Source of the DNA: Ignisphaera sp.
GTDB lineage: Archaea; Thermoproteota; Thermoprotei_A; Sulfolobales; Ignisphaeraceae
Length of the DNA stretch: 64,000 bases
NCBI GenBank assembly: GCA_038889075.1
Contig: JAWAHS010000001.1
Location: 151,667-215,666, forward strand
Direction of reading: 5' to 3'
In this document: piece after piece, positions 1 through 64,000 of the stretch
Numbering within the stretch: the stretch's first letter is position 1
How the letters are laid out: the number at the start of each line of letters is the position of its first letter
The notes under the pieces: model-generated
The model's database searches: none
What the model saw: the letters and a program-made list of their open reading frames with translations, nothing else
Told to the model about the DNA's origin: nothing
Translations under genes and position numbers: made by a program

Positions 1-545
1 AGATTTAGTGTTAGGACACCTATTGTAACATACAAATCTAGCCATGGTTTCTCCTCCAGCTTAACAATTCTATTGCCATCTATAGAGGCAACACCAACCG
101 GTACTTGGTATCTATCTGCAAGAACTACGACAGCATCGGAATTCCATGCAAAATGCTTATTTAAGAGATCGTGAATGTCTACAAGTGCTAGTATATCACC
201 GTACCAAATCAGTACAATGTTATCAATTAGACCGCATTTGAACGCTTTTAAAAGGGCTCCTCCCGTTCCCTTGTGGATTTCATCGTCAATACTGTACCTA
301 ATTTCTACACCGTGCCTAGAACCATTGTTAAAATAATTTCTTATTTGTTTCCATTTATATCCAACTAAGAACACATATTTAGATATTCCAAACCTCTTTA
401 ACCAGCAAACTATGTGTTCTAAAATAGGTCTTTCATCATATCCTATGGGAATCATTGGTTTTGGGATGATGTCTGTATATGGTTTAAATCTAGAACCTTC
501 ACCACCAGCAAGAATGACGCCGACCACGTCGCGTGTCGAAAGCAT
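1..545 (-). CDS. NDP-sugar pyrophosphorylase / nucleotidyltransferase family protein (3' end runs off the window)
   Basis: Hand translation from ATG at 545: MLSTRDVVGVILAGGEGSRFKPYTDIIPKPMIPIG...GTGGALL...WYGDIL. Contains the LAGGxGxR and PKP motifs of NTP transferases. Absent from the ORF track because it is truncated. Confidence 0.85.
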   Translation of the reverse strand, partial: MLSTRDVVGVILAGGEGSRFKPYTDIIPKPMIPIGYDERPILEHIVCWLKRFGISKYVFLVGYKWKQIRNYFNNGSRHGVEIRYSIDDEIHKGTGGALLKAFKCGLIDNIVLIWYGDILALVDIHDLLNKHFAWNSDAVVVLADRYQVPVGVASIDGNRIVKLEEKPWLDLYVTIGVLTLN

Positions 546-1073
546 TAAGGGACACCTTTAAAGAGGCTTATAAATGGTAATGGCAACTCTCTTTTTATAT
601 TTTTTTATTATCATACTTTAAATAAAGAGCAGGCGATACAAATACCATCTGCATTCTGATTTGTATTTTAGCAATATTATGTAGATACTAGGAAGCTTAA
701 GCTTAATGTAGAGATTTAAGTATGTAAAAGCTGTGCTAGATTTGTATTGGTTAGCAATAAGTCATCTGGAGAACGACTTGTTTTTATAACAATAAATCTT
801 AAGGACGATTTTTGGTACGGATTTTATACAAAGGTATTATCAAGCCATAGAATCAATACAAGTTATGGGAGACAATGGAGATTTGGATCCAGCTAAAAGA
901 TGCTAGCAAGTATGATGCTCCTAAATCACTATTATTGAAGCTAGATAGATTTAGTTTAGGAACAACATTCCTAGAAGGAGCTCTATACGCGTCTTGTACA
1001 GCATCGTTGGCTTCTAAATCTTATAGAATAAAAATGATTTGAACTCTTATGAAACGCGGTAAGAAGTATTTTG

Positions 1074-1697
1074 CTAGCTTTTTTGCAATAGAAGGGTCTT
1101 TATTTTTAGTGATCTTACCTTCTCCTCCCGTTCCATTTCGTCAAATTTCATTGTTAGATACATTATAGTTTTTAGTATCCTTGGTATTAGAACTTTTTCA
1201 AGCATTGTAACAATTCTCCTTACTCTCGCTATTTCTTTTCCTAAATTCAGCAACTCCTTCTCATATTCTGCTAATCTCGTAATAGTCTCTAAAACTTCTC
1301 TTCTTTTATTTTGAATAGTACTGACCTCTATTGGTAAAATGCTAGAACTTTCTGGAACCATAGCTAATTCTATCATTGGTGCAGGAACTCCCATAACATT
1401 TCTAACCCCAGCTATAATACTAATACCTTTAGCTGTTGCTAGTGAGGTTACATCCAGATACTCCAAGCCGTGGAGTGAAAGAGCTATATAATAGTAATAG
1501 TATATTTCATTCAATAGCTTGTTGAGTTTAGATCTCGTATCATAAGCCTTTTTAAGCACAACGTAAAACTCCTGTAAAAGGAATGTTAGTCTATCTCGTA
1601 GAATTCTATGAAGTCTTCTGGCTATTGTCAATCTTCTTCTAAGTCTGATTAACTCTATTTTTGTTGGTCTTGGTAATCTTAGGATTTCGCTACTCAT
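1074..1697 (-). CDS. atpD: A/V-type ATP synthase subunit D
   Basis: [14 protein letters not shown]-terminus, RNVMGV, LEKVLIP; last gene of the ATPase operon. Confidence 0.95.
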
Positions 1698-3115
1698 TGG
1701 CTTGATACCTGTTTTCTGTATGCTGGGTGGTATTTTTTCATGGTCTCTGAACTTATCTGCCGCAACTCTTCTTCAGGTAGAATGGATAGGAGACTCCATG
1801 CTATATCTAGTGTTTCTTCAAAGGCTCTTCTTTCATGTTCACCTTGGCTAATAAATTTGGCTTCAAAATTATCAGCAAATTCTAGATACCTCCTATCCCT
1901 TGCAGTAAGGGATTCTGTACCTACTATTGTTATTAATTCTCTTAAATACTGTCCCTCTGCATATGCAGATATTAATTGTGCAAATACCTCTCTATGATCC
2001 TCTCTAGTTTTACCCGGTCCTATTCCCTCCTTCATGAGTCTTGACAGTGATAGGAATACATCTACAGGGGGATACACACCCTTACGCCACATATCTCTTG
2101 ACAGAACTATCTGCCCCTCTGTTATATAGCCAGTTAAATCTGGTATTGGATGAGTTATATCATCATCAGGCATAGTGAGTATAGGCATTATGGTCATACT
2201 ACCTTTCTGATCGATAACCCTACCAGCCCTTTCATACATTGTTGCTAAATCCGTATACATGTATCCAGGGTATCCTCTTCTGCCAGGTACCTCTTCTCTA
2301 GCAGCTGAGATCTCCTTTAATGCTTCACAGTAGTTGGTCATATCTGTTAATATTGTCAGCATATGCATACCATACCTCCATGCAAGGAATTCAGCCGCTG
2401 TTAGTGCAACTCTCGGGAGTGCAAGCTTTTCAACTGTTGACGCTGATGCAGGTGCTAGAAATGCTATGGTTCTATCCAGTGCACCCATAGACTTTAATTC
2501 ATTCAGGAAATACATGGCCTCTTCATGTGTAACCCCAATAGCGCCAAATACGACAGCAAATCTCTCACCAGAACCCCTAACAGCTGCCTGTCTCACTATT
2601 TGCATGGCAATTCTATTATGAGGTAGCCCAGAACCACTGAAGATTGGTAGTTTCTGGCCTCTGACTAATGTCAGGAGGCCATCAATAACAGAAATTCCGG
2701 TCTCTATAGGTTCAGACGGCGGAATTCTTAGGGCTGGATTTAGCGGTTCTCCATGTATATCTAGGTAATCCTCCGGTACTATTGGAGGTCCGCCATCTAT
2801 TGGCCTTGCTAATCCATCAAATATTCTTCCAAGCATATCTGATGAAACTGGTATAGCTAGAGTCTCACCACGGAATTTAACAATAGTTTTACCTGGTGTA
2901 ACACCTAGGGAAGATCCGAATATCTGTATTAATGCTATATCTCTACTTACATCAACTACCTGGCCGAGCCTAGAATCGCCATCAACATCTATCTCTACAA
3001 GCTCACCATATCTGATACCACCCAAGGCTTTAACAAATATGAGAGAGCCTCTAACACCGGTAATTTGTCTACTCGACTTTGTGACAGCTAGTGTAGAGCT
3101 AGACATTTCAGCCAC
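1694..3115 (-). CDS. atpB: A/V-type ATP synthase subunit B
   Basis: [54 protein letters not shown]. Confidence 0.98.
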
Positions 3116-4886
3116 CCAATAGATCTAGGAATTCCCTCTTCATGGTTTCTAAAAGCTCAGGAATAAATTTACTCTTTAGTTCACCAATAGCATAGAACTT
3201 CATTCTGGACAGCATATACCTGCTCTTCAATTCCCTTATTCTGGCTACAGGAACACCCTTAGACAATGCTTCTTGAGCCAATCTGTAAAACTCCATTATA
3301 GCTTCCATCATTACAATACCCTTCTCAGGAGGTGAATATGCATCAACGGGATTGAGGGCACTTTGTTGCAGAAAGTCCTCCCTTATAATCCTAGCCATTT
3401 CGAGCAAAAGCTTATCCTCCTCGGGTAGTGCCTCAGGACCTACTAATCTAACTATATCACTTAGCTCGGCTTCCCTCTGCAAAATCTTGAGCATGGTTTC
3501 TCTATTTCTACTCCAGCTTCCCTCAGAAATTTTATCCCAATACAGCTTAACGAAATCTATGTATAGGCTGTAGCTTTGAAGCCAGTTGATGGCAGGAAAA
3601 TGCCTCCTTGTAGCTAATCCATAGTCCAATGCATAAAAGCTCTGAATATATCTAACGGTACCTCTAACCACAGGTTCGCTAAAATCTCCACCTGGTGGTG
3701 AAACTGCGCCAAATATAGTTAGGCTTCCAAAGCGCTCTGGATTTCCAAGCGCTACAATTCTACCTGCTCTCTCATAGAATTCGGCCAGTCTACTAGATAG
3801 GTAGGCTGGAAATCCCTCCTCACCAGGCATCTCCTCCATCCTACCACTTATCTCCCTCATAGCCTCAGCCCATCTACTTGTTGAATCGGCGACCATTATT
3901 ACATCATAGCCCATATCCCTAAAATACTCGCCTATAGTAACACCAAGAAATACGCTAGTTTCTCTAGCAGCAACAGGCATATTACTTGTATTAGCAATGA
4001 ATACAGATCTCTCCATCATTGGTCTACCCCTTCTAGTATCCATAAGCTTGAGGAAACTTGTTAGAGCATCCGACATTTCATTTCCCCGCTCGCCACATCC
4101 AACAAATATAGCTATATCAGCATGGCTCCACTTAGTCAATTCCTGTAGCAATACTGTTTTACCTGTGCCAAAGCCACCGGGAACAGCAGCTTTACCACCC
4201 TTAGCAATAGGGAATACATGGTCTATAACTCTTATACCTGTGATCAAAGGCTCGATGGGGTTTAGCTTCTCTCTGTATGGTCTAGGTCTTCTAATAGGCC
4301 AAATCTGATACAGCTTAACATCATAGCTATTGCCATCAGATTCAATAATGGCAATGGTATCTTCAATTCCGTAGTCACCATCGTCTGCCACCCACTTTAA
4401 CTTACCATGAATATTGGGGGGAATCATAATCTTATGGAGAACCAGCGGGGTTTCCTGTACATATCCTATTACATCGCCAGAGCTGATCTTATCCCCTAGA
4501 TTCAACTTTTTCTCTCTCCTAAAATTCCACTTGGCATTTCTACTTAGAGCATTCAGCTTAACCCCCCTCCTGATAAATATACTCCTAGTCAGTATACCAA
4601 TCTCCTTCTCAGGGCGTTGAAGACCGTCGTATATGGAACCTATAAGTCCTGGGCCAAGCTCAGCTGATAAGGGTCTTCCTGAAGCAACAACTTTTTCACC
4701 TACAGTAAGCCCTGTTGTCTCCTCATAAACTTGTATATAGATCTTATCACCACGGATAGCAATAACCTCACCTATAAGCCCCTCTTCACCAACATATACA
4801 ACTTCGTACATCATAATTCTGCCGAGACCTTCAGCCACTATTAATGGACCTGCAATCCTATATATGCGACCAGTAGTGGTAGACAT
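3108..4886 (-). CDS. atpA: A/V-type ATP synthase catalytic subunit A
   Basis: P-loop [32 protein letters not shown] at 4886 preferred; the GTG at 4895 overlaps the GAGGTG ribosome-binding site. No intein. Confidence 0.98.
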
Positions 4887-4995
4887 TAACCGCACCTCTA
4901 TATCTGAGATGCCAGATGCATTATTATATGTTTTTGAAACGTGGGAGGCCTATTATAGAACATGGATATCATTTCCAGACGACACCCCATTTATA

Positions 4996-5343
4996 CTATT
5001 CTAGGTAAACTTCATATCCAATAAATCTGCGAATTATATCCCTATAGAAAGCTTTTGGAGACTCGAGAATATCGTCAAGAGTATCAGGAATGGCGATGAT
5101 TGATGGGTAGATGTGAATGTTTTGGAGGTATGTAGTTAAATCGATACCTTTAACGAGACTCCTCTGTACAATGATAACTCCTAGATCTCTATCTTCAATA
5201 AGCTTTGTCAGGGCATTTAAAATCTCGCTCTGATTCTCAATAATGAATATAGCATCGATACCTAAAATTTTCATAAGGGGGGCGAGTTCCCTTCTTACAA
5301 TGGCTGCTATTTTAGATTTAGATTGTGAATGCAAGGGTATCAC
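4996..5343 (-). CDS. atpF: A/V-type ATP synthase subunit F
   Basis: 115 aa, KIAAI...LGID...DLGVIIV...IIRRFIG pattern; position between C and A. Confidence 0.85.
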   Translation of the reverse strand: MIPLHSQSKSKIAAIVRRELAPLMKILGIDAIFIIENQSEILNALTKLIEDRDLGVIIVQRSLVKGIDLTTYLQNIHIYPSIIAIPDTLDDILESPKAFYRDIIRRFIGYEVYLE

Positions 5344-6215
5344 CTAATCCTATATCTACCTCTTATCGAACTCACTAGTGGATGTACATATCTAATCATC
5401 TTCTGCTCATAGTATCTGTTTATTAGATATAGTGTGAGTTGATCAATTAATTGATAGGAGGGGTAGAGAAGGTTCTTAATAGCATCATATACATACGCTG
5501 CTTCGTATATTTCTAAAGTATCTAGGGATTCTCTAATAAATTTTTCAATATTTTCTAAAATTGTATGGAGTTTATATACAATTAATTGATTAGAAAGATT
5601 TAGTTTCTGATTGATAAATTTAACAAACTCATTATAACTATATTCTGCTAATGCTAAGATGTGAGAATTTTTTAAATAAATAAAGTATCTTATTGATGTG
5701 AAAATTGCTATAGCATTCAAAGCATTTATATAGGATTCTAGATATGCCCTATAAATCTTTTTAAGTATAGAGGCAGTTTTATCTATGTAGATCTCTAGAA
5801 GACATCTATAGGAGTAGTCTCTGCAGCACTGCTTATATTGAGGATCGTTTAATACATTGGTATACATGTATGTAGGTTGGGTAGTCTTCTTCGGGGTAGA
5901 AGATATCGCTAGGAGTTTTTCAAAATCATAAATCTCAAGAAATGTATAGAGATAGTACGAATATTCTTCAGGTAGAATGTTTCCTATATATTCAAATTCA
6001 CTTCTATATATATCAAAGATATATCTATCCAACTCATCGATACTACTAGCGGATAGAAGTTTTACAAAACTATTTCGAGCATCTTTTTCCAATAAAAGGC
6101 GACTATATTCTATGGCGGCATTTTTCGTTAAACCATCTATCAACTCTTCTAGCCTTGGCGGTTTAGCTAAATAGATGATTACCGTAGCCAGTGAAGCTTC
6201 GCGCGATAATTTCAT
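5340..6215 (-). CDS. atpC: A/V-type ATP synthase subunit C (divergent)
   Basis: Position between E and F with overlapping stop/start codons, helical, 291 aa; sequence motifs weak. Confidence 0.6.
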   Translation of the reverse strand: MKLSREASLATVIIYLAKPPRLEELIDGLTKNAAIEYSRLLLEKDARNSFVKLLSASSIDELDRYIFDIYRSEFEYIGNILPEEYSYYLYTFLEIYDFEKLLAISSTPKKTTQPTYMYTNVLNDPQYKQCCRDYSYRCLLEIYIDKTASILKKIYRAYLESYINALNAIAIFTSIRYFIYLKNSHILALAEYSYNEFVKFINQKLNLSNQLIVYKLHTILENIEKFIRESLDTLEIYEAAYVYDAIKNLLYPSYQLIDQLTLYLINRYYEQKMIRYVHPLVSSIRGRYRIR

Positions 6216-6814
6216 TGATAGATCTCCTTAACGAGATTTGGCAGCATTTTCTTTAAGATAATTGAAATTCTAGAGTCGTAACTATTATCTATAGATATAG
6301 TACCATCGGCCAATTCAAGAATTAAACCGCCGAGGATTCCCGTGGATTCCACGTTAATTACCTCAATGCCATATTTATTCCTAATATACTCCCTTAATTG
6401 ATTACTTAAATGAATGTCACGTTCAGAAATCTTAATTGCTACTTGGTTTACGATACCATAACTATGAAAGATATGTTGTAGAGCTTCATCGAGGAGTCTG
6501 AACAGTGATTGAAGCCTTGTTTCCATATCTAAGTTAATCAAGAAATTGATAATATTCTTCTCCATCTCCTTAATAATTCGATGTTTTACATCGTGTATTA
6601 TGAGTCTTGCATTCAGTTTTGCTTCAGCGATCTTGGCATCGTAATTCAATTCCTCTAATATTTTTCTTTTTTCATCCTCTATCCTATTTCTTTTTATCTT
6701 TTCAGCTTCCTCAATAATCCTTCTTGCCTCCTCCTCAGCCCTACTTACCCTACTTTCAGCCTCTTTAAGAGCTTTCTCCAATACAGCTTTTCTTAGCAGC
6801 TCTATAGATTCCAT
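6212..6814 (-). CDS. atpE: A/V-type ATP synthase subunit E
   Basis: Charged coiled-coil N-terminus; ILGGLILE...IDNSYDSR C-terminal motif. Confidence 0.9.
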   Translation of the reverse strand: MESIELLRKAVLEKALKEAESRVSRAEEEARRIIEEAEKIKRNRIEDEKRKILEELNYDAKIAEAKLNARLIIHDVKHRIIKEMEKNIINFLINLDMETRLQSLFRLLDEALQHIFHSYGIVNQVAIKISERDIHLSNQLREYIRNKYGIEVINVESTGILGGLILELADGTISIDNSYDSRISIILKKMLPNLVKEIYQ

Positions 6815-6818
6815 GGAT

Positions 6819-7325
6819 TCACCAACCAGCTACTATACTAAGCATTAATATTCCGAAGATCATGCCAAGTATTCCAAATAGTTCTTCATAAGCAGCTAAA
6901 ACTATTCCCAGACCGAAAATTCCACCCTTTGTCTTAATTAGTTGTGTAGCAGTATCTGCACAAACTTGTCCCTGCGTATAGGCACTAAATGCTTCAGCGA
7001 AACCTACAAATATAGATATACCAATAATGGCAAAACTTATGTTGAGAGGTATCAAATCGAGTTTTCCATACTTAGCTAGTATGCTTGGTAGGTAAACATT
7101 ATATGTCATGAACATAAATATGAAACCATACACCATAGCCTGAGTAGCAGGTAGAAATGAGAGAGCTAACACTTTTCCTCGTTGGATTGGATCCTCAGAT
7201 ATTACAGCTGTGCCCACAGAGGCAACCTTTCGGATACCTAGCGTTGAACCTATAACGGCTAGGCCTTCAGCTATTGCAGGAAATGTATACATTATAGCAC
7301 CCGTATCCATAATCTGATACACCAA
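6819..7325 (-). CDS. atpK: ATP synthase subunit K/c, duplicated four-helix (V-type-like) proteolipid
   Basis: 168 aa hydrophobic; hairpin 1 LPATQAMVYG, hairpin 2 SAYTQGQV...AAYEELFGILG, resembling Enterococcus NtpK. Confidence 0.9.
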   Translation of the reverse strand: MVYQIMDTGAIMYTFPAIAEGLAVIGSTLGIRKVASVGTAVISEDPIQRGKVLALSFLPATQAMVYGFIFMFMTYNVYLPSILAKYGKLDLIPLNISFAIIGISIFVGFAEAFSAYTQGQVCADTATQLIKTKGGIFGLGIVLAAYEELFGILGMIFGILMLSIVAGW

Positions 7326-7439
7326 TCTGATTTATCTTGACTCGGCTAAAAATAGTATAAGCCCTGCATTAAAAAGCTTATATACTAGTTATATAGATTA
7401 CTGTTACAACCTAAAACAATCATAGCTACCGTTTTTATA

Positions 7440-9395
7440 CTATCTCACACTTACACTTCCCAATACAATAGGTTCTATAGCTATTTTGACTGGCTGGATT
7501 CTTCTTCCAGCACCTTCAAGAAACTTTGATGATATTTCAAAGAGGCATAGCCTTAATGAATGTACGAATGGTCCTATTGCAGAGACTGCTAAATTGAATA
7601 GATGAAGTATGAAGGACATCAGTATTCCAGCAACCATTCCAACAATAATATTTGGCATTGTGAAAGCACCTGTTATAAAACCATTGAATATCTCTGCGAG
7701 CATCGCCGAACCCATGCCTATTCCAGCTATTCTTATAAATGAAAAGACATCACCAATTATTCCGAGAACGTCAAATAGCCATAATAGCGCACCGAGACCG
7801 TGTAGGGAAATGATTTTACCTATAATGATGATTGCTATAGAGGCTAAACTTATCCACAGACTATATTCGTAGAAAATTGGTATTACAGGAATATTTGCTC
7901 TAAAGTAACTATATAGATATGGTCTTAAATACTGAGCACCAGCAATCATAATAAGCACTATACCTACTTCCGATAAGAATCCACCTCTATCCTTCAATCT
8001 AAAGTTCTTTAGGGCTGCAAATACATGTGATATTAATACAAATATATAGCCTATAGTTATGCTCAGACCCATCATAGACATTAGATCTGAGTAGTCCAAG
8101 ATGCGCGGTATAGGTAGATGAGTACCTAGTAACGAACCTAGGAAGCTCTTAGATAAAATTCCCAAGATGATACAGCCTGCTGATGATATATAGAGAACTT
8201 GTTGAAGTCTTCTAAAGCCTAAGGCTTTTGGATTTTCAACAAATTTTGGTAGAACATACCTTGCTGCTAGGGCTAGACCTATACCATAACCAACATCAGC
8301 GAACATTAATGAGAAGAATAGAATGAATGAATAGGTGAGGAAGGGTGTCGGATCCCATTCGTTTGGCGATGGTATGCCATACATTTCGGTTATGATTTCA
8401 AACGGCTTGAATGGTTTAAGATTGTTAAAATCTACAGGTGGGTTTGGATCTACCTCATACATAGTGTACACTGGCAGTCCCTGTAAGATTTTTATTGCAC
8501 TATCTATTTTTGACTTTGGTATCCATCCTACTAGTGTTGTGAGATATTTTGAACTCAGTGTATTCTTCCATATCTCAATTTTCTTGTATTCGATATCTAG
8601 AAGTAGTTTAAGCATAGCAATTTCATTAATGTTTCTTTCTATAATATTCTCTATCCTAGATGTGACATTCGATATGTGTTGGCTTAAACTCTCTATTTCA
8701 ATATTTAATCTATTTAAAACGGCATCTAACTTGGTAATACCGTATTTCTCTACTACATTAAATATCCTTACATCTTGGGGGAGAGCTCTAAATAGCTCTT
8801 CATACCCTTTTAATGGTAGTAGAGCAGATATAGCAGCATAATTATCACCTTCAGCTTCAGCTATAGTGAGTAGGGCCTTGCTACGTATGAGATTTACTGA
8901 CTGTTTTGATGCAATAAAAGTCTCCACGGCATAGATAGAACCTCTATAATGAAGTATTGATGTATCGGCATTTGGATACTTCTCTAAAATTTTCTCGATT
9001 AGTTGTTTGATTAATAGTAGTATTTCAATACTTCTCTTCATATTCAATACCTCATTATTAAGCACTTCTATATCTGATAGAATGGATGAAAGGTTTGCAT
9101 ATACTCGTTTAATGCCTTCTCTTATATCTGTAGGAATCTCAGTTATTTCAATGGTTATAGGTTGTTTAATATATGAGGAGATCTCATTATATAATAGTTT
9201 AGCCCGCTCAATGAACCCTATGTACTCTTTTATCTCTCTTAATTCCCTTTCCTTAGACTCTTGCTGTATTGGTTCAAAAACTCCTAATCTAAATAATTTC
9301 TCAGTTATTTCACTTATGTACTCAGTAGGTGTAATTACATATACTTTGAAAGCTGTATCAGGATCACTTAGTATTAGAGATCTAAGACTGGACAT
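7440..9395 (-). CDS. atpI: A/V-type ATP synthase subunit I (a)
   Basis: YGIPSPNEWDPT, MFADVGYG, conserved Arg in FSFIRIAG, HSLRLCLFE. Confidence 0.95.
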   Translation of the reverse strand: MSSLRSLILSDPDTAFKVYVITPTEYISEITEKLFRLGVFEPIQQESKERELREIKEYIGFIERAKLLYNEISSYIKQPITIEITEIPTDIREGIKRVYANLSSILSDIEVLNNEVLNMKRSIEILLLIKQLIEKILEKYPNADTSILHYRGSIYAVETFIASKQSVNLIRSKALLTIAEAEGDNYAAISALLPLKGYEELFRALPQDVRIFNVVEKYGITKLDAVLNRLNIEIESLSQHISNVTSRIENIIERNINEIAMLKLLLDIEYKKIEIWKNTLSSKYLTTLVGWIPKSKIDSAIKILQGLPVYTMYEVDPNPPVDFNNLKPFKPFEIITEMYGIPSPNEWDPTPFLTYSFILFFSLMFADVGYGIGLALAARYVLPKFVENPKALGFRRLQQVLYISSAGCIILGILSKSFLGSLLGTHLPIPRILDYSDLMSMMGLSITIGYIFVLISHVFAALKNFRLKDRGGFLSEVGIVLIMIAGAQYLRPYLYSYFRANIPVIPIFYEYSLWISLASIAIIIIGKIISLHGLGALLWLFDVLGIIGDVFSFIRIAGIGMGSAMLAEIFNGFITGAFTMPNIIVGMVAGILMSFILHLFNLAVSAIGPFVHSLRLCLFEISSKFLEGAGRRIQPVKIAIEPIVLGSVSVR

Positions 9396-9405
9396 GATTT
9401 ACATC

Positions 9406-9723
9406 CTACTCAATCTCGATGCCTGCAACTATTGATGCAATTCTTTTTGCAATATTCTGGACAGATTTTTGAGCTTTACTCCATAAGAGTTCAGCTTCTT
9501 TTTTTGCATTGAGTATTATCTCCTTAACGTCTCTCTCTATCTTTTCTTCATATTCTCTTCTCCATCTTTCTAAATCATTACGGTAGCTATCATCAGATAG
9601 TATCTCATGTGCTCTTCTCTTAGCATCATCGATGATTTTCTGAACTTTCCTTTCAGCTTCATTGAGAATTTCCTCAGCCTCCTTCTCTATTTTAGAAATA
9701 ATATTGTCCGACATTATTATCAC
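9406..9723 (-). CDS. atpH: A-type ATP synthase subunit H (G)
   Basis: Short E/K-rich coiled coil, first gene of the operon. Confidence 0.75.
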   Translation of the reverse strand: MIIMSDNIISKIEKEAEEILNEAERKVQKIIDDAKRRAHEILSDDSYRNDLERWRREYEEKIERDVKEIILNAKKEAELLWSKAQKSVQNIAKRIASIVAGIEIE

Positions 9724-9858
9724 TCTACCTCTACAATAGACTATAAAGTAGCTTGATCTGAAATTTTAAACTTTTATAGAGTAAATTATTGCAGAAGAGT
9801 GATGATAATAAATAGGGAGTCTATATTAATGAGAATAGCTGCATGGAAGTGATAGACT

Positions 9859-10758
9859 ATGTTAATAGGGATTTTAACCCAAAATCCTAATGGGTGGGCA
9901 TCGTCTAGACTTATAAAAGCTATTGAACTGTTAGGACATAGAGCATTTCCATTTAGATTTAGAGATGTCGTTACCCATATTGATGATGGGCTATTCAAAG
10001 TAATTGTAAATGATCTGGATATAGTTAGGGAGATCAATGCTATCATTGTGAGGCCTATTGGTAGATGTAGTCTTGAGTGGGCAATTTTTAGAATGGACTT
10101 GCTCTACGCCCTCCAAGACTACGGTTTAACAATAGTAAATAAACCACAGGCGATAGAGAGATGTGTAGATAAGTTTAGGGCACTATATCTCTTACAGCTT
10201 CGTGGGATTCCAGTACCGGAGACTATTGTGACAGAAAATGCTGCACTTGCACATGAATATTCAAAGCGTCTTAGGAATAGGGAAGTGGTTGTTAAGCCGA
10301 TATTTGGATCTAGGGGTCACGGTTCTACAAAGATAGTATTAAGCGATAGGGATGTTCTCTGGGAAGTGCTTCACGCAATGGCATTTACAAAGCATGTACT
10401 TTATGTCCAGAAGTTTTTACGCCATGGCGGCATGGATATAAGGGTCTTAGTTATAGGTGATAGAGTTATAGCATCTATGTATAGAGTTGCACCGAGAGGT
10501 ATGTGGAAAACCAATGTAGCACAGGGAGCCCAACCACTAGCCATAGAGAGGCTTAGCCCTGAAATTGAGGATATTGCAATAAGGTCAGCAAGAGCTGTAG
10601 AATGCGATGTAGCTGGGGTAGACATTGCTGTAGCTGATGGAAGGCCATATGTACTTGAGATTAATAGTCAGCCAGGGTGGAGAGGTCTTCAGAGCACTAC
10701 TGAAAGGGATATCGCATTGGAAATAGTAAAGTATGTTATAGAAAAAGCAAAAAAATAG
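9859..10758 (+). CDS. RimK-family ATP-grasp alpha-L-glutamate ligase, probably H4MPT:glutamate ligase (MptN-like)
   Basis: VVKPIFGSRG, DIRVLVIG, WKTNVAQG, GVDI, LEINSQPGW; convergent with mch. Confidence 0.8.
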   Translation: MLIGILTQNPNGWASSRLIKAIELLGHRAFPFRFRDVVTHIDDGLFKVIVNDLDIVREINAIIVRPIGRCSLEWAIFRMDLLYALQDYGLTIVNKPQAIERCVDKFRALYLLQLRGIPVPETIVTENAALAHEYSKRLRNREVVVKPIFGSRGHGSTKIVLSDRDVLWEVLHAMAFTKHVLYVQKFLRHGGMDIRVLVIGDRVIASMYRVAPRGMWKTNVAQGAQPLAIERLSPEIEDIAIRSARAVECDVAGVDIAVADGRPYVLEINSQPGWRGLQSTTERDIALEIVKYVIEKAKK

Positions 10759-10759
10759 T

Positions 10760-11722
10760 TTAACCTAGACTTAAAGCTATAGAATTTTTAATAACACTAA
10801 TGTTTATGTAACCGGCCTTGAACGTTCTACCAGAGCTGACATTATTTACAGTAACCATAGCAGGTGCAAATACATTTGGATCAACCTTATAGAGAATCTC
10901 CTCGCCAAACTGCTTTACGAGAACTACAAATGATTTACCATAATCTCTAGAGGAAGAGCTGGGAGTTTTCTTCACATACTCCTCAAGTTTTGCATCATCT
11001 GGATAGCTAACTATATAGTACGTGGATCCTCCATAGAGTAACATATCGTTTGTTCTACCCATCATTACTAAGGGATCTGGGTGGAGAGGTGCTATGGGAC
11101 ATACGCCAAATCCGTATCTAATACACTTTATATCGAATCCTATTGTGTTAAATTTAAATATGCCAGTCTCAACTATCCTTGCACTCACCTGCACACTACC
11201 AGCTATACTATTTGGTGCTACCACCATAATATAGATATTTTTAGATTCAACACCGGTTTCATTACCGATATACTTTATTACATCTTCACTAGGCATTCTA
11301 CTCGTCTCTAGGACAAGGGCAGCTTCATCAGACTGTTCTGTATAGCCTATACTTTCAAGGAGTTTCCTAGGCTTTTTAGCAAGCACTCTTGCAGGTCCAC
11401 TACCATTAGCAAAGAAATCTCCTACCCTAATTCTCCAGCCAGCTAGCTGGGAAGCAATACACGATTCGATTGGATGGTCTGTCGATACAGCTACAGCAGG
11501 CAATACTATATCTTCAATAAGTAGGGGTGTTAGGGATACTGCGGCGAGTCCTCCAAGACAAACCTTGGAGACGACTATACCAGCATCTATACTGCCACTA
11601 GCCTTAACACCAGCATCAACTACTGTCGCACCTCCTATATTTAGGATCTCTACCTTAAGCTCGTCAGCCATATCAATACCCTTTTTAATTATGTCAACTG
11701 CAAGCTTATTCATAGGTTTCAC
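10760..11722 (-). CDS. mch: Methenyl-H4MPT cyclohydrolase
   Basis: DAGV...VCLGGL, STDHP, SQLAGW, GSGPAR, MGRTND, DPNVFAPA. Confidence 0.95.
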   Translation of the reverse strand: MKPMNKLAVDIIKKGIDMADELKVEILNIGGATVVDAGVKASGSIDAGIVVSKVCLGGLAAVSLTPLLIEDIVLPAVAVSTDHPIESCIASQLAGWRIRVGDFFANGSGPARVLAKKPRKLLESIGYTEQSDEAALVLETSRMPSEDVIKYIGNETGVESKNIYIMVVAPNSIAGSVQVSARIVETGIFKFNTIGFDIKCIRYGFGVCPIAPLHPDPLVMMGRTNDMLLYGGSTYYIVSYPDDAKLEEYVKKTPSSSSRDYGKSFVVLVKQFGEEILYKVDPNVFAPAMVTVNNVSSGRTFKAGYINISVIKNSIALSLG

Positions 11723-12600
11723 GGTATTCTCACCTCTTCAATAAGTTGTAGTAGGGGCTGTAGAATAGCTTTATTCTCTTCTAGTGATACTGCGAGAGTT
11801 CCCCTTCCAGAGGCAAGGGCATCTCCTATAAATATGGCAAAAGGCTTCTTAAATACTCTTCCCCTTGCCCTAACCTCACCTACTATAGAGTCTATATAGA
11901 AGCTAGGTAGTATTCCTCCAATACCACCAACTATAATTATTCTACCACCGGACATTCTTGCACCAACAAAATCGCCACAGTTTCCCTGTACAATGATTAA
12001 CCCCCCAGTCATATATCCCCCAACCATATTACCAGCACTCTTTTCAACTATTATTGTACCGCCAGCCATACCCAACCCAATATACGATCCTGCATTACCA
12101 TGGATTATTATCGCACCATCCTTCATACCCTTTCCAGGCTTTTCACCAGGGAGCTTTGCTCCTATAAAGTTTCCAGCATCGCCAAATACCTCTATCGAGC
12201 CGCCTTTCATCTTAGCGCCCAGCCAGTTTCCAGCAGATCCCTTGATCACTATATTGCCTTTAGACATTTTATAGCCAGTTAAGGGACCAGCGCTACCCTC
12301 AACGATAATCCTTCCACCATCCATTTTATAGCCGAGATATCTGATCTTGCTAGTACCATCACCTAGTACTATAATTTCTATGTTTTCAGGATTCGGTGGA
12401 AGCGTGGCTGGGCTCTCAACATCGAATAAATCTTCTAAAACGGTCTCTCTACCACCCTCTATTATCTTAATGTTCTTTACATCACTATTTCTTAGACTAG
12501 CTATTCGATCAGGTCTAAGTGCCCTTAAATCTATTGGAACAGTAGGTCTAGCCTTTAGCCTTACATAAACGGATATCTTCTCCTGTGACATCCGAATCAC
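11719..12600 (-). CDS. fwdC: Formylmethanofuran dehydrogenase subunit C
   Basis: Repeated G-x-x-M-x-x-G beta-helix units; downstream of fwdA. Confidence 0.93.
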   Translation of the reverse strand: MIRMSQEKISVYVRLKARPTVPIDLRALRPDRIASLRNSDVKNIKIIEGGRETVLEDLFDVESPATLPPNPENIEIIVLGDGTSKIRYLGYKMDGGRIIVEGSAGPLTGYKMSKGNIVIKGSAGNWLGAKMKGGSIEVFGDAGNFIGAKLPGEKPGKGMKDGAIIIHGNAGSYIGLGMAGGTIIVEKSAGNMVGGYMTGGLIIVQGNCGDFVGARMSGGRIIIVGGIGGILPSFYIDSIVGEVRARGRVFKKPFAIFIGDALASGRGTLAVSLEENKAILQPLLQLIEEVRIP

Positions 12601-12601
12601 C

Positions 12602-14320
12602 CTATAGCTTAGGCTCCACTCTGATTTCCTTCAATCTCTTAATCTCATGATCTCCAATCACAAAATTTTCAAGTGAGATTGTATAGTACTGTTTAAATCT
12701 ATCCTTAAGATATGCCTCAAATTCCTTACGTATATCCTCAGAGATAGCTATGTATGGATTGACGGAATACGTCTTACCATAAACAGACTGTACTATTTCC
12801 CCCTCCTTGACTACAATCTCACCATCTTTAATAACACACCATGCTCTTTGAAATGCCTTTAGAATTTTCTCATATTCTCTACTAGGATCTATAACTCTGG
12901 GATCAATATCATATATTGCAACATCAGCATCGGCACCTACACCGAGATGCCCCTTCATAGTTTCTAGCCCTAGGAGTTTGGCAGGTGCAGCTCTAGTAAT
13001 GATGACCAGTTCATATAGTGTAATCTCTCTATCTATAGATGGAAGTACACACCTTCGTAGAGCTCTTTGGTTTACCTCCTTTAGTGTTTCATCTCGATAC
13101 TTTTTACTCATAGCCCACGCAAATATCTTTGGATAATCCGTAAATACTCCAGCATTAGGGTGATCTGTTGTTATAAAGCTCCTCCAAGGATCTCTTGATA
13201 GTAGTAGAACCTCAAGACCTATTGCCCACTGTATGGTATTTACATAACTCTTCTTACGGTATCTATATGGCACTATTCCTGAGGCTGCTTCATTCTCGAT
13301 ATCAGCATTTGCCCACTTCCACCTAGTTAAATGGTATAATATGAATTCAAAGGGAGCATCGGCTGTCATGGTAGTTGCTTCACCAAATGTTACCTGTCCA
13401 AGATCTAGTGTTACATAGGGATTTACATTAAGTTCATTGGCTATTGCTTCGCCACCGCTTTCCAACGTTGCCCACGAATCTCCTCCATATCCCGTAAATT
13501 GTACGTGTGTAATATGGATGCTATTTCTATTTCTTAGTGCAAAATTCCTTCCAAGTTTCATGGTATTTAGTGTTGTTATGTAGTTTCCTGGGAAGCCCAG
13601 TCTGTTGCAGTGTACATGTATTGTGTGAGGAAGATTTAGAGATTCATTTGCTTCGCCAGCTAGCTGTACTATATCCTTAGGTGTTAGGTTGTACCCGGGA
13701 ACCTGGTCGTCTAGGTCCAAACCTACTTTACCCATCATCCAAGCAGCATCGCTTCCTGGGTCAACAAGCTTTAGAGCATAGGCTTTTGTCGCATATAAAA
13801 GCCATGCTAGATAAGTCTTCAATAAATCTTTTCTATTCTCAGCCATAAGATCTAGAGCAAGCCAATTGGAATCAACGAGTACAAAGACCATTTTATCGAT
13901 AATTGGTATCGCATTAAGTTCGTCATGGGCATGCCTCATTTTTAGGGGTGCACATGCAGGTTCAGCAACAAGTGTATAGCCCATCATAGCATATTTATAC
14001 CCTATAGCAAAGACATTGGGTACAGTTCTGCCCGTCATGGCTCTTCTGAACGGTAGCTTACTTGGAATATTAGTTAGATAGTGGTCTTCAGGTCTCATAA
14101 GTCTTCCAGTATTGACCTTGGGTCCGGCTATATGGGAGTGTATATCTATTCCTCCAGCTAGAACTAATCTTCCACCAGCGTCTATTACCATAGCTTCAGA
14201 TTCTCTTATTCTACCTGGATCGACTATCCTACCATCTCTAATACCAATATCCATCAGCTCTCCTTTAATATCGTTAAGAGGATCTATCACAAAACCATTT
14301 TTTATAATGATGTCCACCAT
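12602..14320 (-). CDS. fwdA: Formylmethanofuran dehydrogenase subunit A
   Basis: Amidohydrolase HxH (DIHSHIAG), RPEDH, HVHCNRLG, HITHVQF, TTDHPNAG. Confidence 0.97.
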   Translation of the reverse strand: MVDIIIKNGFVIDPLNDIKGELMDIGIRDGRIVDPGRIRESEAMVIDAGGRLVLAGGIDIHSHIAGPKVNTGRLMRPEDHYLTNIPSKLPFRRAMTGRTVPNVFAIGYKYAMMGYTLVAEPACAPLKMRHAHDELNAIPIIDKMVFVLVDSNWLALDLMAENRKDLLKTYLAWLLYATKAYALKLVDPGSDAAWMMGKVGLDLDDQVPGYNLTPKDIVQLAGEANESLNLPHTIHVHCNRLGFPGNYITTLNTMKLGRNFALRNRNSIHITHVQFTGYGGDSWATLESGGEAIANELNVNPYVTLDLGQVTFGEATTMTADAPFEFILYHLTRWKWANADIENEAASGIVPYRYRKKSYVNTIQWAIGLEVLLLSRDPWRSFITTDHPNAGVFTDYPKIFAWAMSKKYRDETLKEVNQRALRRCVLPSIDREITLYELVIITRAAPAKLLGLETMKGHLGVGADADVAIYDIDPRVIDPSREYEKILKAFQRAWCVIKDGEIVVKEGEIVQSVYGKTYSVNPYIAISEDIRKEFEAYLKDRFKQYYTISLENFVIGDHEIKRLKEIRVEPKL

Positions 14321-14321
14321 T

Positions 14322-16064
14322 TTAAGTCAACCTTTTTAACTTTTTAACTCTATTGATAAGTCTGGAAAGGATTTCCGTATCGCATAGTACGCCTTTTGGA
14401 GGGTCTACAAGTCGCTTAACTTTAAGTGGGACATCATCTAACCTGTACACTGTTCCCTCACACTCTATACCGGTAACAGCAGATGGTATAAGGATGTCCG
14501 CAACACTAGCAGTTAATGACCAGAAAGGATCTATAACTATCTTTGGGATCTTCATTAGATTCTCAACTGCTTTTTGTGGGAAGTGCGCCACGGGATCGCT
14601 GGCAATTATTAAAGCCGCATCTACATCTGAATTTATGAGTAGATCTATAGTTGTTGTCACACCTGGAATCATCTTTGGAAATCCTCTTGAAAATTCTACA
14701 CCATATGGATAACCTGTTAGCCAAAGCATTGCATGATTTGAACCTGTAACATTGTAGTGACCACGCATTGGTAGAAGAGTCCACTTGGTCCACTCATTAA
14801 GTTCCTGTACAAGTCTTATAACCTCTTCAAGATTCTTGTACTTTGCACCTCCTTGTGTCAACCCCATGCCGAAGAATATAACACCGAATTTAGCTGTTTT
14901 CATAACCTCTACAAGTTTGTATACCTCCTCCCTTGGAACACCAGCTACCTTGGGACTCTCTATCTCATAGTCTCTTAGAGCCATTCTTAGGGCTGTGAAT
15001 AGCTCGTAATCTTTACCGGGCTCTATTTGTATAAAGATATCGGCAAGTTTAGCTGTATCACTCCTTCTCACATCTATCACAATGATCTTTCTCTCCTTAC
15101 GTCCCTTCACGAATTTTCCATCTGGAAGAACAACACGTCTAATGTGATTTATGTGTGCATTCATTGGATTACAGCCCCAGAACACTATGGTATCTGCTAG
15201 ATTCATGGCCATACCCAATGTAATTCGAACTGTACCCACCTCTTGAACCGCCAATACTGTTGGGCCATGACATAGCGTAGTAGTGTTATCAACAACACCA
15301 CGGGTAATTTCAGCAAGCTCTACGGCAAGCTCTGTAGCTTCTACACATGTATTCGACAGACCATAGATTAAGGGATACTTGGCATTAGCTAAAATTTCAG
15401 CTGCTCTATCTATGGCGTACTCAAGATCGACCTCTATAAAATTTCCATTCTTTACAGTTCTAATCATGGGGGTTAGAACTCTGTGTTTATAATAGTTCAT
15501 GAACTTTGCATGTCCTATTGGACAAGCATTTACGACTCTAACAGTTTTTTCACCATCTAGCTCCACGCTAAGGAAATCACATACTTCACCACAGAATGTA
15601 CATGGTACATCATGTACCACTTTTTTAATACCTGTTGTCAAGGATCTTTCTGTTATCTTGTAATTGATTTTCTCAGCTCCAAGGAATCTGAATATAGCAT
15701 CGAGCGGAGTTGCCTCCTCTGATGTAGCCTCAACATATACATCAACGTTTTTTAATGATGGCATACCGGTTCCTTCGGTTATTGGTAACGTTAGCACATT
15801 TGCCCAAGGACCCATTGGAACGAAAACTATACCTGGGGGAACGTCATTATTTGGTTTCACATTAACTACTATACTTCCATATACACTTGTAATCTTTGCA
15901 TTATTCTTTATACCCAGAGCTTCGATATCCTTAGGGTTCATCTCAGCTATAGCAACGGCCTTTCTATATCCTTCGCCAAACTTCCCCTCTATTTCCATGG
16001 AACGTCCTTGCTCTGTTGTACGGCCTGTTACTAGCTTAAACATCAGTGGCATTGTTGCAATCAC
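14322..16064 (-). CDS. fwdB: Fused formylmethanofuran dehydrogenase subunits D and B (Mo/W-bisPGD)
   Basis: First ~125 aa FwdD-like (LVTGRTTEQG...VPMGPWAN...GTGMP); then FwdB (CTFCGEVCD, Cys ligand in LCHGP, MRGHYNV); one uninterrupted ORF. Confidence 0.93.
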   Translation of the reverse strand: MIATMPLMFKLVTGRTTEQGRSMEIEGKFGEGYRKAVAIAEMNPKDIEALGIKNNAKITSVYGSIVVNVKPNNDVPPGIVFVPMGPWANVLTLPITEGTGMPSLKNVDVYVEATSEEATPLDAIFRFLGAEKINYKITERSLTTGIKKVVHDVPCTFCGEVCDFLSVELDGEKTVRVVNACPIGHAKFMNYYKHRVLTPMIRTVKNGNFIEVDLEYAIDRAAEILANAKYPLIYGLSNTCVEATELAVELAEITRGVVDNTTTLCHGPTVLAVQEVGTVRITLGMAMNLADTIVFWGCNPMNAHINHIRRVVLPDGKFVKGRKERKIIVIDVRRSDTAKLADIFIQIEPGKDYELFTALRMALRDYEIESPKVAGVPREEVYKLVEVMKTAKFGVIFFGMGLTQGGAKYKNLEEVIRLVQELNEWTKWTLLPMRGHYNVTGSNHAMLWLTGYPYGVEFSRGFPKMIPGVTTTIDLLINSDVDAALIIASDPVAHFPQKAVENLMKIPKIVIDPFWSLTASVADILIPSAVTGIECEGTVYRLDDVPLKVKRLVDPPKGVLCDTEILSRLINRVKKLKRLT

Positions 16065-16067
16065 ATT

Positions 16068-16934
16068 CTATTCCTTTTTAACAGGCTTTTCAGCCAACTT
16101 CTCTTTAAACAGAACCTCACCCTTTGTACTATGTGGTGTTCTTACAACCGTATCTCCATACTTCTCAATCTCCCTAGCCTCATCTGCTAAGAGGGCAGCA
16201 TACCTCATCATTTCATGCGCAGCTGCTACTATCGGGATGTACCTATCCGCTTCCTTGACTCTGAAGCATCCCTCAGTAGTTAAATCAGCGACATGCCGAG
16301 CAATTTCATAGGCTGCCATAGCTTTGACCTTTGCATACGGATTCCTAAACTCAGCGTATCGTACAGCAGTTTCCTTGTCGACTACAATTTTGGGTAGCTG
16401 TATGTTCGTAATACCTTTTTTAATCTGATCGATTACATTGTCGATCTCCCGTTGGAGGAGTCTGTAAACGCCTGTTATGGCCAGAACACGTATCAAATCG
16501 CCGTTGAAGAGCGTCATTTCAACGGGATCTAGAAATTCTCTCCTTGCCCCAATCATTGAATCAGCTAAAACTATTATATAGCCAAACCCCTTAGCTTCAA
16601 GGTCCTTTACAATTTTGGATGTCGGTGCATCAGATACTACAATGACATGTTTACCTTTCTCCTTAAGGGTTTCTCTAGCTTTTGTAGGTCCGGGGGTTGT
16701 TGCATTAGGGCTTACAACTAAATATATGTCGCAATCTTCCCTAAAGCCTTTTTCAGCGAGTTCTAAACCATACTTTTCGTCATACATCTTGGCCCCTGTT
16801 GTGACAACTCTAACCTCAATGTCCATCCTATCAGCTCTTTCATCAAGGATGTACTCTAGGAGAGGTGCTGAAGCGATGCAACCAAGTTTTAGAATACATA
16901 CCTTTACTGTTTTAGTTACCTCGGATTGAGACAT
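16068..16934 (-). CDS. mtd: F420-dependent methylene-H4MPT dehydrogenase
   Basis: KLGCIA...LDERADR, SPN...PGP, DSMIGARREFLDPVEM, AHEMMR. Confidence 0.96.
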   Translation of the reverse strand: MSQSEVTKTVKVCILKLGCIASAPLLEYILDERADRMDIEVRVVTTGAKMYDEKYGLELAEKGFREDCDIYLVVSPNATTPGPTKARETLKEKGKHVIVVSDAPTSKIVKDLEAKGFGYIIVLADSMIGARREFLDPVEMTLFNGDLIRVLAITGVYRLLQREIDNVIDQIKKGITNIQLPKIVVDKETAVRYAEFRNPYAKVKAMAAYEIARHVADLTTEGCFRVKEADRYIPIVAAAHEMMRYAALLADEAREIEKYGDTVVRTPHSTKGEVLFKEKLAEKPVKKE

Positions 16935-16992
16935 ATACCTTCCCTAAGAACTATTTTGTACTAAAGTACTTAAATCTTAATGATATAACATG

Positions 16993-17928
16993 TTACTGAA
17001 TTTGTATATCGATATTCTTGGTTACCTCAAGAGCCTCCCTTAGATATAGATGGTATGGCCCAAGCTTGCCACCATAATTACCCGCATCGATCTTTACCAC
17101 ACCAGGTACTGTTGAAGCAGCTCGTATTGCTACACCCATTGCAAATAATACATCCTCCTTCTTTAATCCATTTATAACAATCTCGTACACTGAATTAACC
17201 TCCTGTGGTAACTTGGAATCTTTAACAGCTCCCTTTAGTGTAGGACAGTAGAGATGGTTTGTTGTTGCTCTAAGCTTAGGATACTTTAGCGAGCCAACCT
17301 TGGAACCCGATCTCACTATACCACCTGGAAATGGTGTTATAACTCTCCTAGCGTATCTCCTTATGGCTTTAACAGCCTTCTCAGCAGCCATCAGACCAGC
17401 TTCACTACTCTTAGCTAGAATAAGAATGTTCCCCCCTGCAACACCTTTGATTACACCAAAGGAGTCCTCAATTATGAATTCACCTTCCATAACTGGAATC
17501 CTCCACACTTTCCTACCATGTAGTTCATCCTCTTTTTCAAAACCATCTCCAAATTTTGCAAGTGCGGTGCCCACACCCATTCTCCTTTTAGCCCATGGCA
17601 AACCATCGAATGCTGCTGTGGTAGGGCATGTGAGTATGGTTTGGCCAATCCGTGAAATTGTAATCATTTTAAGATTTACAGGATCTGTATGATAGAATTG
17701 AATTGCTATACCAACCCGCTTATCAGGTGTAAGTCTAGGCGATAAAAGGCATTCAATACCGGTTTCCCCAGGACTAGCAATGACAGAGGTACCGAAGCCT
17801 GTTGCAACCCGTCCAGCTATTAGTGCCCATTTACGGTTCTTAGCTGTTACAATAATTCTTGTAGCATACATTGGGAATGCTTCTGCAAAAGTATCCTCAA
17901 TTGAAGTACTTCCAATATCACGATTCAC
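16993..17928 (-). CDS. ftr: Formylmethanofuran:H4MPT formyltransferase
   Basis: IEDTFAEAF, RIGQTILTCPT, GVAGGN, PFPGGIVRSGSK, AGNYGGKLG. Confidence 0.97.
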   Translation of the reverse strand: MNRDIGSTSIEDTFAEAFPMYATRIIVTAKNRKWALIAGRVATGFGTSVIASPGETGIECLLSPRLTPDKRVGIAIQFYHTDPVNLKMITISRIGQTILTCPTTAAFDGLPWAKRRMGVGTALAKFGDGFEKEDELHGRKVWRIPVMEGEFIIEDSFGVIKGVAGGNILILAKSSEAGLMAAEKAVKAIRRYARRVITPFPGGIVRSGSKVGSLKYPKLRATTNHLYCPTLKGAVKDSKLPQEVNSVYEIVINGLKKEDVLFAMGVAIRAASTVPGVVKIDAGNYGGKLGPYHLYLREALEVTKNIDIQIQ

Positions 17929-18015
17929 ATTTCATCCCCTAAGAAATAGACCATTATTACTTATAAATTTTTAGCTCACAAGTACGTGGTGATGGATATT
18001 AAGAGGAGCTCATGA

Positions 18016-18774
18016 ATGAGGAGAATAGAGATCTATGGGCTTAGAATAGACAAGGAAATTTTACCTGGGGATAATATAGCTGAAACGTTAATTATGGCAG
18101 CAGAAAGCAATGGTATTAGGATATTGGATGGTGATATAATTGTCGTAAGTAGTAAGGTCATAGCTAAATCAGAGGGTCGAGTTGTTCCTCTGGATAGTGT
18201 GGAGCCGTCTGAGGAGGCTATGAGAATAGCTAATATAAGTAATAAGGATCCTAAACTAGTTGAATTGATATTGAGGGAATCAAAGGAAATTCTAAAAGTA
18301 GAGAGAAACAATATTATTGTGCTTACAAGACACGGTATTGTAGGAGCTAATGCAGGAATAGATCAGTCAAACACGGGAGGTACGGGAAAGGTTGTTTTGT
18401 TGCCTATAGATCCAGATGATTCAGCTAGGAAAATTCGAAGATATATTAATGATAAGCTAGGAGTTAATGTAGCAGTAATAGTATCGGACACCTACGGCAG
18501 ACCATTTAGAGAAGGACAAATCAATCTGGCAATAGGATTTGCAGGTATATGTCCGTACAGAGACTATAGGGGTCAAAGTGATAGGGATGGGTATATACTT
18601 AGAGTTAAGAATATTGCAATTGTGGATGAGATAGCAGCTGCCGCGGAGCTCGTTATGGGCCAATCAATAGAGAATACACCCTTTGCAATAGTTCGAGGAG
18701 TTGAATATGGTCGATGTGAGGAGGCCGGTTTTAAAGACATTGTAATGCCTAAAGAGCGGTGGCTGTTCAGATAA
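18016..18774 (+). CDS. cofE: Coenzyme F420-0:L-glutamate ligase
   Basis: SSKVIAKSEGR, ANAGIDQSN, LLPIDPD, SDTYGRPFREG, DEIAAAAELVMG. Confidence 0.93.
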   Translation: MRRIEIYGLRIDKEILPGDNIAETLIMAAESNGIRILDGDIIVVSSKVIAKSEGRVVPLDSVEPSEEAMRIANISNKDPKLVELILRESKEILKVERNNIIVLTRHGIVGANAGIDQSNTGGTGKVVLLPIDPDDSARKIRRYINDKLGVNVAVIVSDTYGRPFREGQINLAIGFAGICPYRDYRGQSDRDGYILRVKNIAIVDEIAAAAELVMGQSIENTPFAIVRGVEYGRCEEAGFKDIVMPKERWLFR

Positions 18775-18808
18775 ATAATCATAACATACCATATTGTGAA
18801 GCAGGGTA

Positions 18809-18833
18809 AATTTAAATACCATAGATTTAAATT
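18809..18833 (+). promoter_or_regulatory. TATA box within a 9-bp inverted repeat upstream of the FrhB-like gene
   Basis: AATTTAAAT-accatag-ATTTAAATT; includes TTTAAATA; AT-only, so it may be chance. Confidence 0.4.
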
Positions 18834-18861
18834 CTACATATGTTACAGAGATTTAATGTGA

Positions 18862-20013
18862 TTGGCTTTGAGCAATACAAAGGTAACTAATGTATCGATG
18901 AACATAGATGTAGGTCTTTGTTCATTTTGTGGGGCATGTATAGCTATCTGTCCGACGCATGTAGGTTCAAAGAACCTTGATTACATTCCAGAGAAATCTG
19001 CCGATAAACCTGTTGTTAAGGATTTCCAAAAATGTGAGAAATGTAGACACACACTATGTATGCAGATATGTCCACAGTTAAACATACCGAGTAGCTCATT
19101 TAATACAAATAGTTACGGTTACCAAGGAGCATACTATTCGAGGTCAAGGATGCAAGAAGTATTAAGTAGGGTACAGGATGGAGGGACGACCACAACACTT
19201 CTTCTTACAGCTCTAAGAGCAAAATTTGTGGACCATGTATTAATCCTTAAAAAGGATGATGAATGGTATCCTAAACCTATGATTACTCAGAGTGAAAATG
19301 ATGTTATAGAAGCAGGTGGTTCGAAATATGTTTTCTCTCCAATCCTTTCGGTTTTAGAAGAGGTTATAGATCGAATTGATATTGGTAAAGTAGCAGTTGT
19401 TGGTATTCCGTGTCAGTTGAGGGCTCTTGAAAACATTAGTAGACTTGGATTTAAACATAATAGTATCGCAGCTCTTAGAATCGGGTTATTCTGCATGCAC
19501 AGTTTTTCAAGAGATAGAATGGAATTGATACTAAAGGAGCTTGGCGTACAATTCAAAGATGTGGTAAAAATGAATATAAAGAAAGGAAAGCTATGGTTTA
19601 CACTAAGAGATGGAAGAATATTAGATTACCCATTAAGAAAAGCAGAGAAAGTACTCAGACCAGCATGTAGACAGTGTCCAGAGCTCTTTTCACCGTATGC
19701 CGATGTAAATGTGGGATCCATAGGAGCAGAGGAGAATTGGAATAGCCTATTGATTATGAATTCGAGAGGAAGAGAGCTTGTTGAAAAAGCGATTGACATG
19801 GGACTATTAGAGATTAAGCCTATGGACAATAGCGGTACTGAAACCATAGAAAAATATGTAAATAAAAAGGTTAGTGAAGCATTAAAGTATAGAGAGCTAT
19901 ATACTAAGGAGTTCCAAAATGTTCTACTCATAACTCCTACAAAGAGAGGTAGAAAATTAAATGAGATCTTAGAACACAAGTCTGGAAGAAGTATCTATCT
20001 ATCACCACTCTAG
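18862..20013 (+). CDS. F420-binding FrhB/FdhB/FpoF-family flavoprotein with N-terminal ferredoxin domain
   Basis: CSFCGACIAICP and CEKC...CMQICP; QDGGTTTTLL, GSKY, VGIPCQ, IGLFC, CRQC, DVNVGSIG. Confidence 0.9.
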   Translation: MALSNTKVTNVSMNIDVGLCSFCGACIAICPTHVGSKNLDYIPEKSADKPVVKDFQKCEKCRHTLCMQICPQLNIPSSSFNTNSYGYQGAYYSRSRMQEVLSRVQDGGTTTTLLLTALRAKFVDHVLILKKDDEWYPKPMITQSENDVIEAGGSKYVFSPILSVLEEVIDRIDIGKVAVVGIPCQLRALENISRLGFKHNSIAALRIGLFCMHSFSRDRMELILKELGVQFKDVVKMNIKKGKLWFTLRDGRILDYPLRKAEKVLRPACRQCPELFSPYADVNVGSIGAEENWNSLLIMNSRGRELVEKAIDMGLLEIKPMDNSGTETIEKYVNKKVSEALKYRELYTKEFQNVLLITPTKRGRKLNEILEHKSGRSIYLSPL

Positions 20014-20015
20014 GG

Positions 20016-20492
20016 GTGGCTACAATGGTTAAAAAGATATTTATAGACATAGCGAAATGCATTGGCTGTCATGCTTGTGAAATAGCCTGTGAAGAAACTC
20101 ATGGAAAATCGTACATATCTGTATATGAGGTTACGGACTTCCTTACAATACCATTGAAGTGCATGCATTGTGAGAAAGCACCATGTATCAGAGTATGTCC
20201 GACTAGAGCTATGAGGAGAGCTGATGGTATCGTTGTCGTTGATGATGCTAGATGCATTGGCTGTACCTCTTGTATATCAGTATGTCCATTTGGAGCACCA
20301 GAGCTCAATATGAAAGGAATTATAGAAAAGTGTGATCAATGTAGAATGCGTACTATGAAGGGTCTACTACCAGCATGTGTAGCAGTATGCCCTACGGGAG
20401 CACTAGTATTTATGGAGGAAGAGGAGTTTACCAAATTAAGAAGATTAAATGTAGTAAAAGAACTGAGTGAAAAATTAGTAGCATATCAATGA
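20016..20492 (+). CDS. Four-cluster [4Fe-4S] electron-transfer protein (HycB/HydN/CooF-like)
   Basis: CIGCHACEIAC, CMHCEKAPCIRVCP, CIGCTSCISVCPFG, KCDQC...PACVAVCP. Confidence 0.9.
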   Translation: MATMVKKIFIDIAKCIGCHACEIACEETHGKSYISVYEVTDFLTIPLKCMHCEKAPCIRVCPTRAMRRADGIVVVDDARCIGCTSCISVCPFGAPELNMKGIIEKCDQCRMRTMKGLLPACVAVCPTGALVFMEEEEFTKLRRLNVVKELSEKLVAYQ

Positions 20493-20509
20493 ATGAAAAT
20501 GAAATATAT

Positions 20510-21256
20510 CTAGAATGTGTACAGTTCATTCCAATGTTTTTCGATTGCAATTTTTAAAGCGTTGATTGCTTCTCTAGAAACTCTCCCAAGTCTATTGCCG
20601 CTACATGCAGCCGTCCTAACGCCAATTACATTAAAACCCAGACTTACACATGTGGGGATGTGCTCAGCTCTTAAACCACCAGCAATAGCTGTATATAGAC
20701 CGTTCCTATTAGCATTTAGAACAAATTCCTCTAAATATCGAAGAGGGATGTGATCAAAGGTTGATTTGCCATCCTTAATTCGTGTATCAATCATAACCCC
20801 TTGAACTTTAGCTACTTTAGCTAGGTCAATGACTTTTAGAGGCTCTAATGTACCTATACTTTTCCAATCGGCATAACTAACTAAAACAATATCAGTTTCA
20901 TTATTACAGTAGGCAATAGTTCTTCTAATCTGTGAAACTGTGGATACAGCTTTATCGTAATCGTTCATCTCTATTCCTATTTTGATGTAATCGACGTCAA
21001 GTAGAGATAGTGTGTAGGCTATATAGCTAAGGGCATGACTATATTCTCTTACATCACCTATCGCTACGCTTATCTCCTTATAGTTTTCAACGCTATTCAC
21101 AATGCTGAGGACGACGTCTAGCGATGGAAGTCCTAGGGAGCCTATAGAGGGATCTTTAACATCAATTATATCAGCACTGCTATTTATTACCTCTGGTACT
21201 TCATCTACAGTCCATATGCTGATAAGAAGTTTTGGTTTTACCCTTACAATGGACAT
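20510..21256 (-). CDS. mfnB: (5-formylfuran-3-yl)methyl phosphate synthase (methanofuran biosynthesis)
   Basis: LLIS...E...DIIDVKDPSIGSLG, SVAIGD, DYIKIG, MIDTRIKDGK, AGGL, GVRTAAC. Confidence 0.9.
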   Translation of the reverse strand: MSIVRVKPKLLISIWTVDEVPEVINSSADIIDVKDPSIGSLGLPSLDVVLSIVNSVENYKEISVAIGDVREYSHALSYIAYTLSLLDVDYIKIGIEMNDYDKAVSTVSQIRRTIAYCNNETDIVLVSYADWKSIGTLEPLKVIDLAKVAKVQGVMIDTRIKDGKSTFDHIPLRYLEEFVLNANRNGLYTAIAGGLRAEHIPTCVSLGFNVIGVRTAACSGNRLGRVSREAINALKIAIEKHWNELYTF

Positions 21257-21428
21257 ATTTCTCTTACCCTATCGTTCCTGCATGTTTAAAGATTGCTGTA
21301 GCGTTAATAAATACACCATATCAGTTGCGATTAAGGTTCAAACGTTTTAAAGCTTAAATACGTGTACTATTTAAAGCCCTGTATCTAATGCTATGAATGT
21401 CTGTGGACATCTAGAAGGTGATGCGCTA

Positions 21429-23540
21429 TTGGCTAATGGAGGTGCAGATCTATTTAGACCTAGGAGCGTAGCGGTTATTGGAGCGTCTAGGGAACCAGGC
21501 AAGGTTGGATATGCAGTACTAAAAAATATTATTAATAGTGGCTTTCAAGGAAAGATATATCCTATAAATCCTAAGGCAGAAGAAATACTGGGTATTAAGG
21601 CATACAAATCGGTGTTAGATGTTTCTGACGATATAGATCTGGGTGTAATTGTTGTACCTGCTTCCATAGCTCTAGATGTTGCTGAAGAATGTGGTAAGAA
21701 GGGTATTAAGCATCTTGTTGTAATATCAGCTGGCTTTAAGGAGGTAGGGGGTGAGGGTATTGAGAGAGAGAAAAAGCTTGTGGATATAGCTAGAAAATAT
21801 GGTATGAGGATGGTAGGGCCTAACTGCCTTGGTATTATAGATACGTATACACCCATAAATGCATCATTCTCAGCTACTATGCCAAAAAGAGGTAGTATAG
21901 CTTTTATATCACAGAGTGGTGCGCTCCTTACCGCAATTCTTGACTGGAGTATTAAGAAGGGTATAGGTTTTTCAAGAATTGTAAGCTTAGGCAATAAAGC
22001 TGATTTGAACGAAGCTGACTTTATCCAGGCTGTTGAAGAGGATGTTAATACAAAAGTTGTTTTGCTATATTTAGAATCTATTGAAAATGGTAGAAAGCTT
22101 ATAGAGGTAGCGGCTAGAGTTGGTAGGAAGAAGCCTATTGTTCTACTTAAGGGTGGTGTTACAGAGGCTGGTGCTAGAGCTGCTATGAGCCATACTGGAG
22201 CTATGACAAGTAGTACAACGATTCTCGAAGCTGGGCTTAAAAAGGCAGGTATCTTGATTGCTCGTAACCTTTCAGAGCTATTCGATTATGCTGTGGCGTT
22301 TAGTTATCAGCCAATACCTTTAAATAATAGAATTGCTGTAGTAACCAATGCCGGAGGACCGGGAGTTATAACATCGGATTTGATTGTGTCTAGGGGACTG
22401 AGGCTAGCATCATTCACTTCAGATACTATAAATAGTCTTAGGTCAAAGCTTCCGCCAGCAGCAGCTGTGTACAATCCTGTTGATGTATTAGGGGATGCTA
22501 GAGCTGATAGGTATAGCTATGCTATAGAGACCGTGTTGAACGATGATAACGTAGATGGTCTGATAGTTATACTCACGCCCCAAGCTATGACAGAGCCTGT
22601 AGAGACTGCAAAGGCTATGCTAAGACTGAATAAAAAGCATCCAAACAAGCCGATGGTGGGAGTATTTATAGGGGGTGATATGGTTGAGGAGGCATCTAGA
22701 ATTCTTATGGAGAATGGTGTTCCAGTATATGATTTGCCTGAAAGGGGTGTTATTGCAATTTATGGTCTGTGTAGATATAGAGAAAGTCTAGAGTATTTGG
22801 AGAGAATTTTAGAGAGGGCAATATTCTTTGATGTTGATAAAGCTACGGCACTATCTATTATAGATAGCGTTAAGAGTGAAAATCGTAAAACATTGCTAGA
22901 ATCGGAAGCTAAGGATTTAATAAAAAGCTATGGTATTCCAGTAGCACCTACACGTCTTGCGAAAAATGAAGATGAGGCTGTTGAAATAGCTAGTAGGATC
23001 GGCTATCCAGTGGTACTGAAGATAGCTTCGCCAGATATTATGCACAAGACAGATATAGGAGGTGTTGTAATGAATATAAATTCGGAGAAGGAAGTAAGAG
23101 AAGCCTTTAGAACAATAATTGACAGAGCATATAAATATGCTCCAAGGGCACTGGTCTACGGAGTAGCAGTTCAGAAAATGGTTCCCAGAGGTAGGGAGGT
23201 AATAATTGGTGTATCTAAGGATCCATCATTTGGTCATGTTATAATGTTTGGTCTTGGCGGTATATATACAAATGTATTCAGAGATGTTTCATTCAGACTC
23301 GCCCCCCTCTCAGCGTATGAGGCTAGAGAGATGATTAGTGAAACGAAAGCATATACGTTACTAAGGGGTTATAGAGGGGAGCCACCAGCAGATGTATCCT
23401 CAATAGTAAATATACTGTTAAGAGTTAGTCAATTGGTTACCGAGATACCCGATATAGTAGAAATGGATATTAACCCCCTCTTTGTATATAATGAAGGTAT
23501 GGGTAGTCTAGCTATAGATGTAAAGGTGGTACTTTCATAG
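21429..23540 (+). CDS. acd: ADP-forming acetate/acyl-CoA ligase, fused alpha-beta
   Basis: AVIGAS, GPNCLG, SQSGA, phospho-His in SHTGA, NPVDVLGDA, beta-domain HKTDIGGV, DINP. TTG at 21429 follows GGTGA; ORF track starts at 21393. Confidence 0.92.
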   Translation: MANGGADLFRPRSVAVIGASREPGKVGYAVLKNIINSGFQGKIYPINPKAEEILGIKAYKSVLDVSDDIDLGVIVVPASIALDVAEECGKKGIKHLVVISAGFKEVGGEGIEREKKLVDIARKYGMRMVGPNCLGIIDTYTPINASFSATMPKRGSIAFISQSGALLTAILDWSIKKGIGFSRIVSLGNKADLNEADFIQAVEEDVNTKVVLLYLESIENGRKLIEVAARVGRKKPIVLLKGGVTEAGARAAMSHTGAMTSSTTILEAGLKKAGILIARNLSELFDYAVAFSYQPIPLNNRIAVVTNAGGPGVITSDLIVSRGLRLASFTSDTINSLRSKLPPAAAVYNPVDVLGDARADRYSYAIETVLNDDNVDGLIVILTPQAMTEPVETAKAMLRLNKKHPNKPMVGVFIGGDMVEEASRILMENGVPVYDLPERGVIAIYGLCRYRESLEYLERILERAIFFDVDKATALSIIDSVKSENRKTLLESEAKDLIKSYGIPVAPTRLAKNEDEAVEIASRIGYPVVLKIASPDIMHKTDIGGVVMNINSEKEVREAFRTIIDRAYKYAPRALVYGVAVQKMVPRGREVIIGVSKDPSFGHVIMFGLGGIYTNVFRDVSFRLAPLSAYEAREMISETKAYTLLRGYRGEPPADVSSIVNILLRVSQLVTEIPDIVEMDINPLFVYNEGMGSLAIDVKVVLS

Positions 23541-23550
23541 GTGGTGACTG

Positions 23551-24612
23551 ATGAGGGCTATATATGTAGTTGGTGAAAGAGGTAAAACTATTCTAATATA
23601 TGGGCTACTAAGAAGATTCTCCCTAGAGGGGTTTAAGGTAGCATACTTTAAGCCCATATCAATGGCTAGAATGAGAGTTGCATCTGGTAAATATGTAGAT
23701 ACAGATGTTATTGCAATTAAGGATGCGCTAAACCTTGAGAATTCTATAGAGCATATTTCACCGATAGTAATATCTAGGAGCTATCTTGAATTAAGTGAGC
23801 GTGTAGATGAGGTTAAAAGCAGCATCTTGGAGGGTTTTAAGAAAGTTGTTGAGGGAAAAGATATAGTCATTATTGAAGGATACACACCAGCCGAGGCACT
23901 AACATCTATAAATTGTAACTTTGTAGAGCTTGCAAAGTTGTTTGGAGCAAAAATCGTACTGGTTATGGATTGTAGAAGTAGGATTGTGATCGATGAAATA
24001 ATAGATAGGGCAATCCTATATAAATGCTTCATAGAGAAATCAGGCGGCGAACTGTATGGTGTTATACTCAATACTGTACCAATAGTGTACACCGAACGTG
24101 TTAAGAGCTTGATCGTGCCGTATCTAGAAAAGCTTGGGATTAGAGTACTTGGCGTAATTGAAGAAAGACCTAGACTTACGGCATTAACCGTAAAAGATAT
24201 TGTGGAAGCGCTAAACGCTGAGGTATTGGAGGGTAAAGATAGGCTAAATTCTATGGTGGAGGATATTCTAATAGGTGCTATGAGCCCTGAGGCTGCTCTT
24301 AGATGGTTTAGAAGAGCTGTAAATGCAGCTATTGTAACAGGTGGTGATAGAACTGATTTAATTATGCAGGCACTTGAAACTCGACCAAGTGTTGTAATTT
24401 TAACCGGGAATCTATATCCCTCTATAGGTGTTTTGGTAAAGGCTAGAGAAACGGGTACACCAATATTACTAGTACCATATGATACATTTACAACAGTTGA
24501 GAGGCTTAAAGAGATGCAGGGAATAATCACCGCAGATTCATTAAAAGCTAGAGACAAGGATTTGATAACAATAATTGAAAAGGAGATTAAATGGAGAGAG
24601 CTACTGGCATAG
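23551..24612 (+). CDS. Phosphotransacetylase N-terminal-like protein (BioD-like P-loop + DRTGG domain), no PTA catalytic domain
   Basis: GKT, YFKP, IIEG, IGAM, TGGDRTD, ILTG; 10 bp downstream of acd. Confidence 0.85.
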   Translation: MRAIYVVGERGKTILIYGLLRRFSLEGFKVAYFKPISMARMRVASGKYVDTDVIAIKDALNLENSIEHISPIVISRSYLELSERVDEVKSSILEGFKKVVEGKDIVIIEGYTPAEALTSINCNFVELAKLFGAKIVLVMDCRSRIVIDEIIDRAILYKCFIEKSGGELYGVILNTVPIVYTERVKSLIVPYLEKLGIRVLGVIEERPRLTALTVKDIVEALNAEVLEGKDRLNSMVEDILIGAMSPEAALRWFRRAVNAAIVTGGDRTDLIMQALETRPSVVILTGNLYPSIGVLVKARETGTPILLVPYDTFTTVERLKEMQGIITADSLKARDKDLITIIEKEIKWRELLA

Positions 24613-24617
24613 TAATT

Positions 24618-25511
24618 CTACATCTTTTTAAATCTCAACACTATAATGGGATAGTGCTTAACTCTTCTGAGAGATAGCCATGTGACAGATCTAAAATGTT
24701 CCATACCCAACGCTTTAACCATTTCAATAATGTTCCTTCCAATACCATAACCACGGAATTTCTCGCCTATACGTGCTAGCCTAAGTAATGTATAGAGATC
24801 GAGTTGAATACCTATATATGCTGTCGGGGTTGGAAATTTCTCAAATAAATTTCTAAATACCTTTCCAAGAATGTAGGCAGCAACACCGAGATCTATAATA
24901 CCCTTTACCGTAGAGGGTCTTGTTGCTATTGCAAGAGATTTAATATTCTTTGGAACAAAACAGCTATCGGTATCAACAACGAGAATGTTTATGTTTGCGG
25001 ATAGCTTACCCTCTATGGATTGTTTCATCTCTCTAATTATCTTAGCAACATTTTTAACTGGTATAGATACGTAGTAGTACGGAAGATTTGTAGCATCTAT
25101 ACCAGATTCAGAAAGAGGTTTTAAAAAATGCCGCATTCCACCATAGTATAATGCTAATTTCTTGTGCTTTGCTAGAAGATCTATAGGGGTTTCACTTACA
25201 ATTCTAATTGTATTTATATCTGTAAACAGTTTTCTGAGAAGATATCCCCAGAGAATTCTTGAGGTAAAGAATGTCATCATAGACGTCATAGGATCAACAT
25301 TCACCGCATTCTCATCATAGATATTACCAAGAGCTATACTGAGGGCCTTGTCAGATATAACAATAATATCGTTATTTTTAATTGTATTACCATATACTTT
25401 TACAATCTCCTTAACAACATCTGTACCGGGCAGCCAATACTTACAAGGCTTTCTAATAACGCATAGCCTGTATCTGCTCCTTAGATTTAGATAATTCACG
25501 AATTGTTGCAC
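24618..25511 (-). CDS. Second, divergent CofE-like gamma-glutamyl ligase family protein
   Basis: YWLPG, DIIVISDKALS, SESGIDATNLP, VVDTD pattern matches the CofE fold. Confidence 0.7.
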   Translation of the reverse strand: MQQFVNYLNLRSRYRLCVIRKPCKYWLPGTDVVKEIVKVYGNTIKNNDIIVISDKALSIALGNIYDENAVNVDPMTSMMTFFTSRILWGYLLRKLFTDINTIRIVSETPIDLLAKHKKLALYYGGMRHFLKPLSESGIDATNLPYYYVSIPVKNVAKIIREMKQSIEGKLSANINILVVDTDSCFVPKNIKSLAIATRPSTVKGIIDLGVAAYILGKVFRNLFEKFPTPTAYIGIQLDLYTLLRLARIGEKFRGYGIGRNIIEMVKALGMEHFRSVTWLSLRRVKHYPIIVLRFKKM

Positions 25512-25532
25512 CTTCCACCTACTAAATGTAGT

Positions 25533-26273
25533 CTATAGAAATGCATTTATGGTAATTGATAGGTATAGACATAATAGCAACATCATCGAGGACGCTACGA
25601 CTATTATAGCATCTACGATCTTTATTGAAGCATCTATTGGATACTTAGGTATGCCATAAATGTAGGTAGCCTCTGTGATTTCTTTAGCATAATTTACAGA
25701 ATGTAAAATCATTGGCAACAAGGCCTTGTATAGGTATCTTGAACCATACTTTAGCTTTACTGTTGATAGCGCCTCTGAATACACTATCATGATGTAGGGA
25801 ATCTGTGAAAAAGCAATAGCTATAGAGGTTCCCAATTCACCAAGGCCTATTTTTTCGAGAAACCATCGAATCTCTTCTATTCTAGTCCACTGGAATATCG
25901 ATGCTATGGTCATAAACATAAGGGCTCCTTTCAATGAGGCTATGGTTGCGCTAGTTATATCAACAACCCAGAAGTTGAAGAACTTAGCCAATAGATTTAT
26001 AGCCAGACCTATTGCTATAAAGATTACAACAAACTGCAGTCCTCCTAAAATCTTTCTAAAACTGCCACTCGTATGAAGAATGATTAGAATTGCAACTAAT
26101 GCAGGTAACATGTAGAACAAATTGGATAGAGGTTTTAGTTTTAGAAACGAGCTGATGAGAAGGTATAGAAGTAGAATGGTAGGAATAGCTATCCTCGTGA
26201 TAACACTTAGCCCCGTAGATGAAGTGTAGATAAACGCATATGCTAGATTCTTCAACATTGATATGTTACCCAC
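25533..26273 (-). CDS. Probable ECF transporter transmembrane T component (divergent)
   Basis: About five N-terminal TM helices, then T..EE...L..IG...AIAFSQIP; canonical ARG coupling motifs not evident; follows an S component. Confidence 0.55.
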   Translation of the reverse strand: MGNISMLKNLAYAFIYTSSTGLSVITRIAIPTILLLYLLISSFLKLKPLSNLFYMLPALVAILIILHTSGSFRKILGGLQFVVIFIAIGLAINLLAKFFNFWVVDITSATIASLKGALMFMTIASIFQWTRIEEIRWFLEKIGLGELGTSIAIAFSQIPYIMIVYSEALSTVKLKYGSRYLYKALLPMILHSVNYAKEITEATYIYGIPKYPIDASIKIVDAIIVVASSMMLLLCLYLSITINAFL

Positions 26274-26389
26274 AGCAGCATATTATGGTACGACACTTGT
26301 TGTAAAATAATGTAGTTTTATAAGGTATTTAGCTTTACTATTTGACCTAGCACCAAACTATTTAATTTTAACTTAAAATAGAGTATTGA

Positions 26390-26992
26390 TTAGGTAACGA
26401 AACCCATTTTGCTGAGTATTCTCACTATAGGTATTGAGAATGTAGAGGTATATGCAGCTGAAATTGCATTGAATAGTACTATTAAGTGGAGAATAGGTAT
26501 AATGATACTATGCAATGCTACAGTATACGATGGTGCTCCCCAGAATAGTGTTGCTATTAATGGTGTTATAAGGATGTTTAATACTACCATAGCTATAGAC
26601 CTGCTTATTACTGCCACAAATATAAGTAGGAGAAACATCACTTTAGCAGATATGCGAGGATACGCCCTACGGAGATACCTGTATGTATATACCATCGGTA
26701 TATATGTTGAAGCCTCAGCTAAAACCTTCATAAGAGGGCTTAAAGGATTTGTAGCTCCCATTAGTAAGATTCCTAAATAGAATATGGGTAACCCTAGCGA
26801 AATTGAAAGTGGTAGATTTACAAATCCGGCTACTGCTAATGGTATTCCACAGAGATCAAATTTTAGGAACGGTGCTAATGGAAAGTCGATTTTCCCAAGA
26901 TGAATAGGTATAGCAAGGCTAGATAGTATAACCACTAGAGCTTTAGTTAAACTGAATGTTTTTGAAGATATTTTGGGGACTGGTGTAGTCAA
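26390..26992 (-). CDS. ECF transporter S component, RibU-like
   Basis: 200 aa hydrophobic; IDFPLAPFLKFDLCGIP resembles the RibU-family FLKxDxxDxP loop; VLNxLITP, I..FN. Confidence 0.8.
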   Translation of the reverse strand: MTTPVPKISSKTFSLTKALVVILSSLAIPIHLGKIDFPLAPFLKFDLCGIPLAVAGFVNLPLSISLGLPIFYLGILLMGATNPLSPLMKVLAEASTYIPMVYTYRYLRRAYPRISAKVMFLLLIFVAVISRSIAMVVLNILITPLIATLFWGAPSYTVALHSIIIPILHLIVLFNAISAAYTSTFSIPIVRILSKMGFVT

Positions 26993-26996
26993 TCTA

Positions 26997-27968
26997 TCAT
27001 ACCGCCCTTCTATAGCTCTTCACTATATTTAAAACTTTTTGTGCTAATATCACCTTAGCATCTATGCTATCCATAGCTATATTAGCTAGTGTCACATCTA
27101 CTCCTATTTCTCCTTTTATCCTATGTGCTAAGTGTTCATCGGAAGAGTCTATAACGATGTCTGATATGATATCAGAATACATCTCAGCAATACTATATGC
27201 CGTTGGTTCGTAGCCTAAATACTTCAATAGAACATGGGCTACCCCAGTAAAGGCTCTACCATTCCTAATTGGGGAAACTGCCACTATTGGTACCCCTGCT
27301 TCACGTTTCTTTCTAATACATTCTCTTATACCTCTAGTGCTAAGTATTGGATTTATGCTTAGGAATGGGTTGCTAGGTCCTATTACAATTATATCAGCGT
27401 TAGTTATAGCATTTAGAACTTCAGGTGGGGCCTTAGCTTCACCTATACCTCTGTATTCGATCTTGAAGACTTTTACCTTTTCAGGGTTCTGTTTAGCTGC
27501 ATATTTAACGAGATATTCCTGAATGTGAAGGTCACCTAGATCTGTATATATGTGTGTTTCTACATGTTCATCGCTCATAGGTAGAATTACCCCTTTAGCT
27601 TTAAGGACTTTAGAAATATACCTTGTAATCTCTGTTAATCTAAATCCTTGTCTAAGCATGTGGGTTCTAACTATGTGTATAGCTAGATCTCTATCTCCTA
27701 ATACAAACCAGTCTAAAACGTTAAATCTCCTAATCATACTGTATGTATTGAAAGTATCATTAATAATGCCCCAATACCTGCCAGTATCAAGTAATCCACA
27801 GGCAAGGTATGTAGCAGAATCGACGTCAGGTGCTATGTAAAGGTCTAAAAGCCATATATTGTCAGCAGTGTTAACCACTACAGTTATCGTTTCTGGATCA
27901 ATCAGTTCCCTTAATCCTTCAAAAAGCTTTAGACCACCCTGGCCACCAGTAAGCAGGACAATATTCAC
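26997..27968 (-). CDS. cofD: 2-phospho-L-lactate (LPPG:Fo) transferase
   Basis: LTGGQGG, VNTADN, APDVD, WFVLGDRD, PMSD, IGPSNPFLSI. Confidence 0.95.
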   Translation of the reverse strand: MNIVLLTGGQGGLKLFEGLRELIDPETITVVVNTADNIWLLDLYIAPDVDSATYLACGLLDTGRYWGIINDTFNTYSMIRRFNVLDWFVLGDRDLAIHIVRTHMLRQGFRLTEITRYISKVLKAKGVILPMSDEHVETHIYTDLGDLHIQEYLVKYAAKQNPEKVKVFKIEYRGIGEAKAPPEVLNAITNADIIVIGPSNPFLSINPILSTRGIRECIRKKREAGVPIVAVSPIRNGRAFTGVAHVLLKYLGYEPTAYSIAEMYSDIISDIVIDSSDEHLAHRIKGEIGVDVTLANIAMDSIDAKVILAQKVLNIVKSYRRAV

Positions 27969-27981
27969 GTATGCGTCACCA

Positions 27982-28656
27982 CTATTTGTGTCTAATTAGG
28001 CTAGTCCCATACAGGGACAGAATTCTACATAGTTCCTTTCCTCCGTATATGCTACATAGCTGTTTGGCTATTATGAGATCCTCAGCTGTATCTATATCTA
28101 TAGATGTACCTAGAGTGCTATATACATTTACCCTTATTGTTTTTTGGAGAGCTCTAGCTAGATGTTTTTGAAAGCTATTTTTACCGTGCATAAGCTCTAT
28201 CATGAGTGGATACCTTTGTAACATTATATTTGTACCGCCATCAATTGAAGGCGTGAGAACTATATCAAATCCATCTCTATAGAATCCTACGATGGTATTC
28301 ACATCTTCACTTGAGACAAACGGAGCATCTGCTACCCCAAAAATTACTGCATCGATTTTATATGGTATTGTTTCAAGGGCTTTGAGATAGGCCTCAATCT
28401 GTCCATTGCCACCATCATAAACTATATCTATGGTGAAATCTCGAACAGTTTCTCTTATACTTGGATCTGGGGTCACTAAGATTGTCTTATCAACATATCT
28501 CGAGCATGCATAGACGTGAATGACGTCTCTTAGCATAGCTTTTACAATCTCTATACGAATAGATTTTTCTATTTCTTTAAGCCTGGATTTCGCTCTATTA
28601 AGATCTTTAATCGGTACCAGGGCAACAATCATTATTAGCAACCATAGGATCTGCAT
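27982..28656 (-). CDS. cofC: 2-phospho-L-lactate/PEP guanylyltransferase
   Basis: VPIKDLNRAKSRL, AMLRDV, ADAP, DGGTN, SFQKH, DIDTAEDL. Confidence 0.93.
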   Translation of the reverse strand: MQILWLLIMIVALVPIKDLNRAKSRLKEIEKSIRIEIVKAMLRDVIHVYACSRYVDKTILVTPDPSIRETVRDFTIDIVYDGGNGQIEAYLKALETIPYKIDAVIFGVADAPFVSSEDVNTIVGFYRDGFDIVLTPSIDGGTNIMLQRYPLMIELMHGKNSFQKHLARALQKTIRVNVYSTLGTSIDIDTAEDLIIAKQLCSIYGGKELCRILSLYGTSLIRHK

Positions 28657-28673
28657 CTAGTATGTGTTTCTAA

Positions 28674-29324
28674 CTATGGTATTATAAGCGTGTAAGGTGA
28701 GCAGCAGGAGGTTTTTTCTAATAAGCAATAGAGAGAATCTACATAGTGCGCATTTACAATAGCTGTAGGTATGCGATGTCTTCTGATTAATATAGGCGTA
28801 TATTCATCAATAACATTTTGATTTAATGGAACGCTATCCGCTTTAATGGTTCTAGCTATACTGCCATTGACAATTATACCACTTACAAGTTTTGTTAATA
28901 TGGCTATATCAGCCTTAAGTAGATGTGCTATGAATACGGTGATAGCATCGCTTGTTACAGACCACGAGTGGGGTAGCTCATCATATTTTTTAATGATATT
29001 GAAGGGCATTATTAGGGGAAGGCGATTTCTAGACCATACATCGTACACCCTCTCTAGGGTATCCGCACTCTCTATATAGCTACTTCTTGAGCTAATGAAT
29101 GCACCATATACTTCCATGGACTTTATCGCCATCCAGTGTGCTGTCGAATCGTCGAAGTTTAGTCTCCTTTGAAGATCGCGAATCACATCTGCAAATATAC
29201 TACCCCCTGGTACTATAGCTATTCTTATATCATTGTTCTGAAGCTTTGAGAGGGTATTGAGTAGCGTATCGAGAGTATCGGTACTCCATAGAAGATTGCC
29301 GCTAATTTTAACTACGGTTTTCAT
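28674..29324 (-). CDS. mfnE: Amino-acid-kinase family, [5-(aminomethyl)furan-3-yl]methyl phosphate kinase
   Basis: VVKISG, VPGGSIFADVIR, AHWMAI, LPHSWSVTSD; next to mfnF. Confidence 0.85.
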   Translation of the reverse strand: MKTVVKISGNLLWSTDTLDTLLNTLSKLQNNDIRIAIVPGGSIFADVIRDLQRRLNFDDSTAHWMAIKSMEVYGAFISSRSSYIESADTLERVYDVWSRNRLPLIMPFNIIKKYDELPHSWSVTSDAITVFIAHLLKADIAILTKLVSGIIVNGSIARTIKADSVPLNQNVIDEYTPILIRRHRIPTAIVNAHYVDSLYCLLEKTSCCSPYTLIIP

Positions 29325-29326
29325 AG

Positions 29327-30400
29327 TTACTTAGACACCCTTTGGCGCATCATCATAGTAGCAGCATATGCTGGAAATACAGCTGATATCTGTGGTTCTA
29401 TAAGATTATCTATATCTACAATTACTTTAAAGCCAGCTCTTTTTGCTGCTTCACTTGCTAGAAACTTTCCTACACCGGCTACAACTACCTTAAAAATCGA
29501 TGGATCTATATTAAGGGAAGCTATATAGCTTCTAATTTGCATTAAAGCACCAGACACCATATGTATCTGCATCTCGTAGATGTATCTAGCCATCTCCCTA
29601 ATTTCAAACTCGTTCAATATCATCATATCGCCACACACTACTCGAGCCAACCTCTCCATAGCCTCCTCTAAAGAGGTACCTCTGCCATCAGCCGTCTCTG
29701 TTGTATACTCGCTACTCGATATGTTTCTTAGTATGAGGTGGACATCGCCTACCAATGCGAATCTCTCATTGCATATTCTAGCGTAGAGTCCCTTTATGGG
29801 AACCCTATCAACAATGCCTACAACATTACTTCTTAGAATGCCGGTATATACAAGCTCGCCAACGATAAGTTTCTCGGTATCTGTAAATCCTCTTACACAA
29901 GCTTTTCCGCTGATTATAGGAATTAGAGTAGTCGTTGTACTACCTATATCAACAAATATGCTATTTTCAATACCCCATCTATACGAGTATCTCTCCAAAA
30001 ACCATGCAGAAGCAGCCCAGTTTGCTCCTGCAACTTTCAGATAGTTCTCAATAGCCTCATCACTAGATACTAGCTTCATATCACTAGAGACAAACTTTAT
30101 ATCGATCGCATCGCTAAATGCATCCATAGATGATCTGACTATGTGTTCAACACCTTCTCTTTTAACTCTATAGACATCACTTAGTTCAGCTGTCATGCAT
30201 ATAGCTATATAGTACTGTTCACTATCCGTAATAATACTTCTTCTAATCTCTCTAAGCTTTTCCTCTAAACCTTTTCTACCACGGATCCATATAGGGAAAT
30301 ATTCTCGCAGAACTGATAGCACCTTTACCTCATTATCGTATGCGTCTATTTTCACAGCCTTTATATTAGCACCTCCTATATCGAGACCAACAATAATCAA
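29327..30400 (-). CDS. mfnF: Hydantoinase/oxoprolinase-like methanofuran biosynthesis protein
   Basis: GLDIGGANIK, MTAELSD, ANW, DIGSTTT, ELVYTGILR, TADGRG, RLARVVCGD. Confidence 0.88.
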   Translation of the reverse strand: MIIVGLDIGGANIKAVKIDAYDNEVKVLSVLREYFPIWIRGRKGLEEKLREIRRSIITDSEQYYIAICMTAELSDVYRVKREGVEHIVRSSMDAFSDAIDIKFVSSDMKLVSSDEAIENYLKVAGANWAASAWFLERYSYRWGIENSIFVDIGSTTTTLIPIISGKACVRGFTDTEKLIVGELVYTGILRSNVVGIVDRVPIKGLYARICNERFALVGDVHLILRNISSSEYTTETADGRGTSLEEAMERLARVVCGDMMILNEFEIREMARYIYEMQIHMVSGALMQIRSYIASLNIDPSIFKVVVAGVGKFLASEAAKRAGFKVIVDIDNLIEPQISAVFPAYAATMMMRQRVSK

Positions 30401-30477
30401 GGTGCAGCACCTACGGCTAATTAGGTGAGCAACGCTATATATTAGCTATTGTAAACAGTCTCTAGGGCTGGCTATAT

Positions 30478-31164
30478 ATGATTGAAAAGGTTAAGGTTAT
30501 ACCTGTAGTGGATGTAATGAATGGTTTAGCAGTACATGCTATTGAGGGAAAGAGGGATATGTATAGACCTATAGAGGGTAGCATTATATCATCTTCTCCT
30601 GATCCCAGGGATGTCCTCCAGGGGCTGCATAGGTACGGATTTAGAGAAGTCTATATAGCTGATCTAGACGCTATTATGGGTAGGGGAGATAATACATGGG
30701 TTCTGGACTACGCTATTAGATTGGGATTCAAAGTTATAGCGGATATTGGCAGAGGAGGTCTCGAAAAAACAGATTCAAACAGTATTAGATATGTTATAGG
30801 GACGGAATACATTTCGTACCCATATGAGGTTAAAAAACTTAGCAATAGAATTGTAAGCCTGGACTGCCATAATTTAAATACAAAGTTTTCAGATAGATAT
30901 GTCGAGGCTTCGCTAGCAGCAGAACTACTTATGAGAATTGGTATAACTGAATTGATAGTTCTAGACCTTACACGCGTGGGATCTATGAGGGGTCCAAATC
31001 TCCAACTTATAAGTAGTGTTAGGGAAGTTTATAGAGGCACGATTTATGTAGGTGGCGGTATCAGGGGAAGGAGTGATATTGAGGAATTGAAGAGATTTGA
31101 TGTGGATGGCGTTCTACTGGCTACAGCAATACACAAGGGAATAATACTCAATGTATATCTCTAA
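30478..31164 (+). CDS. HisA/HisF-related TIM-barrel protein of H4MPT-linked C1 clusters
   Basis: IPVVD...AVHA, YIADLDAI, LDLTRVG, GGGIR; divergent from mfnF. Confidence 0.8.
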   Translation: MIEKVKVIPVVDVMNGLAVHAIEGKRDMYRPIEGSIISSSPDPRDVLQGLHRYGFREVYIADLDAIMGRGDNTWVLDYAIRLGFKVIADIGRGGLEKTDSNSIRYVIGTEYISYPYEVKKLSNRIVSLDCHNLNTKFSDRYVEASLAAELLMRIGITELIVLDLTRVGSMRGPNLQLISSVREVYRGTIYVGGGIRGRSDIEELKRFDVDGVLLATAIHKGIILNVYL

Positions 31165-31215
31165 CTTCAGGATAGATTTTTAATTTATTTACTGTATATA
31201 TTTTTGGTGGAAAAC

Positions 31216-31410
31216 GTGTGTGAATCCATAGCCTATATAAGGGAGGGCAACTCTGAAAAACTCTATGCACGAGATATAGCTACGTTGGTAATTGAAGAGA
31301 ATAAGATAGTACTCATAGATATTGCTGGCAATACATACACCTTAACAGATGCCGTATTAGAGTACGTAGACTTTGTTGGTCATAGAATCATTTTAAGAAA
31401 AACCGATTGA
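31216..31410 (+). CDS. cooT: CooT-family nickel-binding protein (copy 1)
   Basis: GTG at 31216 after GGTGG gives MCESIAY...DFVGHRIIL, the CooT M-C-E-S start and C-terminal His. Confidence 0.75.
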   Translation: MCESIAYIREGNSEKLYARDIATLVIEENKIVLIDIAGNTYTLTDAVLEYVDFVGHRIILRKTD

Positions 31411-31493
31411 GATCAATGTAGAATTGAGGATGACTGTGTTGATATATTAAGAACTAATTAATTAGTATTGGAGAAAAAATTATTTTTACCTAT

Positions 31494-32210
31494 TTATTTT
31501 GCAGGTTTGAATATATACTCATAGAGAGTCGCTCCTATTATACCCCCTATTATAGGTCCTATTAGATATATCCATACCTTGGATAGAGGCAGTAGATCAC
31601 CAGCAATAGCTGCAGCTATTGCCGGTCCAAGAGATCTTGCAAAATTCATGCTTGCACCTGTTAACGGTCCTCCAATCCATATATCGCAGGCTACTATCAT
31701 CCCTATTGAAAACCCTGCCCAGCCTGTCGGTGCCCGTTTATCTACGGCTACACCCATTATTACAAATAGTAGCCATAATGTGAGGATGATCTCTATAACT
31801 ACGGCTGCACCATCTCCTACTCCAGTACCTGGAAGTGTAGAACCAAAGCGAACAGCCTTACCTGCAACTGGGAAGAATCCGTAGAGGCAGAGACCTGCTA
31901 TAATGGAACCTATAATCTGAGCAGCTATATAGGGTGCTACAAGTTTAGCAGGAAGTCTTCCAATAGCAGCAAGGGCGACTGTTACAGAAGGGTTTATATG
32001 TGTACCCGAGATGTGACCCAGGGTATAGATCATTATCATTACAATAAAGCCGAATGTAGCACCTATACCAAATAGTGCAGCAGGGCCGCCACCAAGTATC
32101 GAGATTAGGGTTATAACTGATGCAGGTCCGAATAGTGTTAGAGCCCATGTGCCAAATATCTCTGCTATAAACATCTGTAGCAATGTAGGCTGGGTCTTTT
32201 GACTAGCCAA
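31494..32210 (-). CDS. MIP/aquaporin-family channel with variant NPS and NFA motifs
   Basis: AEIFGT, GHISGTHINPSVT, E..LT, TGASMNFARSLGP, WIYLIGP. Confidence 0.92.
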   Translation of the reverse strand: MASQKTQPTLLQMFIAEIFGTWALTLFGPASVITLISILGGGPAALFGIGATFGFIVMIMIYTLGHISGTHINPSVTVALAAIGRLPAKLVAPYIAAQIIGSIIAGLCLYGFFPVAGKAVRFGSTLPGTGVGDGAAVVIEIILTLWLLFVIMGVAVDKRAPTGWAGFSIGMIVACDIWIGGPLTGASMNFARSLGPAIAAAIAGDLLPLSKVWIYLIGPIIGGIIGATLYEYIFKPAK

Positions 32211-32348
32211 CCATTTTCACCCACAGTACTTAATCCGGTTATGGGGTATATAAGCTTTTCTCTATATATAGAAAGGGAATTCATGGCCTATGCAAGCTAT
32301 TGTTGAAAAAGAATTTAAAAATACGGATTATTTTTATTTTGTTTTAAT

Positions 32349-33902
32349 CTAGGCAGCCTCTACTCCAGCCGTTAATGGCACTGTTTTAGCTATACCTATT
32401 CTATACCAGCACCACTTACATCTACCACTTAGGAATGTCTGGCTAACGCCGCATGCCTTACATATTGGTGGTGGCGCTATTGGTTTTTCTGGATGTAGCG
32501 CTACAATATATGTATTGATTGTAGCAGTAACAGGTTCGCTTGTTAAGAGGCATGGGAAGTCCGCTAATCTCATAAGCGATGAAAATCTCACTGTTATTGC
32601 ACAACCTGGATAGGTGTATCTCTGCGGAGCCATCAGGACAGCATTTCTCTTTATGGGTGATAGATCTATCTTAAGACCCTTTAGTACATAGCCATCTCTT
32701 CCAAATGGTGAAGGTCTGATTACGTCTGCGCCTCTCATGATGAGGTCTATGAAGTCAGCATTGTGTAGTTCTGCAGCAGGGCTTCTAGTTGGGTATTTCA
32801 GTACAAAGTTGTGGAATCTCTTTACAAGTAGGTCAGCAACAGTTTCACCTGTGAAGCCATCCAATTCAAGTATAAATGTTGTTGCTCCAGCAAGGGTTCT
32901 ACCTGCGGCTGTTAAGGCATCATATTCGCTCTTTATAAGACCCTCCTTAACACCTTTAGTCAGAGTTACATCTAGGACATCTGTAACAGCCTCCATAATA
33001 GCCATAGTCATATCATCTTTAGCCATGTTGTACATGCTCTGAGATATATGGTGACCCACATCGCCAACACCATATGCTGGTACGACAGTGAGATTAGCGG
33101 GGTGTACACCTGCATTAAGTGCCGCCTTTATATATGGTAGCATCCTATCCTTAAATTTGCTCATATATGTTGCAGGATCAAAGCTCCTATGGCCAACAGC
33201 CTTCATGACATCTATCTGCATTTTTACAGGTTCTAGCCACATCTTCTTCAGAGCTTCGATCTCTTCCTTCACAGCCTCATCAAGGGATTTGCCAGCCTCA
33301 ACTGCTGCTACAAATGTTGCTCCAAAGCCATAGCTTGTAGCCATACCCCAGCTCTTAGCAGCAAGTATTATCTCCTTGTGCTCCTTTGGAATATCAAGCT
33401 TCTCAAGAATGGCTGCATGTATTCCCGGCATTCCTCCAACAGCATAGGCAAAGTCAACCACACATGTAGGTCCATAGAACCCTGCATACTTCCTAACGAG
33501 TTCTCTACCTATGAATCCTTTATGCTCCTCTAAAGCTTTTGTAAACTTTTCAACCGATTCTTTAAATTTTGGATCAAGCTCATACAGAATCTCAAGAACT
33601 ACAGGTGTCTGGTAGTGCTCAACGTAGGGATCGTCCTCAGGAACTATGGTTTTATCGACAGCAATTTCATTTAGAATATCGTAGTGTGCAACAACACTAG
33701 CTACAAACAGATCTATAACCTCCTTCTTCATAGGGCCAACAGCAGCCATTTTCTTTGTAGCTTCAACATACGGGGCTGCATCAGGTATGACGAATTTGCC
33801 TCCGCGCCTCTCTCTAATGACAGAAATATCAGCTTTTTGAGCAGCAATAGCATCTTCAACAATTTTGGTTACTACTTCAGGTGGAAGACTTGAAGTACCC
33901 AA
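32349..33902 (-). CDS. DUF2193-family protein with C-terminal Cys cluster (putative Fe-S)
   Basis: AAQKADI, PEDDPYVEHYQTP, GFYGPTCVVDF, KSWGM, GDVGHHISQS, RFSSLMRLADFPCLLTSEP, CKAC-x10-CKWC. Confidence 0.85.
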   Translation of the reverse strand: MGTSSLPPEVVTKIVEDAIAAQKADISVIRERRGGKFVIPDAAPYVEATKKMAAVGPMKKEVIDLFVASVVAHYDILNEIAVDKTIVPEDDPYVEHYQTPVVLEILYELDPKFKESVEKFTKALEEHKGFIGRELVRKYAGFYGPTCVVDFAYAVGGMPGIHAAILEKLDIPKEHKEIILAAKSWGMATSYGFGATFVAAVEAGKSLDEAVKEEIEALKKMWLEPVKMQIDVMKAVGHRSFDPATYMSKFKDRMLPYIKAALNAGVHPANLTVVPAYGVGDVGHHISQSMYNMAKDDMTMAIMEAVTDVLDVTLTKGVKEGLIKSEYDALTAAGRTLAGATTFILELDGFTGETVADLLVKRFHNFVLKYPTRSPAAELHNADFIDLIMRGADVIRPSPFGRDGYVLKGLKIDLSPIKRNAVLMAPQRYTYPGCAITVRFSSLMRLADFPCLLTSEPVTATINTYIVALHPEKPIAPPPICKACGVSQTFLSGRCKWCWYRIGIAKTVPLTAGVEAA

Positions 33903-33918
33903 TTATAACCACCACGTT

Positions 33919-33950
33919 CCTAACTGGTTAGGTAGTTATTTAAAGGTTTC
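33919..33950 (-). promoter_or_regulatory. Promoter of the DUF2193 gene: TATA box plus palindrome
   Basis: Minus strand GAAACCTTTAAATAACTACCTAACCAGTTAGG; perfect CCTAAC-tg-GTTAGG inverted repeat at 33919-33932. Confidence 0.55.
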
Positions 33951-34903
33951 TAAATATATTAGAATAGAATCGTTCGAATTTGAACTATTAATAATGTCAA
34001 GGTAATCACTGTTCTATGAATAGATAGATTCTAAGTATAGAAGGTAAACATTATCATGCATAGCGGCAACAACAATAGCAATGGAATAATGTCTCTCTTA
34101 CCGCTTACAGAGGTAGTTTGAGAGCCTATATTTAAGTTTTTATGCACCTTCAATGATAGAAGTACAATGGAGAAGAAATGTAACGTGTACATGGTAGAGG
34201 ATCTTGAATTGTAAACATTATTGAAATCCGGAAATAGTACATCTTTTTATAATAACGTATAGAGTACTTATTCTATTTGTTCTTGATGAACGTAATTAAT
34301 GATATACTCTCTTCTGCTCTAATGATCACTTGTTCTATAAGATCTTAGGCATAGTATTGACGAAATTTATACAGGCAATACTACCGATATTTTCGATGAT
34401 GCAACAATTGTAATCTTACTACATTAATTCCAAATTTGATTCTGAACTGTTGATTATACTGGTTAGCTTATAGAGATGTAGTGGCTAGAAGCAGTTTCGA
34501 CAGAGTTATCAAAATAGTATCTAATTCCGTAACATATATAAAGATGGAGATAGCCTATCTCAACCAGATATCCGTGAACGTTTTGATCTCTATTGATATT
34601 CTAAAATCTTCTATCTAAAATCTTCATTAACTGCGCTTTCTTCCTCGAATGGTTCCTTACTATAATCAGAAACGGTTCAGCTGTGCAGATTCCTCGATGC
34701 GCTGTATTAGTGTGCTATTGCGTAGCGTAGAGCAGGCTTTTTATGGAGGTATGTAATGTTTTCGAGTTTACGAATTTAAGTACCTGAAGGAATTCACATA
34801 GAGAATTTGACCGAAACTCTACTACAACTTTTCAACGGATTTTTAGTAAATGCTTCACACATTTCATATAACCAGTGATATTCATAACACAGTGTTCCAT
34901 TAC

Positions 34904-36049
34904 CTAGCATTTGTTCCAACTATTTAGTTTATCTATGGATATCCTCAATTCCCTTCCTCTATATGTAAATGATGATTCGTCAAAAAATAGATGCTGTGTA
35001 CCGGATTCCCTCTCCGATATGGTTACGATTGCAATTCCGCTGGCCACGTCCCCTAGGTATATATGGGTATCAAAGTTTCTATTCGTCATTGCATTTACGA
35101 TTATCTTACCCACCTCTGGATAGAGTCTTGCTATGGCTATAAATGGTGTTGTTAACCTTGGGTTAACCTCAACGACAATAGGTTTTCCATCCCACATAAC
35201 TATGTCAAATCCTATGTAACCTTCTATATCGTTATAGCATTGAATTAACTTTGTTAGAAACCTATGGACGTTTTTAACGATTTCACAATCTCTAACTGGA
35301 AGTATGTTTCCCCTATATCTAAATGCATTACCATCCAATTCTATAATTTGTTTGTTAACTGAATAGAACAATATTTTTCCATTGCTTATAATTGTTGAAA
35401 TGCTTCCATGAATTCCTTCAATGTATTGCTGGACGACAGCTCTACGAAGAGGATCGCACCGTAGAGCTCTTATAATATATCTCTCAGCATCGCTTGGGCT
35501 CCTCGCTATGTAGACACACTCTGAACCTGCAAGCATACAGGGTTTAACAACAACTGGGTATTCTAGCGATTTCAAATCAATATTACTGACATCTCTAACC
35601 TCTACAGTTTCAGGTACAGCTATCCCACATCTTCTGAGGACCATCATGGAGTTATACTTATCTGAAAGTAGTTGAATCGAATTTGTACTAGGTCCCCATA
35701 TCTTCCTACCTACAATTTCAGCTAATCTCACTAACTCCATAGGTGGTGCAATCACAATAATTTTATTGTATTCTTCTGCAATTTTAGAAACATTTTCTTC
35801 AAAGTAGTTACAGTCAATATAGTGGGCAATATCAATGTCATCTCTATAGACATGGGCTAGCAAACGTGAAACAGCAATGCGTGTTTCAACATATTTGTTG
35901 AGGAGTTTAGCTAGAGTATAAGCCATTGAGAAGCCCTCCGGAAGTAGGGCATCGTATTGGTTACGGCATTTGAATGTTGCTGTCACGTACTCTAGAACAA
36001 GTACCCTAAACTCTCTACCTCTAGGGTAATGCTCTATACTATGAGACAT
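34904..36049 (-). CDS. mfnD: ATP-grasp tyramine--L-glutamate ligase-like (methanofuran biosynthesis)
   Basis: VLVLEYV, EGFSM, VIAP, SDKY, VVKP..LAGSE, QQYIEG, GYIGFD, VEVNPRLTT. ATG at 36049 preferred; ORF track starts at 36109. Confidence 0.78.
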   Translation of the reverse strand: MSHSIEHYPRGREFRVLVLEYVTATFKCRNQYDALLPEGFSMAYTLAKLLNKYVETRIAVSRLLAHVYRDDIDIAHYIDCNYFEENVSKIAEEYNKIIVIAPPMELVRLAEIVGRKIWGPSTNSIQLLSDKYNSMMVLRRCGIAVPETVEVRDVSNIDLKSLEYPVVVKPCMLAGSECVYIARSPSDAERYIIRALRCDPLRRAVVQQYIEGIHGSISTIISNGKILFYSVNKQIIELDGNAFRYRGNILPVRDCEIVKNVHRFLTKLIQCYNDIEGYIGFDIVMWDGKPIVVEVNPRLTTPFIAIARLYPEVGKIIVNAMTNRNFDTHIYLGDVASGIAIVTISERESGTQHLFFDESSFTYRGRELRISIDKLNSWNKC

Positions 36050-36225
36050 AGTAAATAGAGGAGTAAAATAGACTTTATATACCTTATGGTATGAAAACCG
36101 TGTCAACATGGTGTGCAGCTATGGTATGGCTTACGCTAGATAGTGTATTGGTAAGTACTACTCTACCGATTCTACATAGTTAATGGGAGTGCACAATCAT
36201 AGACTGAAACACAAATCCAATATCA

Positions 36226-38640
36226 ATGGTCACAATAGAAATGTTTATAGCTGTAGTACTCCATACCACTAACAAGGCTATACTATACTTTAGCGGTTTT
36301 ATGGGGGTAGTATTGGGTTGTAGGGATGTTAGGGCTGTAAAGATAAGGATAGTAGGTACCGTACAAGGGGTTGGTTTTAGACCCTTTATCTATAGGCTTG
36401 CTACCTCTCTTAATTTAAAAGGGTATGTTGTTAATCTTGGTGGTAGCGAAGTTGAGATACATGTTGAGGGGGAAGAAAATCAGATTGAGATCTTTATATC
36501 AAGGCTCACTACTGAAAAGCCTCCACCTGCTAAGATAGTAAGCATTGAAATTAGAGAGGTTGAGCCTCAGTATTTTGCATCCTTTAAAATTCTAAGGAGT
36601 AGTAAGAGTCTATCTGCAAGAAGCTCTATACCACCAGACGTCGCTATATGTCGGGACTGTATCAATGAGATCTATACAGAGGGTTCGCGATTCTATAGAT
36701 ATCCATGGAATAGTTGTGCATGGTGTGGTCCTAGGTTTTCTATGATGTATGATATACCATATGATAGAGAAAATACAGCCATGTTTAAGTTTAAACTATG
36801 TGAAGAGTGTTCAAAAGAGTATAGCGATCCGAGCAATATTAGAAGATTTCATGCACAAGGTATAAGCTGTTCTAGATGTGGTCCAAAAACATTTGTATAT
36901 CGAAGTAGTGGTGAGAGGATCTATGTTGAAGATCCTGTAAGTTTCATAGCGCAGAAGATTCTTGAGGGCTGTATAGTTGCCATTAAGGGTATAGGTGGCT
37001 ATCACATAGCGTGTCTGGCTACGAGAGATGATGTTGTCCTAGAGTTGAGATCTAGGAAGAGGAGACCTTCACAACCATTTGCTCTAATGGCTAAGGATTT
37101 CGACATAGTGAATAGAATCGCTATACCTCCTCCAGGTGCAAGAGAATTGCTAGAGTCTCCACAAAGACCTATAGTAGTTATGCCTAAGCGTCCTGGATCT
37201 CCACTGTCAGAATATGTGGCACCTGCACTTTCTACAATTGGTGTTATGCTTCCATATACGGGTTTTCAGGTTATGCTACTTAATACTACTCCAGACGGTT
37301 TTCTTATAATGACTAGTGGGAATGTTCATGGAAAGCCTATGTGTACGGATCTCGAATGTATTTTTAGCGAACTTGTAGATGTTGTGGATTATGTTGTTGA
37401 ACATGAGAGGCAGATCGTTCATAGAGTTGATGATAGTGTTATAAGGTTTACAGATGGTGTACCGGTGTTTCTTAGGAGGGCACGTGGATATGCTCCAGAA
37501 TGGATAGAAACACAAGTGGAGCTTTTAGAAGGCGTAGCTGTTGGTGCAGAGCTTCAAACAGCTGGTGCTGTAGGTTTTGAAAATAAGGTCGTTCTGACAC
37601 AGTTTATAGGTGATATCGATGAACCTGCACAGCTGGAGGATCTTGAGAAAGAGCTTAGGTGGTTTATAAAGGTGTACAGACTTAATCCCATGTTTATAGC
37701 ACTGGATAAGCATCCCCTTTATCATAACAGATCAGCTGCGAAGAAGTTGGCTAGAGAATTTGGTGCAGAACTTATCGAGGTTCAGCACCATCATGCACAT
37801 ATAGCATCCGTTATGGGTGAAGTAGGGGTTTCGAAGGATGAAGAAGTTGTTGGTATAGCAATTGATGGAACAGGTTATGGAGACGATGGAGGTATATGGG
37901 GTGGTGAGGTGATAACCGCTAGCTATAGGGATTATATGAGAACTGGCAGTCTAGAGCCCTTTATACTTCCGGGTGGAGATTCCTCTGCTATATATCCAGT
38001 TAAGTCTCTTATCAGCATAATGGCTTCAGCTGGTTACAGTGAAGATGAGGTTCTAGATACTCTTGATAAAATGGATTTGTTTAAAGGCCTTCCACATGGT
38101 CGTAAGGAGGGTGAGGTAATATATTACCTATCTAAGAGTGGAAAGGGTATGGTTACAACGAGTATCGGTAGAGTACTAGATGCTTTTTCAGCTCTATTAA
38201 ATATATGTACGTTCAGAAGCTATGAGGGTGAACCACCAATAAAGCTTGAGGCTGTAGCTGATATAGGTAAGGATCTAGGCTATACACCAAGGTTAAGAAG
38301 CTTTGGTGATAGAATAATTGTAAGCGTTTCAGATATGCTTAGATGGGTTCTCGACAATATTGGTAAAGAGAGAAAGGAGGATATAGCTACCACAATACAG
38401 AGAGGTTTTGGCAGAGCATTAGGTGAAGCGGCACTGGTATCGTTAAAGGGAAGGAGAAATGCAAAGCAATACATTGTTATTGGAGGTGGTGCAGCTGCAA
38501 ATACTCATATAGTTAGAGGTGTGAAGGAGGTGTTAAAGGAATATGGTGTAGATGTTATCTTGCCCAGAAGATTGCCTCCTAGTGACGGTGGAATAGCATT
38601 TGGCCAGATAATCATAGCATCCAGTAAAGCCGGGAAGTGA
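36226..38640 (+). CDS. hypF: Hydrogenase maturation carbamoyltransferase
   Basis: Acylphosphatase VQGVGFRP, two Zn fingers (CRDC/CAWC, CEEC/CSRC), RRARG, QHHHAH, DGTGYG, SDGG; true start probably near 36301. Confidence 0.96.
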   Translation: MVTIEMFIAVVLHTTNKAILYFSGFMGVVLGCRDVRAVKIRIVGTVQGVGFRPFIYRLATSLNLKGYVVNLGGSEVEIHVEGEENQIEIFISRLTTEKPPPAKIVSIEIREVEPQYFASFKILRSSKSLSARSSIPPDVAICRDCINEIYTEGSRFYRYPWNSCAWCGPRFSMMYDIPYDRENTAMFKFKLCEECSKEYSDPSNIRRFHAQGISCSRCGPKTFVYRSSGERIYVEDPVSFIAQKILEGCIVAIKGIGGYHIACLATRDDVVLELRSRKRRPSQPFALMAKDFDIVNRIAIPPPGARELLESPQRPIVVMPKRPGSPLSEYVAPALSTIGVMLPYTGFQVMLLNTTPDGFLIMTSGNVHGKPMCTDLECIFSELVDVVDYVVEHERQIVHRVDDSVIRFTDGVPVFLRRARGYAPEWIETQVELLEGVAVGAELQTAGAVGFENKVVLTQFIGDIDEPAQLEDLEKELRWFIKVYRLNPMFIALDKHPLYHNRSAAKKLAREFGAELIEVQHHHAHIASVMGEVGVSKDEEVVGIAIDGTGYGDDGGIWGGEVITASYRDYMRTGSLEPFILPGGDSSAIYPVKSLISIMASAGYSEDEVLDTLDKMDLFKGLPHGRKEGEVIYYLSKSGKGMVTTSIGRVLDAFSALLNICTFRSYEGEPPIKLEAVADIGKDLGYTPRLRSFGDRIIVSVSDMLRWVLDNIGKERKEDIATTIQRGFGRALGEAALVSLKGRRNAKQYIVIGGGAAANTHIVRGVKEVLKEYGVDVILPRRLPPSDGGIAFGQIIIASSKAGK

Positions 38641-38895
38641 TTATAGAGGATAGTATTCTATACCACGGGGACGAATCTCCATGAAAATTGGGAATAGGAG
38701 GTTTGAATGCAATGGCCGAAAGCATGCACTATTAGTTAGCACTCGAGTTTTAAATCCATTGAATGCAACCCTTAGATAGTTCTGTCAGCTCTAGAACTAC
38801 GAATGACATTTATCTAGCGCTATGGATACGAGAAATTCTATGCAGGTAGTTTAGTTAATAAAGCTACAGAGAAGATAGGGTTAGTGTGAAATCAA

Positions 38896-39204
38896 ATGTG
38901 TCTAGGGGTACCCGCAGTAGTTGTAGATATCGATGAGAATAGCAATATCGTAAAGATAGACTATGGTGATGGTATTGTGAGAGAGGCTTTACTTGGCATT
39001 TCTGAGGAAAGAGTGGCAAGGGGGGATATTGTAATGGTGCATGCAGGCATAGTCATATCAAGGCTTAGTGTGGAAGGCTTGTACGAGCAGATCGAATTTG
39101 TGAGGAACCTTCTTAGCGATACTGAAGGTGGTGATTCATCGGAAGGATTAATAAGACTTTATGAGAATATAGCACAGCTTGCTAAAAAGCTGAAATCCAA
39201 GTAG
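38896..39204 (+). CDS. hypC: Hydrogenase maturation chaperone
   Basis: MCLGVPA, GDIVMVHAG. Confidence 0.95.
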   Translation: MCLGVPAVVVDIDENSNIVKIDYGDGIVREALLGISEERVARGDIVMVHAGIVISRLSVEGLYEQIEFVRNLLSDTEGGDSSEGLIRLYENIAQLAKKLKSK

Positions 39205-39215
39205 CAATACTATGG

Positions 39216-40274
39216 GTGATGATAGTGGATGACGTCATTAGATTACTACACGGTTCTGGAGGTATTGAGATGAGAGAAATTTTGGAAAGAGTTATATTCT
39301 CAAGGGTTGATCCGTCGCTGAAGAGAATTGGCGGAGGTATAGGAATTGATTGGCCAGACGATGGTGCTCTAATACCTCTACCAGATGGAAAGTACCTTGT
39401 TGTTACAATGGATAGCTACACCGTTAATCCACTATTCTTCCCTGGGGGCAATATAGGTTCACTAGCCGCCTCAGGTACTATAAATGATGTTGTTATGATG
39501 GGTGGCAAACCCATTGCACTGCTCGATTCAATAGTTGTTGAAGAGGGTTTTCCTATTAAGGATCTTCAAATAATAGTGGACTCTTTCATAGATGTTATTA
39601 GAAATGAGGGAGTGGCATTGATAGGAGGAGACTTTAAAGTTATGCCGAGAGGCCAGGTGGATAAGATTGTAATAACTACTGTGGGTATAGGTATAGCAGG
39701 CAGACCTATAGTGGATAGACCTAGGGCAGGGGATAAGATCATAGTTAGTGATTATGTTGGCGATCATGGAGCGGTGATCATGATGCTTCAATTAGGTCTC
39801 GAAAAGCGCATTGATGAATTAGCTGAGGGTATTTTAAAAAGCGATGTGAAACCGTTAACAAAGCTTATGATCCCAGTAATTGAAAGATACGGCGACTACA
39901 TCCATGCTGCAAGAGACCCTACACGTGGGGGTCTTTCTGGGGTCTTAAATGAATGGGCATCCTCCTTAGATATTGTGATAGTTGTTGACGAAGGGAATAT
40001 ACCTATTAGAGAACCAGTAGCTAGATACTGTGAAATGTTAGGCATAGACCCCCTCTATCTAGCAAGTGAAGGTATAGCAGTTCTCTCCGTTGATCCACTA
40101 ATGGCCGAAGACATAGTCAACTACATGAAGAGTCTTGGGTATACAAATGCCAGAATTATAGGCGAAGTTAAAGCCAGTGAAAAGTACAAAAACTATGTAA
40201 TTTTGAAGACTGCCGTAGGAGGTTTTAGAATTCTTGAACCACCACATGGCGAGCTCGTACCTAGAATATGCTAG
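39216..40274 (+). CDS. hypE: Hydrogenase maturation protein
   Basis: HGSGG, DSYTVNPLFFPGGNIG, GGDFKV, RDPTRGG, C-terminal PRIC. Confidence 0.96.
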   Translation: MMIVDDVIRLLHGSGGIEMREILERVIFSRVDPSLKRIGGGIGIDWPDDGALIPLPDGKYLVVTMDSYTVNPLFFPGGNIGSLAASGTINDVVMMGGKPIALLDSIVVEEGFPIKDLQIIVDSFIDVIRNEGVALIGGDFKVMPRGQVDKIVITTVGIGIAGRPIVDRPRAGDKIIVSDYVGDHGAVIMMLQLGLEKRIDELAEGILKSDVKPLTKLMIPVIERYGDYIHAARDPTRGGLSGVLNEWASSLDIVIVVDEGNIPIREPVARYCEMLGIDPLYLASEGIAVLSVDPLMAEDIVNYMKSLGYTNARIIGEVKASEKYKNYVILKTAVGGFRILEPPHGELVPRIC

Positions 40275-40596
40275 GGGTCACCATACCAGGGTTGGTATAT
40301 TCAAGCAAACTCCCTATAACCATGCATAATAGTACCCTTGCTTAAATCTCAACGGGAAGAGATTTCTAAGAACTATAGGCATTATCATACGACATTTAAT
40401 CGCTATATACCTATTTATTGAAATCTAAATAAGATTAAGGAGCAGTGCTACGGACCAGTCAATTTAATTGAAAAATATAGATGATTTAAAGAAGTCCTTA
40501 AACATTAGATGGAATATTGTAGCTGTTAGGGTTGTATTGTTAAGAGGCTTTACTGATGGAAAATCGTAAATCTGGAATATATCAAAGTAGTGTACT

Positions 40597-41475
40597 TTAA
40601 ATCTCTATCAACAGATCCTTCTTTCTACCTAGGTATCTATATGATGTATAGACTGTATAGGTGGCTGGGAAGATCTCTACAGCACTTTCTATAGGACCGT
40701 ATAACAGGAAGTCGGCTCCTAACGCTATTGTGGTTAGATTGCTTGCCAATTCACAAGCCTTTGTACCATCGATACCAAATCTTTCCTTAAAGGATTTTCT
40801 CTGTGATGAGATAGCATTGTGAGCCCCAGCACCGCATGGTAAGCCATATTTTGATTTGATTTCAATTAGTGTTCTTATGGCTGCTGAAAGGCTTGGGACA
40901 TCTATAACGAAGGTGTCTATGAGTACCTTTTCTATGCCGTAGTTTTTGGCTTTATCAAGGAGGAGTTCAAGGTTCTTTAGCCTGACGTCGATATCCACTA
41001 CTCGTTCTGTATAGAGCAGTAGTACAGATGATTTTATATTGAATTCTTGGAGAAGTGAAAATTCTTCATCTTTCGATTTAGCATTTAGAGAATTGAAGAT
41101 GACTCTATCATTGAGTCCTACATCTTTCACAAACTGAAATGCTGCCCTCATTGTCTCAATCGATAGTGCGTCGAGCATTATGGGCATTTTGGTTATGCTT
41201 GAAACGAAGTCTATGTATTTAACTATTGCATTAGGGGAGCTACTAACAACATCTAACATAGCAGGTATTCTTGTTTTATTGGAGAGTTCTTCAACTGTTT
41301 TAATAAGCTCTTCGGCAGCGGTCTTATCGAATTCACCATTCTTCTCATCTTTAACTACCTTATGTCTATGATAAAATATAGAGCCTACTAAAACAGGTGG
41401 GTTTTCCCAAGGAGCTCCTCCGATCCTAACTCCGCCTATCTCGTACACTTTTTGTATGCTTTTAAATCTAAACAC
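40597..41475 (-). CDS. mtrH: Stand-alone MtrH-like methyl-H4MPT:corrinoid methyltransferase
   Basis: MFRF...IGG.PWENPPVLVGSIFYHRH, FNSL, GLPCGAGAHN, GADFLLYGPIE. Confidence 0.85.
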   Translation of the reverse strand: MFRFKSIQKVYEIGGVRIGGAPWENPPVLVGSIFYHRHKVVKDEKNGEFDKTAAEELIKTVEELSNKTRIPAMLDVVSSSPNAIVKYIDFVSSITKMPIMLDALSIETMRAAFQFVKDVGLNDRVIFNSLNAKSKDEEFSLLQEFNIKSSVLLLYTERVVDIDVRLKNLELLLDKAKNYGIEKVLIDTFVIDVPSLSAAIRTLIEIKSKYGLPCGAGAHNAISSQRKSFKERFGIDGTKACELASNLTTIALGADFLLYGPIESAVEIFPATYTVYTSYRYLGRKKDLLIEI

Positions 41476-41502
41476 TGTGTTTCACCATGGTTGCAGGGTA
41501 TT

Positions 41503-41550
41503 CTGAGTTAGGGTAGTTATAAAAGTTTTATCCAGTAGTAAAGTTTTTAA
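41503..41550. promoter_or_regulatory. Back-to-back BRE/TATA promoters for mtrH (-) and the mer-Mrp-hydrogenase operon (+)
   Basis: Minus strand AAAACTTTTATAACTACCCTAAC; plus strand AAAGTTTTTAA about 30 nt before mer. Confidence 0.5.
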
Positions 41551-41579
41551 CCTCAGCCTCTTACACCATTTATGGTGTC

Positions 41580-42575
41580 ATGGTAGTGGAACTTAGATTT
41601 GGAATTGAGTTAGTCCCTTCATCACCTATTTCAGAGCTCGTTAACCTCTCTATACATGCTGAAAATCTCGGATTCAATTATGTCTGGATAACAGATCACT
41701 TTAACAATAGAAATGTCTATGTAACATTGACATCGATTGCATTGAATAGTAAGAAGATTATGCTCGGACCTGGTGTAACAAATCCCTATGTAATTAGCCC
41801 CGTCTGGACAGCATCGGCTGTGGCCTCACTAGATGAGGTATCCAATGGTAGAGCTGTCCTTGGTATCGGAGCTGGTGATAGGGCAACGCTTGAAAAGATA
41901 TCTATTGAATGGAAAAAACCTCTTGCAACAATTAGGGAAAGTGTTGAGATTATAAGGAAGCTGCTTAGGGGTGAGGTAGTTACATATAGTGGTGAAATCT
42001 TTAAAGTTTTTGGCGCGGCTCTGAACTATAAACCTGTACATGAGATACCTATATATATAGGTGCTCAGGCACCTAAAATGCTACAGCTAGCTGCATTACT
42101 GGGTGACGGTATACTGATAAATGCCTCTAACCCTAAAGACTATGAGTATGCGATGAATATTATTAGGGAAGGGGCTAAAGAAAGAATTGGGAAACTAGAT
42201 ATTGTTGCCTATACAAGCTTCTCGATAGACAGAGATAGATCTGTAGCTAGGAAAACTGTGAGACCGATAGTTGCATTTATTGTTGCTGGAGCACCAGAGG
42301 AGGTTCTCAGGAGACATGGAATAGATGTAGAGAAGGCTAAAGAGATAGGAGAAAATATATCGAAAGGAAGATTCAAGGACGCATTTTCACTTGTTACAGA
42401 TGAGATGATAGATGCATTCTCAATTTCAGGAACACCAACAGAGTGTATAGAAGTGTTAAATAGACTAGTAAAGCTTGGGGTTACCCAGATAGTATTTGGA
42501 TCACCTATAGGTAAGGATAAGAAGAGTGCATTAGAGCTAATAGCATCAGATGTAGTAGCACACTTTAAAGCATAG
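41580..42575 (+). CDS. mer: F420-dependent methylene-H4MPT reductase
   Basis: FGIELVP, WITDHFNNRNVY, GPGVTNPY, GIGAGD, GAQAPKML, LINAS, GSPIG. Confidence 0.93.
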   Translation: MVVELRFGIELVPSSPISELVNLSIHAENLGFNYVWITDHFNNRNVYVTLTSIALNSKKIMLGPGVTNPYVISPVWTASAVASLDEVSNGRAVLGIGAGDRATLEKISIEWKKPLATIRESVEIIRKLLRGEVVTYSGEIFKVFGAALNYKPVHEIPIYIGAQAPKMLQLAALLGDGILINASNPKDYEYAMNIIREGAKERIGKLDIVAYTSFSIDRDRSVARKTVRPIVAFIVAGAPEEVLRRHGIDVEKAKEIGENISKGRFKDAFSLVTDEMIDAFSISGTPTECIEVLNRLVKLGVTQIVFGSPIGKDKKSALELIASDVVAHFKA

Positions 42576-42602
42576 AATAATAGAAATAGGAAAGAGAGTG
42601 GG

Positions 42603-42899
42603 ATGAAGACCTTGAATTTTTTAGAGTCATGGGTAACAAATTTTTTAACCATTGCAATGTTTTTCTACTTAGCTTCCTTTCTTCTATACCTTGTGAGACT
42701 ATTTAAAGGTCCTACCATTCCGGATATGGTCTTAGTTATAGATGCCTTAGGCTATGATTTAGCAGCATTTCTAATTATTCTCAGCATCCTTCTTAGAAGT
42801 CCAATACTAATTCCATGTGCAATTGTTTTAACGCTATGGATCTACGCACTAGATATATATGTGGCTAAGTATCTAGAAGCAAAGGAAATGGGTGAATAG
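42603..42899 (+). CDS. Mrp Na+/H+ antiporter subunit F (MbhB-like)
   Basis: RLFKGPTIPD...D, AKYLE. Confidence 0.88.
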   Translation: MKTLNFLESWVTNFLTIAMFFYLASFLLYLVRLFKGPTIPDMVLVIDALGYDLAAFLIILSILLRSPILIPCAIVLTLWIYALDIYVAKYLEAKEMGE

Positions 42900-43287
42900 T
42901 ATGGATGTAGAGTTGATTAACTGGATTCTTGTTGTAATTGGTCAGATACTTGTTGCTATAGGAGTCCTTTGCGATCTCATTGCGGCAATACTGATGATAA
43001 GATTTCCCAACTTCTATATAAGACTTCATGCACTAACTATTGGTAGTATCGGTGGTGCTATTATTCCAGCAATAGGTGCAGCGCTGATTGCATTTGGATC
43101 GCCATTTCTTGGTATGTTTAGATGGTTTGTAGCTGGTGGAGCTCTCGTTACAGCTCTATTTATATTTATACTTGGAGGTGCAGGAGCCCATGCAATAGCT
43201 AGAGCAGCCTATAAATCTAAAGTAGTCGCATATCAACCCTGTTATGTGAATCAGTTAGCAGAGGATAGAGGTGGGGATAAGTGTTAG
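42892..43287 (+). CDS. Mrp antiporter subunit G (MbhC-like)
   Basis: RFPNFYIRLHA, AHAIARAAY. Confidence 0.9.
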   Translation: MNSMDVELINWILVVIGQILVAIGVLCDLIAAILMIRFPNFYIRLHALTIGSIGGAIIPAIGAALIAFGSPFLGMFRWFVAGGALVTALFIFILGGAGAHAIARAAYKSKVVAYQPCYVNQLAEDRGGDKC

Positions 43288-43544
43288 AACTTGCTGACCT
43301 AGTATTTGTAATGCTCGGTATTTCAGCTCTATTAAGCATCCCAGCAACTATATTAGCAATAATATCTAGAGATCTCCTAAGAGCAGTCATATTTTCAGCA
43401 TTGCAAAGTACTATGTATACGCTAATGTTCTTTCTACTTATGGCCCCTGATATAGTTCTCGTTTATGTAGCAGTTTCAATTGGGTTTATGTCATTATTGA
43501 TAATACTATTGATAAAAAAGGTGGGGAGGTATGAAAGGTACTAG
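43281..43544 (+). CDS. MbhD/DUF4040-like membrane subunit
   Basis: RDLLRAV, LMAPDIVL. Confidence 0.85.
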   Translation: MLELADLVFVMLGISALLSIPATILAIISRDLLRAVIFSALQSTMYTLMFFLLMAPDIVLVYVAVSIGFMSLLIILLIKKVGRYERY

Positions 43545-44355
43545 GATTAGAGACGCAATATTTATTGCATCGATAGTATTCGCTGTAACTATTCTTGCTG
43601 TACCCACCCTCTTAGGTGCCCTAGGTCATATGCCACCGGTAGATGTAAGAACTATCGCTATCAAATATCTCAATAATACATACAATCCATTTAATCAGAG
43701 CATATGGACATCGTCACCTGAAGCAGTAACGGCGATTGTTTGGGACTATAGAGGGCTTGATACACTGTTTGAAACCGCAGTATTTTATAGTGCTATAATA
43801 GCAGCTTTAGCACTATATAGAGAGATTTTAGGAAAGAAGGATACGTTAGAGGGTAGAGGTCTATCGATAATAGTTCAGAGATCGACAGCGATATCAATGG
43901 TTGGAATTCTAGTAGTAGGTTTTGCAACTATTCTACATGGACAGTTAACTCCTGGTGGAGGTTTCCAAGGGGGAGCCATTGCTGCTGTTACATCAGTAGT
44001 TGCTATAGTTGTTTTCTCTAGACTCTTTATAGACAGATCTAGGCTATCATATAAACACCTTCTAGTAATTAGAAATACAGCATTAGTTGGTATAGCACTA
44101 ACTGCTATAATACCTCTAATCTTCCAGCTCTTCAGCAATCAAACGACCTTTATCTTTCAGAACCAGGGTAAAGCTATGAGCGGCTTTAGCTACCCTCATA
44201 CAATTGCTGATGCCCCTATGGGTGGCAGCATATGGTTCTATAACCTATTTGAGGGATTGGCTGTGGTTTCGGCATTCAGCTTAGCTATGATTATTGTCTT
44301 CTATAGTGAAGAGCTTTCAAGAAAGACTATAGAGGGTGAGGAGAGTGGGTTCTGA
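43531..44355 (+). CDS. Mrp antiporter subunit B (MbhE+F-like)
   Basis: VTAIVWDYRGLDTLFE, HGQLTPGGGFQGG. Confidence 0.9.
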   Translation: MKGTRIRDAIFIASIVFAVTILAVPTLLGALGHMPPVDVRTIAIKYLNNTYNPFNQSIWTSSPEAVTAIVWDYRGLDTLFETAVFYSAIIAALALYREILGKKDTLEGRGLSIIVQRSTAISMVGILVVGFATILHGQLTPGGGFQGGAIAAVTSVVAIVVFSRLFIDRSRLSYKHLLVIRNTALVGIALTAIIPLIFQLFSNQTTFIFQNQGKAMSGFSYPHTIADAPMGGSIWFYNLFEGLAVVSAFSLAMIIVFYSEELSRKTIEGEESGF

Positions 44356-44776
44356 ACTGCAGATATCTATGTATGTAATCGTAATAGTTTCACTATATGT
44401 GAACATAGCTGTATGTATGTATGGTGTTATATCCAAGCCCAATTTGGTAAAGAAATTAATATCTTTTACAATACTTCAAGATTCTATCAATGCATTCCTA
44501 ATACTTATAGGATATAGATTGTGGAAGCCTGGCATACTTCTACAACCACCTGTTCTCTTAGACTGGAATCCTACATCAGAAGTCTTAAAACAATTCTTAG
44601 AAAGAGCCGTAGATCCATTACCACAGGCACTAGTTCTAACAGCTATAGTGATAGGGTTAGCTGTAAACATATTTTTAGTTACAGCCATATTACACTTGTA
44701 TAGACATTTTAATACAGTTGATATGGATGAAATAGGGAAGCTGAAGAGGGTGGTAGTTGTTGAGGAGACTACTTAG
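44336..44776 (+). CDS. Mrp antiporter subunit C (MbhG-like)
   Basis: NLVKKLI, DPLPQALVLTAIVIG. Confidence 0.92.
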   Translation: MRRVGSELQISMYVIVIVSLYVNIAVCMYGVISKPNLVKKLISFTILQDSINAFLILIGYRLWKPGILLQPPVLLDWNPTSEVLKQFLERAVDPLPQALVLTAIVIGLAVNIFLVTAILHLYRHFNTVDMDEIGKLKRVVVVEETT

Positions 44777-45266
44777 AGCACTTCCGATATTTCTATTCTC
44801 CTTTTTGCTGTACCTAGTGTACTCTGGTTCACTAAAACTCTATGATATAGCTACAGGAATCGTCGTATCCATAGCTATAGGAATTATAATAGCACCTATA
44901 GTTGTTGAAAATTGGAGAAAGGCTCTGGATATCTCTAGGTTGTTCTATCTAATTAAGTACATTATAATCTACTTCCTAATATATGAAGTCAAGGCACATC
45001 TAAACGTTATAAAAATAGGTTTGAGCCCGTCCATACAGATAAAGCCTGGTATTGTTAGAGTACCTATACACTCTAAAAGTGGCTATGCCTTAACACTTGT
45101 ATCGCTATCTATAACAAATACCCCTGGTACAGTTGTTATTGATGTTGATGAAGAGAAAAACATTCTATATGTTAATTGGATCTATGTAACAACTACAAAA
45201 ACTGAGGATATGTATAGAGAAATCGCGGAGGAGTTTGATATATATGCAAAAAAGATTTTTGACTAG
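44757..45266 (+). CDS. Mrp antiporter subunit E (MbhA-like)
   Basis: IKPGIV, SITNTPGT, LYVNWI. Confidence 0.92.
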   Translation: MLRRLLRALPIFLFSFLLYLVYSGSLKLYDIATGIVVSIAIGIIIAPIVVENWRKALDISRLFYLIKYIIIYFLIYEVKAHLNVIKIGLSPSIQIKPGIVRVPIHSKSGYALTLVSLSITNTPGTVVIDVDEEKNILYVNWIYVTTTKTEDMYREIAEEFDIYAKKIFD

Positions 45267-46931
45267 GTGATCATTATGATGTTGCATGAAGTAGGTCTGA
45301 TTCCAATACTCTTAGTATTAGCTGCTTTTATCACACCGATCTTTTCGTTATTTACACGAAATAGATACTTCTATTCGACATACATGTTGATAGTGGCTAT
45401 CATAATCACACTTTTTTCTTATAAAACGATAGACGCTGTAATGAGAGGTCATATACTCGTCTATCCCTTTGGAGGATGGCCGCCACCTTTAGGTATAGTA
45501 TACACTGTGGACTTCATGAATGGTATCCTAGGTTTTCTAGCATCTATACTATTTCTAAAGATTTCCATCTATAGTTTTTGGTACTACGGAAAAGTTGCTG
45601 GATATGAGTGGCTTACAACCTTGATGTTGCTACTCATGGCCGGTGTTATGGGTTGCATATATACAGGTGATATATTCAACTTCTTTGTTATGCTTGAGGT
45701 ACTATGCATATCCTCATATGCTCTCGTATCATTCTTTAAGAGAAGGAGATGGGCTGTAGAGGCATCCATAAGCTATGCATTTATAGGAGCATTGGCAACA
45801 ACATTCTTCCTATTTGGGGTATCATTTATATATGCAGCTTATGGTACGCTGAATATAGCTGATATAGCTGCAAAGGCCCAAGGTATCGTGCCGGATACAA
45901 TTAGCTCATGGAGTGGGGTATGTGTTGGTGATGTGTGTTTTGGCAATATAGTGTTGGCGTCAGCTGTATCAATAGCTCTAACGCTATGGGCACTAACCTT
46001 TGAGGCAGGTCTCTTTCCAAATAACTACTGGCTTCCAAGCGCATATACTGAAGCACCGACACCTGCTTCCGCTCTATTTGCTGGAATAGTTGATAAGGTT
46101 GGTACATACGGTGTACTCAGGATAATGCTGACAATATTCTCTGGTGGCTCAATGCTGATGTTCAAAGTTTTTGAGATACCCTTTAGAGATCTTGTACTAA
46201 TGATTTTAAGTATGCTTGGTATAGTGTCAGGGTATCTGGGCTCACTCGTAATGGTTATACAAAGGGATGTGAAGAGATTCCTCTCTTACAGTACTATAAG
46301 CCACATAGGGCTACTCTTCATACCATTTATAGGTTTTACATCCAACCATCCTGAGGAGATCATGGCCAAGACACTTGCGGCGATACTATTCCATAGTATT
46401 GTACACGCCTTAAGCGAATCCATGCTATTTACAGGCTTTGGAACCTTGGCTACCATAGCAGGTAGTAGAAAAATAGATGATATGAGAGGTTATGGAAGGC
46501 GATATCCGGCCATAGCACTGGCTGTTACTATAGGGATGCTAAGTTTACTGGGTTTAGCGCCTCTTCCAGGCTTCTTTAGTAAATACATGATATTTCTACC
46601 AATGATAGAGGCATCTGCATACATACAAGCTCTATCAATCATAATCATCTCTGGGATCTCGGCTATAGGCTACTTTAGGGTAATCTATACACTATTTCTA
46701 CCTAAATTAGAGGATTCTAAGAAGAGTGAGTACGGGATTGTATTACCATCGATACTATGCATTAGTGTGGCATTAATTCTTTTAATACTTGGACTAACGT
46801 ATATAACGTATGATATTTACAGTATATTAGTGAGTGGTAGCAAAATGGTGGTATCTACTAATGGTATTAGGAAATACATAATGACTGTAGATTCGATCTA
46901 TCTGAAGCTATTTACCGCAGGTGGTGGATAG
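45267..46931 (+). CDS. Mrp antiporter subunit D (MbhH/NuoM-like)
   Basis: GGWPPPLGI, GDIFNFFVMLEV, WLPSAYTEAP, KRFLSYSTISH, PLPGFFSK. Confidence 0.92.
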   Translation: MIIMMLHEVGLIPILLVLAAFITPIFSLFTRNRYFYSTYMLIVAIIITLFSYKTIDAVMRGHILVYPFGGWPPPLGIVYTVDFMNGILGFLASILFLKISIYSFWYYGKVAGYEWLTTLMLLLMAGVMGCIYTGDIFNFFVMLEVLCISSYALVSFFKRRRWAVEASISYAFIGALATTFFLFGVSFIYAAYGTLNIADIAAKAQGIVPDTISSWSGVCVGDVCFGNIVLASAVSIALTLWALTFEAGLFPNNYWLPSAYTEAPTPASALFAGIVDKVGTYGVLRIMLTIFSGGSMLMFKVFEIPFRDLVLMILSMLGIVSGYLGSLVMVIQRDVKRFLSYSTISHIGLLFIPFIGFTSNHPEEIMAKTLAAILFHSIVHALSESMLFTGFGTLATIAGSRKIDDMRGYGRRYPAIALAVTIGMLSLLGLAPLPGFFSKYMIFLPMIEASAYIQALSIIIISGISAIGYFRVIYTLFLPKLEDSKKSEYGIVLPSILCISVALILLILGLTYITYDIYSILVSGSKMVVSTNGIRKYIMTVDSIYLKLFTAGGG

Positions 46932-48436
46932 TGGAGATACTTAAGTACATAGCTATAGTTGTAGCGCTACTTGTAATTGCAGCAAGCAGACTCAGAAGTA
47001 AAATTATGAAAAGTATCGGGTACTTAGTTCTTATTGCAATGCCGCTCTACTCAATTATTTCAGGAGGACCCTGGGACTTCACATCATCCATTATTGCAAC
47101 ACTAGCAGCTATAATAGGATTCGCATCATCAATGTATACAAATGGTTATCAGGAGCTTAAGTACGGCGGAGGTCATCTGCATATACTTATAGACGTATTC
47201 GCAGTAACGGTGTATACCACCTTTGTAGCAATGAATGTTATATCATTTATAGTGTGTTGGCTAATTGCAGAGATGGTTGGATTCTTTACCATAGTGTATG
47301 AGGTTGAGAGAAGGACGCTCGCAGCTGGACTAAGATATATAGCTGTATCCATGGTACCCTCAGATATGGCGTTAATGACTCTTTTAGCATCTCTATCTAT
47401 TAAAATGCCAATCACCGAAGCACTATTTACTCCAATTACTGAAGTAGCTCATCTGCTAAGCGGATTGCCCCCAGTACTATACATTATAATGGTACTAGGG
47501 TTCATAGCTAAGGCTGCTGTAATACCACTCCACTTTTGGCTTCCAGATGCACATTCACTTGCCCCAGCTCCAGCCTCGGCAATACTATCTGGTATTATGG
47601 TTAAAATGGGTGTATATGGTGTGCTCAGGGTGCTACCATCGATAGATACGGCCTATACGCCTACTATATTTCTATTCTTTGGCATTCTAACAAGTATCTA
47701 TGGAGGTCTTCTAGCGTTAGTACAAACAGATATTAAGAGAATCCTCGCATACAGTACAATTGAACATACGGGGCTCATAATATCCGTACTCATGCTGTAT
47801 AGGTTGTCCAACCTTTCAGTATTTTTAGAGGCTGCCTTAGCCATTATATGTTCGCATGCAATGTACAAAGCTGCACTATTCCTAAACTCAGGTTCCATTG
47901 AAGTCTACTCACATACAAGAGAGATATCCAAATTGGGTTATCTAGCAAGAGAAATACCTGCTGAGGCATTTTCAGCACTAATCTCTATTCTATCTTTAAT
48001 GGGAGTACCCCCAACAATAGGATTCATAGCAAAGCTGTACCTCCTCATCTCATTGCTGTCGTATTTAATTGTAAACCCAGTAGTAGGAACGGTAATTGTA
48101 GTCTCTACATCGGTCGCTATAGTACTGGCAGCAATATACAGCATTAGATATATTACCGTATATTGGGGTACATGGAGAGGTGGTACAGAGGCTAAGAAAA
48201 CGGGTATAGAGCTTTTAAGAAGATTGACTATATGGGAGTGCATACCTGCGTGGCTGGGTATTGTCGGTACACCTTTAGTCATAATTGCCATATGGGGAAT
48301 TGAGACAATGAAACCCGATATATTAGCACCACTACTTCTAGCTATCCTGCTATTTCTAGCACTTGTCTACTATATATACATGCGTCTAAGGACAGCATCA
48401 AGAGATATGCAGTGGCTTGGGGGTGCAGTACCGTGA
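46931..48436 (+). CDS. Antiporter-like hydrogenase membrane subunit (HyfB/HycC/NuoL-like)
   Basis: KAAVIPLHFWLPDAHSLAPAPASAILSGIMVKMG, KRILAYST, HAMYKAALF, PPTIGF. Confidence 0.9.
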   Translation: MEILKYIAIVVALLVIAASRLRSKIMKSIGYLVLIAMPLYSIISGGPWDFTSSIIATLAAIIGFASSMYTNGYQELKYGGGHLHILIDVFAVTVYTTFVAMNVISFIVCWLIAEMVGFFTIVYEVERRTLAAGLRYIAVSMVPSDMALMTLLASLSIKMPITEALFTPITEVAHLLSGLPPVLYIIMVLGFIAKAAVIPLHFWLPDAHSLAPAPASAILSGIMVKMGVYGVLRVLPSIDTAYTPTIFLFFGILTSIYGGLLALVQTDIKRILAYSTIEHTGLIISVLMLYRLSNLSVFLEAALAIICSHAMYKAALFLNSGSIEVYSHTREISKLGYLAREIPAEAFSALISILSLMGVPPTIGFIAKLYLLISLLSYLIVNPVVGTVIVVSTSVAIVLAAIYSIRYITVYWGTWRGGTEAKKTGIELLRRLTIWECIPAWLGIVGTPLVIIAIWGIETMKPDILAPLLLAILLFLALVYYIYMRLRTASRDMQWLGGAVP

Positions 48437-48729
48437 GCTATTCGATGGGATCTGTAATACAACGGTTAGTTGAACGTCTTCAGCGTCGAGTAGAGTATAC
48501 ACTTGTCCTCAGTAAAGGATTCTACAATATGATAGTGGGTAAAATAATTAAAGCACACAATTGTATTGCCAGAGAAGATGTTGCTATAAAAATACTAAAA
48601 TCTATCGCACTATTCATACTGAGGCTTCAGTGCAGCTTAGAGGATGCATTATCAGCTACATCAATTTTATTTGAACTCTTCACATCTATTTCAATAATAC
48701 TTGTGATGGTGCTGGTATGGCATTTGTAG
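48433..48729 (+). CDS. Small membrane-anchored protein of the hydrogenase operon
   Basis: GTG overlaps the upstream TGA (GTGA); amphipathic helix plus one C-terminal TM; ORF track 48412-48729. Confidence 0.6.
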   Translation: MSYSMGSVIQRLVERLQRRVEYTLVLSKGFYNMIVGKIIKAHNCIAREDVAIKILKSIALFILRLQCSLEDALSATSILFELFTSISIILVMVLVWHL

Positions 48730-49598
48730 AGACTGTGTTAGCCATAGTTACTTCAATGCTTCTATACATTTTTCTTCCACCTCTTCTTGACGGAATTGAG
48801 AGGAAAATTAGGGCAAAGATACAGACTCGCTATGGTCCTCCAACAATCCTGCAGACCTGGTATGACATAATAAAGCTTTCCTCTAAAGAACTTAGGATAC
48901 CTCCTACTCTACAATATAGCATATTTCTATTCATTCTCGCACTTTCACTTTCAATTACAACGCTGTATCTGCTATCCTATATTCTAATATCATTTGATAT
49001 ATACACACTGACGATAATTATTGTATTAATCATCTCTACACACAGCCTACTAATACTCGTAAGCACACTATCATCGAATCCATTCTCAATAATTGGTGTT
49101 TTTAGAGGCTTAACCATCGATATAGTGAATGAAATGGGATTCATAGCGTCCATACCCCTGTACTATTTATCTATAAAGACCTTTGATTCATCAGTAAAAT
49201 CTTTCATACTTCTACTATTCTCAATACTATTTATATTTATCGTATCCTATGTAGGTAGTAAGAGACTTCCATATGATTTGCACGAAGCTGAACCAGAATT
49301 AGCTTCAGGTTCAATAATCGAATTCTCAGGGCCGATGCTAGCACTCTATCTCTATCTACATCTCATTGATAGATATACCATAATTGCTCTACCCATAACG
49401 ATGGGGATAGGTATAGGATTAGCAGTAACACCATTTGTCTCACTGTTTTTCATTCATGTTATTGCTGCATTAGTATATATAATATTTGGTGCTGTTGCCG
49501 CACTTCTAGGACGGTCTAGAATTGATATAGCTGTCAAAACACTTATGCTTATATACTTATTAATCATTATAGCATGGATAGTGGTGAAGCTAATATGA
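48717..49598 (+). CDS. Hydrogenase membrane subunit HycD/NuoH-like
   Basis: GIERKIRAKIQTRYGPP, QTWYD..KL, RLPYDLHEAEPELASG. Confidence 0.92.
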   Translation: MAFVETVLAIVTSMLLYIFLPPLLDGIERKIRAKIQTRYGPPTILQTWYDIIKLSSKELRIPPTLQYSIFLFILALSLSITTLYLLSYILISFDIYTLTIIIVLIISTHSLLILVSTLSSNPFSIIGVFRGLTIDIVNEMGFIASIPLYYLSIKTFDSSVKSFILLLFSILFIFIVSYVGSKRLPYDLHEAEPELASGSIIEFSGPMLALYLYLHLIDRYTIIALPITMGIGIGLAVTPFVSLFFIHVIAALVYIIFGAVAALLGRSRIDIAVKTLMLIYLLIIIAWIVVKLI

Positions 49599-51292
49599 GT
49601 GGTGCCTCTATGGTCTCTGCGCACTCTACTAACATTGTTGGAGATGCTATCTCAAAGATTATGGAATTCAAAGATAAGGTATTCAGTATAGAGCAGAGAG
49701 GTGGTATTGTAAGGATTAAAATTCACAGGGATATACTTCCGCATATTGTACAGAGATTAGCTATCTTAAAGGGGATATATCTGAGAACGATGATGGCATC
49801 TGATGAAAGAGGTCTAGAGGGTGTATATAGGCTATACTACGTATTTGGTGTCGATAAGGAGCATACAAATCTTGTATTTGAGGTAGCGCTTCCTCAAGAG
49901 GATCCAAAGGTACCCACAGTTGTTGATATTAATAGGGCGAGTGATTGGTATGAGCTTGAAGCACATGATATGCTTGGCGTAGAGTTTTTGAATAGAAAGC
50001 TTTACAGACTTGTATTGCCCGAGGATTGGCCCGAGAAGGTGCACCCTCTTAAGAAAGAGTATAGTGTGTCTGAACTTCTAAAGCTTTATAGACCTAAGGC
50101 AGTAGAGTATGCAAAAGAAATAGGTGCAGAGAATATTGTAACGATACCAATTGGACCATATCATCCGGCTCTCCATGAACCGGAGTTCTTTGAGCTCTAT
50201 GTTAGAGGAGAAAAAGTTATAGATGCTAGGTATATGGGATTCATGGTTCATAGAGGTATTGAGAAACTTGGGGAAAATATGAAATACGACCAGGTTCCAT
50301 TTCTTGCCGAGAGAATTTGTGGAATATGTGGATTTGTGCATTCAACATCGTATTGCCAAGCAGTTGAAAATGCTTTAGATATAGATGTACCTGAAAGAGC
50401 GCTATTCATAAGATCCATAATACTAGAGATTGAGAGAATACATAGCCATCTACTATGGGTTGGAGTTGCACTCCATCTATTGGGATATGATACAGGCTTC
50501 ATGCATTCCTGGAGGATTAGAGAAAGGGTTATGATACTTGCGGAACTTCTAACAGGTAGTAGAAAGACCTATGGAATAAATGTTGTTGGAGGTGTTAGAA
50601 GGGATATAGATAATGATAAGATTAGGAAAGCTATCGATGTTCTAAATTATGTTAGAGAGGAGTTCAAGAAACTCGTAGAGATATCCATTAATGTACCACA
50701 AGTTACTGCAAGACTTAGAGGAACAGGTGTACTACCCCTTGGAGAGGCCATTGCACTCTCTCTTGTTGGCCCAACTGCTAGAGGATCAGGACTTGATAGA
50801 GATGTTAGAAGGGACTACCCATATGCAGCCTATAAATATGTAAGCTTTAGAGTTCCAACATATAGCGAAGGTGATAACCTAGCTAGAACGCTCGTTAGAG
50901 TCGATGAAACCTTTGAAAGCATTGACATGCTGTATCAGCTACTGGACAAACTTCCTTCAGGAAGTATAAGAAATGAATCATGGTCAGTGGAACCGTATAG
51001 ACTAGGTATAGGATCTGTTGAAGCTCCTAGAGGTGAGGTCATACACGTACTCTTAACAGGAGAATACTCCCCGTACAGATGGAGAGTCAGAGCACCAACA
51101 TATCAGAATTTACCTGCCATCCCAATAATGCTTAAAGGGATAGATTTAGCAGACGCACCTCTAACAATAGCAAGTATTGATCCATGTTTCTCCTGCACCG
51201 ATAGAGCTATTGTAGTAGATGTAGATAGAAATACCGTAAAATCTATTCCTATAGAAGCTCTTTCATTAAAGGGCACTAGAGCTATAAGGTGA
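49574..51292 (+). CDS. Group 4 [NiFe]-hydrogenase large subunit, HycE-type (NuoC+NuoD fused)
   Basis: WYELE..DMLG, GPYHP, HRGIEK, L1 RICGICGFVH, L2 DPCFSC followed by TDR and a C-terminal extension; start possibly 49595. Confidence 0.95.
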   Translation: MDSGEANMSGASMVSAHSTNIVGDAISKIMEFKDKVFSIEQRGGIVRIKIHRDILPHIVQRLAILKGIYLRTMMASDERGLEGVYRLYYVFGVDKEHTNLVFEVALPQEDPKVPTVVDINRASDWYELEAHDMLGVEFLNRKLYRLVLPEDWPEKVHPLKKEYSVSELLKLYRPKAVEYAKEIGAENIVTIPIGPYHPALHEPEFFELYVRGEKVIDARYMGFMVHRGIEKLGENMKYDQVPFLAERICGICGFVHSTSYCQAVENALDIDVPERALFIRSIILEIERIHSHLLWVGVALHLLGYDTGFMHSWRIRERVMILAELLTGSRKTYGINVVGGVRRDIDNDKIRKAIDVLNYVREEFKKLVEISINVPQVTARLRGTGVLPLGEAIALSLVGPTARGSGLDRDVRRDYPYAAYKYVSFRVPTYSEGDNLARTLVRVDETFESIDMLYQLLDKLPSGSIRNESWSVEPYRLGIGSVEAPRGEVIHVLLTGEYSPYRWRVRAPTYQNLPAIPIMLKGIDLADAPLTIASIDPCFSCTDRAIVVDVDRNTVKSIPIEALSLKGTRAIR

Positions 51293-51801
51293 TCTACATG
51301 GTTAAATTTCTGAAGATAATTCCAATAGCGGTAAAAACGGGTACTGTCACCATAAAATATCCATATCAAGAACCACTAGTTACGGACTCATTTCGAGGCG
51401 CTATAGAGATTGATCCAAATAAGTGTGTAGGATGTGGTGCATGCACGCGAATATGTCCCCCTAAAGCTCTTACGTTAACAACAGAGAGCAATACAATGAT
51501 CCTAAGATATTTTGTTGGAAGATGTATATTTTGTGGTATGTGTGCCGATACATGTCCGGAGAAAGCAATTAAAATAACAAAAGAATTTGAATTAGCTACA
51601 GGCAATATATACGATCTCTATTCGGATGTAGAGCACGAGGTTAAAACATGCTCTATATGTGGCAAAACCTTTACCTCTAAGAAGCTTAGCAATAAAATTG
51701 CATCAAAGGTTCCCGATATTCCAACGGAGACCATGGATCTATGTCCTGATTGTAGAAGAAAGGAAACATTAAAGAAATTCATAGGTGTTCCGGAACAATG
51801 A
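51289..51801 (+). CDS. HycF/NuoI-like 2x[4Fe-4S] subunit
   Basis: TIKYP, FRG, CVGCGACTRICP, CIFCGMCADTCP, extra CSIC...CPDC. Confidence 0.92.
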   Translation: MIYMVKFLKIIPIAVKTGTVTIKYPYQEPLVTDSFRGAIEIDPNKCVGCGACTRICPPKALTLTTESNTMILRYFVGRCIFCGMCADTCPEKAIKITKEFELATGNIYDLYSDVEHEVKTCSICGKTFTSKKLSNKIASKVPDIPTETMDLCPDCRRKETLKKFIGVPEQ

Positions 51802-52319
51802 GTCAGTCAACCATTAAGGAATCCAGCTCTAAAAGCATAGATTTGAAGAAGGCTCTATCTAGAATTAAGAGAAGTATATGGGTTTTTCATATAAATACGG
51901 GGAGCTGTAATGGTTGTGACATAGAAATTTTAGATGTTCTAACCCCCTACTTTGATGTTGAAAGATTTGGTATAAAACTTGTGGTAAGCCCTAGACATGC
52001 TGATCTAGCACTTCTCACAGGACCTGTAACAATAAAAACGTTTTCAAAGGTCTATAGAGCTCTTAGTGCAATGCCTAGACCGAGATTTGTGCTAGCTATA
52101 GGTTCGTGTGCCGTTGGCGGCAACATATGGTTCGAATCCTACTCAACTATGGGCGGATTTCCAAAGGTTCTTGAAATGTTTAGCGAAATGGGTTTAGAGA
52201 TAGACGGTGTTGTATACGTTCCTGGCTGTCCAGCAAGACCAGAAGCTATAATATATGGAGCAGCGACGCTACTTGGCCTACAGAAACCTAAAACAGTATA
52301 TCGGAGGTTTAAGGCATGA
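51798..52319 (+). CDS. Hydrogenase small subunit HycG/NuoB-like
   Basis: GSCNGCDIE, SPRHAD, IGSCA, VPGCPARP. Confidence 0.94.
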   Translation: MSQSTIKESSSKSIDLKKALSRIKRSIWVFHINTGSCNGCDIEILDVLTPYFDVERFGIKLVVSPRHADLALLTGPVTIKTFSKVYRALSAMPRPRFVLAIGSCAVGGNIWFESYSTMGGFPKVLEMFSEMGLEIDGVVYVPGCPARPEAIIYGAATLLGLQKPKTVYRRFKA

Positions 52320-52576
52320 GGATAAGGATATCTCTATGTAGCATGTATTCCTATAGAGACCCACCTATACCTAGATCAAGGCACATCACTCCTATGATAA
52401 GCTTGTGTCATGAAGTAAGTGAAAGAATTATTGATAAACATGCATTGCCTGAAGATATTTTGGATTCCATTAATAGAGTTGGCTATGCAGATATATTTAA
52501 TGTTGAGAAAGCCAAGGTTCTTTTTGGAATTGAGCTTTCAGAAAATCAATATGTAAAGATAGTTCTCATCGAATAG
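52316..52576 (+). CDS. Hypothetical protein in the hydrogenase operon
   Basis: ATGA overlap with the small-subunit gene and abuts the next gene; no motif recognised. Confidence 0.6.
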   Translation: MRIRISLCSMYSYRDPPIPRSRHITPMISLCHEVSERIIDKHALPEDILDSINRVGYADIFNVEKAKVLFGIELSENQYVKIVLIE

Positions 52577-53599
52577 GTGAATAAATTGAAGTTTGCCTTC
52601 ATGTGTCGTGAACCAAGTAATAGAAGGGGGAATATAGCTGTTATAGGAGCGGGTCCCGCGGGACTTGCTGCAACAGGATACCTTGCCTGCCAAGGATATG
52701 AGGTGGATGTCTATGAGAAACTACCCTATGCAGGTGGTACAATGATGTTTGCTATCCCTTCATATAAAATTTCTTCAGATAGTATTATAGAGGGTGTAGA
52801 AGATTTGAGGGATAGATTTTCCGTAAAATTTTTCTTCAGGACAAAGGTATTTAGATATGGACAGAGTAGAAATGATTTTGGTGATGAATTTGTTGAAAGA
52901 GTAGTACAATTGGAGAACATTGTAGAGAAGTACAGTGCTATTCTAATATCTACAGGTACTTGGCAGCCAATTAACATTGCTGAGAATGTTAAGAATGTCA
53001 TTACAGCATTTGGATATCTATACTCCTGGCGTCTACATGAAGAGGGATTTTCATCAAACCAGATAGGTAGGGGTAGGAGGGCAGCAGTCATAGGCACGGA
53101 TATTCCAGCTGTTGAAGTGGTTAGAAAGATGATCGAACAGGGTTTTGAGGAAATCTACGTTCTATATGGTGGTAGAGCTAGTGAAACTCATATGGGCTGG
53201 TATTGGATGACGAATCTATATAAAGAGAATGTAAAGCTTATGCGGTATATAGATATCAAGAGGGTTGTGGTAGAACACGATTTCGCTAAGGCTTTAGAGT
53301 ACACAGAGTTTGACTATAAGGCATCTCAACATACCACAAAGTTAATAGAGGTTGATCTAGTTGTAGTTTCATTAGGCTCTAAACCAACACCACCAGCACT
53401 ATACAACTCTAAAGATATAGGTCTTGATGATTCTGGTAGAATAGTCGTTGATGGACAGTTTCGTACTAAAATTGAAAAGGTCTACGCCTCTGGAAGTATT
53501 GTATACGGTTTGATATATAAGCTGGGAAGAGCATTCAGGGACGGATTAAATGCAGCTAAAAATATTGATCTATACCTCTATAGAAGGAGGTATGCATAG
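52577..53599 (+). CDS. GltD-like FAD-dependent oxidoreductase (short form)
   Basis: FAFMCRE, FAD motif IGAGPAGL, ISTGTW; second Rossmann motif degenerate (IGTDIPAVE). Confidence 0.85.
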   Translation: MNKLKFAFMCREPSNRRGNIAVIGAGPAGLAATGYLACQGYEVDVYEKLPYAGGTMMFAIPSYKISSDSIIEGVEDLRDRFSVKFFFRTKVFRYGQSRNDFGDEFVERVVQLENIVEKYSAILISTGTWQPINIAENVKNVITAFGYLYSWRLHEEGFSSNQIGRGRRAAVIGTDIPAVEVVRKMIEQGFEEIYVLYGGRASETHMGWYWMTNLYKENVKLMRYIDIKRVVVEHDFAKALEYTEFDYKASQHTTKLIEVDLVVVSLGSKPTPPALYNSKDIGLDDSGRIVVDGQFRTKIEKVYASGSIVYGLIYKLGRAFRDGLNAAKNIDLYLYRRRYA

Positions 53600-54116
53600 G
53601 GTGAGTATAATGAGTGGCATAGAATCGTCAACACCGGCTACGATGAGTTTTAGAAGACTTATAGACTATGATAAATGTATAGGCTGTGGAGTTTGTGAGG
53701 AAGTATGCAGATTTCTTCACGAGAATCGACCCCTTATTCTACTCTATAGAGTTGCTGAGGACGTCGATAGGCCGATATCATGCTTCCACTGTGCTAGAGC
53801 ACCATGTATAGCGGTATGTCCAACAAATGCTTTAAGCTATGATAGCCAGGGAGCAGTCACAGTATCCATTGCTAAATGTATTGGCTGTACATCCTGTATA
53901 GCAGCATGTCCGTTTGGAATACCTGAGCTACTGCCAATAGGACACATTACTAAATGTGATCTCTGTAAAAAACTTAGGGCAGAGAATTTAGAACCTGGAT
54001 GTATAGCTACATGTCCATCAGATGCAATTCTATGGGGATCCTCCGAATCAATAACAAAGATGATGCGTAAAAAACATCTCAAGAGAATTGTGAAGGCATA
54101 TAGTCTCTACATATAA
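53550..54116 (+). CDS. Four-cluster [4Fe-4S] protein (HycB/HydN-like), paralogue of 20016-20492
   Basis: CIGCGVCEEVC, CFHCARAPCIAVCP, CIGCTSCIAACPFG, KCDLC...PGCIATCP; true start probably near 53592-53610. Confidence 0.9.
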   Translation: MQLKILIYTSIEGGMHRVSIMSGIESSTPATMSFRRLIDYDKCIGCGVCEEVCRFLHENRPLILLYRVAEDVDRPISCFHCARAPCIAVCPTNALSYDSQGAVTVSIAKCIGCTSCIAACPFGIPELLPIGHITKCDLCKKLRAENLEPGCIATCPSDAILWGSSESITKMMRKKHLKRIVKAYSLYI

Positions 54117-54190
54117 CGGGAGATCGTAATAGATATTGTTAAGTTGGCTAGTAACCCAAAATTCGATTTCAATGTATGTAATCCAGATTT

Positions 54191-54805
54191 TCAAATCCGA
54201 TTTGTATTAGGTTCAGACTCTTCCGTTTCTTCAATGCCTGTTTTGGATATTTCAAATAGTATCTTTTCATAGCCACCTGTCCTCCTACCCTTGTATCCAT
54301 ATATGGCTAAGATATTCCCCTTTACTACATCCCACTCCTCACCGCCAGAACCCATATTAACCTCTAGTATTTTTGAACCTGGAGGAAATACCCAATATAC
54401 CACATAGTTGTATTCAGGTACTTCAGACTCATAGAAATTCTCATACATATTTCTTCCCATCCTTATTGGGGCTCTAAACCTTACTGTGAAGACTATATAT
54501 GGTCTCTTCCTAGATTCTGCAAAACCTAGGTCTATCATGACCACACGTGGATATACCCTAACACCATTAACCATAACCCTTTCCTGATCTAGAAATCCTT
54601 GCATATTTGTCCAGAGTCTTGCTATCTCATCATTAAAAAGTTTTTCATCTTTCACAACAATGCTATAATACTCTAACGGATCATGGTAGTGGAATACTAA
54701 ATAGTACGCTATATAATCTATACTAACAAAGAATAGACCATGTGCATAGATCGGCCTTACCTGCTTACTCGCCTCCTCTAAAAATTTTGGGCTTACCATA
54801 ATCAA
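54191..54805 (-). CDS. Hypothetical protein (archaeal, function unknown)
   Basis: 204-aa ORF with normal codon usage, GGTG ribosome-binding site and TATA upstream. Confidence 0.75.
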   Translation of the reverse strand: MIMVSPKFLEEASKQVRPIYAHGLFFVSIDYIAYYLVFHYHDPLEYYSIVVKDEKLFNDEIARLWTNMQGFLDQERVMVNGVRVYPRVVMIDLGFAESRKRPYIVFTVRFRAPIRMGRNMYENFYESEVPEYNYVVYWVFPPGSKILEVNMGSGGEEWDVVKGNILAIYGYKGRRTGGYEKILFEISKTGIEETEESEPNTNRI

Positions 54806-55442
54806 TACACCACTGTTACTAATGGTATATAGTTCTGACCATCTTTAACCTTTTTCAACACGGTATTCATGTATAGTCTTCTAAATATATAGAGACAGAT
54901 AGCTAGTTGACATAAATAAGGTCGGTATTTTAAATAAATCTCGAAGGTCTTTAGAGGCGATTTTAGCAATCAATTCCTCACGTAAAAGTAGTGTATGATG
55001 AAGGACGCGGTGTTGCTACCAAGGTTATTGAAAATACATGCTTTAGACAAAGGGTATTACTGATATTTTAATTTTCGGTGGTCATGGCATTATAGTCTAA
55101 TCTGATTGGAGCAGATATAGCGATCTTCTCTGGATGTTTTCACTACTGTTTTACGGTTTTAGGTGTAGAGTAGAGCTATGTAACTATCTCTATAACAGTA
55201 GTATAATTAGAAAATGAATGAATGGTTAACCGATATACTTGAAGAATTAAAGTTGGCTAGAGGGGTTGGCTTATATATCATAAAATCGAAGATTAGTAAC
55301 GCTGAGGAGGAACCATCAATACTAGAGCTATCTGCACAGGTAATACCATATCCTCAAAGAATACTTGAACAATGGAGTGAGTATGCTATCAAAGAATAGC
55401 AAAAAGGTTTAGGTGTTGGGATTTAGTGCTATAATTGCCTTA

Positions 55443-55630
55443 CTCTGGGGTTCAGCTCTTGTATAGGTTTATATTGGTTGGTTTTATTGCCTCATACTTT
55501 TCCTCTGCATTCTGCTCGGGTTTTCATTGGGCTTGGGGGTATTCAGGAGCACCCCTAGACATCCACATCTTGGGTATCTCGGGGAGAGCCGCTATCTATA
55601 GCATCTCAGCGGCTCCCGAACCCCTCATCC
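55443..55630 (-). mobile_element. Probable non-autonomous IS200/IS605 (TnpB)-derived remnant
   Basis: GC-rich patch; hairpin GAGCCGCT-N14-AGCGGCTC (55586-55615); broken minus-strand reading MW...LNTPKPNENPSRMQ/EAIKPTNINLYKS* recalls TnpB C-terminal tails of thermophilic archaea (pattern recognition only). Confidence 0.45.
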
Positions 55631-55730
55631 AGCTACCTCCACACATATCGCTATATAATAGTATACCTATAGATGTTACAACCAATACCAACCAATACAA
55701 ACAGATATGAAAACCAAAACAGTTGCACAA

Positions 55731-56420
55731 GGCTACTCTTCTTAGATATCTTCTTGCTTCTTCCATATTTTCAGGACTTCCCGCTTTGTAGCAGAACCAT
55801 CAATCATAGCACTCGTATTGTTTCACCCTTTCTGCAGCCTTCCTGTACAGTTCGTGCTGGTGGTACAATAACTCTATCCCCTACAAGTTCATTATTTGGC
55901 CAGTTTGCTGGTATAGCTACCTTCTGTTTATCACTTGTTTGCATAGCAACGACCATTCTCAGAATTTCATCAATATTCCTACCTAGCTCTTGTGAATAGT
56001 AGAGTACGGGCCTGATCATACCATTAGGATCTACTATGAATACTACCCTAACTGTGTTTGCGTAGCTGACTGTGCGTGGAGCATTCCAAGCCTTAATGCC
56101 ACCTCTCCTCTAGGATCAGCTATTATTGGGAATGGTGTTTCTACATTTAGCTTCTCTTTTATCCACTCAACCCATTTTATATGACTAAATGTGTTATCAA
56201 CGCTGAGACCTAGAAGTTCAGTATCTAGCTTTTTAAAGTCTTCATGTCTCTTCGCAAAGGCTACAAAACTCTGTTGTACATACAGGTGTAGAGTCCGCTG
56301 ATGACTAAATATTACAAGCCGCCTACCTCTATAGTCATCAGGTAGGGTTCTTACTCCATGTGTTGTTTGGACGACCATCTTCGGCAACTCTCCACCTATT
56401 AATGGTATTGTGTCAGGCAT
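55731..56420 (-). pseudogene. Peroxiredoxin (Prx6/archaeal type) pseudogene
   Basis: Reconstructs to MPDTIPLIG...FSH(P)[11 protein letters not shown]...[11 protein letters not shown]...VFIVDP...[11 protein letters not shown]...YECYD*WFC...EEARRYLRR. Frameshifts near 56300, 56266, 56053 and 55840; in-frame TGA at 55800-55802. Confidence 0.9.
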
Positions 56421-56573
56421 ATCCAACCACTTATTTTAACAAATTGAATGCACCTTCTTTGGCCGCGTTACTATCGCTGTTCAGAACGAGGATTAACCGC
56501 TATAGAAACCGAGCTGTGCAGTATTATTTTAATTATTTTAGAAGATATTAATGGGAAAGTTAAGCCAGATGAA

Positions 56574-57353
56574 TTAAGATTGTAGCTCATCGTATATGGA
56601 TTTGCAGAATGATTTTGTACCGGAACCGCTTTCAGCAGGTATCTTAATCCTTTCAGCGATATTGTGCAAACCTACTTCATTTAGTATCTCTCTCAGTACT
56701 TCCTTGCCTTGAAATTTATCTGATCTTAAACAGTGTAAGGGGATTTTGTATGCTAGCTCTACAGCTTTTTCATTTAGAAGGGGTGCTACAGCATCTATGT
56801 TAATACATTTAGCTATTTCTAGCTCTGGAAATCTACCTCTACTAAGTTTCTTTATAGCATTTTTAAGCTCCTCACCAATTAGGTTGAGCATGAAGTTGTA
56901 TCCGGTGAGGATTTCATCCCCTCCAGATCCAAGATATATACAATCACAACCATCACTTTTAGCCTTAGCTAAGACGCTGTAGAATACTATATCATTTCTA
57001 ATCTCTATACACCCTCCATCACCATGCGAGTTCGTCTTCTCTAAACCTATACATTTAATGATGTCATCCCTGATTTTAAGAGCGTGGCTATAATCTATAA
57101 ATATATGGTTTAATTCGATATTGAATATTTTAGCTAGATGCTCAGCATATATCAAATCTCCCGGAACACCATTCCTGTATATGACTATGTATGCCCTTGG
57201 CTTAATACCCGCTTTCAAAGATGCTAATAGAACTGCTGATGTATCTATACCACCACTCAATGCAATGCAGTGGCATCTATGTTCTCGGACAATGTCGATG
57301 AGTACATTAAATAGTTTTTCCGCTAGGATACTACAGGGCATATTTAACTCCAT
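56574..57353 (-). CDS. Asparagine-synthase C-terminal-domain (PP-loop) protein, no glutaminase domain
   Basis: ALSGGIDTS, GSGGDEILTGY, GKEVLR, RIKIPAESGSG. Confidence 0.82.
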   Translation of the reverse strand: MELNMPCSILAEKLFNVLIDIVREHRCHCIALSGGIDTSAVLLASLKAGIKPRAYIVIYRNGVPGDLIYAEHLAKIFNIELNHIFIDYSHALKIRDDIIKCIGLEKTNSHGDGGCIEIRNDIVFYSVLAKAKSDGCDCIYLGSGGDEILTGYNFMLNLIGEELKNAIKKLSRGRFPELEIAKCINIDAVAPLLNEKAVELAYKIPLHCLRSDKFQGKEVLREILNEVGLHNIAERIKIPAESGSGTKSFCKSIYDELQS

Positions 57354-57985
57354 TACACAACCCTCAGAATACCGTAACCTTCATATTCTTCAAATCCTAT
57401 AACTCTATATTGAAGAGCTGCTATATGGAGGGGACCTTGTAGTACAAGTGTATGGTACTCCCCATTTTCACCCAAAGGGTCTATGCCTATATTTTTTACA
57501 TATCTGACAAAATTATCGATATTTTCTAGGTTCAGCACCTCTCCAACCCAATTAGAAATCCTCTTGTCACCGCCTATAATGAGAGTCCTAATACCACTCT
57601 CAATCTCCTTATAAAGAAGCTCTATTGCATCCATACCCCATAAAGGCTCATATAGTTTGGCTCCAATAGACTCAGCTACATGCTCCATGTACTTTAAATG
57701 CTCCTCGATATACACGTCACCAGCTACAATAGTATTTGTAGAGAATTTCTTGAGTATTTCAATAGTTTCGGTAAATTCCCTACCTTTGTCTAACTTAGCA
57801 ACAATAATAGGTATTCTGCATAGAAGCATCGTTTCGATACTTTTACCAAGATTTAGGATATGTGGACTAGGTCTAGGAAAATCATAGATAAGCATAAGTC
57901 CTAGATCTACTGCTCCAAACCGATACACAGCGTAGTAAGAATCTTTTCCTCCTGAGATAAACGCCACCCTCAATATGATCACCAT
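57353..57985 (-). CDS. Diphthine--ammonia ligase-like (Dph6/DUF71) PP-loop ATPase
   Basis: SGGKDS, GDV..EEH, EPLWG, DPLGENGEYHTLV. Confidence 0.85.
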   Translation of the reverse strand: MVIILRVAFISGGKDSYYAVYRFGAVDLGLMLIYDFPRPSPHILNLGKSIETMLLCRIPIIVAKLDKGREFTETIEILKKFSTNTIVAGDVYIEEHLKYMEHVAESIGAKLYEPLWGMDAIELLYKEIESGIRTLIIGGDKRISNWVGEVLNLENIDNFVRYVKNIGIDPLGENGEYHTLVLQGPLHIAALQYRVIGFEEYEGYGILRVV

Positions 57986-58089
57986 ATGGTTGCTCCAGCC
58001 ATATGTAGATTCATTAGGAGTTGCGAATAAAAGTATTCATTCAAATAGACATTGAAGAGAGTTGATATTGAAAAGAGACGAGTGTATTA

Positions 58090-58142
58090 TTTTCAAATAC
58101 CTGTCATGGTTTGAATAAATTTATATCGGTTTTCAAATACCT
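58090..58142 (+). promoter_or_regulatory. Promoter of cooT-cooC(-cdh) with a 13-bp direct repeat flanking the TATA box
   Basis: TTTTCAAATACCT at 58090-58102 and 58130-58142, around AAATTTATAT (58117-58126). Confidence 0.5.
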
Positions 58143-58160
58143 ATAACACGTGGTCTACCA

Positions 58161-58367
58161 ATGTGTGAATCTGCAATATATTTAAGGAGTATCAGTGATG
58201 AGGAGCTTTTAACTAAAGATTTCGTGCTTATGGAGTTTAAGGAGAGTAGGTATGTGTTTACTGATATAGTTTGCAATAGAGTAGTTGTGGGTAATGTTGA
58301 AGCAGGGTATATTGATTTTACAGAGCATAGAGCTGCTTTGAGAAGATCTGGAAACCGAGGTAGCTAG
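58161..58367 (+). CDS. cooT: CooT-family nickel-binding protein (copy 2)
   Basis: MCESAIYL...IDFTEHR; directly upstream of cooC. Confidence 0.8.
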   Translation: MCESAIYLRSISDEELLTKDFVLMEFKESRYVFTDIVCNRVVVGNVEAGYIDFTEHRAALRRSGNRGS

Positions 58368-58370
58368 ACT

Positions 58371-59135
58371 ATGAAGATAGCTATCGTGGGTAAGGGTGGT
58401 GTTGGTAAGACAACTGTGGCTGCTGTATTGTCTCGTTTAATTGGTAGAAGAGGATACAGTGTTATCGCCATTGATGCAGATCCTAGTCTTAATCTTGCTC
58501 AAGCTCTTGGTATACCTAGGGAGGTTGCTAGTAAAGCTCCTACGCTCTTTGATGAGGAAGAGTTCGTAAAGTCTAGGACACTCCTACCTGGAGGAGCGTA
58601 TAGATTGAATCCTAAGGTTGATGATATTGTTGAAAGATTTGGTATAAGAGGTCCTGATAACGTTGTTTTGCTTAAACTTGGCGAGGTTAAACGAGGTGGA
58701 ACAAGATGTCTCTGTCCAGAATATGCTCTTTTAAGGGCACTGCTATCACATCTTGTATTGGGTAGAAAGGAGATCGTGGTACTCGATATGGTTGCAGGGT
58801 TAGAGCCTATGAGCAGGGGTGCTGCTAAGGGAGTTGATTACATGCTATGCGTTGTCGAACCAAGTATGAAAGCTATCGATGTAGCTCTACAAACGATGAA
58901 GCTTGCAGAAGATATAGAGGTTAGGAAATTCTTCATAGTTATAAATAAGGTGCGGTGTGATAGAGATGTAGATTATGTGGAAAAGGCTGTAGGAAGGGAT
59001 AGAGTTATAGCTGTTATACCATATGATGAGAGCGTTGCTGAAGCTGATAGAAGGGGGGTATCCGTATTGGACTACAATCCAGAGGCGCCTATAGTTGTAG
59101 CCGTAGAGAATTTGAGAGTGAAACTCACCAAGTAA
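58371..59135 (+). CDS. cooC: CODH/ACS nickel-insertion ATPase
   Basis: GKGGVGKT, DADP, CLC metal motif, DMVAGLE..SRG, NKVR. Confidence 0.92.
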   Translation: MKIAIVGKGGVGKTTVAAVLSRLIGRRGYSVIAIDADPSLNLAQALGIPREVASKAPTLFDEEEFVKSRTLLPGGAYRLNPKVDDIVERFGIRGPDNVVLLKLGEVKRGGTRCLCPEYALLRALLSHLVLGRKEIVVLDMVAGLEPMSRGAAKGVDYMLCVVEPSMKAIDVALQTMKLAEDIEVRKFFIVINKVRCDRDVDYVEKAVGRDRVIAVIPYDESVAEADRRGVSVLDYNPEAPIVVAVENLRVKLTK

Positions 59136-59218
59136 GAATGTTTGCAAGGTTACTACATAAAAGTTTATTTTTGTAAATATCAGTATCTATAAATTATGAT
59201 AATATCCTTAAGTGATTT

Positions 59219-61606
59219 ATGATGGGTATTCCCTATAAAGAGTTCAGAATTAGAGTTGACGAATTGAAGAGCTCTCTTGCTGAAATTAGAGGTCTAGATG
59301 TAAGTATTGGATACATTGTTGAAGAGTGGGAGGAACCCCCAGGCCCAACGCCATTTCCATCCATTGCTACACTGAGGAAATGGGATCACGTACTGTTGAA
59401 GAGGTACAGACCTCTATATCTACCGTACTGTGACCTCTGCTGTCTATGTACCTATGGAAGGTGTGATCTATCTAGGGATAAGAGAGGGTCTTGTGGAATT
59501 GGTTTATCAGAACAGCAGTCACGTCTGGTAACACTTGTTTGCGCCATTGGTGCTTCAACCCATGCAAGCCATGCTAGAGAGCTTTTAGATAAACTTATTG
59601 CTAGATATGGTGAGGACACGCCTATAGATCTAGGTGGTGAAGTATACGTTGAAATGCCTATAACTAGGCTTGTAACGGGTGTTAGACCACGTACACTTAG
59701 AGATCTAAAGATTGTTATAGAATATGTTGAAAGACAGATTGTACAGACCTTGGCTAGTGTCCATACTGGTCAGGAGGGTAGTTGGATAGATTACGAATCT
59801 AAGGTTCTCCATCTCGGTATGCTAGATCACGTAGCACTGGAGGTAGCTGACGTTGTACAGGTAGCATCATTAAATATGCCTAAGGCAGATCCAAATGCAC
59901 CGCTAGTGGATCTCGGAATCGGTACTGTAGATACTTCAAAGCCTGTGATCCTTGTCATAGGACACAATGTTCTCCCTTCGGCAGCAATAATAGACTATCT
60001 AGAGTCATTAGGTATTAGAGACAAGATTGAGGTTTGTGGTCTCTGTTGTACGGCACACGATATAGCTAGATATGAAAAGAAGAGAGCTAGAATTATAGGA
60101 CCGATGTCTTGGCAACTACGCTTTGTAAGAACTGGCATACCGGATGTTATTGTAATTGACGAGCAGTGCATTTATACCAACTTGACTGAGGAGGCTAGGA
60201 GGATAGGCGCCGTGGTAATAGCAACAACGGATAAGGCTATGAGAGGGCTTCCGGATAGAACGCATGCAGATCCAGATAATGTTGTAGAAGAGCTTGTGAC
60301 GGGCAAGATACCGGGAGCTGTAATACTTAATGAAGAGGAGGCAGCTGAGGTAGCCGTTAAGGTTGCTCTTAAAATAGCACCACAGAGGATCAAGTATAAA
60401 TGGGGTTTACTTACAAGGGATCAAGTGATAGAGTATGCAAAGAAGTGTAGTATGTGTAGAAATTGCGAGAGAAACTGTCCACAAAATCTATCTATATCCA
60501 GTGCAATAGTAAGAGCAGCTAAAGGAGATTTAGCTGGTCTTACTGAGCTCTATAAGAGGTGTTTTGCCTGTAGAAGATGTGAATACGACTGTCCTAGAGG
60601 AATACCAGTACTATCACTAATACTAGCTTCGGCAAGGGATATCATGGGATTTGAGGTGTATAAATGCAGAGCTGGAAGAGGACCTATTCAGGATACGGAG
60701 ATTAGGGCTGTGGGTAGGGATATCGTTTTAGGTACAATACCTGGTGTTGTAGCATTCGTTGGTTGCGCTAATTGGCCTGATGGCGCACAGGATGTTGCAG
60801 TTATGGCTAGAGAGTTTGCATCTAGGAGATATATTGTTGTAGCTTCGGGTTGCTCCGCTATGGCACTATCGATGTATAAGAATGAGGAGGGTAAGACACC
60901 GTATGAGGAGTTTTCAGGCGTATTTGAAGCTGGGGGTATAGTTAATGTAGGTTCCTGTGTCGCCAATTCCCATATAGCTGGAGCAGCAATAAAGATTGCA
61001 AATATCTTCGCTAAACTACCATTAAGAGCTAACTATGCTGAGATAGCAGACTATATACTGAATAGAGTGGGAGCCGTGGGCGTTGCATGGGGTGCTATGA
61101 GTCAGAAGGCAGCTGCTATAGCCTCAGGTTTCTGGCGTTTGGGTGTACCAGTAATTGTGGGACCTCACGGTATTAAGTATAGAAGAATGCTACTTGGTGA
61201 TAGGGATGCTGAGGAGAGCTGGTACGGTTACGATGCTATAACAGGTGAGAAGGTGTATCTAGGTCCTGCACCAGAACATCTATTCTATGCAGCTGAAACC
61301 TTGGAGGAGGCCATGGTTATGATTCCAAAACTCTGTATAAGACCGGCAGATACTCCACAGGGAAGAGCGATAAAGCTAACGAATTATATATCTCTTTACA
61401 AACAGTTCTATGGTGTTGATAAACTACCCTCTGATATACATCTCTATATTAGATTTGATGCTGATATACCCATACCTTATAGAGATGAAGTTGTTAGGTA
61501 CTTGAACGAGGTTGGCTGGAGGGAGAAACCAGCGGTTTCGAATCCAACTATCATGGAAGATATAATAGAAAAGTATAGGCTTAGGAGAGAGGGTGCAAAG
61601 GTATAG
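59219..61606 (+). CDS. cdhA: ACDS complex alpha subunit (CO dehydrogenase)
   Basis: GPTPFP, CDLCCLCTYGRC, IGHN, GLCCTAHD, DEQC, two extra CxxCxxCxxxCP motifs, GSCVANSH, WGAMSQKA. Confidence 0.97.
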   Translation: MMGIPYKEFRIRVDELKSSLAEIRGLDVSIGYIVEEWEEPPGPTPFPSIATLRKWDHVLLKRYRPLYLPYCDLCCLCTYGRCDLSRDKRGSCGIGLSEQQSRLVTLVCAIGASTHASHARELLDKLIARYGEDTPIDLGGEVYVEMPITRLVTGVRPRTLRDLKIVIEYVERQIVQTLASVHTGQEGSWIDYESKVLHLGMLDHVALEVADVVQVASLNMPKADPNAPLVDLGIGTVDTSKPVILVIGHNVLPSAAIIDYLESLGIRDKIEVCGLCCTAHDIARYEKKRARIIGPMSWQLRFVRTGIPDVIVIDEQCIYTNLTEEARRIGAVVIATTDKAMRGLPDRTHADPDNVVEELVTGKIPGAVILNEEEAAEVAVKVALKIAPQRIKYKWGLLTRDQVIEYAKKCSMCRNCERNCPQNLSISSAIVRAAKGDLAGLTELYKRCFACRRCEYDCPRGIPVLSLILASARDIMGFEVYKCRAGRGPIQDTEIRAVGRDIVLGTIPGVVAFVGCANWPDGAQDVAVMAREFASRRYIVVASGCSAMALSMYKNEEGKTPYEEFSGVFEAGGIVNVGSCVANSHIAGAAIKIANIFAKLPLRANYAEIADYILNRVGAVGVAWGAMSQKAAAIASGFWRLGVPVIVGPHGIKYRRMLLGDRDAEESWYGYDAITGEKVYLGPAPEHLFYAAETLEEAMVMIPKLCIRPADTPQGRAIKLTNYISLYKQFYGVDKLPSDIHLYIRFDADIPIPYRDEVVRYLNEVGWREKPAVSNPTIMEDIIEKYRLRREGAKV

Positions 61607-61616
61607 GTGGTTTAGG

Positions 61617-62156
61617 ATGGCTCTTGAGTACTGGCTTCGAGGAGATATACCCCCAGGACCGATAAAGGCTACGGTAGTAACAGATGTAAAGAGGATTGCT
61701 GAAATACTCCTACAGTTCAAAGGCTCTACAATAATCTTACTCGGTTCGCAACTTTGCCAAATTGAGGAATTGATTGGAGAGAAGGTCATTGAAAGTTTTA
61801 CTCAAATTGCTGAGATTATTGGTGGTGATGTTGTAGTATCGGATTCCAAAGTAATAGAAAGACTAGATGCATTGAACTATAGGAGGTACAAAATACTATT
61901 TCCTCTTGAGGTAGCTCAGAATCTCGCCAAAAATGGTTCGAAATACAAACTCGCAGTATTGGTAGGTTTTAGATACTCGTATGCATGGCTAATCCTAAAC
62001 CATCTTAAACACTATAGGCCGGATCTCAATACACTATCTCTAGATCCCTATGCTCAGCCAAATGCAACATGGACCACACCATCGCTACCTCTGCAAATAT
62101 GGTTTAAAAACATCGTACAGTTAACAGATACATTGAAAAATTTATTAAGTAGATAG
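61617..62156 (+). CDS. cdhB: ACDS complex epsilon subunit
   Basis: PGP..A, L..LKHY, TLSLDPYAQPNATW; between cdhA and cdhC. ATG at 61617 follows AGGTGG; ORF track starts at 61593. Confidence 0.85.
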   Translation: MALEYWLRGDIPPGPIKATVVTDVKRIAEILLQFKGSTIILLGSQLCQIEELIGEKVIESFTQIAEIIGGDVVVSDSKVIERLDALNYRRYKILFPLEVAQNLAKNGSKYKLAVLVGFRYSYAWLILNHLKHYRPDLNTLSLDPYAQPNATWTTPSLPLQIWFKNIVQLTDTLKNLLSR

Positions 62157-62195
62157 AATAAGCTAAGATAGTATGTTATGTGGTGAAATTCAAAC

Positions 62196-63833
62196 ATGCC
62201 TCTTAAAATATCTATAGTATCGCCTATCGAAGTTCCTGATGATATGGTAAAGATATTTAAAGTGCCTCCCCCACCCCCGAAGGCAATGTTTAGCGACATT
62301 CCTGTTGATGTTGGTCCGCAGTACGAGGGTCAGAGGGTTAGAGCACCGGAAATGTATGTAGAGTTGGGAGGTCCCAAGGTCAACCATAAGTTTGAGTTAT
62401 TCAGGGTCAGAGATCTCAATGAGATTGAGGATGGAGAGGTAATTGTTGTAGGCCCTGATGTAGGTGAACTTAAAGAGGGTAGCAGTAACCCATATGCAGT
62501 CATCATTGAAGCTGCTGGATCTAAGTTAGAAATGCAGGCTGAGGGAGTTCTGGAAAGGAGGCTTCACGAGTTTAGCAACTATATACAGGGATACATGCAT
62601 CTAAATCAAAGATATGATATATGGCTTAGAATCAGCAAGAGATCGTATCAGAAAGGGCTGAACTCGTTTAAGTATATTGGCACGGCGCTCTACAGGTTAT
62701 TCAAATCAGCGTTCCCAGTCATAGAGAAGATGAGGATAATATTTGTTACGGATCCAAAAACGGTTGAACTACTCTATGGTCAGGCGCTAAAAGTCTATGA
62801 TGAAAGGGATAGAAGGGCACTGGGTCTAAAAGATGAAGATGTAGATATGTTTTATTCGTGTAAGCTCTGCCAGTCCTTTGCACCAACACATGTATGCATA
62901 ATAACACCCGAAAGACCTTCGGCATGCGGAGCTATAACATGGCTTGATGCCAGAGTAGCAGCTTTAATTGATCCCAAGGGTCCTATTCAGCCCGTACCTA
63001 AGGGGAGAACTGTAGATCCTTTTGCAGGAGAGTATGAAGGGGCTAACGAAGTTGTAAAAAAGCTCTCCAGCGGCACTATACAGAGAATAAGACTCTATGC
63101 ACTGTTTGAATATCCACCAACTATATGTGGATGCTTTGAGATAGCAACCTTTTACATACCTGAGCTTGATGCTGTGGGGCTTGTTCATAGAGGATTTGCA
63201 GGGACTACACCAATAGGTCTTAGGTTTAGCCAGGTTGCTGATGCTGTTGGTGGTGGTAAGCAGGTTCCTGGTTTTCAGGGAATAGGACTCCTCTATCTTA
63301 GGAGTAGAAAGCTGTTTCAAGCTGATGGTGGATGGAATAGAATTGTTTGGATGCCTTCAGAGCTCAAACAGAGAATTCTAGATGCTATTCCTCCCGAGTT
63401 AAGGGATAGGATAGCAACGGAGAAAGAGGCTACGGATGTAGAATCCCTTAGAAAATTCTTGATGGAGAAAAAACACCCTATAGTGGAGAAGCTTTTAGCG
63501 AAGGAGGCTAAGAAGGAAGAGGCTAGGGAGGAGAAGCCCGTTGAAAAGACCAAGGAGGCAGAGATGTCAACTGTAACTCCACTACAGCCCTCCATGCCAT
63601 CGATGCAGGTTCCGCATCCACAGCAAGTTATCGCTACGGTAGCCTCTACACAGCAGACAGCTACGGCAACAGTAATACCAACATCAGCTGGAAATATAGT
63701 TGTAACGGTTTCCATACCTATGCAGATGCAACAAACCCAGACAAGTAGTAGGGGGATAAGCATAACTTTAAAGGGTGTTAAGATCAAGGCTGAGAAGCTG
63801 GTCATAAAAAAGGTGGAAGGTGGAGGGAAGTGA
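62196..63833 (+). CDS. cdhC: ACDS complex beta subunit (acetyl-CoA synthase)
   Basis: GPQYEGQRVR, VELGGP, EGVLERRLH, CKLCQSFAPTHVC, CGAI, CGCFE, GGWNRIVWMP. Confidence 0.97.
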   Translation: MPLKISIVSPIEVPDDMVKIFKVPPPPPKAMFSDIPVDVGPQYEGQRVRAPEMYVELGGPKVNHKFELFRVRDLNEIEDGEVIVVGPDVGELKEGSSNPYAVIIEAAGSKLEMQAEGVLERRLHEFSNYIQGYMHLNQRYDIWLRISKRSYQKGLNSFKYIGTALYRLFKSAFPVIEKMRIIFVTDPKTVELLYGQALKVYDERDRRALGLKDEDVDMFYSCKLCQSFAPTHVCIITPERPSACGAITWLDARVAALIDPKGPIQPVPKGRTVDPFAGEYEGANEVVKKLSSGTIQRIRLYALFEYPPTICGCFEIATFYIPELDAVGLVHRGFAGTTPIGLRFSQVADAVGGGKQVPGFQGIGLLYLRSRKLFQADGGWNRIVWMPSELKQRILDAIPPELRDRIATEKEATDVESLRKFLMEKKHPIVEKLLAKEAKKEEAREEKPVEKTKEAEMSTVTPLQPSMPSMQVPHPQQVIATVASTQQTATATVIPTSAGNIVVTVSIPMQMQQTQTSSRGISITLKGVKIKAEKLVIKKVEGGGK

Positions 63834-64000
63834 GTGGAGAGAAAAAAGGTGAAAAGCAGGAGTCAGAGGCAGGTAGACAAGCGAGTATATACAATCTTTT
63901 GGCAAAGCTTGCAGAGGCTCTTATCAACGGCGTTGTAGAGCTCTACAATGTTGAGATCGAAGCGGATGAATTAACTCTTATATTACCTGAAACAGTAGCC
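63830..64000 (+). CDS. cdhD: Probable ACDS delta subunit (corrinoid Fe-S protein small subunit), N-terminal fragment
   Basis: GTG overlapping the cdhC TGA; open to the window end: MSGEKK...LLAKLAEALINGVVELYNVEIEADELTLILP; assigned mainly by position. Confidence 0.6.
   Translation, partial: MSGEKKGEKQESEAGRQASIYNLLAKLAEALINGVVELYNVEIEADELTLILPETVA

Follow-up and report, generated by a model that had tools for sequence, protein, structure and literature searches.

The genome of an uncultured, hot-spring, Ignisphaera-like archaeon encodes a complete, non-methanogenic Wood-Ljungdahl pathway of the archaeal type, with methanofuran, H4MPT and F420 as its cofactors, in a gene supercluster that is a genuine chromosomal locus rather than a mobile island or a chimera. 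The joint explanation that accounts best for the sequence features, and which is rated reasonably probable, is that this supercluster encodes a ferredoxin-centred, reversible C1 module that would serve mainly mixotrophic acetogenesis, with F420 made from imported Fo. The window analysed is a 64,000-nucleotide stretch of one contig (C1) of the host genome (G000), which is rated 99.58% complete; C2 and C8 are other host contigs. The catalytic genes (Fwd, Ftr, Mch, Mtd, Mer, CdhABCDE with AcsV and two CooC proteins, and Acd) are all intact and single-copy. NCBIfam scores are given throughout as whole-protein bits against the curated cut-off, and these profile searches placed each of the gene classes named in an earlier note on this DNA where that note had put it. 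The core observation, the pathway without methanogenesis in Ignisphaera, is already published: the text of Berghuis et al. (2019, PNAS; PMC6421429) describes Ignisphaera MAGs with Wood-Ljungdahl genes, Fae, HdrAB, MtrH and Ehb-like genes and without Mcr, and proposes that Crenarchaeota fix carbon through it, so that the earlier premise of a pathway not known in such lineages is outdated. New here are the restriction of Mtd, Mer and CofD to four genomes of the family, the missing Fo synthase, and a RibU-like gene beside cofD.

The methyl branch is encoded by a reverse-strand operon, ftr-mtd-fwdD/B-fwdA-fwdC-mch (10760..17928), in which all matches exceed their curated cut-offs: ftr 402 bits (cut-off 297), mtd 388.9 (297), fwdB 530.5 (327.8), with a FwdD-like part fused at its N-terminus, fwdA 734.9 (392.75), fwdC 211.8 (130.65) and mch 372 (228.8). 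Divergently transcribed at 40597..42575 are genes of an MtrH-family methyltransferase (reverse strand; NF002142, 352.9 bits against 287) and of F420-dependent Mer (forward strand; NF002619, 450.7 against 276), and contig C2 encodes Fae and a corrinoid protein with methyltransferase. McrA, MtrA and DsrA had no match in the host genome at E<=0.001, and none of the 351 genomes of the class has McrA. The pathway is thus non-methanogenic and H4MPT-based, as had been claimed; the claim that mcr, mtrA-G, hdr and dsr are lacking stands genome-wide for McrA, MtrA and DsrA, whereas for hdr it is true of the window only, as an Hdr/Mvh set (hdrC-like, hdrB-like, an hdrA-mvhD fusion, mvhG-like and mvhA-like) lies on C8.

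The CODH/ACS operon enters the window on the forward strand with cdhA, cdhB and cdhC (59219..63833) and runs on past its end. The matches of cdhA (1126.9 bits against 781.3) and cdhC (612 against 355.95) are strong; that of cdhB is weak in NCBIfam (30.1 against 101.2) and above threshold in Pfam (CO_dh, 36.9 against 21). The gene cdhD, previously listed within the window, starts approximately 130 bp beyond it, where cdhD, cdhE, an AcsV-like activase gene and a second CooC-like ATPase gene (G000:C1:215792-221289) are all intact. Upstream of cdhA (58161..59135, forward strand) are a CooT-like 68-aa ORF and a CooC-type nickel-insertion ATPase of the CbiA/MinD type, the latter kept at this position in most of 74 related loci; of the cooC/cooT pair reported earlier, the ATPase stands, whereas the "cooT" ORF (58161-58367) reaches 22.7 bits against PF10133, whose cut-off is 27. 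No monofunctional CooS is present. In a quick tree, the host CdhA nests among loci titled Ignisphaera or Desulfurococcaceae (SH-aLRT 100), its closest relatives, and this clade groups with other Thermoproteota, apart from Bathyarchaeia; the nearest CdhA loci are titled Ignisphaera sp., Desulfurococcaceae and Thermoprotei, which agrees with the earlier guess of a Thermoprotei-like host.

Because the assembly is of the metagenome type, with 25 contigs and N gaps, assembly or binning might have joined methanogen-like or Bathyarchaeia-like DNA to a Thermoprotei genome; such an artefact is exceedingly improbable, given that the gene order is repeated in assemblies of two other species, that a 46,989-nt contig from another sequencing run, which may share its source, spans 20 kb of the cluster, that the tetranucleotide correlation with the genome in 10-kb windows is continuous along the cluster (r = 0.91-0.976; genome median 0.954), and that this 446-kb contig also carries ribosomal and ATP synthase genes that are most similar to genes of the same genus. 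By synteny, independent DNA and composition, the contig is not chimeric. In one sister species (G016), 66 of 75 query proteins are collinear; in another (G017), 64 of the 75 are found and the cdh operon is relocated. Pathway genes lie side by side, but the block is interrupted, contrary to the earlier note, by genes for an aquaporin, a DUF2193 protein and two PP-loop ATPase-like proteins, by a split peroxiredoxin gene and by several ORFs without assignment. Contigs from one RNA library cover fwd-mtd-ftr (12000-17938, within a single 7,666-nt contig), cofE with the frhB-like and polyferredoxin genes (18119-20401) and acd-DRTGG (21419-24469); these are assembled contigs and no proof of transcription, strand or level.

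Both CdhA and FwdA are present in 15 of 26 family genomes, and Mtd, Mer and CofD in four; since 11 of the 15 are without Mtd, Mer and CofD, the pathway as drawn is valid only for a four-species subgroup. Across the class, CdhA (24/351 genomes) and Mer (9/351) are patchily spread, and a closed genome of the same genus is without any of the pathway, as would be expected if a recently acquired mobile island had brought the pathway and its energy machinery into a heterotrophic lineage. This is nevertheless very unlikely: the window contains no tRNA or Rfam match, no integrase or transposase was found among its scanned ORFs (NCBIfam, Pfam), its composition matches that of the genome, the modules are spread over several contigs in other species of the genus, CdhA sits with other Thermoproteota in the quick tree, and the flanking markers are 350 kb apart in the pathway-free genome, so that there is no clean insertion site. 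The Mtd/Mer/F420 module may have been transferred at an earlier time among members of the order.

At the other end of the cluster, an A-type ATP synthase operon (H, I, K, E, probable C, F, A, B, D; 1074..9723, reverse strand) has NCBIfam matches for D, B, A, F, E, K, I and H, while ORF 5340-6215, which has no HMM match, is called subunit C by position only. This enzyme is the cell's only ATP synthase, a housekeeping complex that is merely adjacent to the pathway and not specific to it: atpA, atpB and atpI have one match each in the host genome, AtpA is present in the pathway-free genomes G003 and G010, and in other species the operon is on different contigs from the pathway. Contrary to the earlier suggestion, the module does not carry its own energy machinery. 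An ADP-forming acyl/acetyl-CoA synthetase with fused alpha and beta parts (715 aa) is followed by a DRTGG/AAA_26 protein (21393..24612, forward strand). The alpha domain matches TIGR02717 (608.5 bits against 567.15), and the best full-length model is that of 4-hydroxybutyrate-CoA ligase (702.8 bits, cut-off 1300); the second protein resembles the N-terminal part of Pta (DRTGG, E 8.8e-29). The acd-DRTGG pair adjoins cdh in G014 and in related loci L011-L013.

F420 biosynthesis is represented by cofE, cofD and cofC, each above its curated cut-off. The genes cofD, cofC, mfnE and mfnF (reverse strand) and a HisA/HisF-related gene (forward strand) lie at 26997..31164, with matches to TIGR01819 (282 bits against 257.45), TIGR03552 (111.9 against 105), TIGR03123 (308 against 244.1) and TIGR00734 (159.7, cut-off 179.85). 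Fo synthase (CofG, CofH) had no match in the four family genomes with Mtd, Mer and CofD, the host included, so that the F420 precursor is apparently imported, and lumazine synthase had no match in the host genome. Adjoining cofD is the gene for P0007 (26390..26992, reverse strand), the second RibU-like paralog, which has no Pfam match and whose orthologs are limited to the same four genomes. Its AF2 model (pLDDT 88.4) is that of a RibU-like ECF S component: RibU structures were all of the top five Foldseek matches (TMq 0.72, TMt 0.83), and VIA-align placed RibU (5kbw, 3p5n) at Z 20.4 and 19.5, with the same fold and an rmsd of 2.1-2.2 Å over 164-168 residues, the next S component reaching 12.7; identity to RibU is only 19-22%. 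The adjacent P0006 (25533..26273, reverse strand) has no Pfam match and a poor AF2 model of its own, and is probably the ECF T component, with Atlas feature scores of 0.92-0.93 to CbiQ/EcfT clusters, a TM score of 0.72 to an EcfT cluster, and 34% identity to the T-like gene that neighbours EcfAA' on C2. A complete ECF operon directly adjoins cofD in a second family as well (G159, G160). The modelled structure and its context make P0007 a candidate importer of Fo (8-hydroxy-5-deazaflavin), from which CofC, CofD and CofE would build F420, that is, precursor salvage; P0007 might instead import riboflavin only.

Genes related to methanofuran and the H4MPT tail are dispersed along the window: a gene for an MptN-like ATP-grasp glutamate ligase (9859..10758, forward strand; NF040720 239.4 bits, cut-off 350; RimK family TIGR00768 182.5 against 143.4), an mfnB-like gene (20510..21256, reverse strand; NF002575 179.3, cut-off 304) and one for an MfnD-like ATP-grasp ligase (34904..36109, reverse strand; PF02655 and a partial match to NF040722, E 2.7e-19). 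The mfnB, mfnE and mfnF genes match these families below equivalog cut-offs. A protein of the F420_ligase (CofE) fold (24618..25511, reverse strand; PF01996, E 2.8e-10) is encoded beside mptN and an mfnD-like gene in G014 and G012, both without CofD. The genes of an aquaporin-like MIP-family channel and a DUF2193 protein (31494..33902, reverse strand; NCBIfam, Pfam) recur as a pair near Wood-Ljungdahl clusters, with identities of 89% and 94% in G017 and 76% and 77% in G341, and are missing from the collinear stretch of G016. A conserved 204-aa protein (54191..54805, reverse strand), with no family or PDB match, occupies the same position in G016, L005 and L010. The peroxiredoxin gene (55804..56426, reverse strand) is in two frames, an N-terminal AhpC-TSA part (56043-56426) and a 1-cysPrx_C part (55804-56019), and is probably a pseudogene outside the pathway. 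The host genome also encodes fucose isomerase, FGGY kinases, glycerol dehydrogenase and thiolase.

The cluster contains a true [NiFe] hydrogenase of group 4, linked to an Mrp module (42603..52576, forward strand; NCBIfam, Pfam, cysteine motifs). Its antiporter part consists of mrpF, mrpG, mbhD, mrpB, mrpC, mrpE and two MrpD/NuoLMN-type antiporter subunits, and the remainder of a 105-aa ORF, a NuoH-like subunit, a fused NuoC+D-like large subunit (49574-51292) with both NiFe cysteine motifs (RICGICGFVHS and DPCFSCTDR), NuoI-like and NuoB-like subunits and an 86-aa ORF. The best solved relative of the large subunit is HycE of the E. coli FHL complex (7z0s_E, 427 bits), aligned over both fused parts, followed by P. 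furiosus MbhL (6cfw_L, 277 bits), and the Mrp module matches that of Mbh. The layout is a hybrid, with a catalytic subunit resembling HycE and a membrane arm of the Mrp type, to which are appended a short GltD-like NAD(P)-binding flavoprotein (NF009409 279.4 bits, cut-off 343) and a HycB/CooF-type polyferredoxin (Fer4_11) encoded at 52577..54116 (forward strand); neither formate dehydrogenase nor CooS is encoded beside it. This pair of appended proteins, possibly the electron-input module of the hydrogenase, is found 3' of it in G014, G012 and G017, and the polyferredoxin alone in G016. Maturation genes hypF (TIGR00143, 729.5 bits against 466.1), hypC (TIGR00074, 37.6, cut-off 48) and hypE (TIGR02124, 338.4 against 251.6) lie at 36226..40274 on the forward strand. 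A further forward-strand group (18016..20492; NCBIfam, Pfam) comprises cofE, a gene for an FrhB/FpoF-like F420-binding iron-sulfur flavoprotein (18862-20013; FrhB_FdhB_N and FrhB_FdhB_C domains, N-terminal 2x[4Fe-4S]; best PDB matches 8rja_E and FrhB 6qii_B) and one for a HycB/CooF-type polyferredoxin (20016-20492); the two latter proteins may together form a ferredoxin:F420 oxidoreductase.

The HycE-like large subunit and a CooF-like ferredoxin near cdh resemble CO- or formate-driven H2-evolving systems and would argue for an oxidative, hydrogenogenic use, in which CO (through CdhA), methyl groups (through the MtrH-like enzyme and the reversed Mer, Mtd, Mch, Ftr and Fwd steps) or acetyl-CoA would be oxidized to CO2, with H2 released by the Mrp-linked hydrogenase and the gradient feeding the ATP synthase. 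The cdh operon, 6-7 kb or so downstream of the hydrogenase (about 4 kb in G016), the HycB/CooF-type polyferredoxins within the cluster, the MtrH-like gene with its corrinoid protein elsewhere, and the failure to find DsrA, the sole alternative terminal reductase tested, point the same way. However, monofunctional CooS is absent, the one formate-dehydrogenase-like match apart from FwdB, a 677-aa molybdopterin oxidoreductase, falls far short of the cut-off, the hydrogenase is also present in pathway-free family members, and oxidizing acetate to H2 is thermodynamically difficult unless a partner organism takes part. This use is accordingly rated improbable, slightly more so than H2-driven autotrophy, considered below.

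In the favoured, mixotrophic reading, ferredoxin would be the hub and the direct partner of Fwd and CODH; the FrhB/FpoF-like flavoprotein and polyferredoxin would pass electrons between ferredoxin and the F420 used by Mtd and Mer; the Mrp-linked hydrogenase would interconvert reduced ferredoxin and H2 while moving ions, with the single ATP synthase drawing on the gradient; Acd would yield ATP from acetyl-CoA; and methyl groups might enter as CH3-H4MPT through the MtrH-like enzyme and the corrinoid protein encoded elsewhere. The module would run mostly reductively, making acetate from CO2, CO or methyl groups, and would give a fermenting or mixotrophic cell both an electron sink and extra ATP. 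Lithoautotrophy, with CO2 fixed at the expense of H2, ferredoxin reduced by Hdr/Mvh bifurcation or a reversed Mrp-hydrogenase, and acetyl-CoA passed to biomass rather than acetate, would suit the complete pathway and the Hdr/Mvh-type hydrogenase on C8; it has been proposed for Ignisphaera MAGs, with enzymes of the dicarboxylate/4-hydroxybutyrate cycle reported missing in Ignisphaera in the text of PMC6421429. It is considered unlikely, as Acd is tightly linked to the cluster and, in other species, to cdh, which suggests that acetate is formed with a gain of ATP, the apparent need for imported riboflavin and, probably, Fo fits a self-sufficient autotroph poorly, and the energetics would be tight if both ferredoxins came from an ion-driven hydrogenase (as discussed in PMC7886697). 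By analogy with the Bathyarchaeia energetics set out in that text, and given the heterotrophic gene context, mixotrophy is most likely, and the cluster is probably not a stand-alone lithoautotrophic engine. Nor is the module self-contained, as once supposed: Hdr/Mvh, a second Mrp-Mbh, Fae and the corrinoid methyltransferase set are encoded elsewhere in the genome, and Fo synthase was not found.

Among known systems, Archaeoglobus combines Fwd, Ftr, Mch, Mtd, Mer and Cdh with F420 and an F420 module of the FqoF/FpoF type, and its MtrH homologues are methyl-corrinoid:H4MPT methyltransferases; its pathway is coupled to sulfate reduction and the quinone-linked Fqo complex, whereas here DsrA is absent and the Mrp-hydrogenase links the pathway to H2. 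The MAGs of Berghuis et al. (PMC6421429) share the lineage label and have the whole pathway, Cdh, Fwd and Ftr included, without Mcr; the text of that report appears silent on the supercluster, Acd, the restriction of Mtd, Mer and F420 genes to a subset, and the missing Fo synthase, although its supplementary tables may list per-gene presence. Termite-gut Bathyarchaeia, for which the text of Loh et al. (2021; PMC7886697) proposes mixotrophic acetogenesis as an electron sink, likewise have the archaeal H4MPT pathway, an Acd of the ADP-forming type, an energy-converting hydrogenase of group 4, FrhB but no FrhAG, and MtrH together with a corrinoid protein. They belong to another phylum, and according to the same text their MAGs encode F420 biosynthesis, their hydrogenase is an 11-subunit Fpo-like complex and their Mtd resembles the NADH-dependent type more closely, whereas here the Mrp-linked hydrogenase has a fused large subunit like HycE and Mtd matches the F420-dependent model.

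The 65 non-overlapping open reading frames (ORFs) of the window were compared with NCBIfam, and those left unassigned were then compared with Pfam; the gene list of the earlier note, which had been drawn up from the sequence alone, was borne out. An A-type ATP synthase operon (1074-9723) is followed by a gene for an MptN-like ligase, a ftr-mtd-fwdD/B-fwdA-fwdC-mch operon (10760-17928), cofE together with genes for a FrhB/FpoF-like flavoprotein and a polyferredoxin (18016-20492), mfnB, and genes for a fused ADP-forming acyl-CoA synthetase (Acd) and a DRTGG protein (21393-24612). Next come a block of cofactor genes (a cofE-like gene, two genes for membrane proteins, cofD, cofC, mfnE, mfnF and a HisAF-related gene), genes on the reverse strand for an aquaporin-like channel and a DUF2193 protein (31494-33902), a gene for an MfnD-like ligase, hypF, hypC and hypE on the forward strand (36226-40274), and an MtrH-family gene facing mer. 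The 17-gene operon of an Mrp-linked hydrogenase (42603-52576) is succeeded by genes for a GltD-like flavoprotein and a second polyferredoxin, by a degraded stretch containing a split peroxiredoxin gene and two PP-loop ATPase-like genes, and, at the 3' end, by a weak CooT-like ORF, cooC, cdhA, cdhB and cdhC. The hyp cluster consists of those three genes only; hypD, hypA and hypB were not seen within the window. Scans of the window for tRNA genes and Rfam families gave no match, and neither Pfam nor NCBIfam matched the ORFs at 5340-6215, 25533-26273, 26390-26992, 48412-48729, 52316-52576, 54191-54805, 55435-55710 and 55673-55999, the last two of which look like chance ORFs in the degraded stretch.

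The catalytic genes of an H4MPT Wood-Ljungdahl pathway are all present with scores above the curated NCBI cut-offs, cdhB alone being assigned by Pfam only (36.9 bits versus a cut-off of 21). Formylmethanofuran dehydrogenase is represented by fwdA (734.9 versus 392.75), fwdB (530.5 versus 327.8) and fwdC (211.8 versus 130.65), with a FwdD-like domain fused to FwdB that scores 105.5 bits, under the cut-off of 175 of the exception model. Ftr (402 versus 297), Mch (372 versus 228.8), Mtd (388.9 versus 297) and Mer (450.7 versus 276) are each encoded by a single gene in the genome. The earlier note had made its interpretation depend on cdhD and cdhE, which might have been missing or broken; both were found just past the end of the window, completing a five-subunit CODH/ACS with cdhA (1126.9 versus 781.3), cdhC (612 versus 355.95), cdhD (325.8 versus 252.9) and cdhE (554.6 versus 306). 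They are followed by genes for an AcsV-like corrinoid activase and a second CooC-like ATPase, and then by ribosomal and translation genes. The cdhE gene was identified with NF003195; a match to TIGR00284 on contig C12 was rejected as cdhE, since that model describes a family related to dihydropteroate synthase.

The genome comprises 1.95 Mb in 25 contigs (99.58% complete, 1.05% contaminated), with the window at positions 151667-215666 of a 446-kb contig (C1) and a cobalt ECF transporter encoded upstream of the window. McrA had no match in this genome or in any of the 351 genomes of the GTDB class, both control methanogens being detected in the same search, and MtrA had no match genome-wide, an MtrH-family protein being the only Mtr-like protein recognized. 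DsrA had no match at E<=0.001. By these markers the organism is neither an Mcr-based methanogen, methanotroph or alkanotroph nor a dissimilatory sulfate or sulfite reducer. The absence of hdr genes recorded in the earlier note holds for the window but not for the genome: contig C8 (locus L080, 8970-14580) carries consecutive genes for HdrC-like and HdrB-like proteins (the latter with two CCG domains), an HdrA-MvhD fusion, and MvhG-like and MvhA-like proteins. In the MvhA-like protein, an assembly gap covers the position of the C-terminal NiFe motif. An MptA-type GTP cyclohydrolase and other H4MPT-related genes are also located on C8.

To assess conservation of gene order, 75 proteins encoded in the window or just downstream of it were compared by tblastn with stretches from four more genomes of the genus. 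In G016, one of two sister species that share the cluster order, 66 of the 75 were found, in matching order all the way between the ATP synthase and the ribosomal genes, those absent being the aquaporin, the DUF2193 protein, the MfnD-like and GltD-like proteins, the peroxiredoxin fragment, two junk-like ORFs and the two PP-loop proteins. In G017, the other sister species, 64 of the 75 lie in one stretch of 76 kb with the cdh operon relocated. In G014, acd, cdh, the cofactor genes, mch-fwd-ftr and the hydrogenase are clustered without ATP synthase, mer, mtrH, mtd or hyp genes; in G012 the cdh operon is 115 kb from the remaining cluster; and in two further genomes (G011 and G004) CdhA, FwdA and the hydrogenase large subunit are encoded on three different contigs. 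A contig of 46,989 nucleotides from another sequencing run, which may share its source sample, spans the 20 kb that were tested with 23 differences. Tetranucleotide profiles in 10-kb segments of the cluster correlate with that of the genome at r = 0.91-0.976 (genome median 0.954, 5th percentile 0.875), so that composition is continuous with the rest of the genome, as the earlier note had asked to be checked. With the order recurring in relatives and an independent contig spanning 20 kb, a chimeric contig does not account for the cluster. No integrase was found among the scanned ORFs, and there are no tRNA borders, no deviant composition and no clean insertion site. The supercluster is real, and is neither a chimera nor a mobile island.

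The ATP synthase, like the pathway genes, is present as a single copy, and it is also encoded by members of the genus that do not have the pathway; it is therefore a housekeeping enzyme, adjacent to the pathway by chance in one subgroup. One closed genome from the genus has 350 kb between its ATP synthase and the gene for ribosomal protein L10. The earlier description of the island as possessing its own energy-conservation machinery was an overstatement in this respect, the ATP synthase being the only one that the organism has and one that its pathway-free relatives have also.

Several minor features of the cluster were noted. The peroxiredoxin gene is divided between two frames on the reverse strand (55804-56426; AhpC-TSA domain at 56043-56426, 1-cysPrx_C domain at 55804-56019), is surrounded only by junk-like ORFs from 54.8 to 56.0 kb, and is probably a pseudogene; a 79% match to its N-terminal part occupies the same position in L010, a CdhA-bearing locus of a relative. 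The MIP channel and the 517-residue DUF2193 protein stay together close to Wood-Ljungdahl clusters in three genomes, which represent two families and include G017 (C1:29793-32212, 89% and 94% identity) and G341 (C5:13153-15497, 76% and 77%). These identities exceed those of most neighbouring genes, and the pair is absent from the otherwise collinear stretch of G016. DUF2193 had no PDB match by sequence, and the contig of an RNA library that covers the MIP channel has by far the highest depth. Just upstream of cooT and cooC is the PP-loop pair (56574-57985, reverse strand), consisting of an asparagine synthase-like protein and a Dph6-like protein of the TTX_0299 family (267.6 bits versus 250), with no counterpart in the inspected stretches of four relatives. 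A 204-residue protein (54191-54805, reverse strand) is conserved between the hydrogenase polyferredoxin and cooC in G016 and in the CdhA-bearing loci L005 and L010; it matched no family, and a PDB sequence search gave a chance match only (E 0.07).

A search of species-representative genomes with CdhA identified 74 loci, of which the closest (79-90% identical) come from genomes titled Ignisphaera sp., Desulfurococcaceae archaeon or Thermoprotei archaeon. Next are loci of Thermofilaceae, Bathyarchaeia, a Korarchaeia-like genome and Geothermarchaeales (57-66%), followed by Methanosarcinaceae (45-47%). In a quick maximum likelihood tree of 60 of 75 rows (15 partial sequences having been dropped), with a midpoint root and SH-aLRT support only, CdhA of the window falls inside a clade of 11 rows titled Ignisphaera, Desulfurococcaceae, Thermosphaera or Thermoprotei (support 100), which is joined by three more Thermoproteota-titled loci (100) and then by Thermofilaceae and other Thermoproteota (90); Bathyarchaeia are separate from this grouping. 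The titles and the tree agree with the Thermoprotei-like host lineage guessed in the earlier note, and CdhA looks to be at home in Thermoproteota, not freshly imported from methanogens.

Distribution of the pathway was examined in the GTDB family (26 species genomes in 6 genera) and class (351 genomes). CdhA and FwdA exceed their cut-offs in the same 15 of the 26 family genomes, namely 14 of the 17 of the genus, including the source genome, and one of a second genus; in the class as a whole, 24 genomes have CdhA. The F420-dependent branch is patchier: Mtd, Mer and CofD were each found in only four family genomes, those of the window, of the sister species G016 and G017, and of G007. With Mer as the query, nine of the class genomes were identified: besides these four, a second family contributes three, all from a single genus (67-70% identity), and a third family contributes two (62-68%). 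Compact clusters of a similar kind are present in the two other Mer-bearing families; in G341, 26 kb contain mptN-mch-fwd-mtd-ftr-cofE-frhB-like-mtrH-like-mer-cooC-cdhABCDE-acsV-cooC. The remaining 11 family genomes with CdhA and FwdA gave no match to Mtd, Mer or CofD as searched, and their methyl branch would either stop at Mch or use other, or non-F420, enzymes. An MtrH-like gene is retained in G012, which belongs to these 11.

The later steps of F420 biosynthesis are encoded in the genome, with CofC (111.9 bits versus a cut-off of 105), CofD (282 versus 257.45) and CofE (258.8 versus 180.65) all recognized. The Fo synthase is not: CofG had no match in any of the four F420-bearing genomes, and CofH had none in the source genome and none above the cut-off in the 26 family genomes, the only trace being a radical-SAM match of 20 bits in G017. 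Lumazine synthase, found in 14 of 14 control genomes, also had no match in the source genome, which by this marker can synthesize neither riboflavin nor the pyrimidine from which Fo is made. A second protein of the CofE (F420_ligase) fold (24618-25511, reverse strand) is also encoded by G014 and G012, which are without CofD, next to MptN-like and MfnD-like ligases, and may add glutamates to methanofuran or H4MPT, not F420.

Between this cofE-like gene and cofD are two ORFs for polytopic membrane proteins (25533-26273 and 26390-26992, both on the reverse strand), which the ESM Atlas places near the EcfT/CbiQ and S components of ECF transporters. The smaller (200 residues) had no Pfam match (PF12822, PF07155) even at E<=10. 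An AlphaFold2 model of it from a 15-sequence alignment has a pLDDT of 88.4, and its five best Foldseek matches in the PDB are all RibU (TMq 0.72, TMt 0.83, E 2.9e-5); when the model was compared with all representatives, RibU gave Z scores of 20.4 and 19.5 (rmsd 2.1-2.2 A over 164-168 residues), those of other S components never exceeding 12.7. The modelled fold thus points to an S component closest to RibU. The model of the larger protein, a probable T component, was built from 6 sequences and is poor (pLDDT 43.5). Orthologs of the RibU-like protein (69-76% identity) were found only in G016, G007 and G017, each adjoining cofD. All four genomes also have a paralog at 43-44% identity, and the rest of the genus a single paralog at 34-38%; in the source genome, the paralog is encoded alongside a fused EcfAA' ATPase and a T-like protein that is 34% identical to the cofD-linked T component. 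In two genomes of a different family of the same order (G159 and G160), cofC-cofD is followed by a complete ECF operon (a T component matching PF02361 with 61.6 bits, two ATPases and an S component) and then by ftr-mtd-fwd. The S component linked to cofD in G159 passes PF12822 (37 versus 30.7) and is 30% identical to the RibU-like protein over 113 residues; the T components of G159 and of the source genome gave no significant alignment.

We tentatively propose, at somewhat less than even probability, that the four genomes operate Mtd and Mer with a salvaged precursor, and that the cofD-linked RibU-like S component, with its own T component, is a candidate for a dedicated importer of Fo (8-hydroxy-5-deazariboflavin), an analogue of riboflavin. 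We infer the substrate from gene neighbourhood and from co-occurrence with F420 genes, which counts as a single event, the four genomes being one clade; the protein may instead carry riboflavin, the ligand of the RibU fold it resembles. The literature searched, including the portions consulted of a 2021 review of F420 (PMC8498797), describes no importer, import or salvage of Fo. If the proposal is correct, this would be the first candidate Fo transporter, as far as that literature reaches, and a core energy and carbon pathway of these archaea would depend on a deazaflavin from neighbouring organisms.

According to passages of Berghuis et al. 2019 (PMC6421429), several Ignisphaera metagenome-assembled genomes 'contained all WLP genes', Mcr being absent and Fae, HdrAB, MtrH and Ehb-like genes present, and carbon fixation by the Wood-Ljungdahl pathway in Crenarchaeota was proposed; other papers on Ignisphaera, as excerpted, treat such bins as fermenters or merely cite that study. 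The central claim of the earlier note, that Ignisphaera-like Thermoprotei have an H4MPT Wood-Ljungdahl pathway but no methanogenesis, was therefore published in 2019 and is not new. Its observations and its lineage were sound, and its view of the module as self-contained went too far, as did that of its energy machinery. The window is a well-assembled example, not a discovery; what it adds is the anatomy of the cluster, in which the pathway, hydrogenase, Acd and cofactor genes form one supercluster of about 65 kb in three species, the patchiness of the F420 branch (4 of 15 pathway-bearing family genomes, 9 of 351 in the class), and a testable hypothesis of Fo salvage. The four F420-bearing genomes appear unable to make the F420 chromophore, with a gene for a RibU-like transporter adjoining cofD, which suggests that such archaea resist cultivation partly through a need for Fo and riboflavin from neighbours, an idea useful for enriching archaeal acetogens at high temperature.

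A mechanism can be outlined from what is established for the enzyme families. Fwd and CODH would draw on low-potential ferredoxin, and Mtd and Mer on F420H2. The obvious candidate for a link between ferredoxin and F420 would be the FrhB/FpoF-like protein, which begins with a ferredoxin domain of two clusters and is encoded next to a polyferredoxin; its gene adjoins cofE in every F420-bearing cluster inspected. The Mrp-linked hydrogenase would couple ferredoxin to H2 and an ion gradient that the ATP synthase could spend, and Acd would yield one ATP per acetate. The pathway is most likely used for mixotrophic acetogenesis as an electron sink, because the genome also carries genes for sugar and glycerol utilization, the organism appears to require imported vitamins, and Acd is tightly linked to cdh. 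The same ranking follows from the energetics given in the pertinent section of Loh et al. 2021 (PMC7886697), by which a fully hydrogen-driven supply of ferredoxin would consume the ATP gained in analogous Bathyarchaeia; this weighs against H2-driven autotrophy, which nevertheless persists as a rival reading in which the Hdr/Mvh proteins would assist. Production of H2 driven by CO or methyl groups is another rival. Methyl groups could be passed to H4MPT through the solitary MtrH-family enzyme, possible partners of which are encoded on contig C2, namely a corrinoid protein and a MtaA/CmuA-like methyltransferase beside Fae; the genome has no monofunctional CooS, and its only formate dehydrogenase-like match besides FwdB is a molybdopterin oxidoreductase of 677 residues, well under the cut-off. 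On C2 (locus L122, 4054-12959), Fae (247.8 bits versus 118) adjoins an ECF operon (S, fused AA' and T-like components), and about 3-7 kb from it are the corrinoid protein (MtgC/MtbC-like), the methyltransferase, a weak match, and an MFS transporter; taken together, these might serve the MtrH-like enzyme as a methyl-donor system.

With about 99% identity to the window, contigs of an RNA library extend over fwdC to ftr (one piece of 7.7 kb), cofE-frhB-like-polyferredoxin, acd-DRTGG, and parts of cofD, mfnE and the aquaporin gene. As assembled contigs they agree with expression in situ and are no proof of it, and the interval 24673-26600 has no such cover, so that the library is uninformative on expression of the transporter genes.

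The hydrogenase operon encodes, together with Mrp-type antiporter subunits and NuoB-, NuoH- and NuoI-like subunits, a large subunit of 572 residues in which NuoC-like and NuoD-like parts are fused and both CxxC pairs of NiFe ligands are kept (RICGICGFVHS and DPCFSCTDR), features that identify the enzyme as a membrane-bound [NiFe] hydrogenase of group 4, linked to Mrp. A short GltD-like NAD(P)-flavoprotein (52577-53599, forward strand), with three further paralogs in the genome, follows the hydrogenase here and in G017, G014 and G012, is missing from G016, and may tie NAD(P)H to the hydrogenase. A second complete Mrp-Mbh operon is located on C2 (locus L104, 10426-18627), with an unfused large subunit and intact NiFe motifs. 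Most genomes of the family, including those of genera without the pathway, have a closer ortholog of the large subunit of the window (48-85% identity), whereas the three members of the genus that lack the pathway, like the one genome of genus g3, have only paralogs at 36-41%, to which the second Mbh on C2 is the counterpart. Given this distribution, with orthologs present without the pathway in some genera and absent in others, the hydrogenase of the window is an accessory one, often but not always accompanying the pathway. Its large subunit has as its best solved relative HycE of the E. coli formate hydrogenlyase (427 bits, over the fused part), with MbhL of P. furiosus second (277 bits), and its membrane arm is of the Mrp type, as in Mbh.

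Follow-up and report, generated by a model that had tools for sequence, protein, structure and literature searches.

How is F420 reduced or reoxidised in archaea that have an F420-dependent H4MPT Wood-Ljungdahl pathway and no Frh, Fpo or Fno? Many non-methanogenic archaea are of this kind and, in those parts of the published genome reconstructions on which we draw, the source or sink of F420H2 is an open point (PMC7886697, PMC10667645). The question is raised here by a gene pair of Ignisphaera sp., a hot-spring archaeon, in which an FrhB/FpoF-family F420 flavoprotein is encoded beside a CooF/HycB-type protein with four [4Fe-4S] clusters (CooF1), within a stretch of 64,000 nucleotides (the window). 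A sequence-only reading of this DNA had offered two answers: as its headline, that the pair is a swappable F420 head on the Mrp-type hydrogenase encoded in the same window and, as a second reading, that it is a soluble ferredoxin:F420 oxidoreductase.

Both open reading frames lie where that reading had placed them, with the frhB-like gene at 18862..20013 (+ strand, 383 aa) followed by cooF1 on the same strand. The 2-nt gap it gave between them holds for a GTG start (20016..20492, 158 aa) but not for the better-matching ATG start (20025..20492, 155 aa), which leaves 11 nt, is preceded by a GGGGTGG stretch and agrees with the N-termini of three orthologues, whose own gaps are 10-12 nt; frhB and cooF1 are tightly coupled whichever start is used. 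Immediately upstream on the same strand is cofE (F420-0:gamma-glutamyl ligase, 18016..18774, +; Pfam F420_ligase, 240.9 bits). The pair is divergent from the neighbouring ftr-mtd-fwdDB-fwdA-fwdC-mch genes, among them mtd for the F420-dependent methylene-H4MPT dehydrogenase (16068..16934, - strand; Pfam MTD, 388 bits) and fwdC, fwdA and a fused fwdD/B for formylmethanofuran dehydrogenase (11719..16064, - strand; domain and family matches), and cdh is about 39 kb off. The F420-dependent methylene-H4MPT reductase gene mer (41580..42575, +; NCBIfam Mer, 450.7 bits, cut-off 276) is followed, after 317 nt, by the Mrp-type group 4 [NiFe] hydrogenase operon (42892..52319, +), which is 22 kb from the pair and is described here for comparison, not as a part of the FrhB system. 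It includes a HycE-like fused 30k+49k large subunit (49574-51292, +), a HycF-like protein (51289-51801, +) and a HycG-like protein (51798-52319, +). A GltD-like NAD(P)H flavoprotein gene (52577-53599, +), which the sequence-only reading had omitted, precedes the last gene of the operon, cooF2 (53550-54116, +). That CooF1 and CooF2 are paralogues, as had been claimed, is borne out by 43% identity (E 2e-42) and by both of the motifs quoted.

The FrhB-like protein consists of an N-terminal 2x[4Fe-4S] ferredoxin domain (Fer4_10, residues 13-71), a FAD/F420 core with one [4Fe-4S] cluster (FrhB_FdhB_N, 90-166, 66 bits; FrhB_FdhB_C, 176-323, 125 bits) and a tail (362-383). In an alignment of homologues the QDGG motif, the four core cysteines and the eight cysteines of the ferredoxin domain are invariant. 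Membership in canonical FrhB or FpoF was rejected because all curated cut-offs were missed: those of TIGR03289 (FrhB equivalog; 183.6 bits, cut-off 331.5), the PRK09325 subfamily model (206.8 bits, cut-off 269) and the FpoF/FqoF models NF040616 (163 versus 475 bits) and NF006808 (164 versus 444 bits). In the FrhB tree the protein sits in a clade of 63 rows, and all 24 rows that pass the NCBIfam FrhB subfamily cut-off fall outside that clade. Its best full-length PDB match is FwdI (8rja_E; E 3.9e-48, 167.5 bits, residues 14-350), ACDS zeta (8riu_B; E 4e-41) likewise matches, and by sequence similarity these two proteins of Ca. Ethanoperedens appear to be its closest characterised relatives. On the core alone the scores are 150 bits for FrhB, 142 for FwdI, 128 for ACDS zeta and 51-58 for solved FdhB chains. 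The FrhB of FrhABG shares the FAD/[4Fe-4S] core and gives the top core-only score, but it is without the N-terminal ferredoxin domain, and its gene, unlike that of the window, stands with frhA and frhG. FdhB as an identity was rejected on the low core score and because the sole Fdh-alpha-like gene in the genome is unlinked and below cut-off.

CooF1 carries Fer4_11 (PF13247; 77.8 bits, cut-off 26.2) and 16 cysteines in four CxxCxxCxxxC-type motifs, all invariant across 10 aligned homologues. It matches solved HycB (7z0s_B, 2.8e-21) and HycB3/HycB4 of HDCR, and 9mqx_E (152 aa) aligns along almost its entire length. In AorABC (8C0Z chain C) and the WOR-type enzyme (9MQX chain E), a CooF-like polyferredoxin reportedly wires the catalytic subunit to an FAD subunit. 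CooF1 resembles these small four-cluster electrical adaptors, and the genome of the window also has CooF-AOR (an AOR-linked CooF is at C13:36489-37004) and a fused GltD-CooF by AORs, but the head of the window pair is an F420 flavoprotein and not a tungstopterin enzyme. In the CooF tree the GltD-linked CooFs form one clade (support 98/99; 24 GltD/hydrogenase-linked rows), and CooF1 falls outside it, as do, among others, the CODH-linked CooFs.

Binding between the two proteins is probable. FrhB and CooF are naturally fused in two lineages, as proteins of 531-550 aa (P0008, P0023, P0026), one with Methanococcus aeolicus and Methanotorris igneus, as the sources name them, and P0023 comes from a Desulfurococcaceae MAG; across 40 related loci, cooF immediately adjoins or is fused to the frhB-like gene in five. 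Contig scans with the Methanococcales fusion proteins gave generic CooF-motif matches only, and a further search of 201 genomes from the phylum of a Methanobrevibacter, in which 7 of about 45 candidates per genome were scored, had no match at E<=1e-70, a result that carries no weight. Complex prediction gave FrhB-CooF1 an ipSAE of 0.77 (0.76-0.78 in three runs) against 0.00 for the best of three controls. Of 157 solved complexes, 116 attain this mark, as do 2 of 215 mismatched pairs; these counts are approximate here as our own alignments were supplied. The runs had at least 95% of contacts in common, with a partner pLDDT of at least 87. In the predicted interface, residues 29-36 and 57-65 of the FrhB ferredoxin domain, with the tail (362-383), face the cluster-1/cluster-4 region of CooF1, and the tail would clasp CooF1. 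This interface is that of a computed model, whose score may partly be owed to resemblance to solved ferredoxin-domain/polyferredoxin contacts. A single contig from one RNA-Seq library (2284 nt, 24 differences) covers 18119-20401, from cofE through frhB into cooF1, which is no proof of a single transcript; the same library has zero cover at 24475-26475, where a DNA run covers all positions. The RNA runs X23 and X24 give no or almost no cover, which is not evidence of absence.

Apart from FrhB-CooF1, this near-complete genome has no recognisable F420 link. At 99.58% completeness, the genome contains one FrhB-family gene and no recognised Frh, Fpo, Fno or FdhB. PF03807 matches considered as Fno resembled ProC-type or prephenate-dehydrogenase-type proteins by length and sequence, so Fno was searched with TIGR01915 instead, for which the best match genome-wide reached 28 bits against a cut-off of 150. 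Four NiFe large-subunit loci were distinguished by gene context, two of them group-4 Mrp-type (the window and C2), one Hdr/Mvh-linked (C8) and one sulfhydrogenase-like (C5), and none of the four has frhB beside it. Both NuoD-like (complex-I-like large-subunit) genes of the genome retain the NiFe CxxC motifs, which rules both out as Fpo. A 655-aa molybdopterin protein (C8:17181-19148) has Fdh-alpha as its best NCBIfam match (233 bits, cut-off 666), and on account of this unlinked, sub-cut-off protein the absence of fdhA is not strictly proven. The description of the gene as an orphan FrhB thus stands for frhA/frhG, for fpo and for its single copy, and less strictly for fdhA; no cognate frhAG, fdhA or fpo operon, which would have spoken against the sequence-only reading, was found elsewhere in the genome. 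CofG and CofH were not found in the genome, so its F420 supply may rely on scavenged FO.

Across genomes, the pair tracks the F420-dependent C1 pathway rather than the hydrogenase. In a phyletic survey of 251 genomes of the class, with the FrhB clade called at E<=1e-60, the clade is present in 16 genomes, Mtd in 15 and both in 14, so that 14 of the 15 Mtd-bearing genomes have the clade, and the two genomes with FrhB and no Mtd are 59% and 67% complete. Four of the 16 clade-bearing genomes belong to one genus; kin are not independent, so about five lineages underlie the co-occurrence. The hydrogenase occurs in about 96 of the 251 genomes, and about 84 of these lack FrhB (hand count). A hydrogenase orthologue is present in 12 of the 16 FrhB-clade genomes and absent from four, one of them 99% complete. 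Genome G209 (99% complete) has the FrhB clade and the Methanofastidiosia genome G253 a fused FrhB-CooF-like ORF, and both have merely an unfused form of the large subunit, at 43% and 36% identity, respectively. Of the 40 related frhB loci, 9 have cofE, in each case adjoining the frhB-like gene, 15 have a cofE-like gene, 7 have mer and 8 have fwd genes; hydrogenase/Mrp genes occur in none.

Our preferred explanation, held tentatively and at a little less than an even chance, is that FrhB-CooF1 is a heterodimeric, ferredoxin-linked F420 oxidoreductase that belongs to the F420/H4MPT Wood-Ljungdahl gene set and serves Mtd and Mer. The FAD of the FrhB-like subunit would be the site of hydride exchange with F420, and single electrons would pass through the core [4Fe-4S] cluster to the two clusters of the N-terminal ferredoxin domain. 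From there they would move on to the four-cluster wire of CooF1, seated on the ferredoxin domain and clasped by the C-terminal tail of FrhB, and the free end of CooF1 would exchange them with a low-potential carrier, most likely ferredoxin, making the pair a ferredoxin:F420 oxidoreductase. With the pathway reducing CO2 it would provide Mtd and Mer with F420H2, and in the oxidative direction it would drain F420H2. The domain content, the intact cofactor motifs, the gene coupling, the fusions, the co-occurrence with Mtd and the lack of recognisable alternatives are observed; the choice of ferredoxin for the far end and the way in which the electrons would run are inferred.

There is precedent for the proposed reaction. 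In Methanosarcina mazei, soluble FpoF is said to act as a ferredoxin:F420 oxidoreductase. Soluble FpoF/FqoF has the same ferredoxin domain and FrhB core as the window protein, which differs in its sub-cut-off scores, in a genome that has no Fpo/Fqo complex and in its extra four-cluster subunit (a fused domain in relatives). As FpoF alone is reported to do the reaction, a dedicated four-cluster extension suggests docking on another enzyme and not on free ferredoxin. Two sources, in the parts relevant here, propose soluble FpoF/FqoF as a ferredoxin:F420 oxidoreductase and read an orphan FrhB in the same way in Wood-Ljungdahl-bearing Korarchaeia (PMC9012536, PMC10667645). Of the two earlier readings of this DNA, the soluble ferredoxin:F420 oxidoreductase is the one that the evidence favours, the association of FrhB with Mtd included.

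If CooF1 does dock on another enzyme, the fwd enzyme is a candidate partner for its far end. In such an arrangement the pair would be a plug-in like FwdI and ACDS zeta, docking on Fwd and/or the CODH of ACS, with CooF1 replacing the FwdG/FwdF bridge, and formyl-MFR or CO oxidation would reduce F420 as in Ca. Ethanoperedens; we regard this as unlikely, though to be taken seriously. The source for both proteins is Lemaire, Wegener and Wagner 2024 (PMC11493965), who describe FwdI (8RJA chain E) and ACDS zeta (8RIU chain B) of Ca. Ethanoperedens thermophilum. Like the window protein, these run from a ferredoxin domain to an FrhB-like FAD/[4Fe-4S] core in identical order and are part of an H4MPT C1 pathway. 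FwdI and ACDS zeta are encoded in fwd and cdh operons and dock directly, through the N-terminal ferredoxin domain, on FwdG or CdhA/epsilon (PMC11493965), whereas the window FrhB is encoded with cofE and with a HycB/CooF-type protein that is predicted to fill this docking face, in a host genome with no mcr. Some members of the 63-row clade do sit inside fwd operons (L034, L040) or beside and directly upstream of cdhA (L039, L042), a placement that speaks against the ferredoxin-linked reading, as does the docking mode of FwdI and ACDS zeta. The best solved match of the window protein is FwdI, the pair divergently adjoins the ftr-mtd-fwdDB-fwdA-fwdC-mch genes and no FwdF above cut-off was found genome-wide (best 48 bits, cut-off 375). 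However, the pair itself lies outside the fwd and cdh operons, its F420-reductase core is no nearer to FwdI than to FrhB, and in the RNA library fwd (10273-17938) and cofE-frhB-cooF1 are on separate contigs. An F420-coupled Fwd or CODH would also run oxidatively only, on a thermodynamic argument (PMC11493965).

The headline of the sequence-only reading would make FrhB-CooF1 a second type of head for the Mrp-type group 4 hydrogenase, with CooF1 binding either the HycF/HycG arm or CooF2; this has no direct support and is distinctly unlikely. The complex would be an ion-translocating F420H2:H+ oxidoreductase ('F420 hydrogenlyase'), or H2:F420 in reverse, an activity to which we give a similarly low probability, and equally improbable is the variant in which FrhB-CooF1 competes with GltD-CooF2 for the HycF docking site. 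Its premise of interchangeable heads is confirmed for this lineage: among 20 hydrogenase operons, 18 encode a GltD-like protein plus CooF and two a CooS-type CODH plus CooF. None encodes FrhB, and GltD-like plus CooF2 is the hydrogenase's own conserved adaptor-and-head module. The known heads HycB-FdhF (E. coli FHL, 7Z0S) and CooF-CooS are similar in that a Fer4_11 four-cluster protein is encoded beside a catalytic head, but FrhB-CooF1 occurs with a hydrogenase in none of the 60 loci examined, and the hydrogenase here has its own CooF2. The proposed check of co-occurrence with Mrp-group 4 operons also went against the idea, given that FrhB follows Mtd and most hydrogenase genomes do without it, while G209 and G253 have the FrhB type and only an unfused large subunit. 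The 22 kb between pair and operon likewise tells against it. Judged by the standard potentials, electron transfer between F420 and H2 would also release too little free energy to drive much ion translocation.

Head exchange in this hydrogenase family, the position of CooF1 outside the GltD-linked clade, as for CODH-linked CooFs, and mer directly upstream of the operon nevertheless leave hydrogenase docking a small chance. Further points in its favour are the orthologues of the hydrogenase in most FrhB-clade genomes and the lack of another detected F420H2 sink in the genome. In sister genomes that have no FrhB, the matching place upstream of ftr-fwd-mch holds an NAD(P)-type MtdA/B-like dehydrogenase (Mpt_N, 73-74 bits) together with a GltD-like protein paired with CooF, so that the flavoprotein-CooF module changes along with the dehydrogenase cofactor, a point in favour of the ferredoxin-linked oxidoreductase. 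There the hydrogenase, GltD-CooF, the MtdA/B-like gene and ftr-fwd-mch all lie in one row with the same orientation, which links hydrogenase and C1 pathway in the genus and counts for hydrogenase docking. If this docking were real, one membrane module would couple H2 either to NAD(P)H or to F420, and such an ion-translocating F420H2:H+ oxidoreductase is not known to have been described.

Least probable of all is that FrhB-CooF1 and a GltD-like NAD(P)H flavoprotein form an Fe-S-wired NAD(P)H:F420 oxidoreductase in place of the missing Fno: a CooF-ATP-grasp-cofE-frhB string occurs in three relatives (L020, L021, L051), with a GltD-like gene ahead of it in L020 and L051 (L021 begins at a contig end), a cluster of 14 members contains a 906-aa FrhB-like/GltD(NfnB)-like fusion and the genome has spare GltD-CooF units, a pair at C13:49-1557 and a fusion at C14:8294-9898, but no GltD-like gene adjoins frhB in the genus of the window (L017-L019), the CooFs beside GltD in the three strings belong to the GltD-linked clade from which CooF1 is excluded, the C14 unit is flanked by AOR and ADH, and the GltD-fused FrhB (P0125) falls in the other half of the FrhB tree. 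An orthologue of the C13 GltD was found in genome G102 with neither CooF nor hydrogenase.

No account of an FrhB-CooF/HycB pair or fusion turned up in our searches of the literature. The maps of FwdI/zeta homologues in Supplementary Figures 16 and 17 of PMC11493965 may already include Thermoproteota relatives. FpoF-like proteins and orphan FrhB have been proposed before in the role given here to the ferredoxin-linked oxidoreductase; different here is the dedicated CooF/HycB-type four-cluster partner encoded with cofE. The locus is a concrete two-subunit candidate for the source or sink of F420H2 and tracks Mtd across lineages, and the natural fusions, which include cultured Methanococcales (as the sources name them), make the candidate testable. 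The comparison with the sister genomes suggests that, in hyperthermophilic Thermoproteota, swappable flavoprotein-CooF cassettes determine which cofactor the C1 pathway and the group 4 hydrogenases use.

The nearest public relatives of the window's genome (G000; 1.95 Mb in 25 contigs, 99.58% complete) are MAGs from hot springs that bear the label Ignisphaera sp.; their FrhB-like proteins are 71-81% identical to the one here. Domain and family profile scans showed that the window is rich in genes for the H4MPT Wood-Ljungdahl pathway and the cofactors it needs: mch, fwdC, fwdA, a fused fwdD/B, mtd and ftr lie on the minus strand (10760-17928), and cofE (18016-18774), the FrhB-like gene (18862-20013) and a CooF-like gene, cooF1 (20016-20492), on the plus strand, with mfnB, an ADP-forming acetyl-CoA synthetase gene, cofD, cofC, hypF/C/E, a mtrH-like gene, mer, cdhA, cdhB and cdhC elsewhere in the window. 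A Mrp-type group 4 hydrogenase operon (42892-52319) is followed by a GltD-like flavoprotein gene and a second CooF-like gene, cooF2 (together 52577-54116). No mcrA was found across the genome. The MtrH-family gene (40597-41475, minus strand) adjoins mer and scores 352.9 bits for its NCBIfam subfamily against a cut-off of 287, and no other mtr subunit gene lies within the window; MtrH-like genes also stand 3' of the FrhB-like gene in two related loci (L022 and L024). Despite the presence of cofC, cofD and cofE, no CofG and no CofH (FO synthase) could be found in this 99.58% complete genome, and F420 supply may depend on scavenged FO or on an unrecognised FO synthase.

The FrhB-like protein combines a ferredoxin domain with FrhB_N and FrhB_C (Pfam scan), falls under all curated NCBIfam cut-offs (FrhB, 184 versus 331.5 bits; FpoF, 163 versus 475 bits) and is the product of the only FrhB-family gene in the genome. 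CooF1 is a Fer4_11 protein with 16 cysteines invariant among aligned homologues. The sequence-only reading had placed the two genes 2 nt apart; the pair stands, but the likely cooF1 start is ATG 20025, which has a purine-rich stretch upstream and matches three orthologues, so that the gap is 11 nt. CooF1 is indeed, as had been proposed, a paralogue of the last gene of the hydrogenase operon (43% identity, E 2e-42, with the motifs then quoted common to both). The claimed lack of frhA/frhG and fpo extends genome-wide: there is no group 3a hydrogenase, judged by the gene context of NiFe loci, and no Fpo, because both NuoD-like proteins retain NiFe cysteine motifs. For fdhA the claim is less certain, given one orphan molybdopterin oxidoreductase of 655 aa (C8:17181-19148 of the same genome), unlinked and below cut-off, whose best match is Fdh-alpha (233 bits versus a cut-off of 666) and whose flanks carry a URO-D-like gene and a HEPN/nucleotidyltransferase pair. 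Since the genome also has no FdhB and no Fno over cut-off, FrhB-CooF1 is its only recognisable F420 link. The same contig carries an hdrC-hdrB-hdrA/mvhD-mvhG-mvhA cluster (C8:35969-41818), in a genome without mcrA; its MvhA-like ORF is without the C-terminal CxxC motif, the segment matching it sits in a frame of its own (146 aa), and the gene may be split, frameshifted or hold a recoded codon.

Several lines of evidence suggest that the two proteins probably pair. FrhB-like proteins with a C-terminal CooF-like domain occur as natural fusions of 531-550 aa in a lineage named in the sources as Methanococcus aeolicus and Methanotorris igneus and in a Desulfurococcaceae MAG, and among 40 related loci 5 have a CooF-like gene fused to the FrhB-like one or directly adjoining it, and 9 have one inside the fetched flanks. 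Complex prediction for FrhB-CooF1 gave a score of 0.77 (runs 0.76-0.78), whereas the best of three controls scored 0.00; at least 95% of contacts are common to runs and partner pLDDT is at least 87. Likeness to solved ferredoxin/polyferredoxin contacts may raise this score. Of 157 solved complexes 116 reached the mark, as did 2 of 215 mismatched pairs, counts that apply only roughly here because custom alignments were used. In the predicted model the ferredoxin domain of FrhB carries CooF1 and the C-terminal tail (residues 362-383) clasps it, which agrees with the topology of the fusions. An RNA-Seq library contig covers 18119-20401, from cofE into cooF1, and mch to ftr lie on another contig, of 7.7 kb; a single transcript cannot be proven from such contigs. 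In this library nothing covers 24475-26475, a stretch fully covered by a DNA run. Other fusions join an FrhB-like module to a GltD/NfnB-like flavoprotein (P0125, 906 aa, 14 members in its cluster) or, in a 517-aa protein (P0053), to an N-terminal region that by eye is like the NiFe-hydrogenase small subunit, the FrhB part being confirmed by family scan.

The sequence-only reading had proposed co-occurrence with Mrp-group 4 operons as a check, and a survey of 251 genomes of the class (FrhB clade, E<=1e-60; fused HycE-like large subunit, E<=1e-150) gives it little support: 84 of about 96 genomes with the HycE-like subunit (hand count) are without the FrhB clade, and the hydrogenase orthologue is missing from 4 of the 16 FrhB-clade genomes, one of them 99% complete. 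The overlap is instead with F420-dependent Mtd, present in 15 genomes, 14 of which have both; one genome has Mtd alone, and the two with the FrhB clade alone are 59% and 67% complete. Of the 40 FrhB loci, 9 have cofE as a neighbour, 15 a gene like cofE, 8 fwd genes, 7 mer and 4 cdhA, and no locus has hydrogenase or Mrp genes. The cofE-like gene, often immediately beside the FrhB-like gene, has its window homologue at 24618-25511 (minus strand; 297 aa, weak F420_ligase match of 40.5 bits), putatively an uncharacterised CofE-like companion of the FrhB clade.

Among 20 hydrogenase operons, one each from 20 genomes, 18 include a GltD-like flavoprotein and a CooF2-like gene, placed at either end of the operon (3' or 5') or internally (window 52577-54116; L137-L148, L151-L156), and none includes FrhB. 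The conserved GltD-CooF pair suggests a NAD(P)H-linked, ion-translocating hydrogenase; in Staphylothermus marinus a short SudA-like gene, Smar_1055, is numbered just before an operon of the same type (Smar_1057-1071), its function unassigned in the available text of PMC2678158. The other two operons (L149:11616-14147, L150:333-3736), from genomes of another family, have CooF with a CooS-type CODH (Prismane family, 628-645 bits) and a CooC-like gene in place of GltD-CooF, which indicates that heads are exchanged within the hydrogenase family. The window's genome has a second GltD-like and CooF pair at a contig start (C13:49-1557), with the DNA upstream of it unassembled, whose CooF is nearer in the CooF tree to hydrogenase-linked pairs of other genus members than CooF2 is, and whose orthologue in another genome (G102) stands alone. 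It also has a CooF-like gene immediately 5' of an aldehyde:ferredoxin oxidoreductase (AOR; C13:36489-38898) and a fused GltD-CooF protein of 534 aa adjoining an alcohol dehydrogenase and a second AOR (C14:8294-13176), arrangements like AorABC/WOR-type complexes.

Two genomes of the same genus, G107 and G199, are without FrhB and Mtd. They have one co-directional string (L242:2-8754 and L243:97-8980) of hydrogenase, GltD-like, CooF, MtdA/B-like, ftr, fwdD/B, fwdA, fwdC and mch genes, in which the NAD(P)-type methylene-H4MPT dehydrogenase has an Mpt_N domain (73-74 bits); the string looks like the C1 module in an NAD(P)-type form. In the window cofE-frhB-cooF1 fills the place upstream of ftr, and mtd lies between ftr and fwd. 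The cassette of flavoprotein and CooF therefore switches along with the dehydrogenase cofactor, which links FrhB-CooF1 to the turnover of F420 that serves the C1 pathway. A homologue of the MtdA/B-like dehydrogenase (66-70% identity) is also present in the window's genome (C4:23157-23996).

The best reading of FrhB-CooF1 is an F420 oxidoreductase of two subunits that belongs with the Wood-Ljungdahl genes. Among candidate partners for the free CooF1 end we tentatively favour ferredoxin, at a little under an even chance. Fwd or CODH is an unlikely partner, made possible in the case of Fwd by the lack of any FwdF over cut-off in the genome. The top solved-structure matches of the FrhB-like protein are FwdI (8rja_E, 3.9e-48) and ACDS zeta (8riu_B, 4e-41) of Ca. 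Ethanoperedens, which share its domain order and, in the available text of PMC11493965, dock on Fwd via FwdG and on CODH, respectively, coupling substrate oxidation to F420 reduction; over the core alone FwdI (142 bits) is no nearer than FrhB (150 bits), and FdhB is far (51-58 bits). In a FastTree of 160 rows the protein falls in a 63-row clade (support 100) that contains the fused forms, as well as Thermoproteota forms with a link to cofE, CooF, fwd or cdh, and none of the 24 rows passing the NCBIfam FrhB subfamily cut-off. Docking on the hydrogenase, the main idea of the sequence-only reading, is less likely still, given the mutual absence of FrhB and hydrogenase genes from each other's loci, but is kept alive by the adjoining hydrogenase and C1 genes in this genus. 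All GltD-adjacent CooFs in a 37-row tree form one 24-row clade (98/99 support) that takes in three near frhB (L020, L021, L051); CooF1 and three orthologues fall outside it with FrhB-fused domains and CODH-linked CooFs, outer groups whose order the tree leaves unsettled, so that CooF1 did not arise by recent copying of the hydrogenase adaptor and, because CODH-linked CooFs share this position, docking stays compatible with it. The remaining candidate partner, a GltD-like NAD(P)H flavoprotein, is quite improbable.

The available text of PMC10667645, PMC7886697 and PMC9012536 already describes both orphan FrhB in non-methanogens that carry the Wood-Ljungdahl pathway and the plugging of FrhB paralogues into a variety of enzymes. 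A dedicated CooF-type partner of FrhB, or an FrhB-CooF fusion, was not described in the literature searched.

Follow-up and report, generated by a model that had tools for sequence, protein, structure and literature searches.

How does a hot-spring archaeon whose carbon metabolism depends on F420 obtain the deazaflavin head group of this cofactor, and why should what appears to be the membrane half of an ECF-type vitamin importer of the RibU family lie within its late F420 operon? Both questions are raised by a stretch of 64,000 nucleotides from an Ignisphaera sp. genome (contig JAWAHS010000001.1), hereafter called the window. On its minus strand lie, in this order, genes for an MfnF-like and an MfnE-like protein, CofC, CofD, a predicted S component of 200 aa, a putative T component of 246 aa (241 aa if its start is the ATG five codons further downstream) and a divergent CofE paralogue. 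The open reading frames and their order bear out the preliminary description of this DNA; read directly, the stop codon of cofD and the start of S are 4 nt apart. Some of its gene names need qualification. The first two genes are where mfnF and mfnE were placed, but neither reaches its NCBIfam equivalog cut-off. The last gene, described as CofE-like, does carry the PF01996 domain, matches archaeal F420_ligase clusters of the Atlas at 0.97 and is syntenic across four species; as CofE itself it fails (TIGR01916 18.1 bits, cut-off 180.65), and a canonical cofE is found elsewhere. No ECF ATPase gene lies within the cof locus of the window.

Table 1 Features of the Ignisphaera window and of the paralogous operon on contig C2.
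Feature	Position	Strand	Evidence
Mtd, F420-dependent methylene-H4MPT dehydrogenase (F420 consumer)	16068-16934	-	NF002162 388.9 bits, cut-off 297
Canonical CofE	18016-18774	+	TIGR01916 258.8 bits, cut-off 180.65
Divergent F420_ligase-domain protein (CofE paralogue), end of the run	24618-25511	-	PF01996 40.5 bits, cut-off 25
Divergent EcfT-like transmembrane component, 246 aa	25533-26273	-	Context and Atlas fold match
A+T-rich spacer between S and T, 116 nt	26274-26389	-	Sister species has a fused EcfAA' gene here
RibU-family ECF S component, cof-linked paralogue (clade A), 200 aa	26390-26992	-	Family profile and fold
CofD, 2-phospho-L-lactate transferase (substrate Fo)	26997-27968	-	TIGR01819 282 bits, cut-off 257.45
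CofC, 2-phospho-L-lactate guanylyltransferase	27982-28656	-	TIGR03552 111.9 bits, cut-off 105
MfnE-like kinase	28674-29324	-	NF040622 124.6 bits, cut-off 300
MfnF-like / TIGR03123 protein	29327-30400	-	TIGR03123 308 bits, cut-off 244.1; NF040623 235.4 bits, cut-off 520
Mer, F420-dependent methylene-H4MPT reductase (F420 consumer)	41580-42575	+	TIGR03555 443.8 bits, cut-off 348.7
C2 operon, S	296958-297581 (contig C2)		
C2 operon, EcfAA'	295562-296986 (contig C2)		
C2 operon, T	294835-295569 (contig C2)		

The absence of cofG and cofH from the window, already remarked upon in the preliminary description, extends to the whole genome (99.58% complete), where neither has a match at E ≤ 1e-3; nor is either over cut-off in two congeners that share the locus. 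This outcome favours salvage of Fo. GTP cyclohydrolase III, RibB and lumazine synthase were not found in the genome either, and riboflavin kinase is present. With these three pathway markers absent, the organism is predicted to be a riboflavin auxotroph. The riboflavin pathway provides the pyrimidine substrate of Fo synthase, 5-amino-6-ribitylaminouracil. Since F420 is needed by Mtd and Mer, and both CofG/CofH and the riboflavin pathway are missing, the deazaflavin head group must come from outside. The gene content is that of an Fo-salvaging user of F420: F420 enzymes together with CofC, CofD and CofE, and none of CofG, CofH or the three riboflavin markers.

The S protein on its own has no match in Pfam (E ≤ 10), where ECF-ribofla_trS and ECF_trnsprt are both missed, in NCBIfam or in the PDB. 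A profile of its family (27 sequences) matches RibU of S. aureus over the whole length (3p5n, E = 4.8e-24) and RibU of T. maritima (5kbw, E = 5.9e-17); PF12822 is matched by 12 members and PF07155 by one. With an AF2 model (pLDDT 93.6, pTM 0.87), Foldseek ranks 1-5 are all TmRibU and SaRibU structures (E 2.6e-5 to 2.4e-4; TM by target 0.81-0.82), at an identity of about 22%. The term RibU-like is thus upheld by family profile and fold, though not by the single sequence, and the protein is predicted to be a RibU-family S component whose six-helix fold is superposable on RibU. In the alignment, its FPLAPFLKFD loop falls opposite loop 1 of RibU, and both have the motif FP..P.LK.D. The FN pair of the last helix is kept in the family, and so, without exception, is the Asn aligned with N131 of SaRibU, which we take to be a riboflavin contact. 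Contrary to RibU, the protein is a member of an archaeal family whose distinguishing invariant residues are K89/R131 and in which the position of SaRibU K167 is not conserved, and it is embedded among F420 genes, with Fo as its proposed substrate.

Much of this would suit a second importer of riboflavin or FMN: the genome would hold two isoforms of RibU, one of them, for instance, with high and the other with low affinity, and the position next to cofD would be irrelevant. Homology to RibU by profile and fold, the invariant Asn, and a genome that combines riboflavin kinase with the loss of three riboflavin markers all fit such an importer. We nevertheless consider it unlikely, as a complete RibU-type S-EcfAA'-T operon is already present on contig C2 (Table 1). 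The two loci are similarly diverged in all three genes (identity 43% for S, 36% for T and 48% for AA', the last with the in-locus copy of a sister species), and the S-AA'-T order of C2 is also that of the cof-linked locus in this sister species. This comparison identifies the cof-linked pair as a copy, since diverged, of the flavin transporter operon on C2, from which it would have arisen by duplication. It differs from the C2 operon in that its ATPase has disappeared from three of the four species and in its location between cofD and the CofE paralogue. In addition, its S component (clade A) has a longer stem branch (about 1.0, compared with 0.45 for clade B) and has replaced motifs conserved in the family, IP[FY]P by IDFP and DPIGP by NPLSP; the replacement of these motifs also speaks against a mere second riboflavin importer.

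Because this riboflavin auxotroph has a second RibU paralogue besides the cof-linked S component, the case for Fo rests on a division of labour between the two and not on likeness to RibU. On balance, we think it rather likely that the cof-linked pair imports Fo to feed CofD, while the older C2 paralogue would retain riboflavin uptake.

In a fourth species (L050) and in two metagenome contigs of the same type (L184 and L186), the place of the 116-nt spacer is taken by a fused EcfAA' gene (486 aa); this arrangement at the same site marks the cof-linked module as a full ECF system. In L186 the ATPase is spread over two ORFs. Ordinary members of the RibU-like family (L187-L195) likewise have S followed by ATPase and T genes. 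No ATPase remnant was detected by tblastn in the spacer of the window. The junction of S and T lacking the ATPase is identical in independent assemblies, and one independent contig from a metagenome (X8 record 22, 25851-26902) spans it. We assume that the pair works with the fused EcfAA' of the C2 operon.

The name ECF T given to the next gene finds no support in models of CbiQ (PF02361): the window protein matches nothing in Pfam at E ≤ 10 and nothing in the PDB, and none of nine family members matches CbiQ at E ≤ 1. The family profile matches nothing in the PDB, and hhalign against a CbiQ-positive EcfT returns a probability of 2%. By context and an Atlas fold match, however, the protein appears to be a very divergent EcfT. 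Its Atlas model (pLDDT 0.74) matches an EcfT cluster with a TM of 0.72 over 239 aa, the CbiQ set appears in 29 of 30 Atlas feature matches, and its place is the typical one at the end of an S-A-A'-T operon, as seen in the organism's own C2 operon, in L050, L184 and L186. EcfT proteins dock their ATPases through two coupling helices with Ala-Arg-Gly motifs. These motifs are absent here: in the colinear hhalign alignment, 'ARGS' of the EcfT of genome G029 corresponds to 'KYGS' and 'ESRCFG' to 'YIYG', with Gly retained and Arg replaced.

The high divergence of T, the lack of either an ATPase gene or its remnant between S and T, and the interrupted ATPase of L186 could indicate that the pair is decaying and has been non-functional since the ATPase was lost. 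We find this very improbable. Both reading frames are intact in the three ATPase-less species, and their junction is the same in independent assemblies; dN/dS values among the four species are similar for S (0.13-0.20), T (0.09-0.24) and CofD (0.11-0.21), and S and T are under purifying selection. Moreover, a compatible ATPase that shares 48% identity with the lost type is encoded on C2. RNA-library contigs contained only short pieces of cofD, cofC, mfnE and mfnF and one bin of S, possibly through DNA carry-over.

The adjacency noted in the preliminary description is conserved in four Ignisphaera species and recurs in other lineages, among the genomes examined in cofG-negative ones only; this result, too, favours Fo salvage. 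Among 101 genomes sampled from the order, four have cofD: G000, G058, G093 and G029. The cof-linked S clade is restricted to the first three, which are the cofD-bearing genomes of the genus sample, a distribution that counts against a second riboflavin importer; synteny from the MfnF-like gene to the CofE paralogue is kept in G058 and G093. In G029, which belongs to another family (genus g24), the sole RibU-like gene is part of an S-A-A'-T operon abutting cofC-cofD, and neither cofG nor cofH is over cut-off. This genome has RibB, lumazine synthase and GTP cyclohydrolase III, and these three markers predict a riboflavin prototroph; that its only RibU-like ECF system should nonetheless adjoin cofC-cofD again argues against riboflavin as the reason for the linkage. 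The cofC gene of G029 is split over two ORFs.

Across the phylum, 401 genomes were sampled; cofD occurs in 174 and cofG in 78, the latter counted at E ≤ 1e-40, so that very divergent Fo synthases would be missed. Of 80 further genomes with cofD and without cofG, 9 have a RibU-like S gene no more than 7 kb from cofD, against none of 20 cofG-positive controls, and roughly 0.9 of the 80 would be expected by chance. Taken alone, the contrast between cofG-negative and cofG-positive genomes is not significant (Fisher p = 0.12), nor can related genomes be counted as independent; the other 71 of the 80 have no RibU-like gene near cofD. The nine belong to genera g76, g78, g81 and g97; with g1, proximity is seen in five genera of the phylum sample, to which the order sample adds g24, and five genera besides Ignisphaera have such a gene at this distance. 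Proximity at about ten times the chance rate is difficult to reconcile with an irrelevant position of cofD.

Four of these genera (g76, g78, g81 and g97) also provide a case for riboflavin. Searches at E ≤ 1e-5 for cofG, cofH or both found none in them, and cofE is present in all eight tested genomes of the genera with a cofD-near S. The eight cofD-near S proteins of the four genera form one deep clade (SH-aLRT 94). Each is the sole RibU-like gene of its genome, except in G189, which has three, and lumazine synthase is absent from all five genomes tested. Given a single-copy S and no lumazine synthase, riboflavin transport, alone or additional, is at least equally likely there, and these proteins may be specific for riboflavin or for riboflavin and Fo. 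Two g78 genomes with cofD and without cofG and cofH (G140 and G438) have no RibU-like gene anywhere. As a precedent for uptake of Fo, one study (PMC8859854) points to apparent competition between FO and riboflavin for entry into yeast.

Could the cof-linked pair import another F420-related compound, be it F420-0, F420 itself or a range of flavins and deazaflavins without preference? The genomic context fits these as well as it fits Fo, and a dual range would suit the single-copy S of the riboflavin auxotrophs in the four genera. Still, we judge this improbable. CofC and CofD are retained in the same operon, with CofD under purifying selection; the imported compound would then still have to pass through the phospholactyl step, a requirement that indicates Fo. 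In addition, the ligands of ECF S components are generally small vitamins, uncharged or singly charged.

The direction of transport has also to be considered. In L. monocytogenes, an extra S (EetB) and an extra T (FmnA) share EcfA/A' and export FAD for extracytosolic flavinylation, and this pair without ATPases of its own functions with the ECF ATPases (PMC9973259), a precedent for the sharing of ATPases. The architecture is the same: a second S and T that lack ATPase genes, accompany a complete RibU importer and are linked to a flavin-type cofactor. The Ignisphaera pair might by analogy be an exporter or trafficking module that removes a flavin or a deazaflavin from the cytoplasm, yet we regard this as scarcely probable at all. 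The organism is predicted to make neither Fo nor riboflavin and would have none to spare for export; no gene for a flavinylated or extracytoplasmic partner is seen in the run; and the sister species keeps a dedicated ATPase at the locus. The likeness drawn here is one of architecture, and FAD export contrasts with the proposed import in an archaeon and an F420 context.

We now propose a route for Fo import. The cof-linked S would capture Fo (7,8-didemethyl-8-hydroxy-5-deazariboflavin) outside the cell, dock on its cognate T, and topple with ATP hydrolysis, powered by the fused EcfAA' that the paralogous C2 operon encodes. Fo would be released to CofD, which together with CofC would form F420-0, and CofE would add the glutamates. 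Substrate, inward direction and ATPase sharing are what we infer in this scheme. ECF or ABC importers inside late-pathway operons are familiar from cofactor salvage, for example of cobinamide or thiamine precursors; there too, the early pathway is lost, the late enzymes are kept and the importer of the intermediate sits in the same operon. The literature that we searched describes no such salvage-operon importer for F420 or Fo, in agreement with the preliminary description, which knew of no ECF importer for Fo. The Fo itself would come from neighbouring organisms. A 2021 review of F420 (PMC8498797) mentions that FO is lost from the cell by diffusion; a text search of it gave nothing on uptake, salvage or scavenging.

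Altogether, and with slightly less than even confidence, we suggest that F420 is vitamin-like across much of the Thermoproteota and that at least two recruitments turned RibU-type S components into Fo importers, either dedicated or dual. Fo synthase would then be missing from about half of the sampled genomes with cofD, which would depend on Fo that methanogens, ammonia oxidisers or bacteria release. One recruitment would be that of the Ignisphaera clade, by duplication of a whole S-AA'-T operon, and the other that of the deep clade adjoining cofD in four other families. If true, this would be the first transporter of Fo, or of any deazaflavin, and the first defined salvage pathway for F420.

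The minus-strand run mfnF-mfnE-cofC-cofD-S-T-CofE-like, where S is a RibU-like and T an EcfT-like membrane protein, is borne out in its order by ORF listing and family scans, and the observation goes beyond chance. S begins at a TTG start codon 4 nt after the cofD stop. Two of the names given in the preliminary description need qualification. The last gene does encode an F420_ligase domain, but it is not a cofE, reaching only 18 bits with TIGR01916 (cut-off 180.65); similarly, MfnE and MfnF hold as family likenesses, but both proteins score below the equivalog cut-offs. Nor is the ECF set of the run complete, as it contains no ECF ATPase gene. No RNA family was found in the window at Rfam gathering thresholds, and therefore no FMN-type riboswitch. 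Short contigs of a metatranscriptome run (X20) fall on cofD, cofC, mfnE, mfnF and one bin of S, and cannot show transcription, strand or level; none lies on T or the CofE paralogue, a gap that proves nothing.

Genes of the cof run in the window and of the paralogous ECF operon on contig C2 of the same genome
Feature	Position	Strand	Basis
TIGR03123/MfnF-like	29327-30400	-	ORF listing and family scans
MfnE-like, amino-acid-kinase fold	28674-29324	-	ORF listing and family scans
CofC	27982-28656	-	111.9 bits (cut-off 105)
CofD	26997-27968	-	282 bits (cut-off 257.45)
S, 200-aa membrane protein	26390-26992	-	ORF listing
T, 246-aa membrane protein	25533-26273	-	ORF listing
F420_ligase-domain protein, 297 aa (CofE paralogue)	24618-25511	-	family scan
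Canonical cofE	18016-18774	+	258.8 bits (TIGR01916 cut-off 180.65)
Paralogous S	C2, 296958-297581		
Paralogous fused EcfAA', 474 aa	C2, 295562-296986		
Paralogous T	C2, 294835-295569		

The window is a C1 island, with genes of the H4MPT-type pathway at 9859-20013, 40597-42575 and 59219-63833: formylmethanofuran dehydrogenase (Fwd) subunits, Ftr, Mch, Mtd, Mer, a lone MtrH, an MptN-like ligase and CODH/ACS. The F420-dependent enzymes Mtd and Mer are both over their equivalog cut-offs. The window also holds an Mrp/Mbh-type membrane hydrogenase (42892-52319), HypF/C/E (36226-40274) and a 517-aa DUF2193 protein (32349-33902, E 2e-201) adjoining an aquaporin-family gene (31494-32210). Among 11 Ignisphaera genomes sampled, three carry cofD, the window's own included; the C1 pathway is therefore a sub-lineage trait.

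The Fo synthase genes cofG and cofH, already noted as missing from the window, are not found at E<=1e-3 in the whole genome (1.95 Mb, 25 contigs, 99.58% complete); in 14 reference genomes used as positive controls, CofG exceeded its cut-off in 4 and CofH in 3. Lumazine synthase, RibB and GTP cyclohydrolase III were not found in the whole genome either, so that both riboflavin and the deazaflavin head group are needed from outside. A CTP-dependent riboflavin kinase is encoded, and the retained enzymes are predicted to cover the steps from riboflavin to FMN and from Fo, the head group and CofD substrate, to F420.

Taken alone, S and T are both without a match in Pfam, where E-values up to 10 were admitted, in NCBIfam and among PDB sequences. 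Sequences related to S and to T bear the name Ignisphaera. When 1.84 billion representatives were searched exhaustively with HMMER, just 31 relatives of S came up at E<=1e-3. A profile of 27 of them matches, over the full length, RibU of S. aureus (3p5n, E 4.8e-24) and of T. maritima (5kbw, E 5.9e-17), and 12 of the 27 match Pfam ECF_trnsprt. With the AF2 model of S (pLDDT 93.6) as query, Foldseek places RibU structures at ranks 1-5 (TM by target 0.81-0.82). Because profile and fold agree, S is called RibU-like, as initially proposed, and its FPLAPFLKFD motif aligns with RibU loop 1. In the cof-linked S clade of four Ignisphaera species (clade A), IP[FY]P is changed to IDFP and DPIGP to NPLSP; the original motifs are kept by the other family members and by bacterial RibU.

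The identity of T as an EcfT is much less certain, its best support being gene context. CbiQ is unmatched by T and by each of 9 relatives, and a T profile finds no match in the PDB. Alignment of T with a CbiQ-positive (canonical) EcfT by hhalign is colinear, at a probability of 2%; the canonical Arg of the EcfT coupling motifs is absent from T, which counts against an Fo-specific role. The ESM Atlas model of T reaches TM 0.72 over 239 residues to an EcfT cluster, and 29 of its 30 feature neighbours carry the CbiQ set.

The RibU-like S genes of the genome number exactly two, as do the T-like genes, the second pair belonging to the operon on contig C2; between the two copies, identity is 43% for S and 36% for T. 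Immediately downstream of that operon, the gene at C2:294053-294577 may encode a formaldehyde-activating enzyme (Fae), judging by its N-terminal sequence. A fourth Ignisphaera species (L050 and metagenome contigs L184 and L186) has the order MfnF-MfnE-CofC-CofD-S-EcfAA'(486 aa)-T-CofElike, its in-locus ATPase being 48% identical to that of C2. It follows that the cof operon received a copy of the complete S-EcfAA'-T operon, and that the ATPase was lost later, in the lineage of the window and its congeners G058 and G093. No ATPase remnant was detected by tblastn in the 116-nt spacer between S and T. An independent metagenome contig (X8, 25851-26902) bridges the S-T junction, and a different run yielded a contig of 46,989 bp that covers the stretch in full. 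Both S and T are still under purifying selection, with dN/dS of 0.13-0.20 for S, 0.09-0.24 for T and 0.11-0.21 for CofD, values that are rough because dS is near saturation. In the tree, clade A (four species, SH-aLRT 100) groups with clade B, to which the paralogous S of C2 belongs, and with two further sequences from Desulfurococcales; its stem has about twice the length of the clade B stem.

One metagenome contig (L186 3670-5140) has the in-locus EcfAA' divided between two ORFs, which could reflect a sequencing error or the onset of decay. The genome also holds a third ECF system (C4:15330-18719), in which a 294-aa membrane protein is accompanied by a fused EcfAA' of 568 aa and a canonical CbiQ-like T.

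We consider it probable that the locus serves Fo import: the RibU-derived S, with its divergent T, would bring in Fo, powered by the ATPase of the paralogous C2 operon, and the imported Fo would feed CofD. S would then be an ECF component for which a new ligand is proposed, in a pathway setting that has no earlier description. Fo and riboflavin are both fluorescent, and since RibU binding is measurable by quenching, the proposal is directly testable. Binding to RibU has classically been assayed in this way, according to a passage of PMC9354243. For the ATPase-less pair there is a precedent in Listeria, where an extra S and T pair borrows the ECF ATPases (PMC9973259).

Of 101 genomes sampled from the order, four have cofD: those of the window, G058 and G093, which are exactly the carriers of clade A, and G029, from an uncultured Desulfurococcales archaeon that belongs to a different family. 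G029 has cofE and no cofG/H over cut-off. It encodes RibB, two lumazine-synthase-fold genes and GCH III, so the tested riboflavin-pathway markers are present. Its single RibU-like gene is the first of an S-EcfA-EcfA'-EcfT operon, and 24 nt separate the end of the final gene from cofD; as a single query, this S retrieved itself alone. G029 is the cleanest case, combining riboflavin-pathway markers, no Fo synthesis and a sole RibU-type importer beside cofC-cofD. Its cofC lies in two ORFs (L036 8746-9566), through what could be a sequencing error or the onset of decay, and its EcfT is matched by the T of the C4 system described above (phmmer E 1.8e-25).

Of 401 genomes sampled across the phylum, 174 have cofD, 212 match the RibU-like profile and 78 have cofG, the last at a strict threshold (E<=1e-40) that counts against an Fo-specific role. 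About half of the cofD-bearing genomes sampled have cofD without cofG, which lifts the locus above a curiosity. Whole families show this pattern: f22 (cofD in 16/17 vs cofG in 1/17), f24 (16/25 vs 0/25) and f26 (4/4 vs 0/4). The ammonia-oxidiser-like family f14 has cofD and cofG in 56/56 genomes and a RibU-like gene in 0/56.

Neighbourhoods of 7 kb on each side of cofD were searched in 80 of 97 cofD-bearing genomes without cofG (those among the matches listed, leaving 16 plus the window's own as the 97th) and in 20 of 77 with cofG (all 16 non-f14 genomes among the matches listed, and 4 of f14). A RibU-like gene lies there in 9/80 vs 0/20, a contrast that is not significant by itself (Fisher p 0.12). 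By chance, about 0.9 genomes would be expected, and 0.4 genera vs the 4 observed, giving a genus-level P of ~7e-4, or 0.055 under deliberately generous assumptions. The gene is convergent, 12-37 nt after cofD-cofC, in g76 (3 genomes); divergent from an FbiB-C-terminal-like gene and cofD in g78 (3); ~730 nt upstream in g81 (1); and ~4.9 kb away in g97 (2). At E<=1e-5, neither cofG nor cofH was found in 5 g78 genomes, nor cofH in 5 genomes of the other three genera; cofE is over cut-off in 8/8 genomes tested. Proximity of S to cofD, the conservation of which the preliminary description had left as a question, recurs in four Ignisphaera species, G029 and these four genera.

A single deep clade (SH-aLRT 94) takes in all 8 cofD-near S proteins of the four genera, along with four library proteins of unknown context; the S of G029 sits on a long branch of uncertain place. 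As placed in the tree, the cofD-linked branches force at least two origins of the linkage. Among 67 chosen genomes, whose hits are not all classified, a deep-clade profile gave strong matches (E<=1e-30) in cofD-positive, cofG-negative families and weak ones in the cofD-less family f20.

Family f37 is likewise cofD-positive and cofG-negative; each of two of its genomes has two RibU-like genes of the deep clade as a divergent tandem pair (G186:C1:1392479-1394437 and G207:C8:443056-444728), perhaps a further flavin/deazaflavin split. The gene that separates cofD from the divergent RibU-like gene in G427 (L053 8986-9615) resembles the FbiB C-terminal nitroreductase domain (TIGR03553 E 1.7e-42, below cut-off) and hints at a dehydro-F420-0 route in an archaeon; a gene at the matching position in G272 (L054 4049-4684) has a much similar N-terminus. 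An ADP-forming acyl-CoA synthetase (715 aa) and a DRTGG/AAA_26 protein (353 aa), at 21393-24612 in the window, adjoin the cof run in 4/4 Ignisphaera species, and lie 2-4 kb from cofD in four cofG-positive f42 genomes (L138, L140, L141, L144). Conceivably, this pair is tied to F420 synthesis, for example as the so far unknown source of 2-phospholactate.

In g76, g78, g81 and g97 the cofD-near gene is the sole RibU-like gene (one match each, except in G189), which counts against an Fo-specific role; lumazine synthase is absent from 5/5 genomes tested, and S may there carry riboflavin, or both ligands. For the Ignisphaera pair, the main rival is a second riboflavin importer, which we regard as unlikely. 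Dual or other F420-related substrates we rate as less likely still. Also counted against an Fo-specific role are two g78 genomes with cofD and without cofG/H that have no RibU-like gene at all, and the 71 of 80 cofG-negative genomes with none near cofD. Should Fo salvage be general, other routes must exist; they could run through a different transporter, through a RibU-like gene not linked to cofD or through diffusion of uncharged Fo, the last being mentioned in a 2021 F420 review (PMC8498797).

In agreement with the initial impression that no ECF importer for Fo is known, the open-access papers and preprints searched yielded no Fo/F420 importer or F420 salvage pathway, and hence no described counterpart to Fo import, the reading we favour. 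The terms uptake, salvage and scaveng have 0 occurrences in the same review, which speaks of a transporter just once, for a putative exporter beside the genes of 3PG-F420; Bathyarchaeota and Verstraetearchaeota figure in it among the predicted F420 producers (PMC8498797). A yeast engineering paper argues that FO and riboflavin share uptake routes, with FO conversion being higher without riboflavin (PMC8859854).

If Fo is imported, many archaea scored as F420 producers would be dependants. To our knowledge, genome annotation treats F420 biosynthesis as all-or-none. The cofactor serves methanogenesis-type C1 chemistry, antibiotic synthesis and prodrug activation, and a deazaflavin transporter would be of use in engineering F420-dependent biocatalysis in Fo-fed hosts. 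The paralogue pair would constitute a natural experiment in the switch of an ECF S component from flavin to 5-deazaflavin, and a cross-feeding link would run from Fo producers to consumers in hot springs and sediments.
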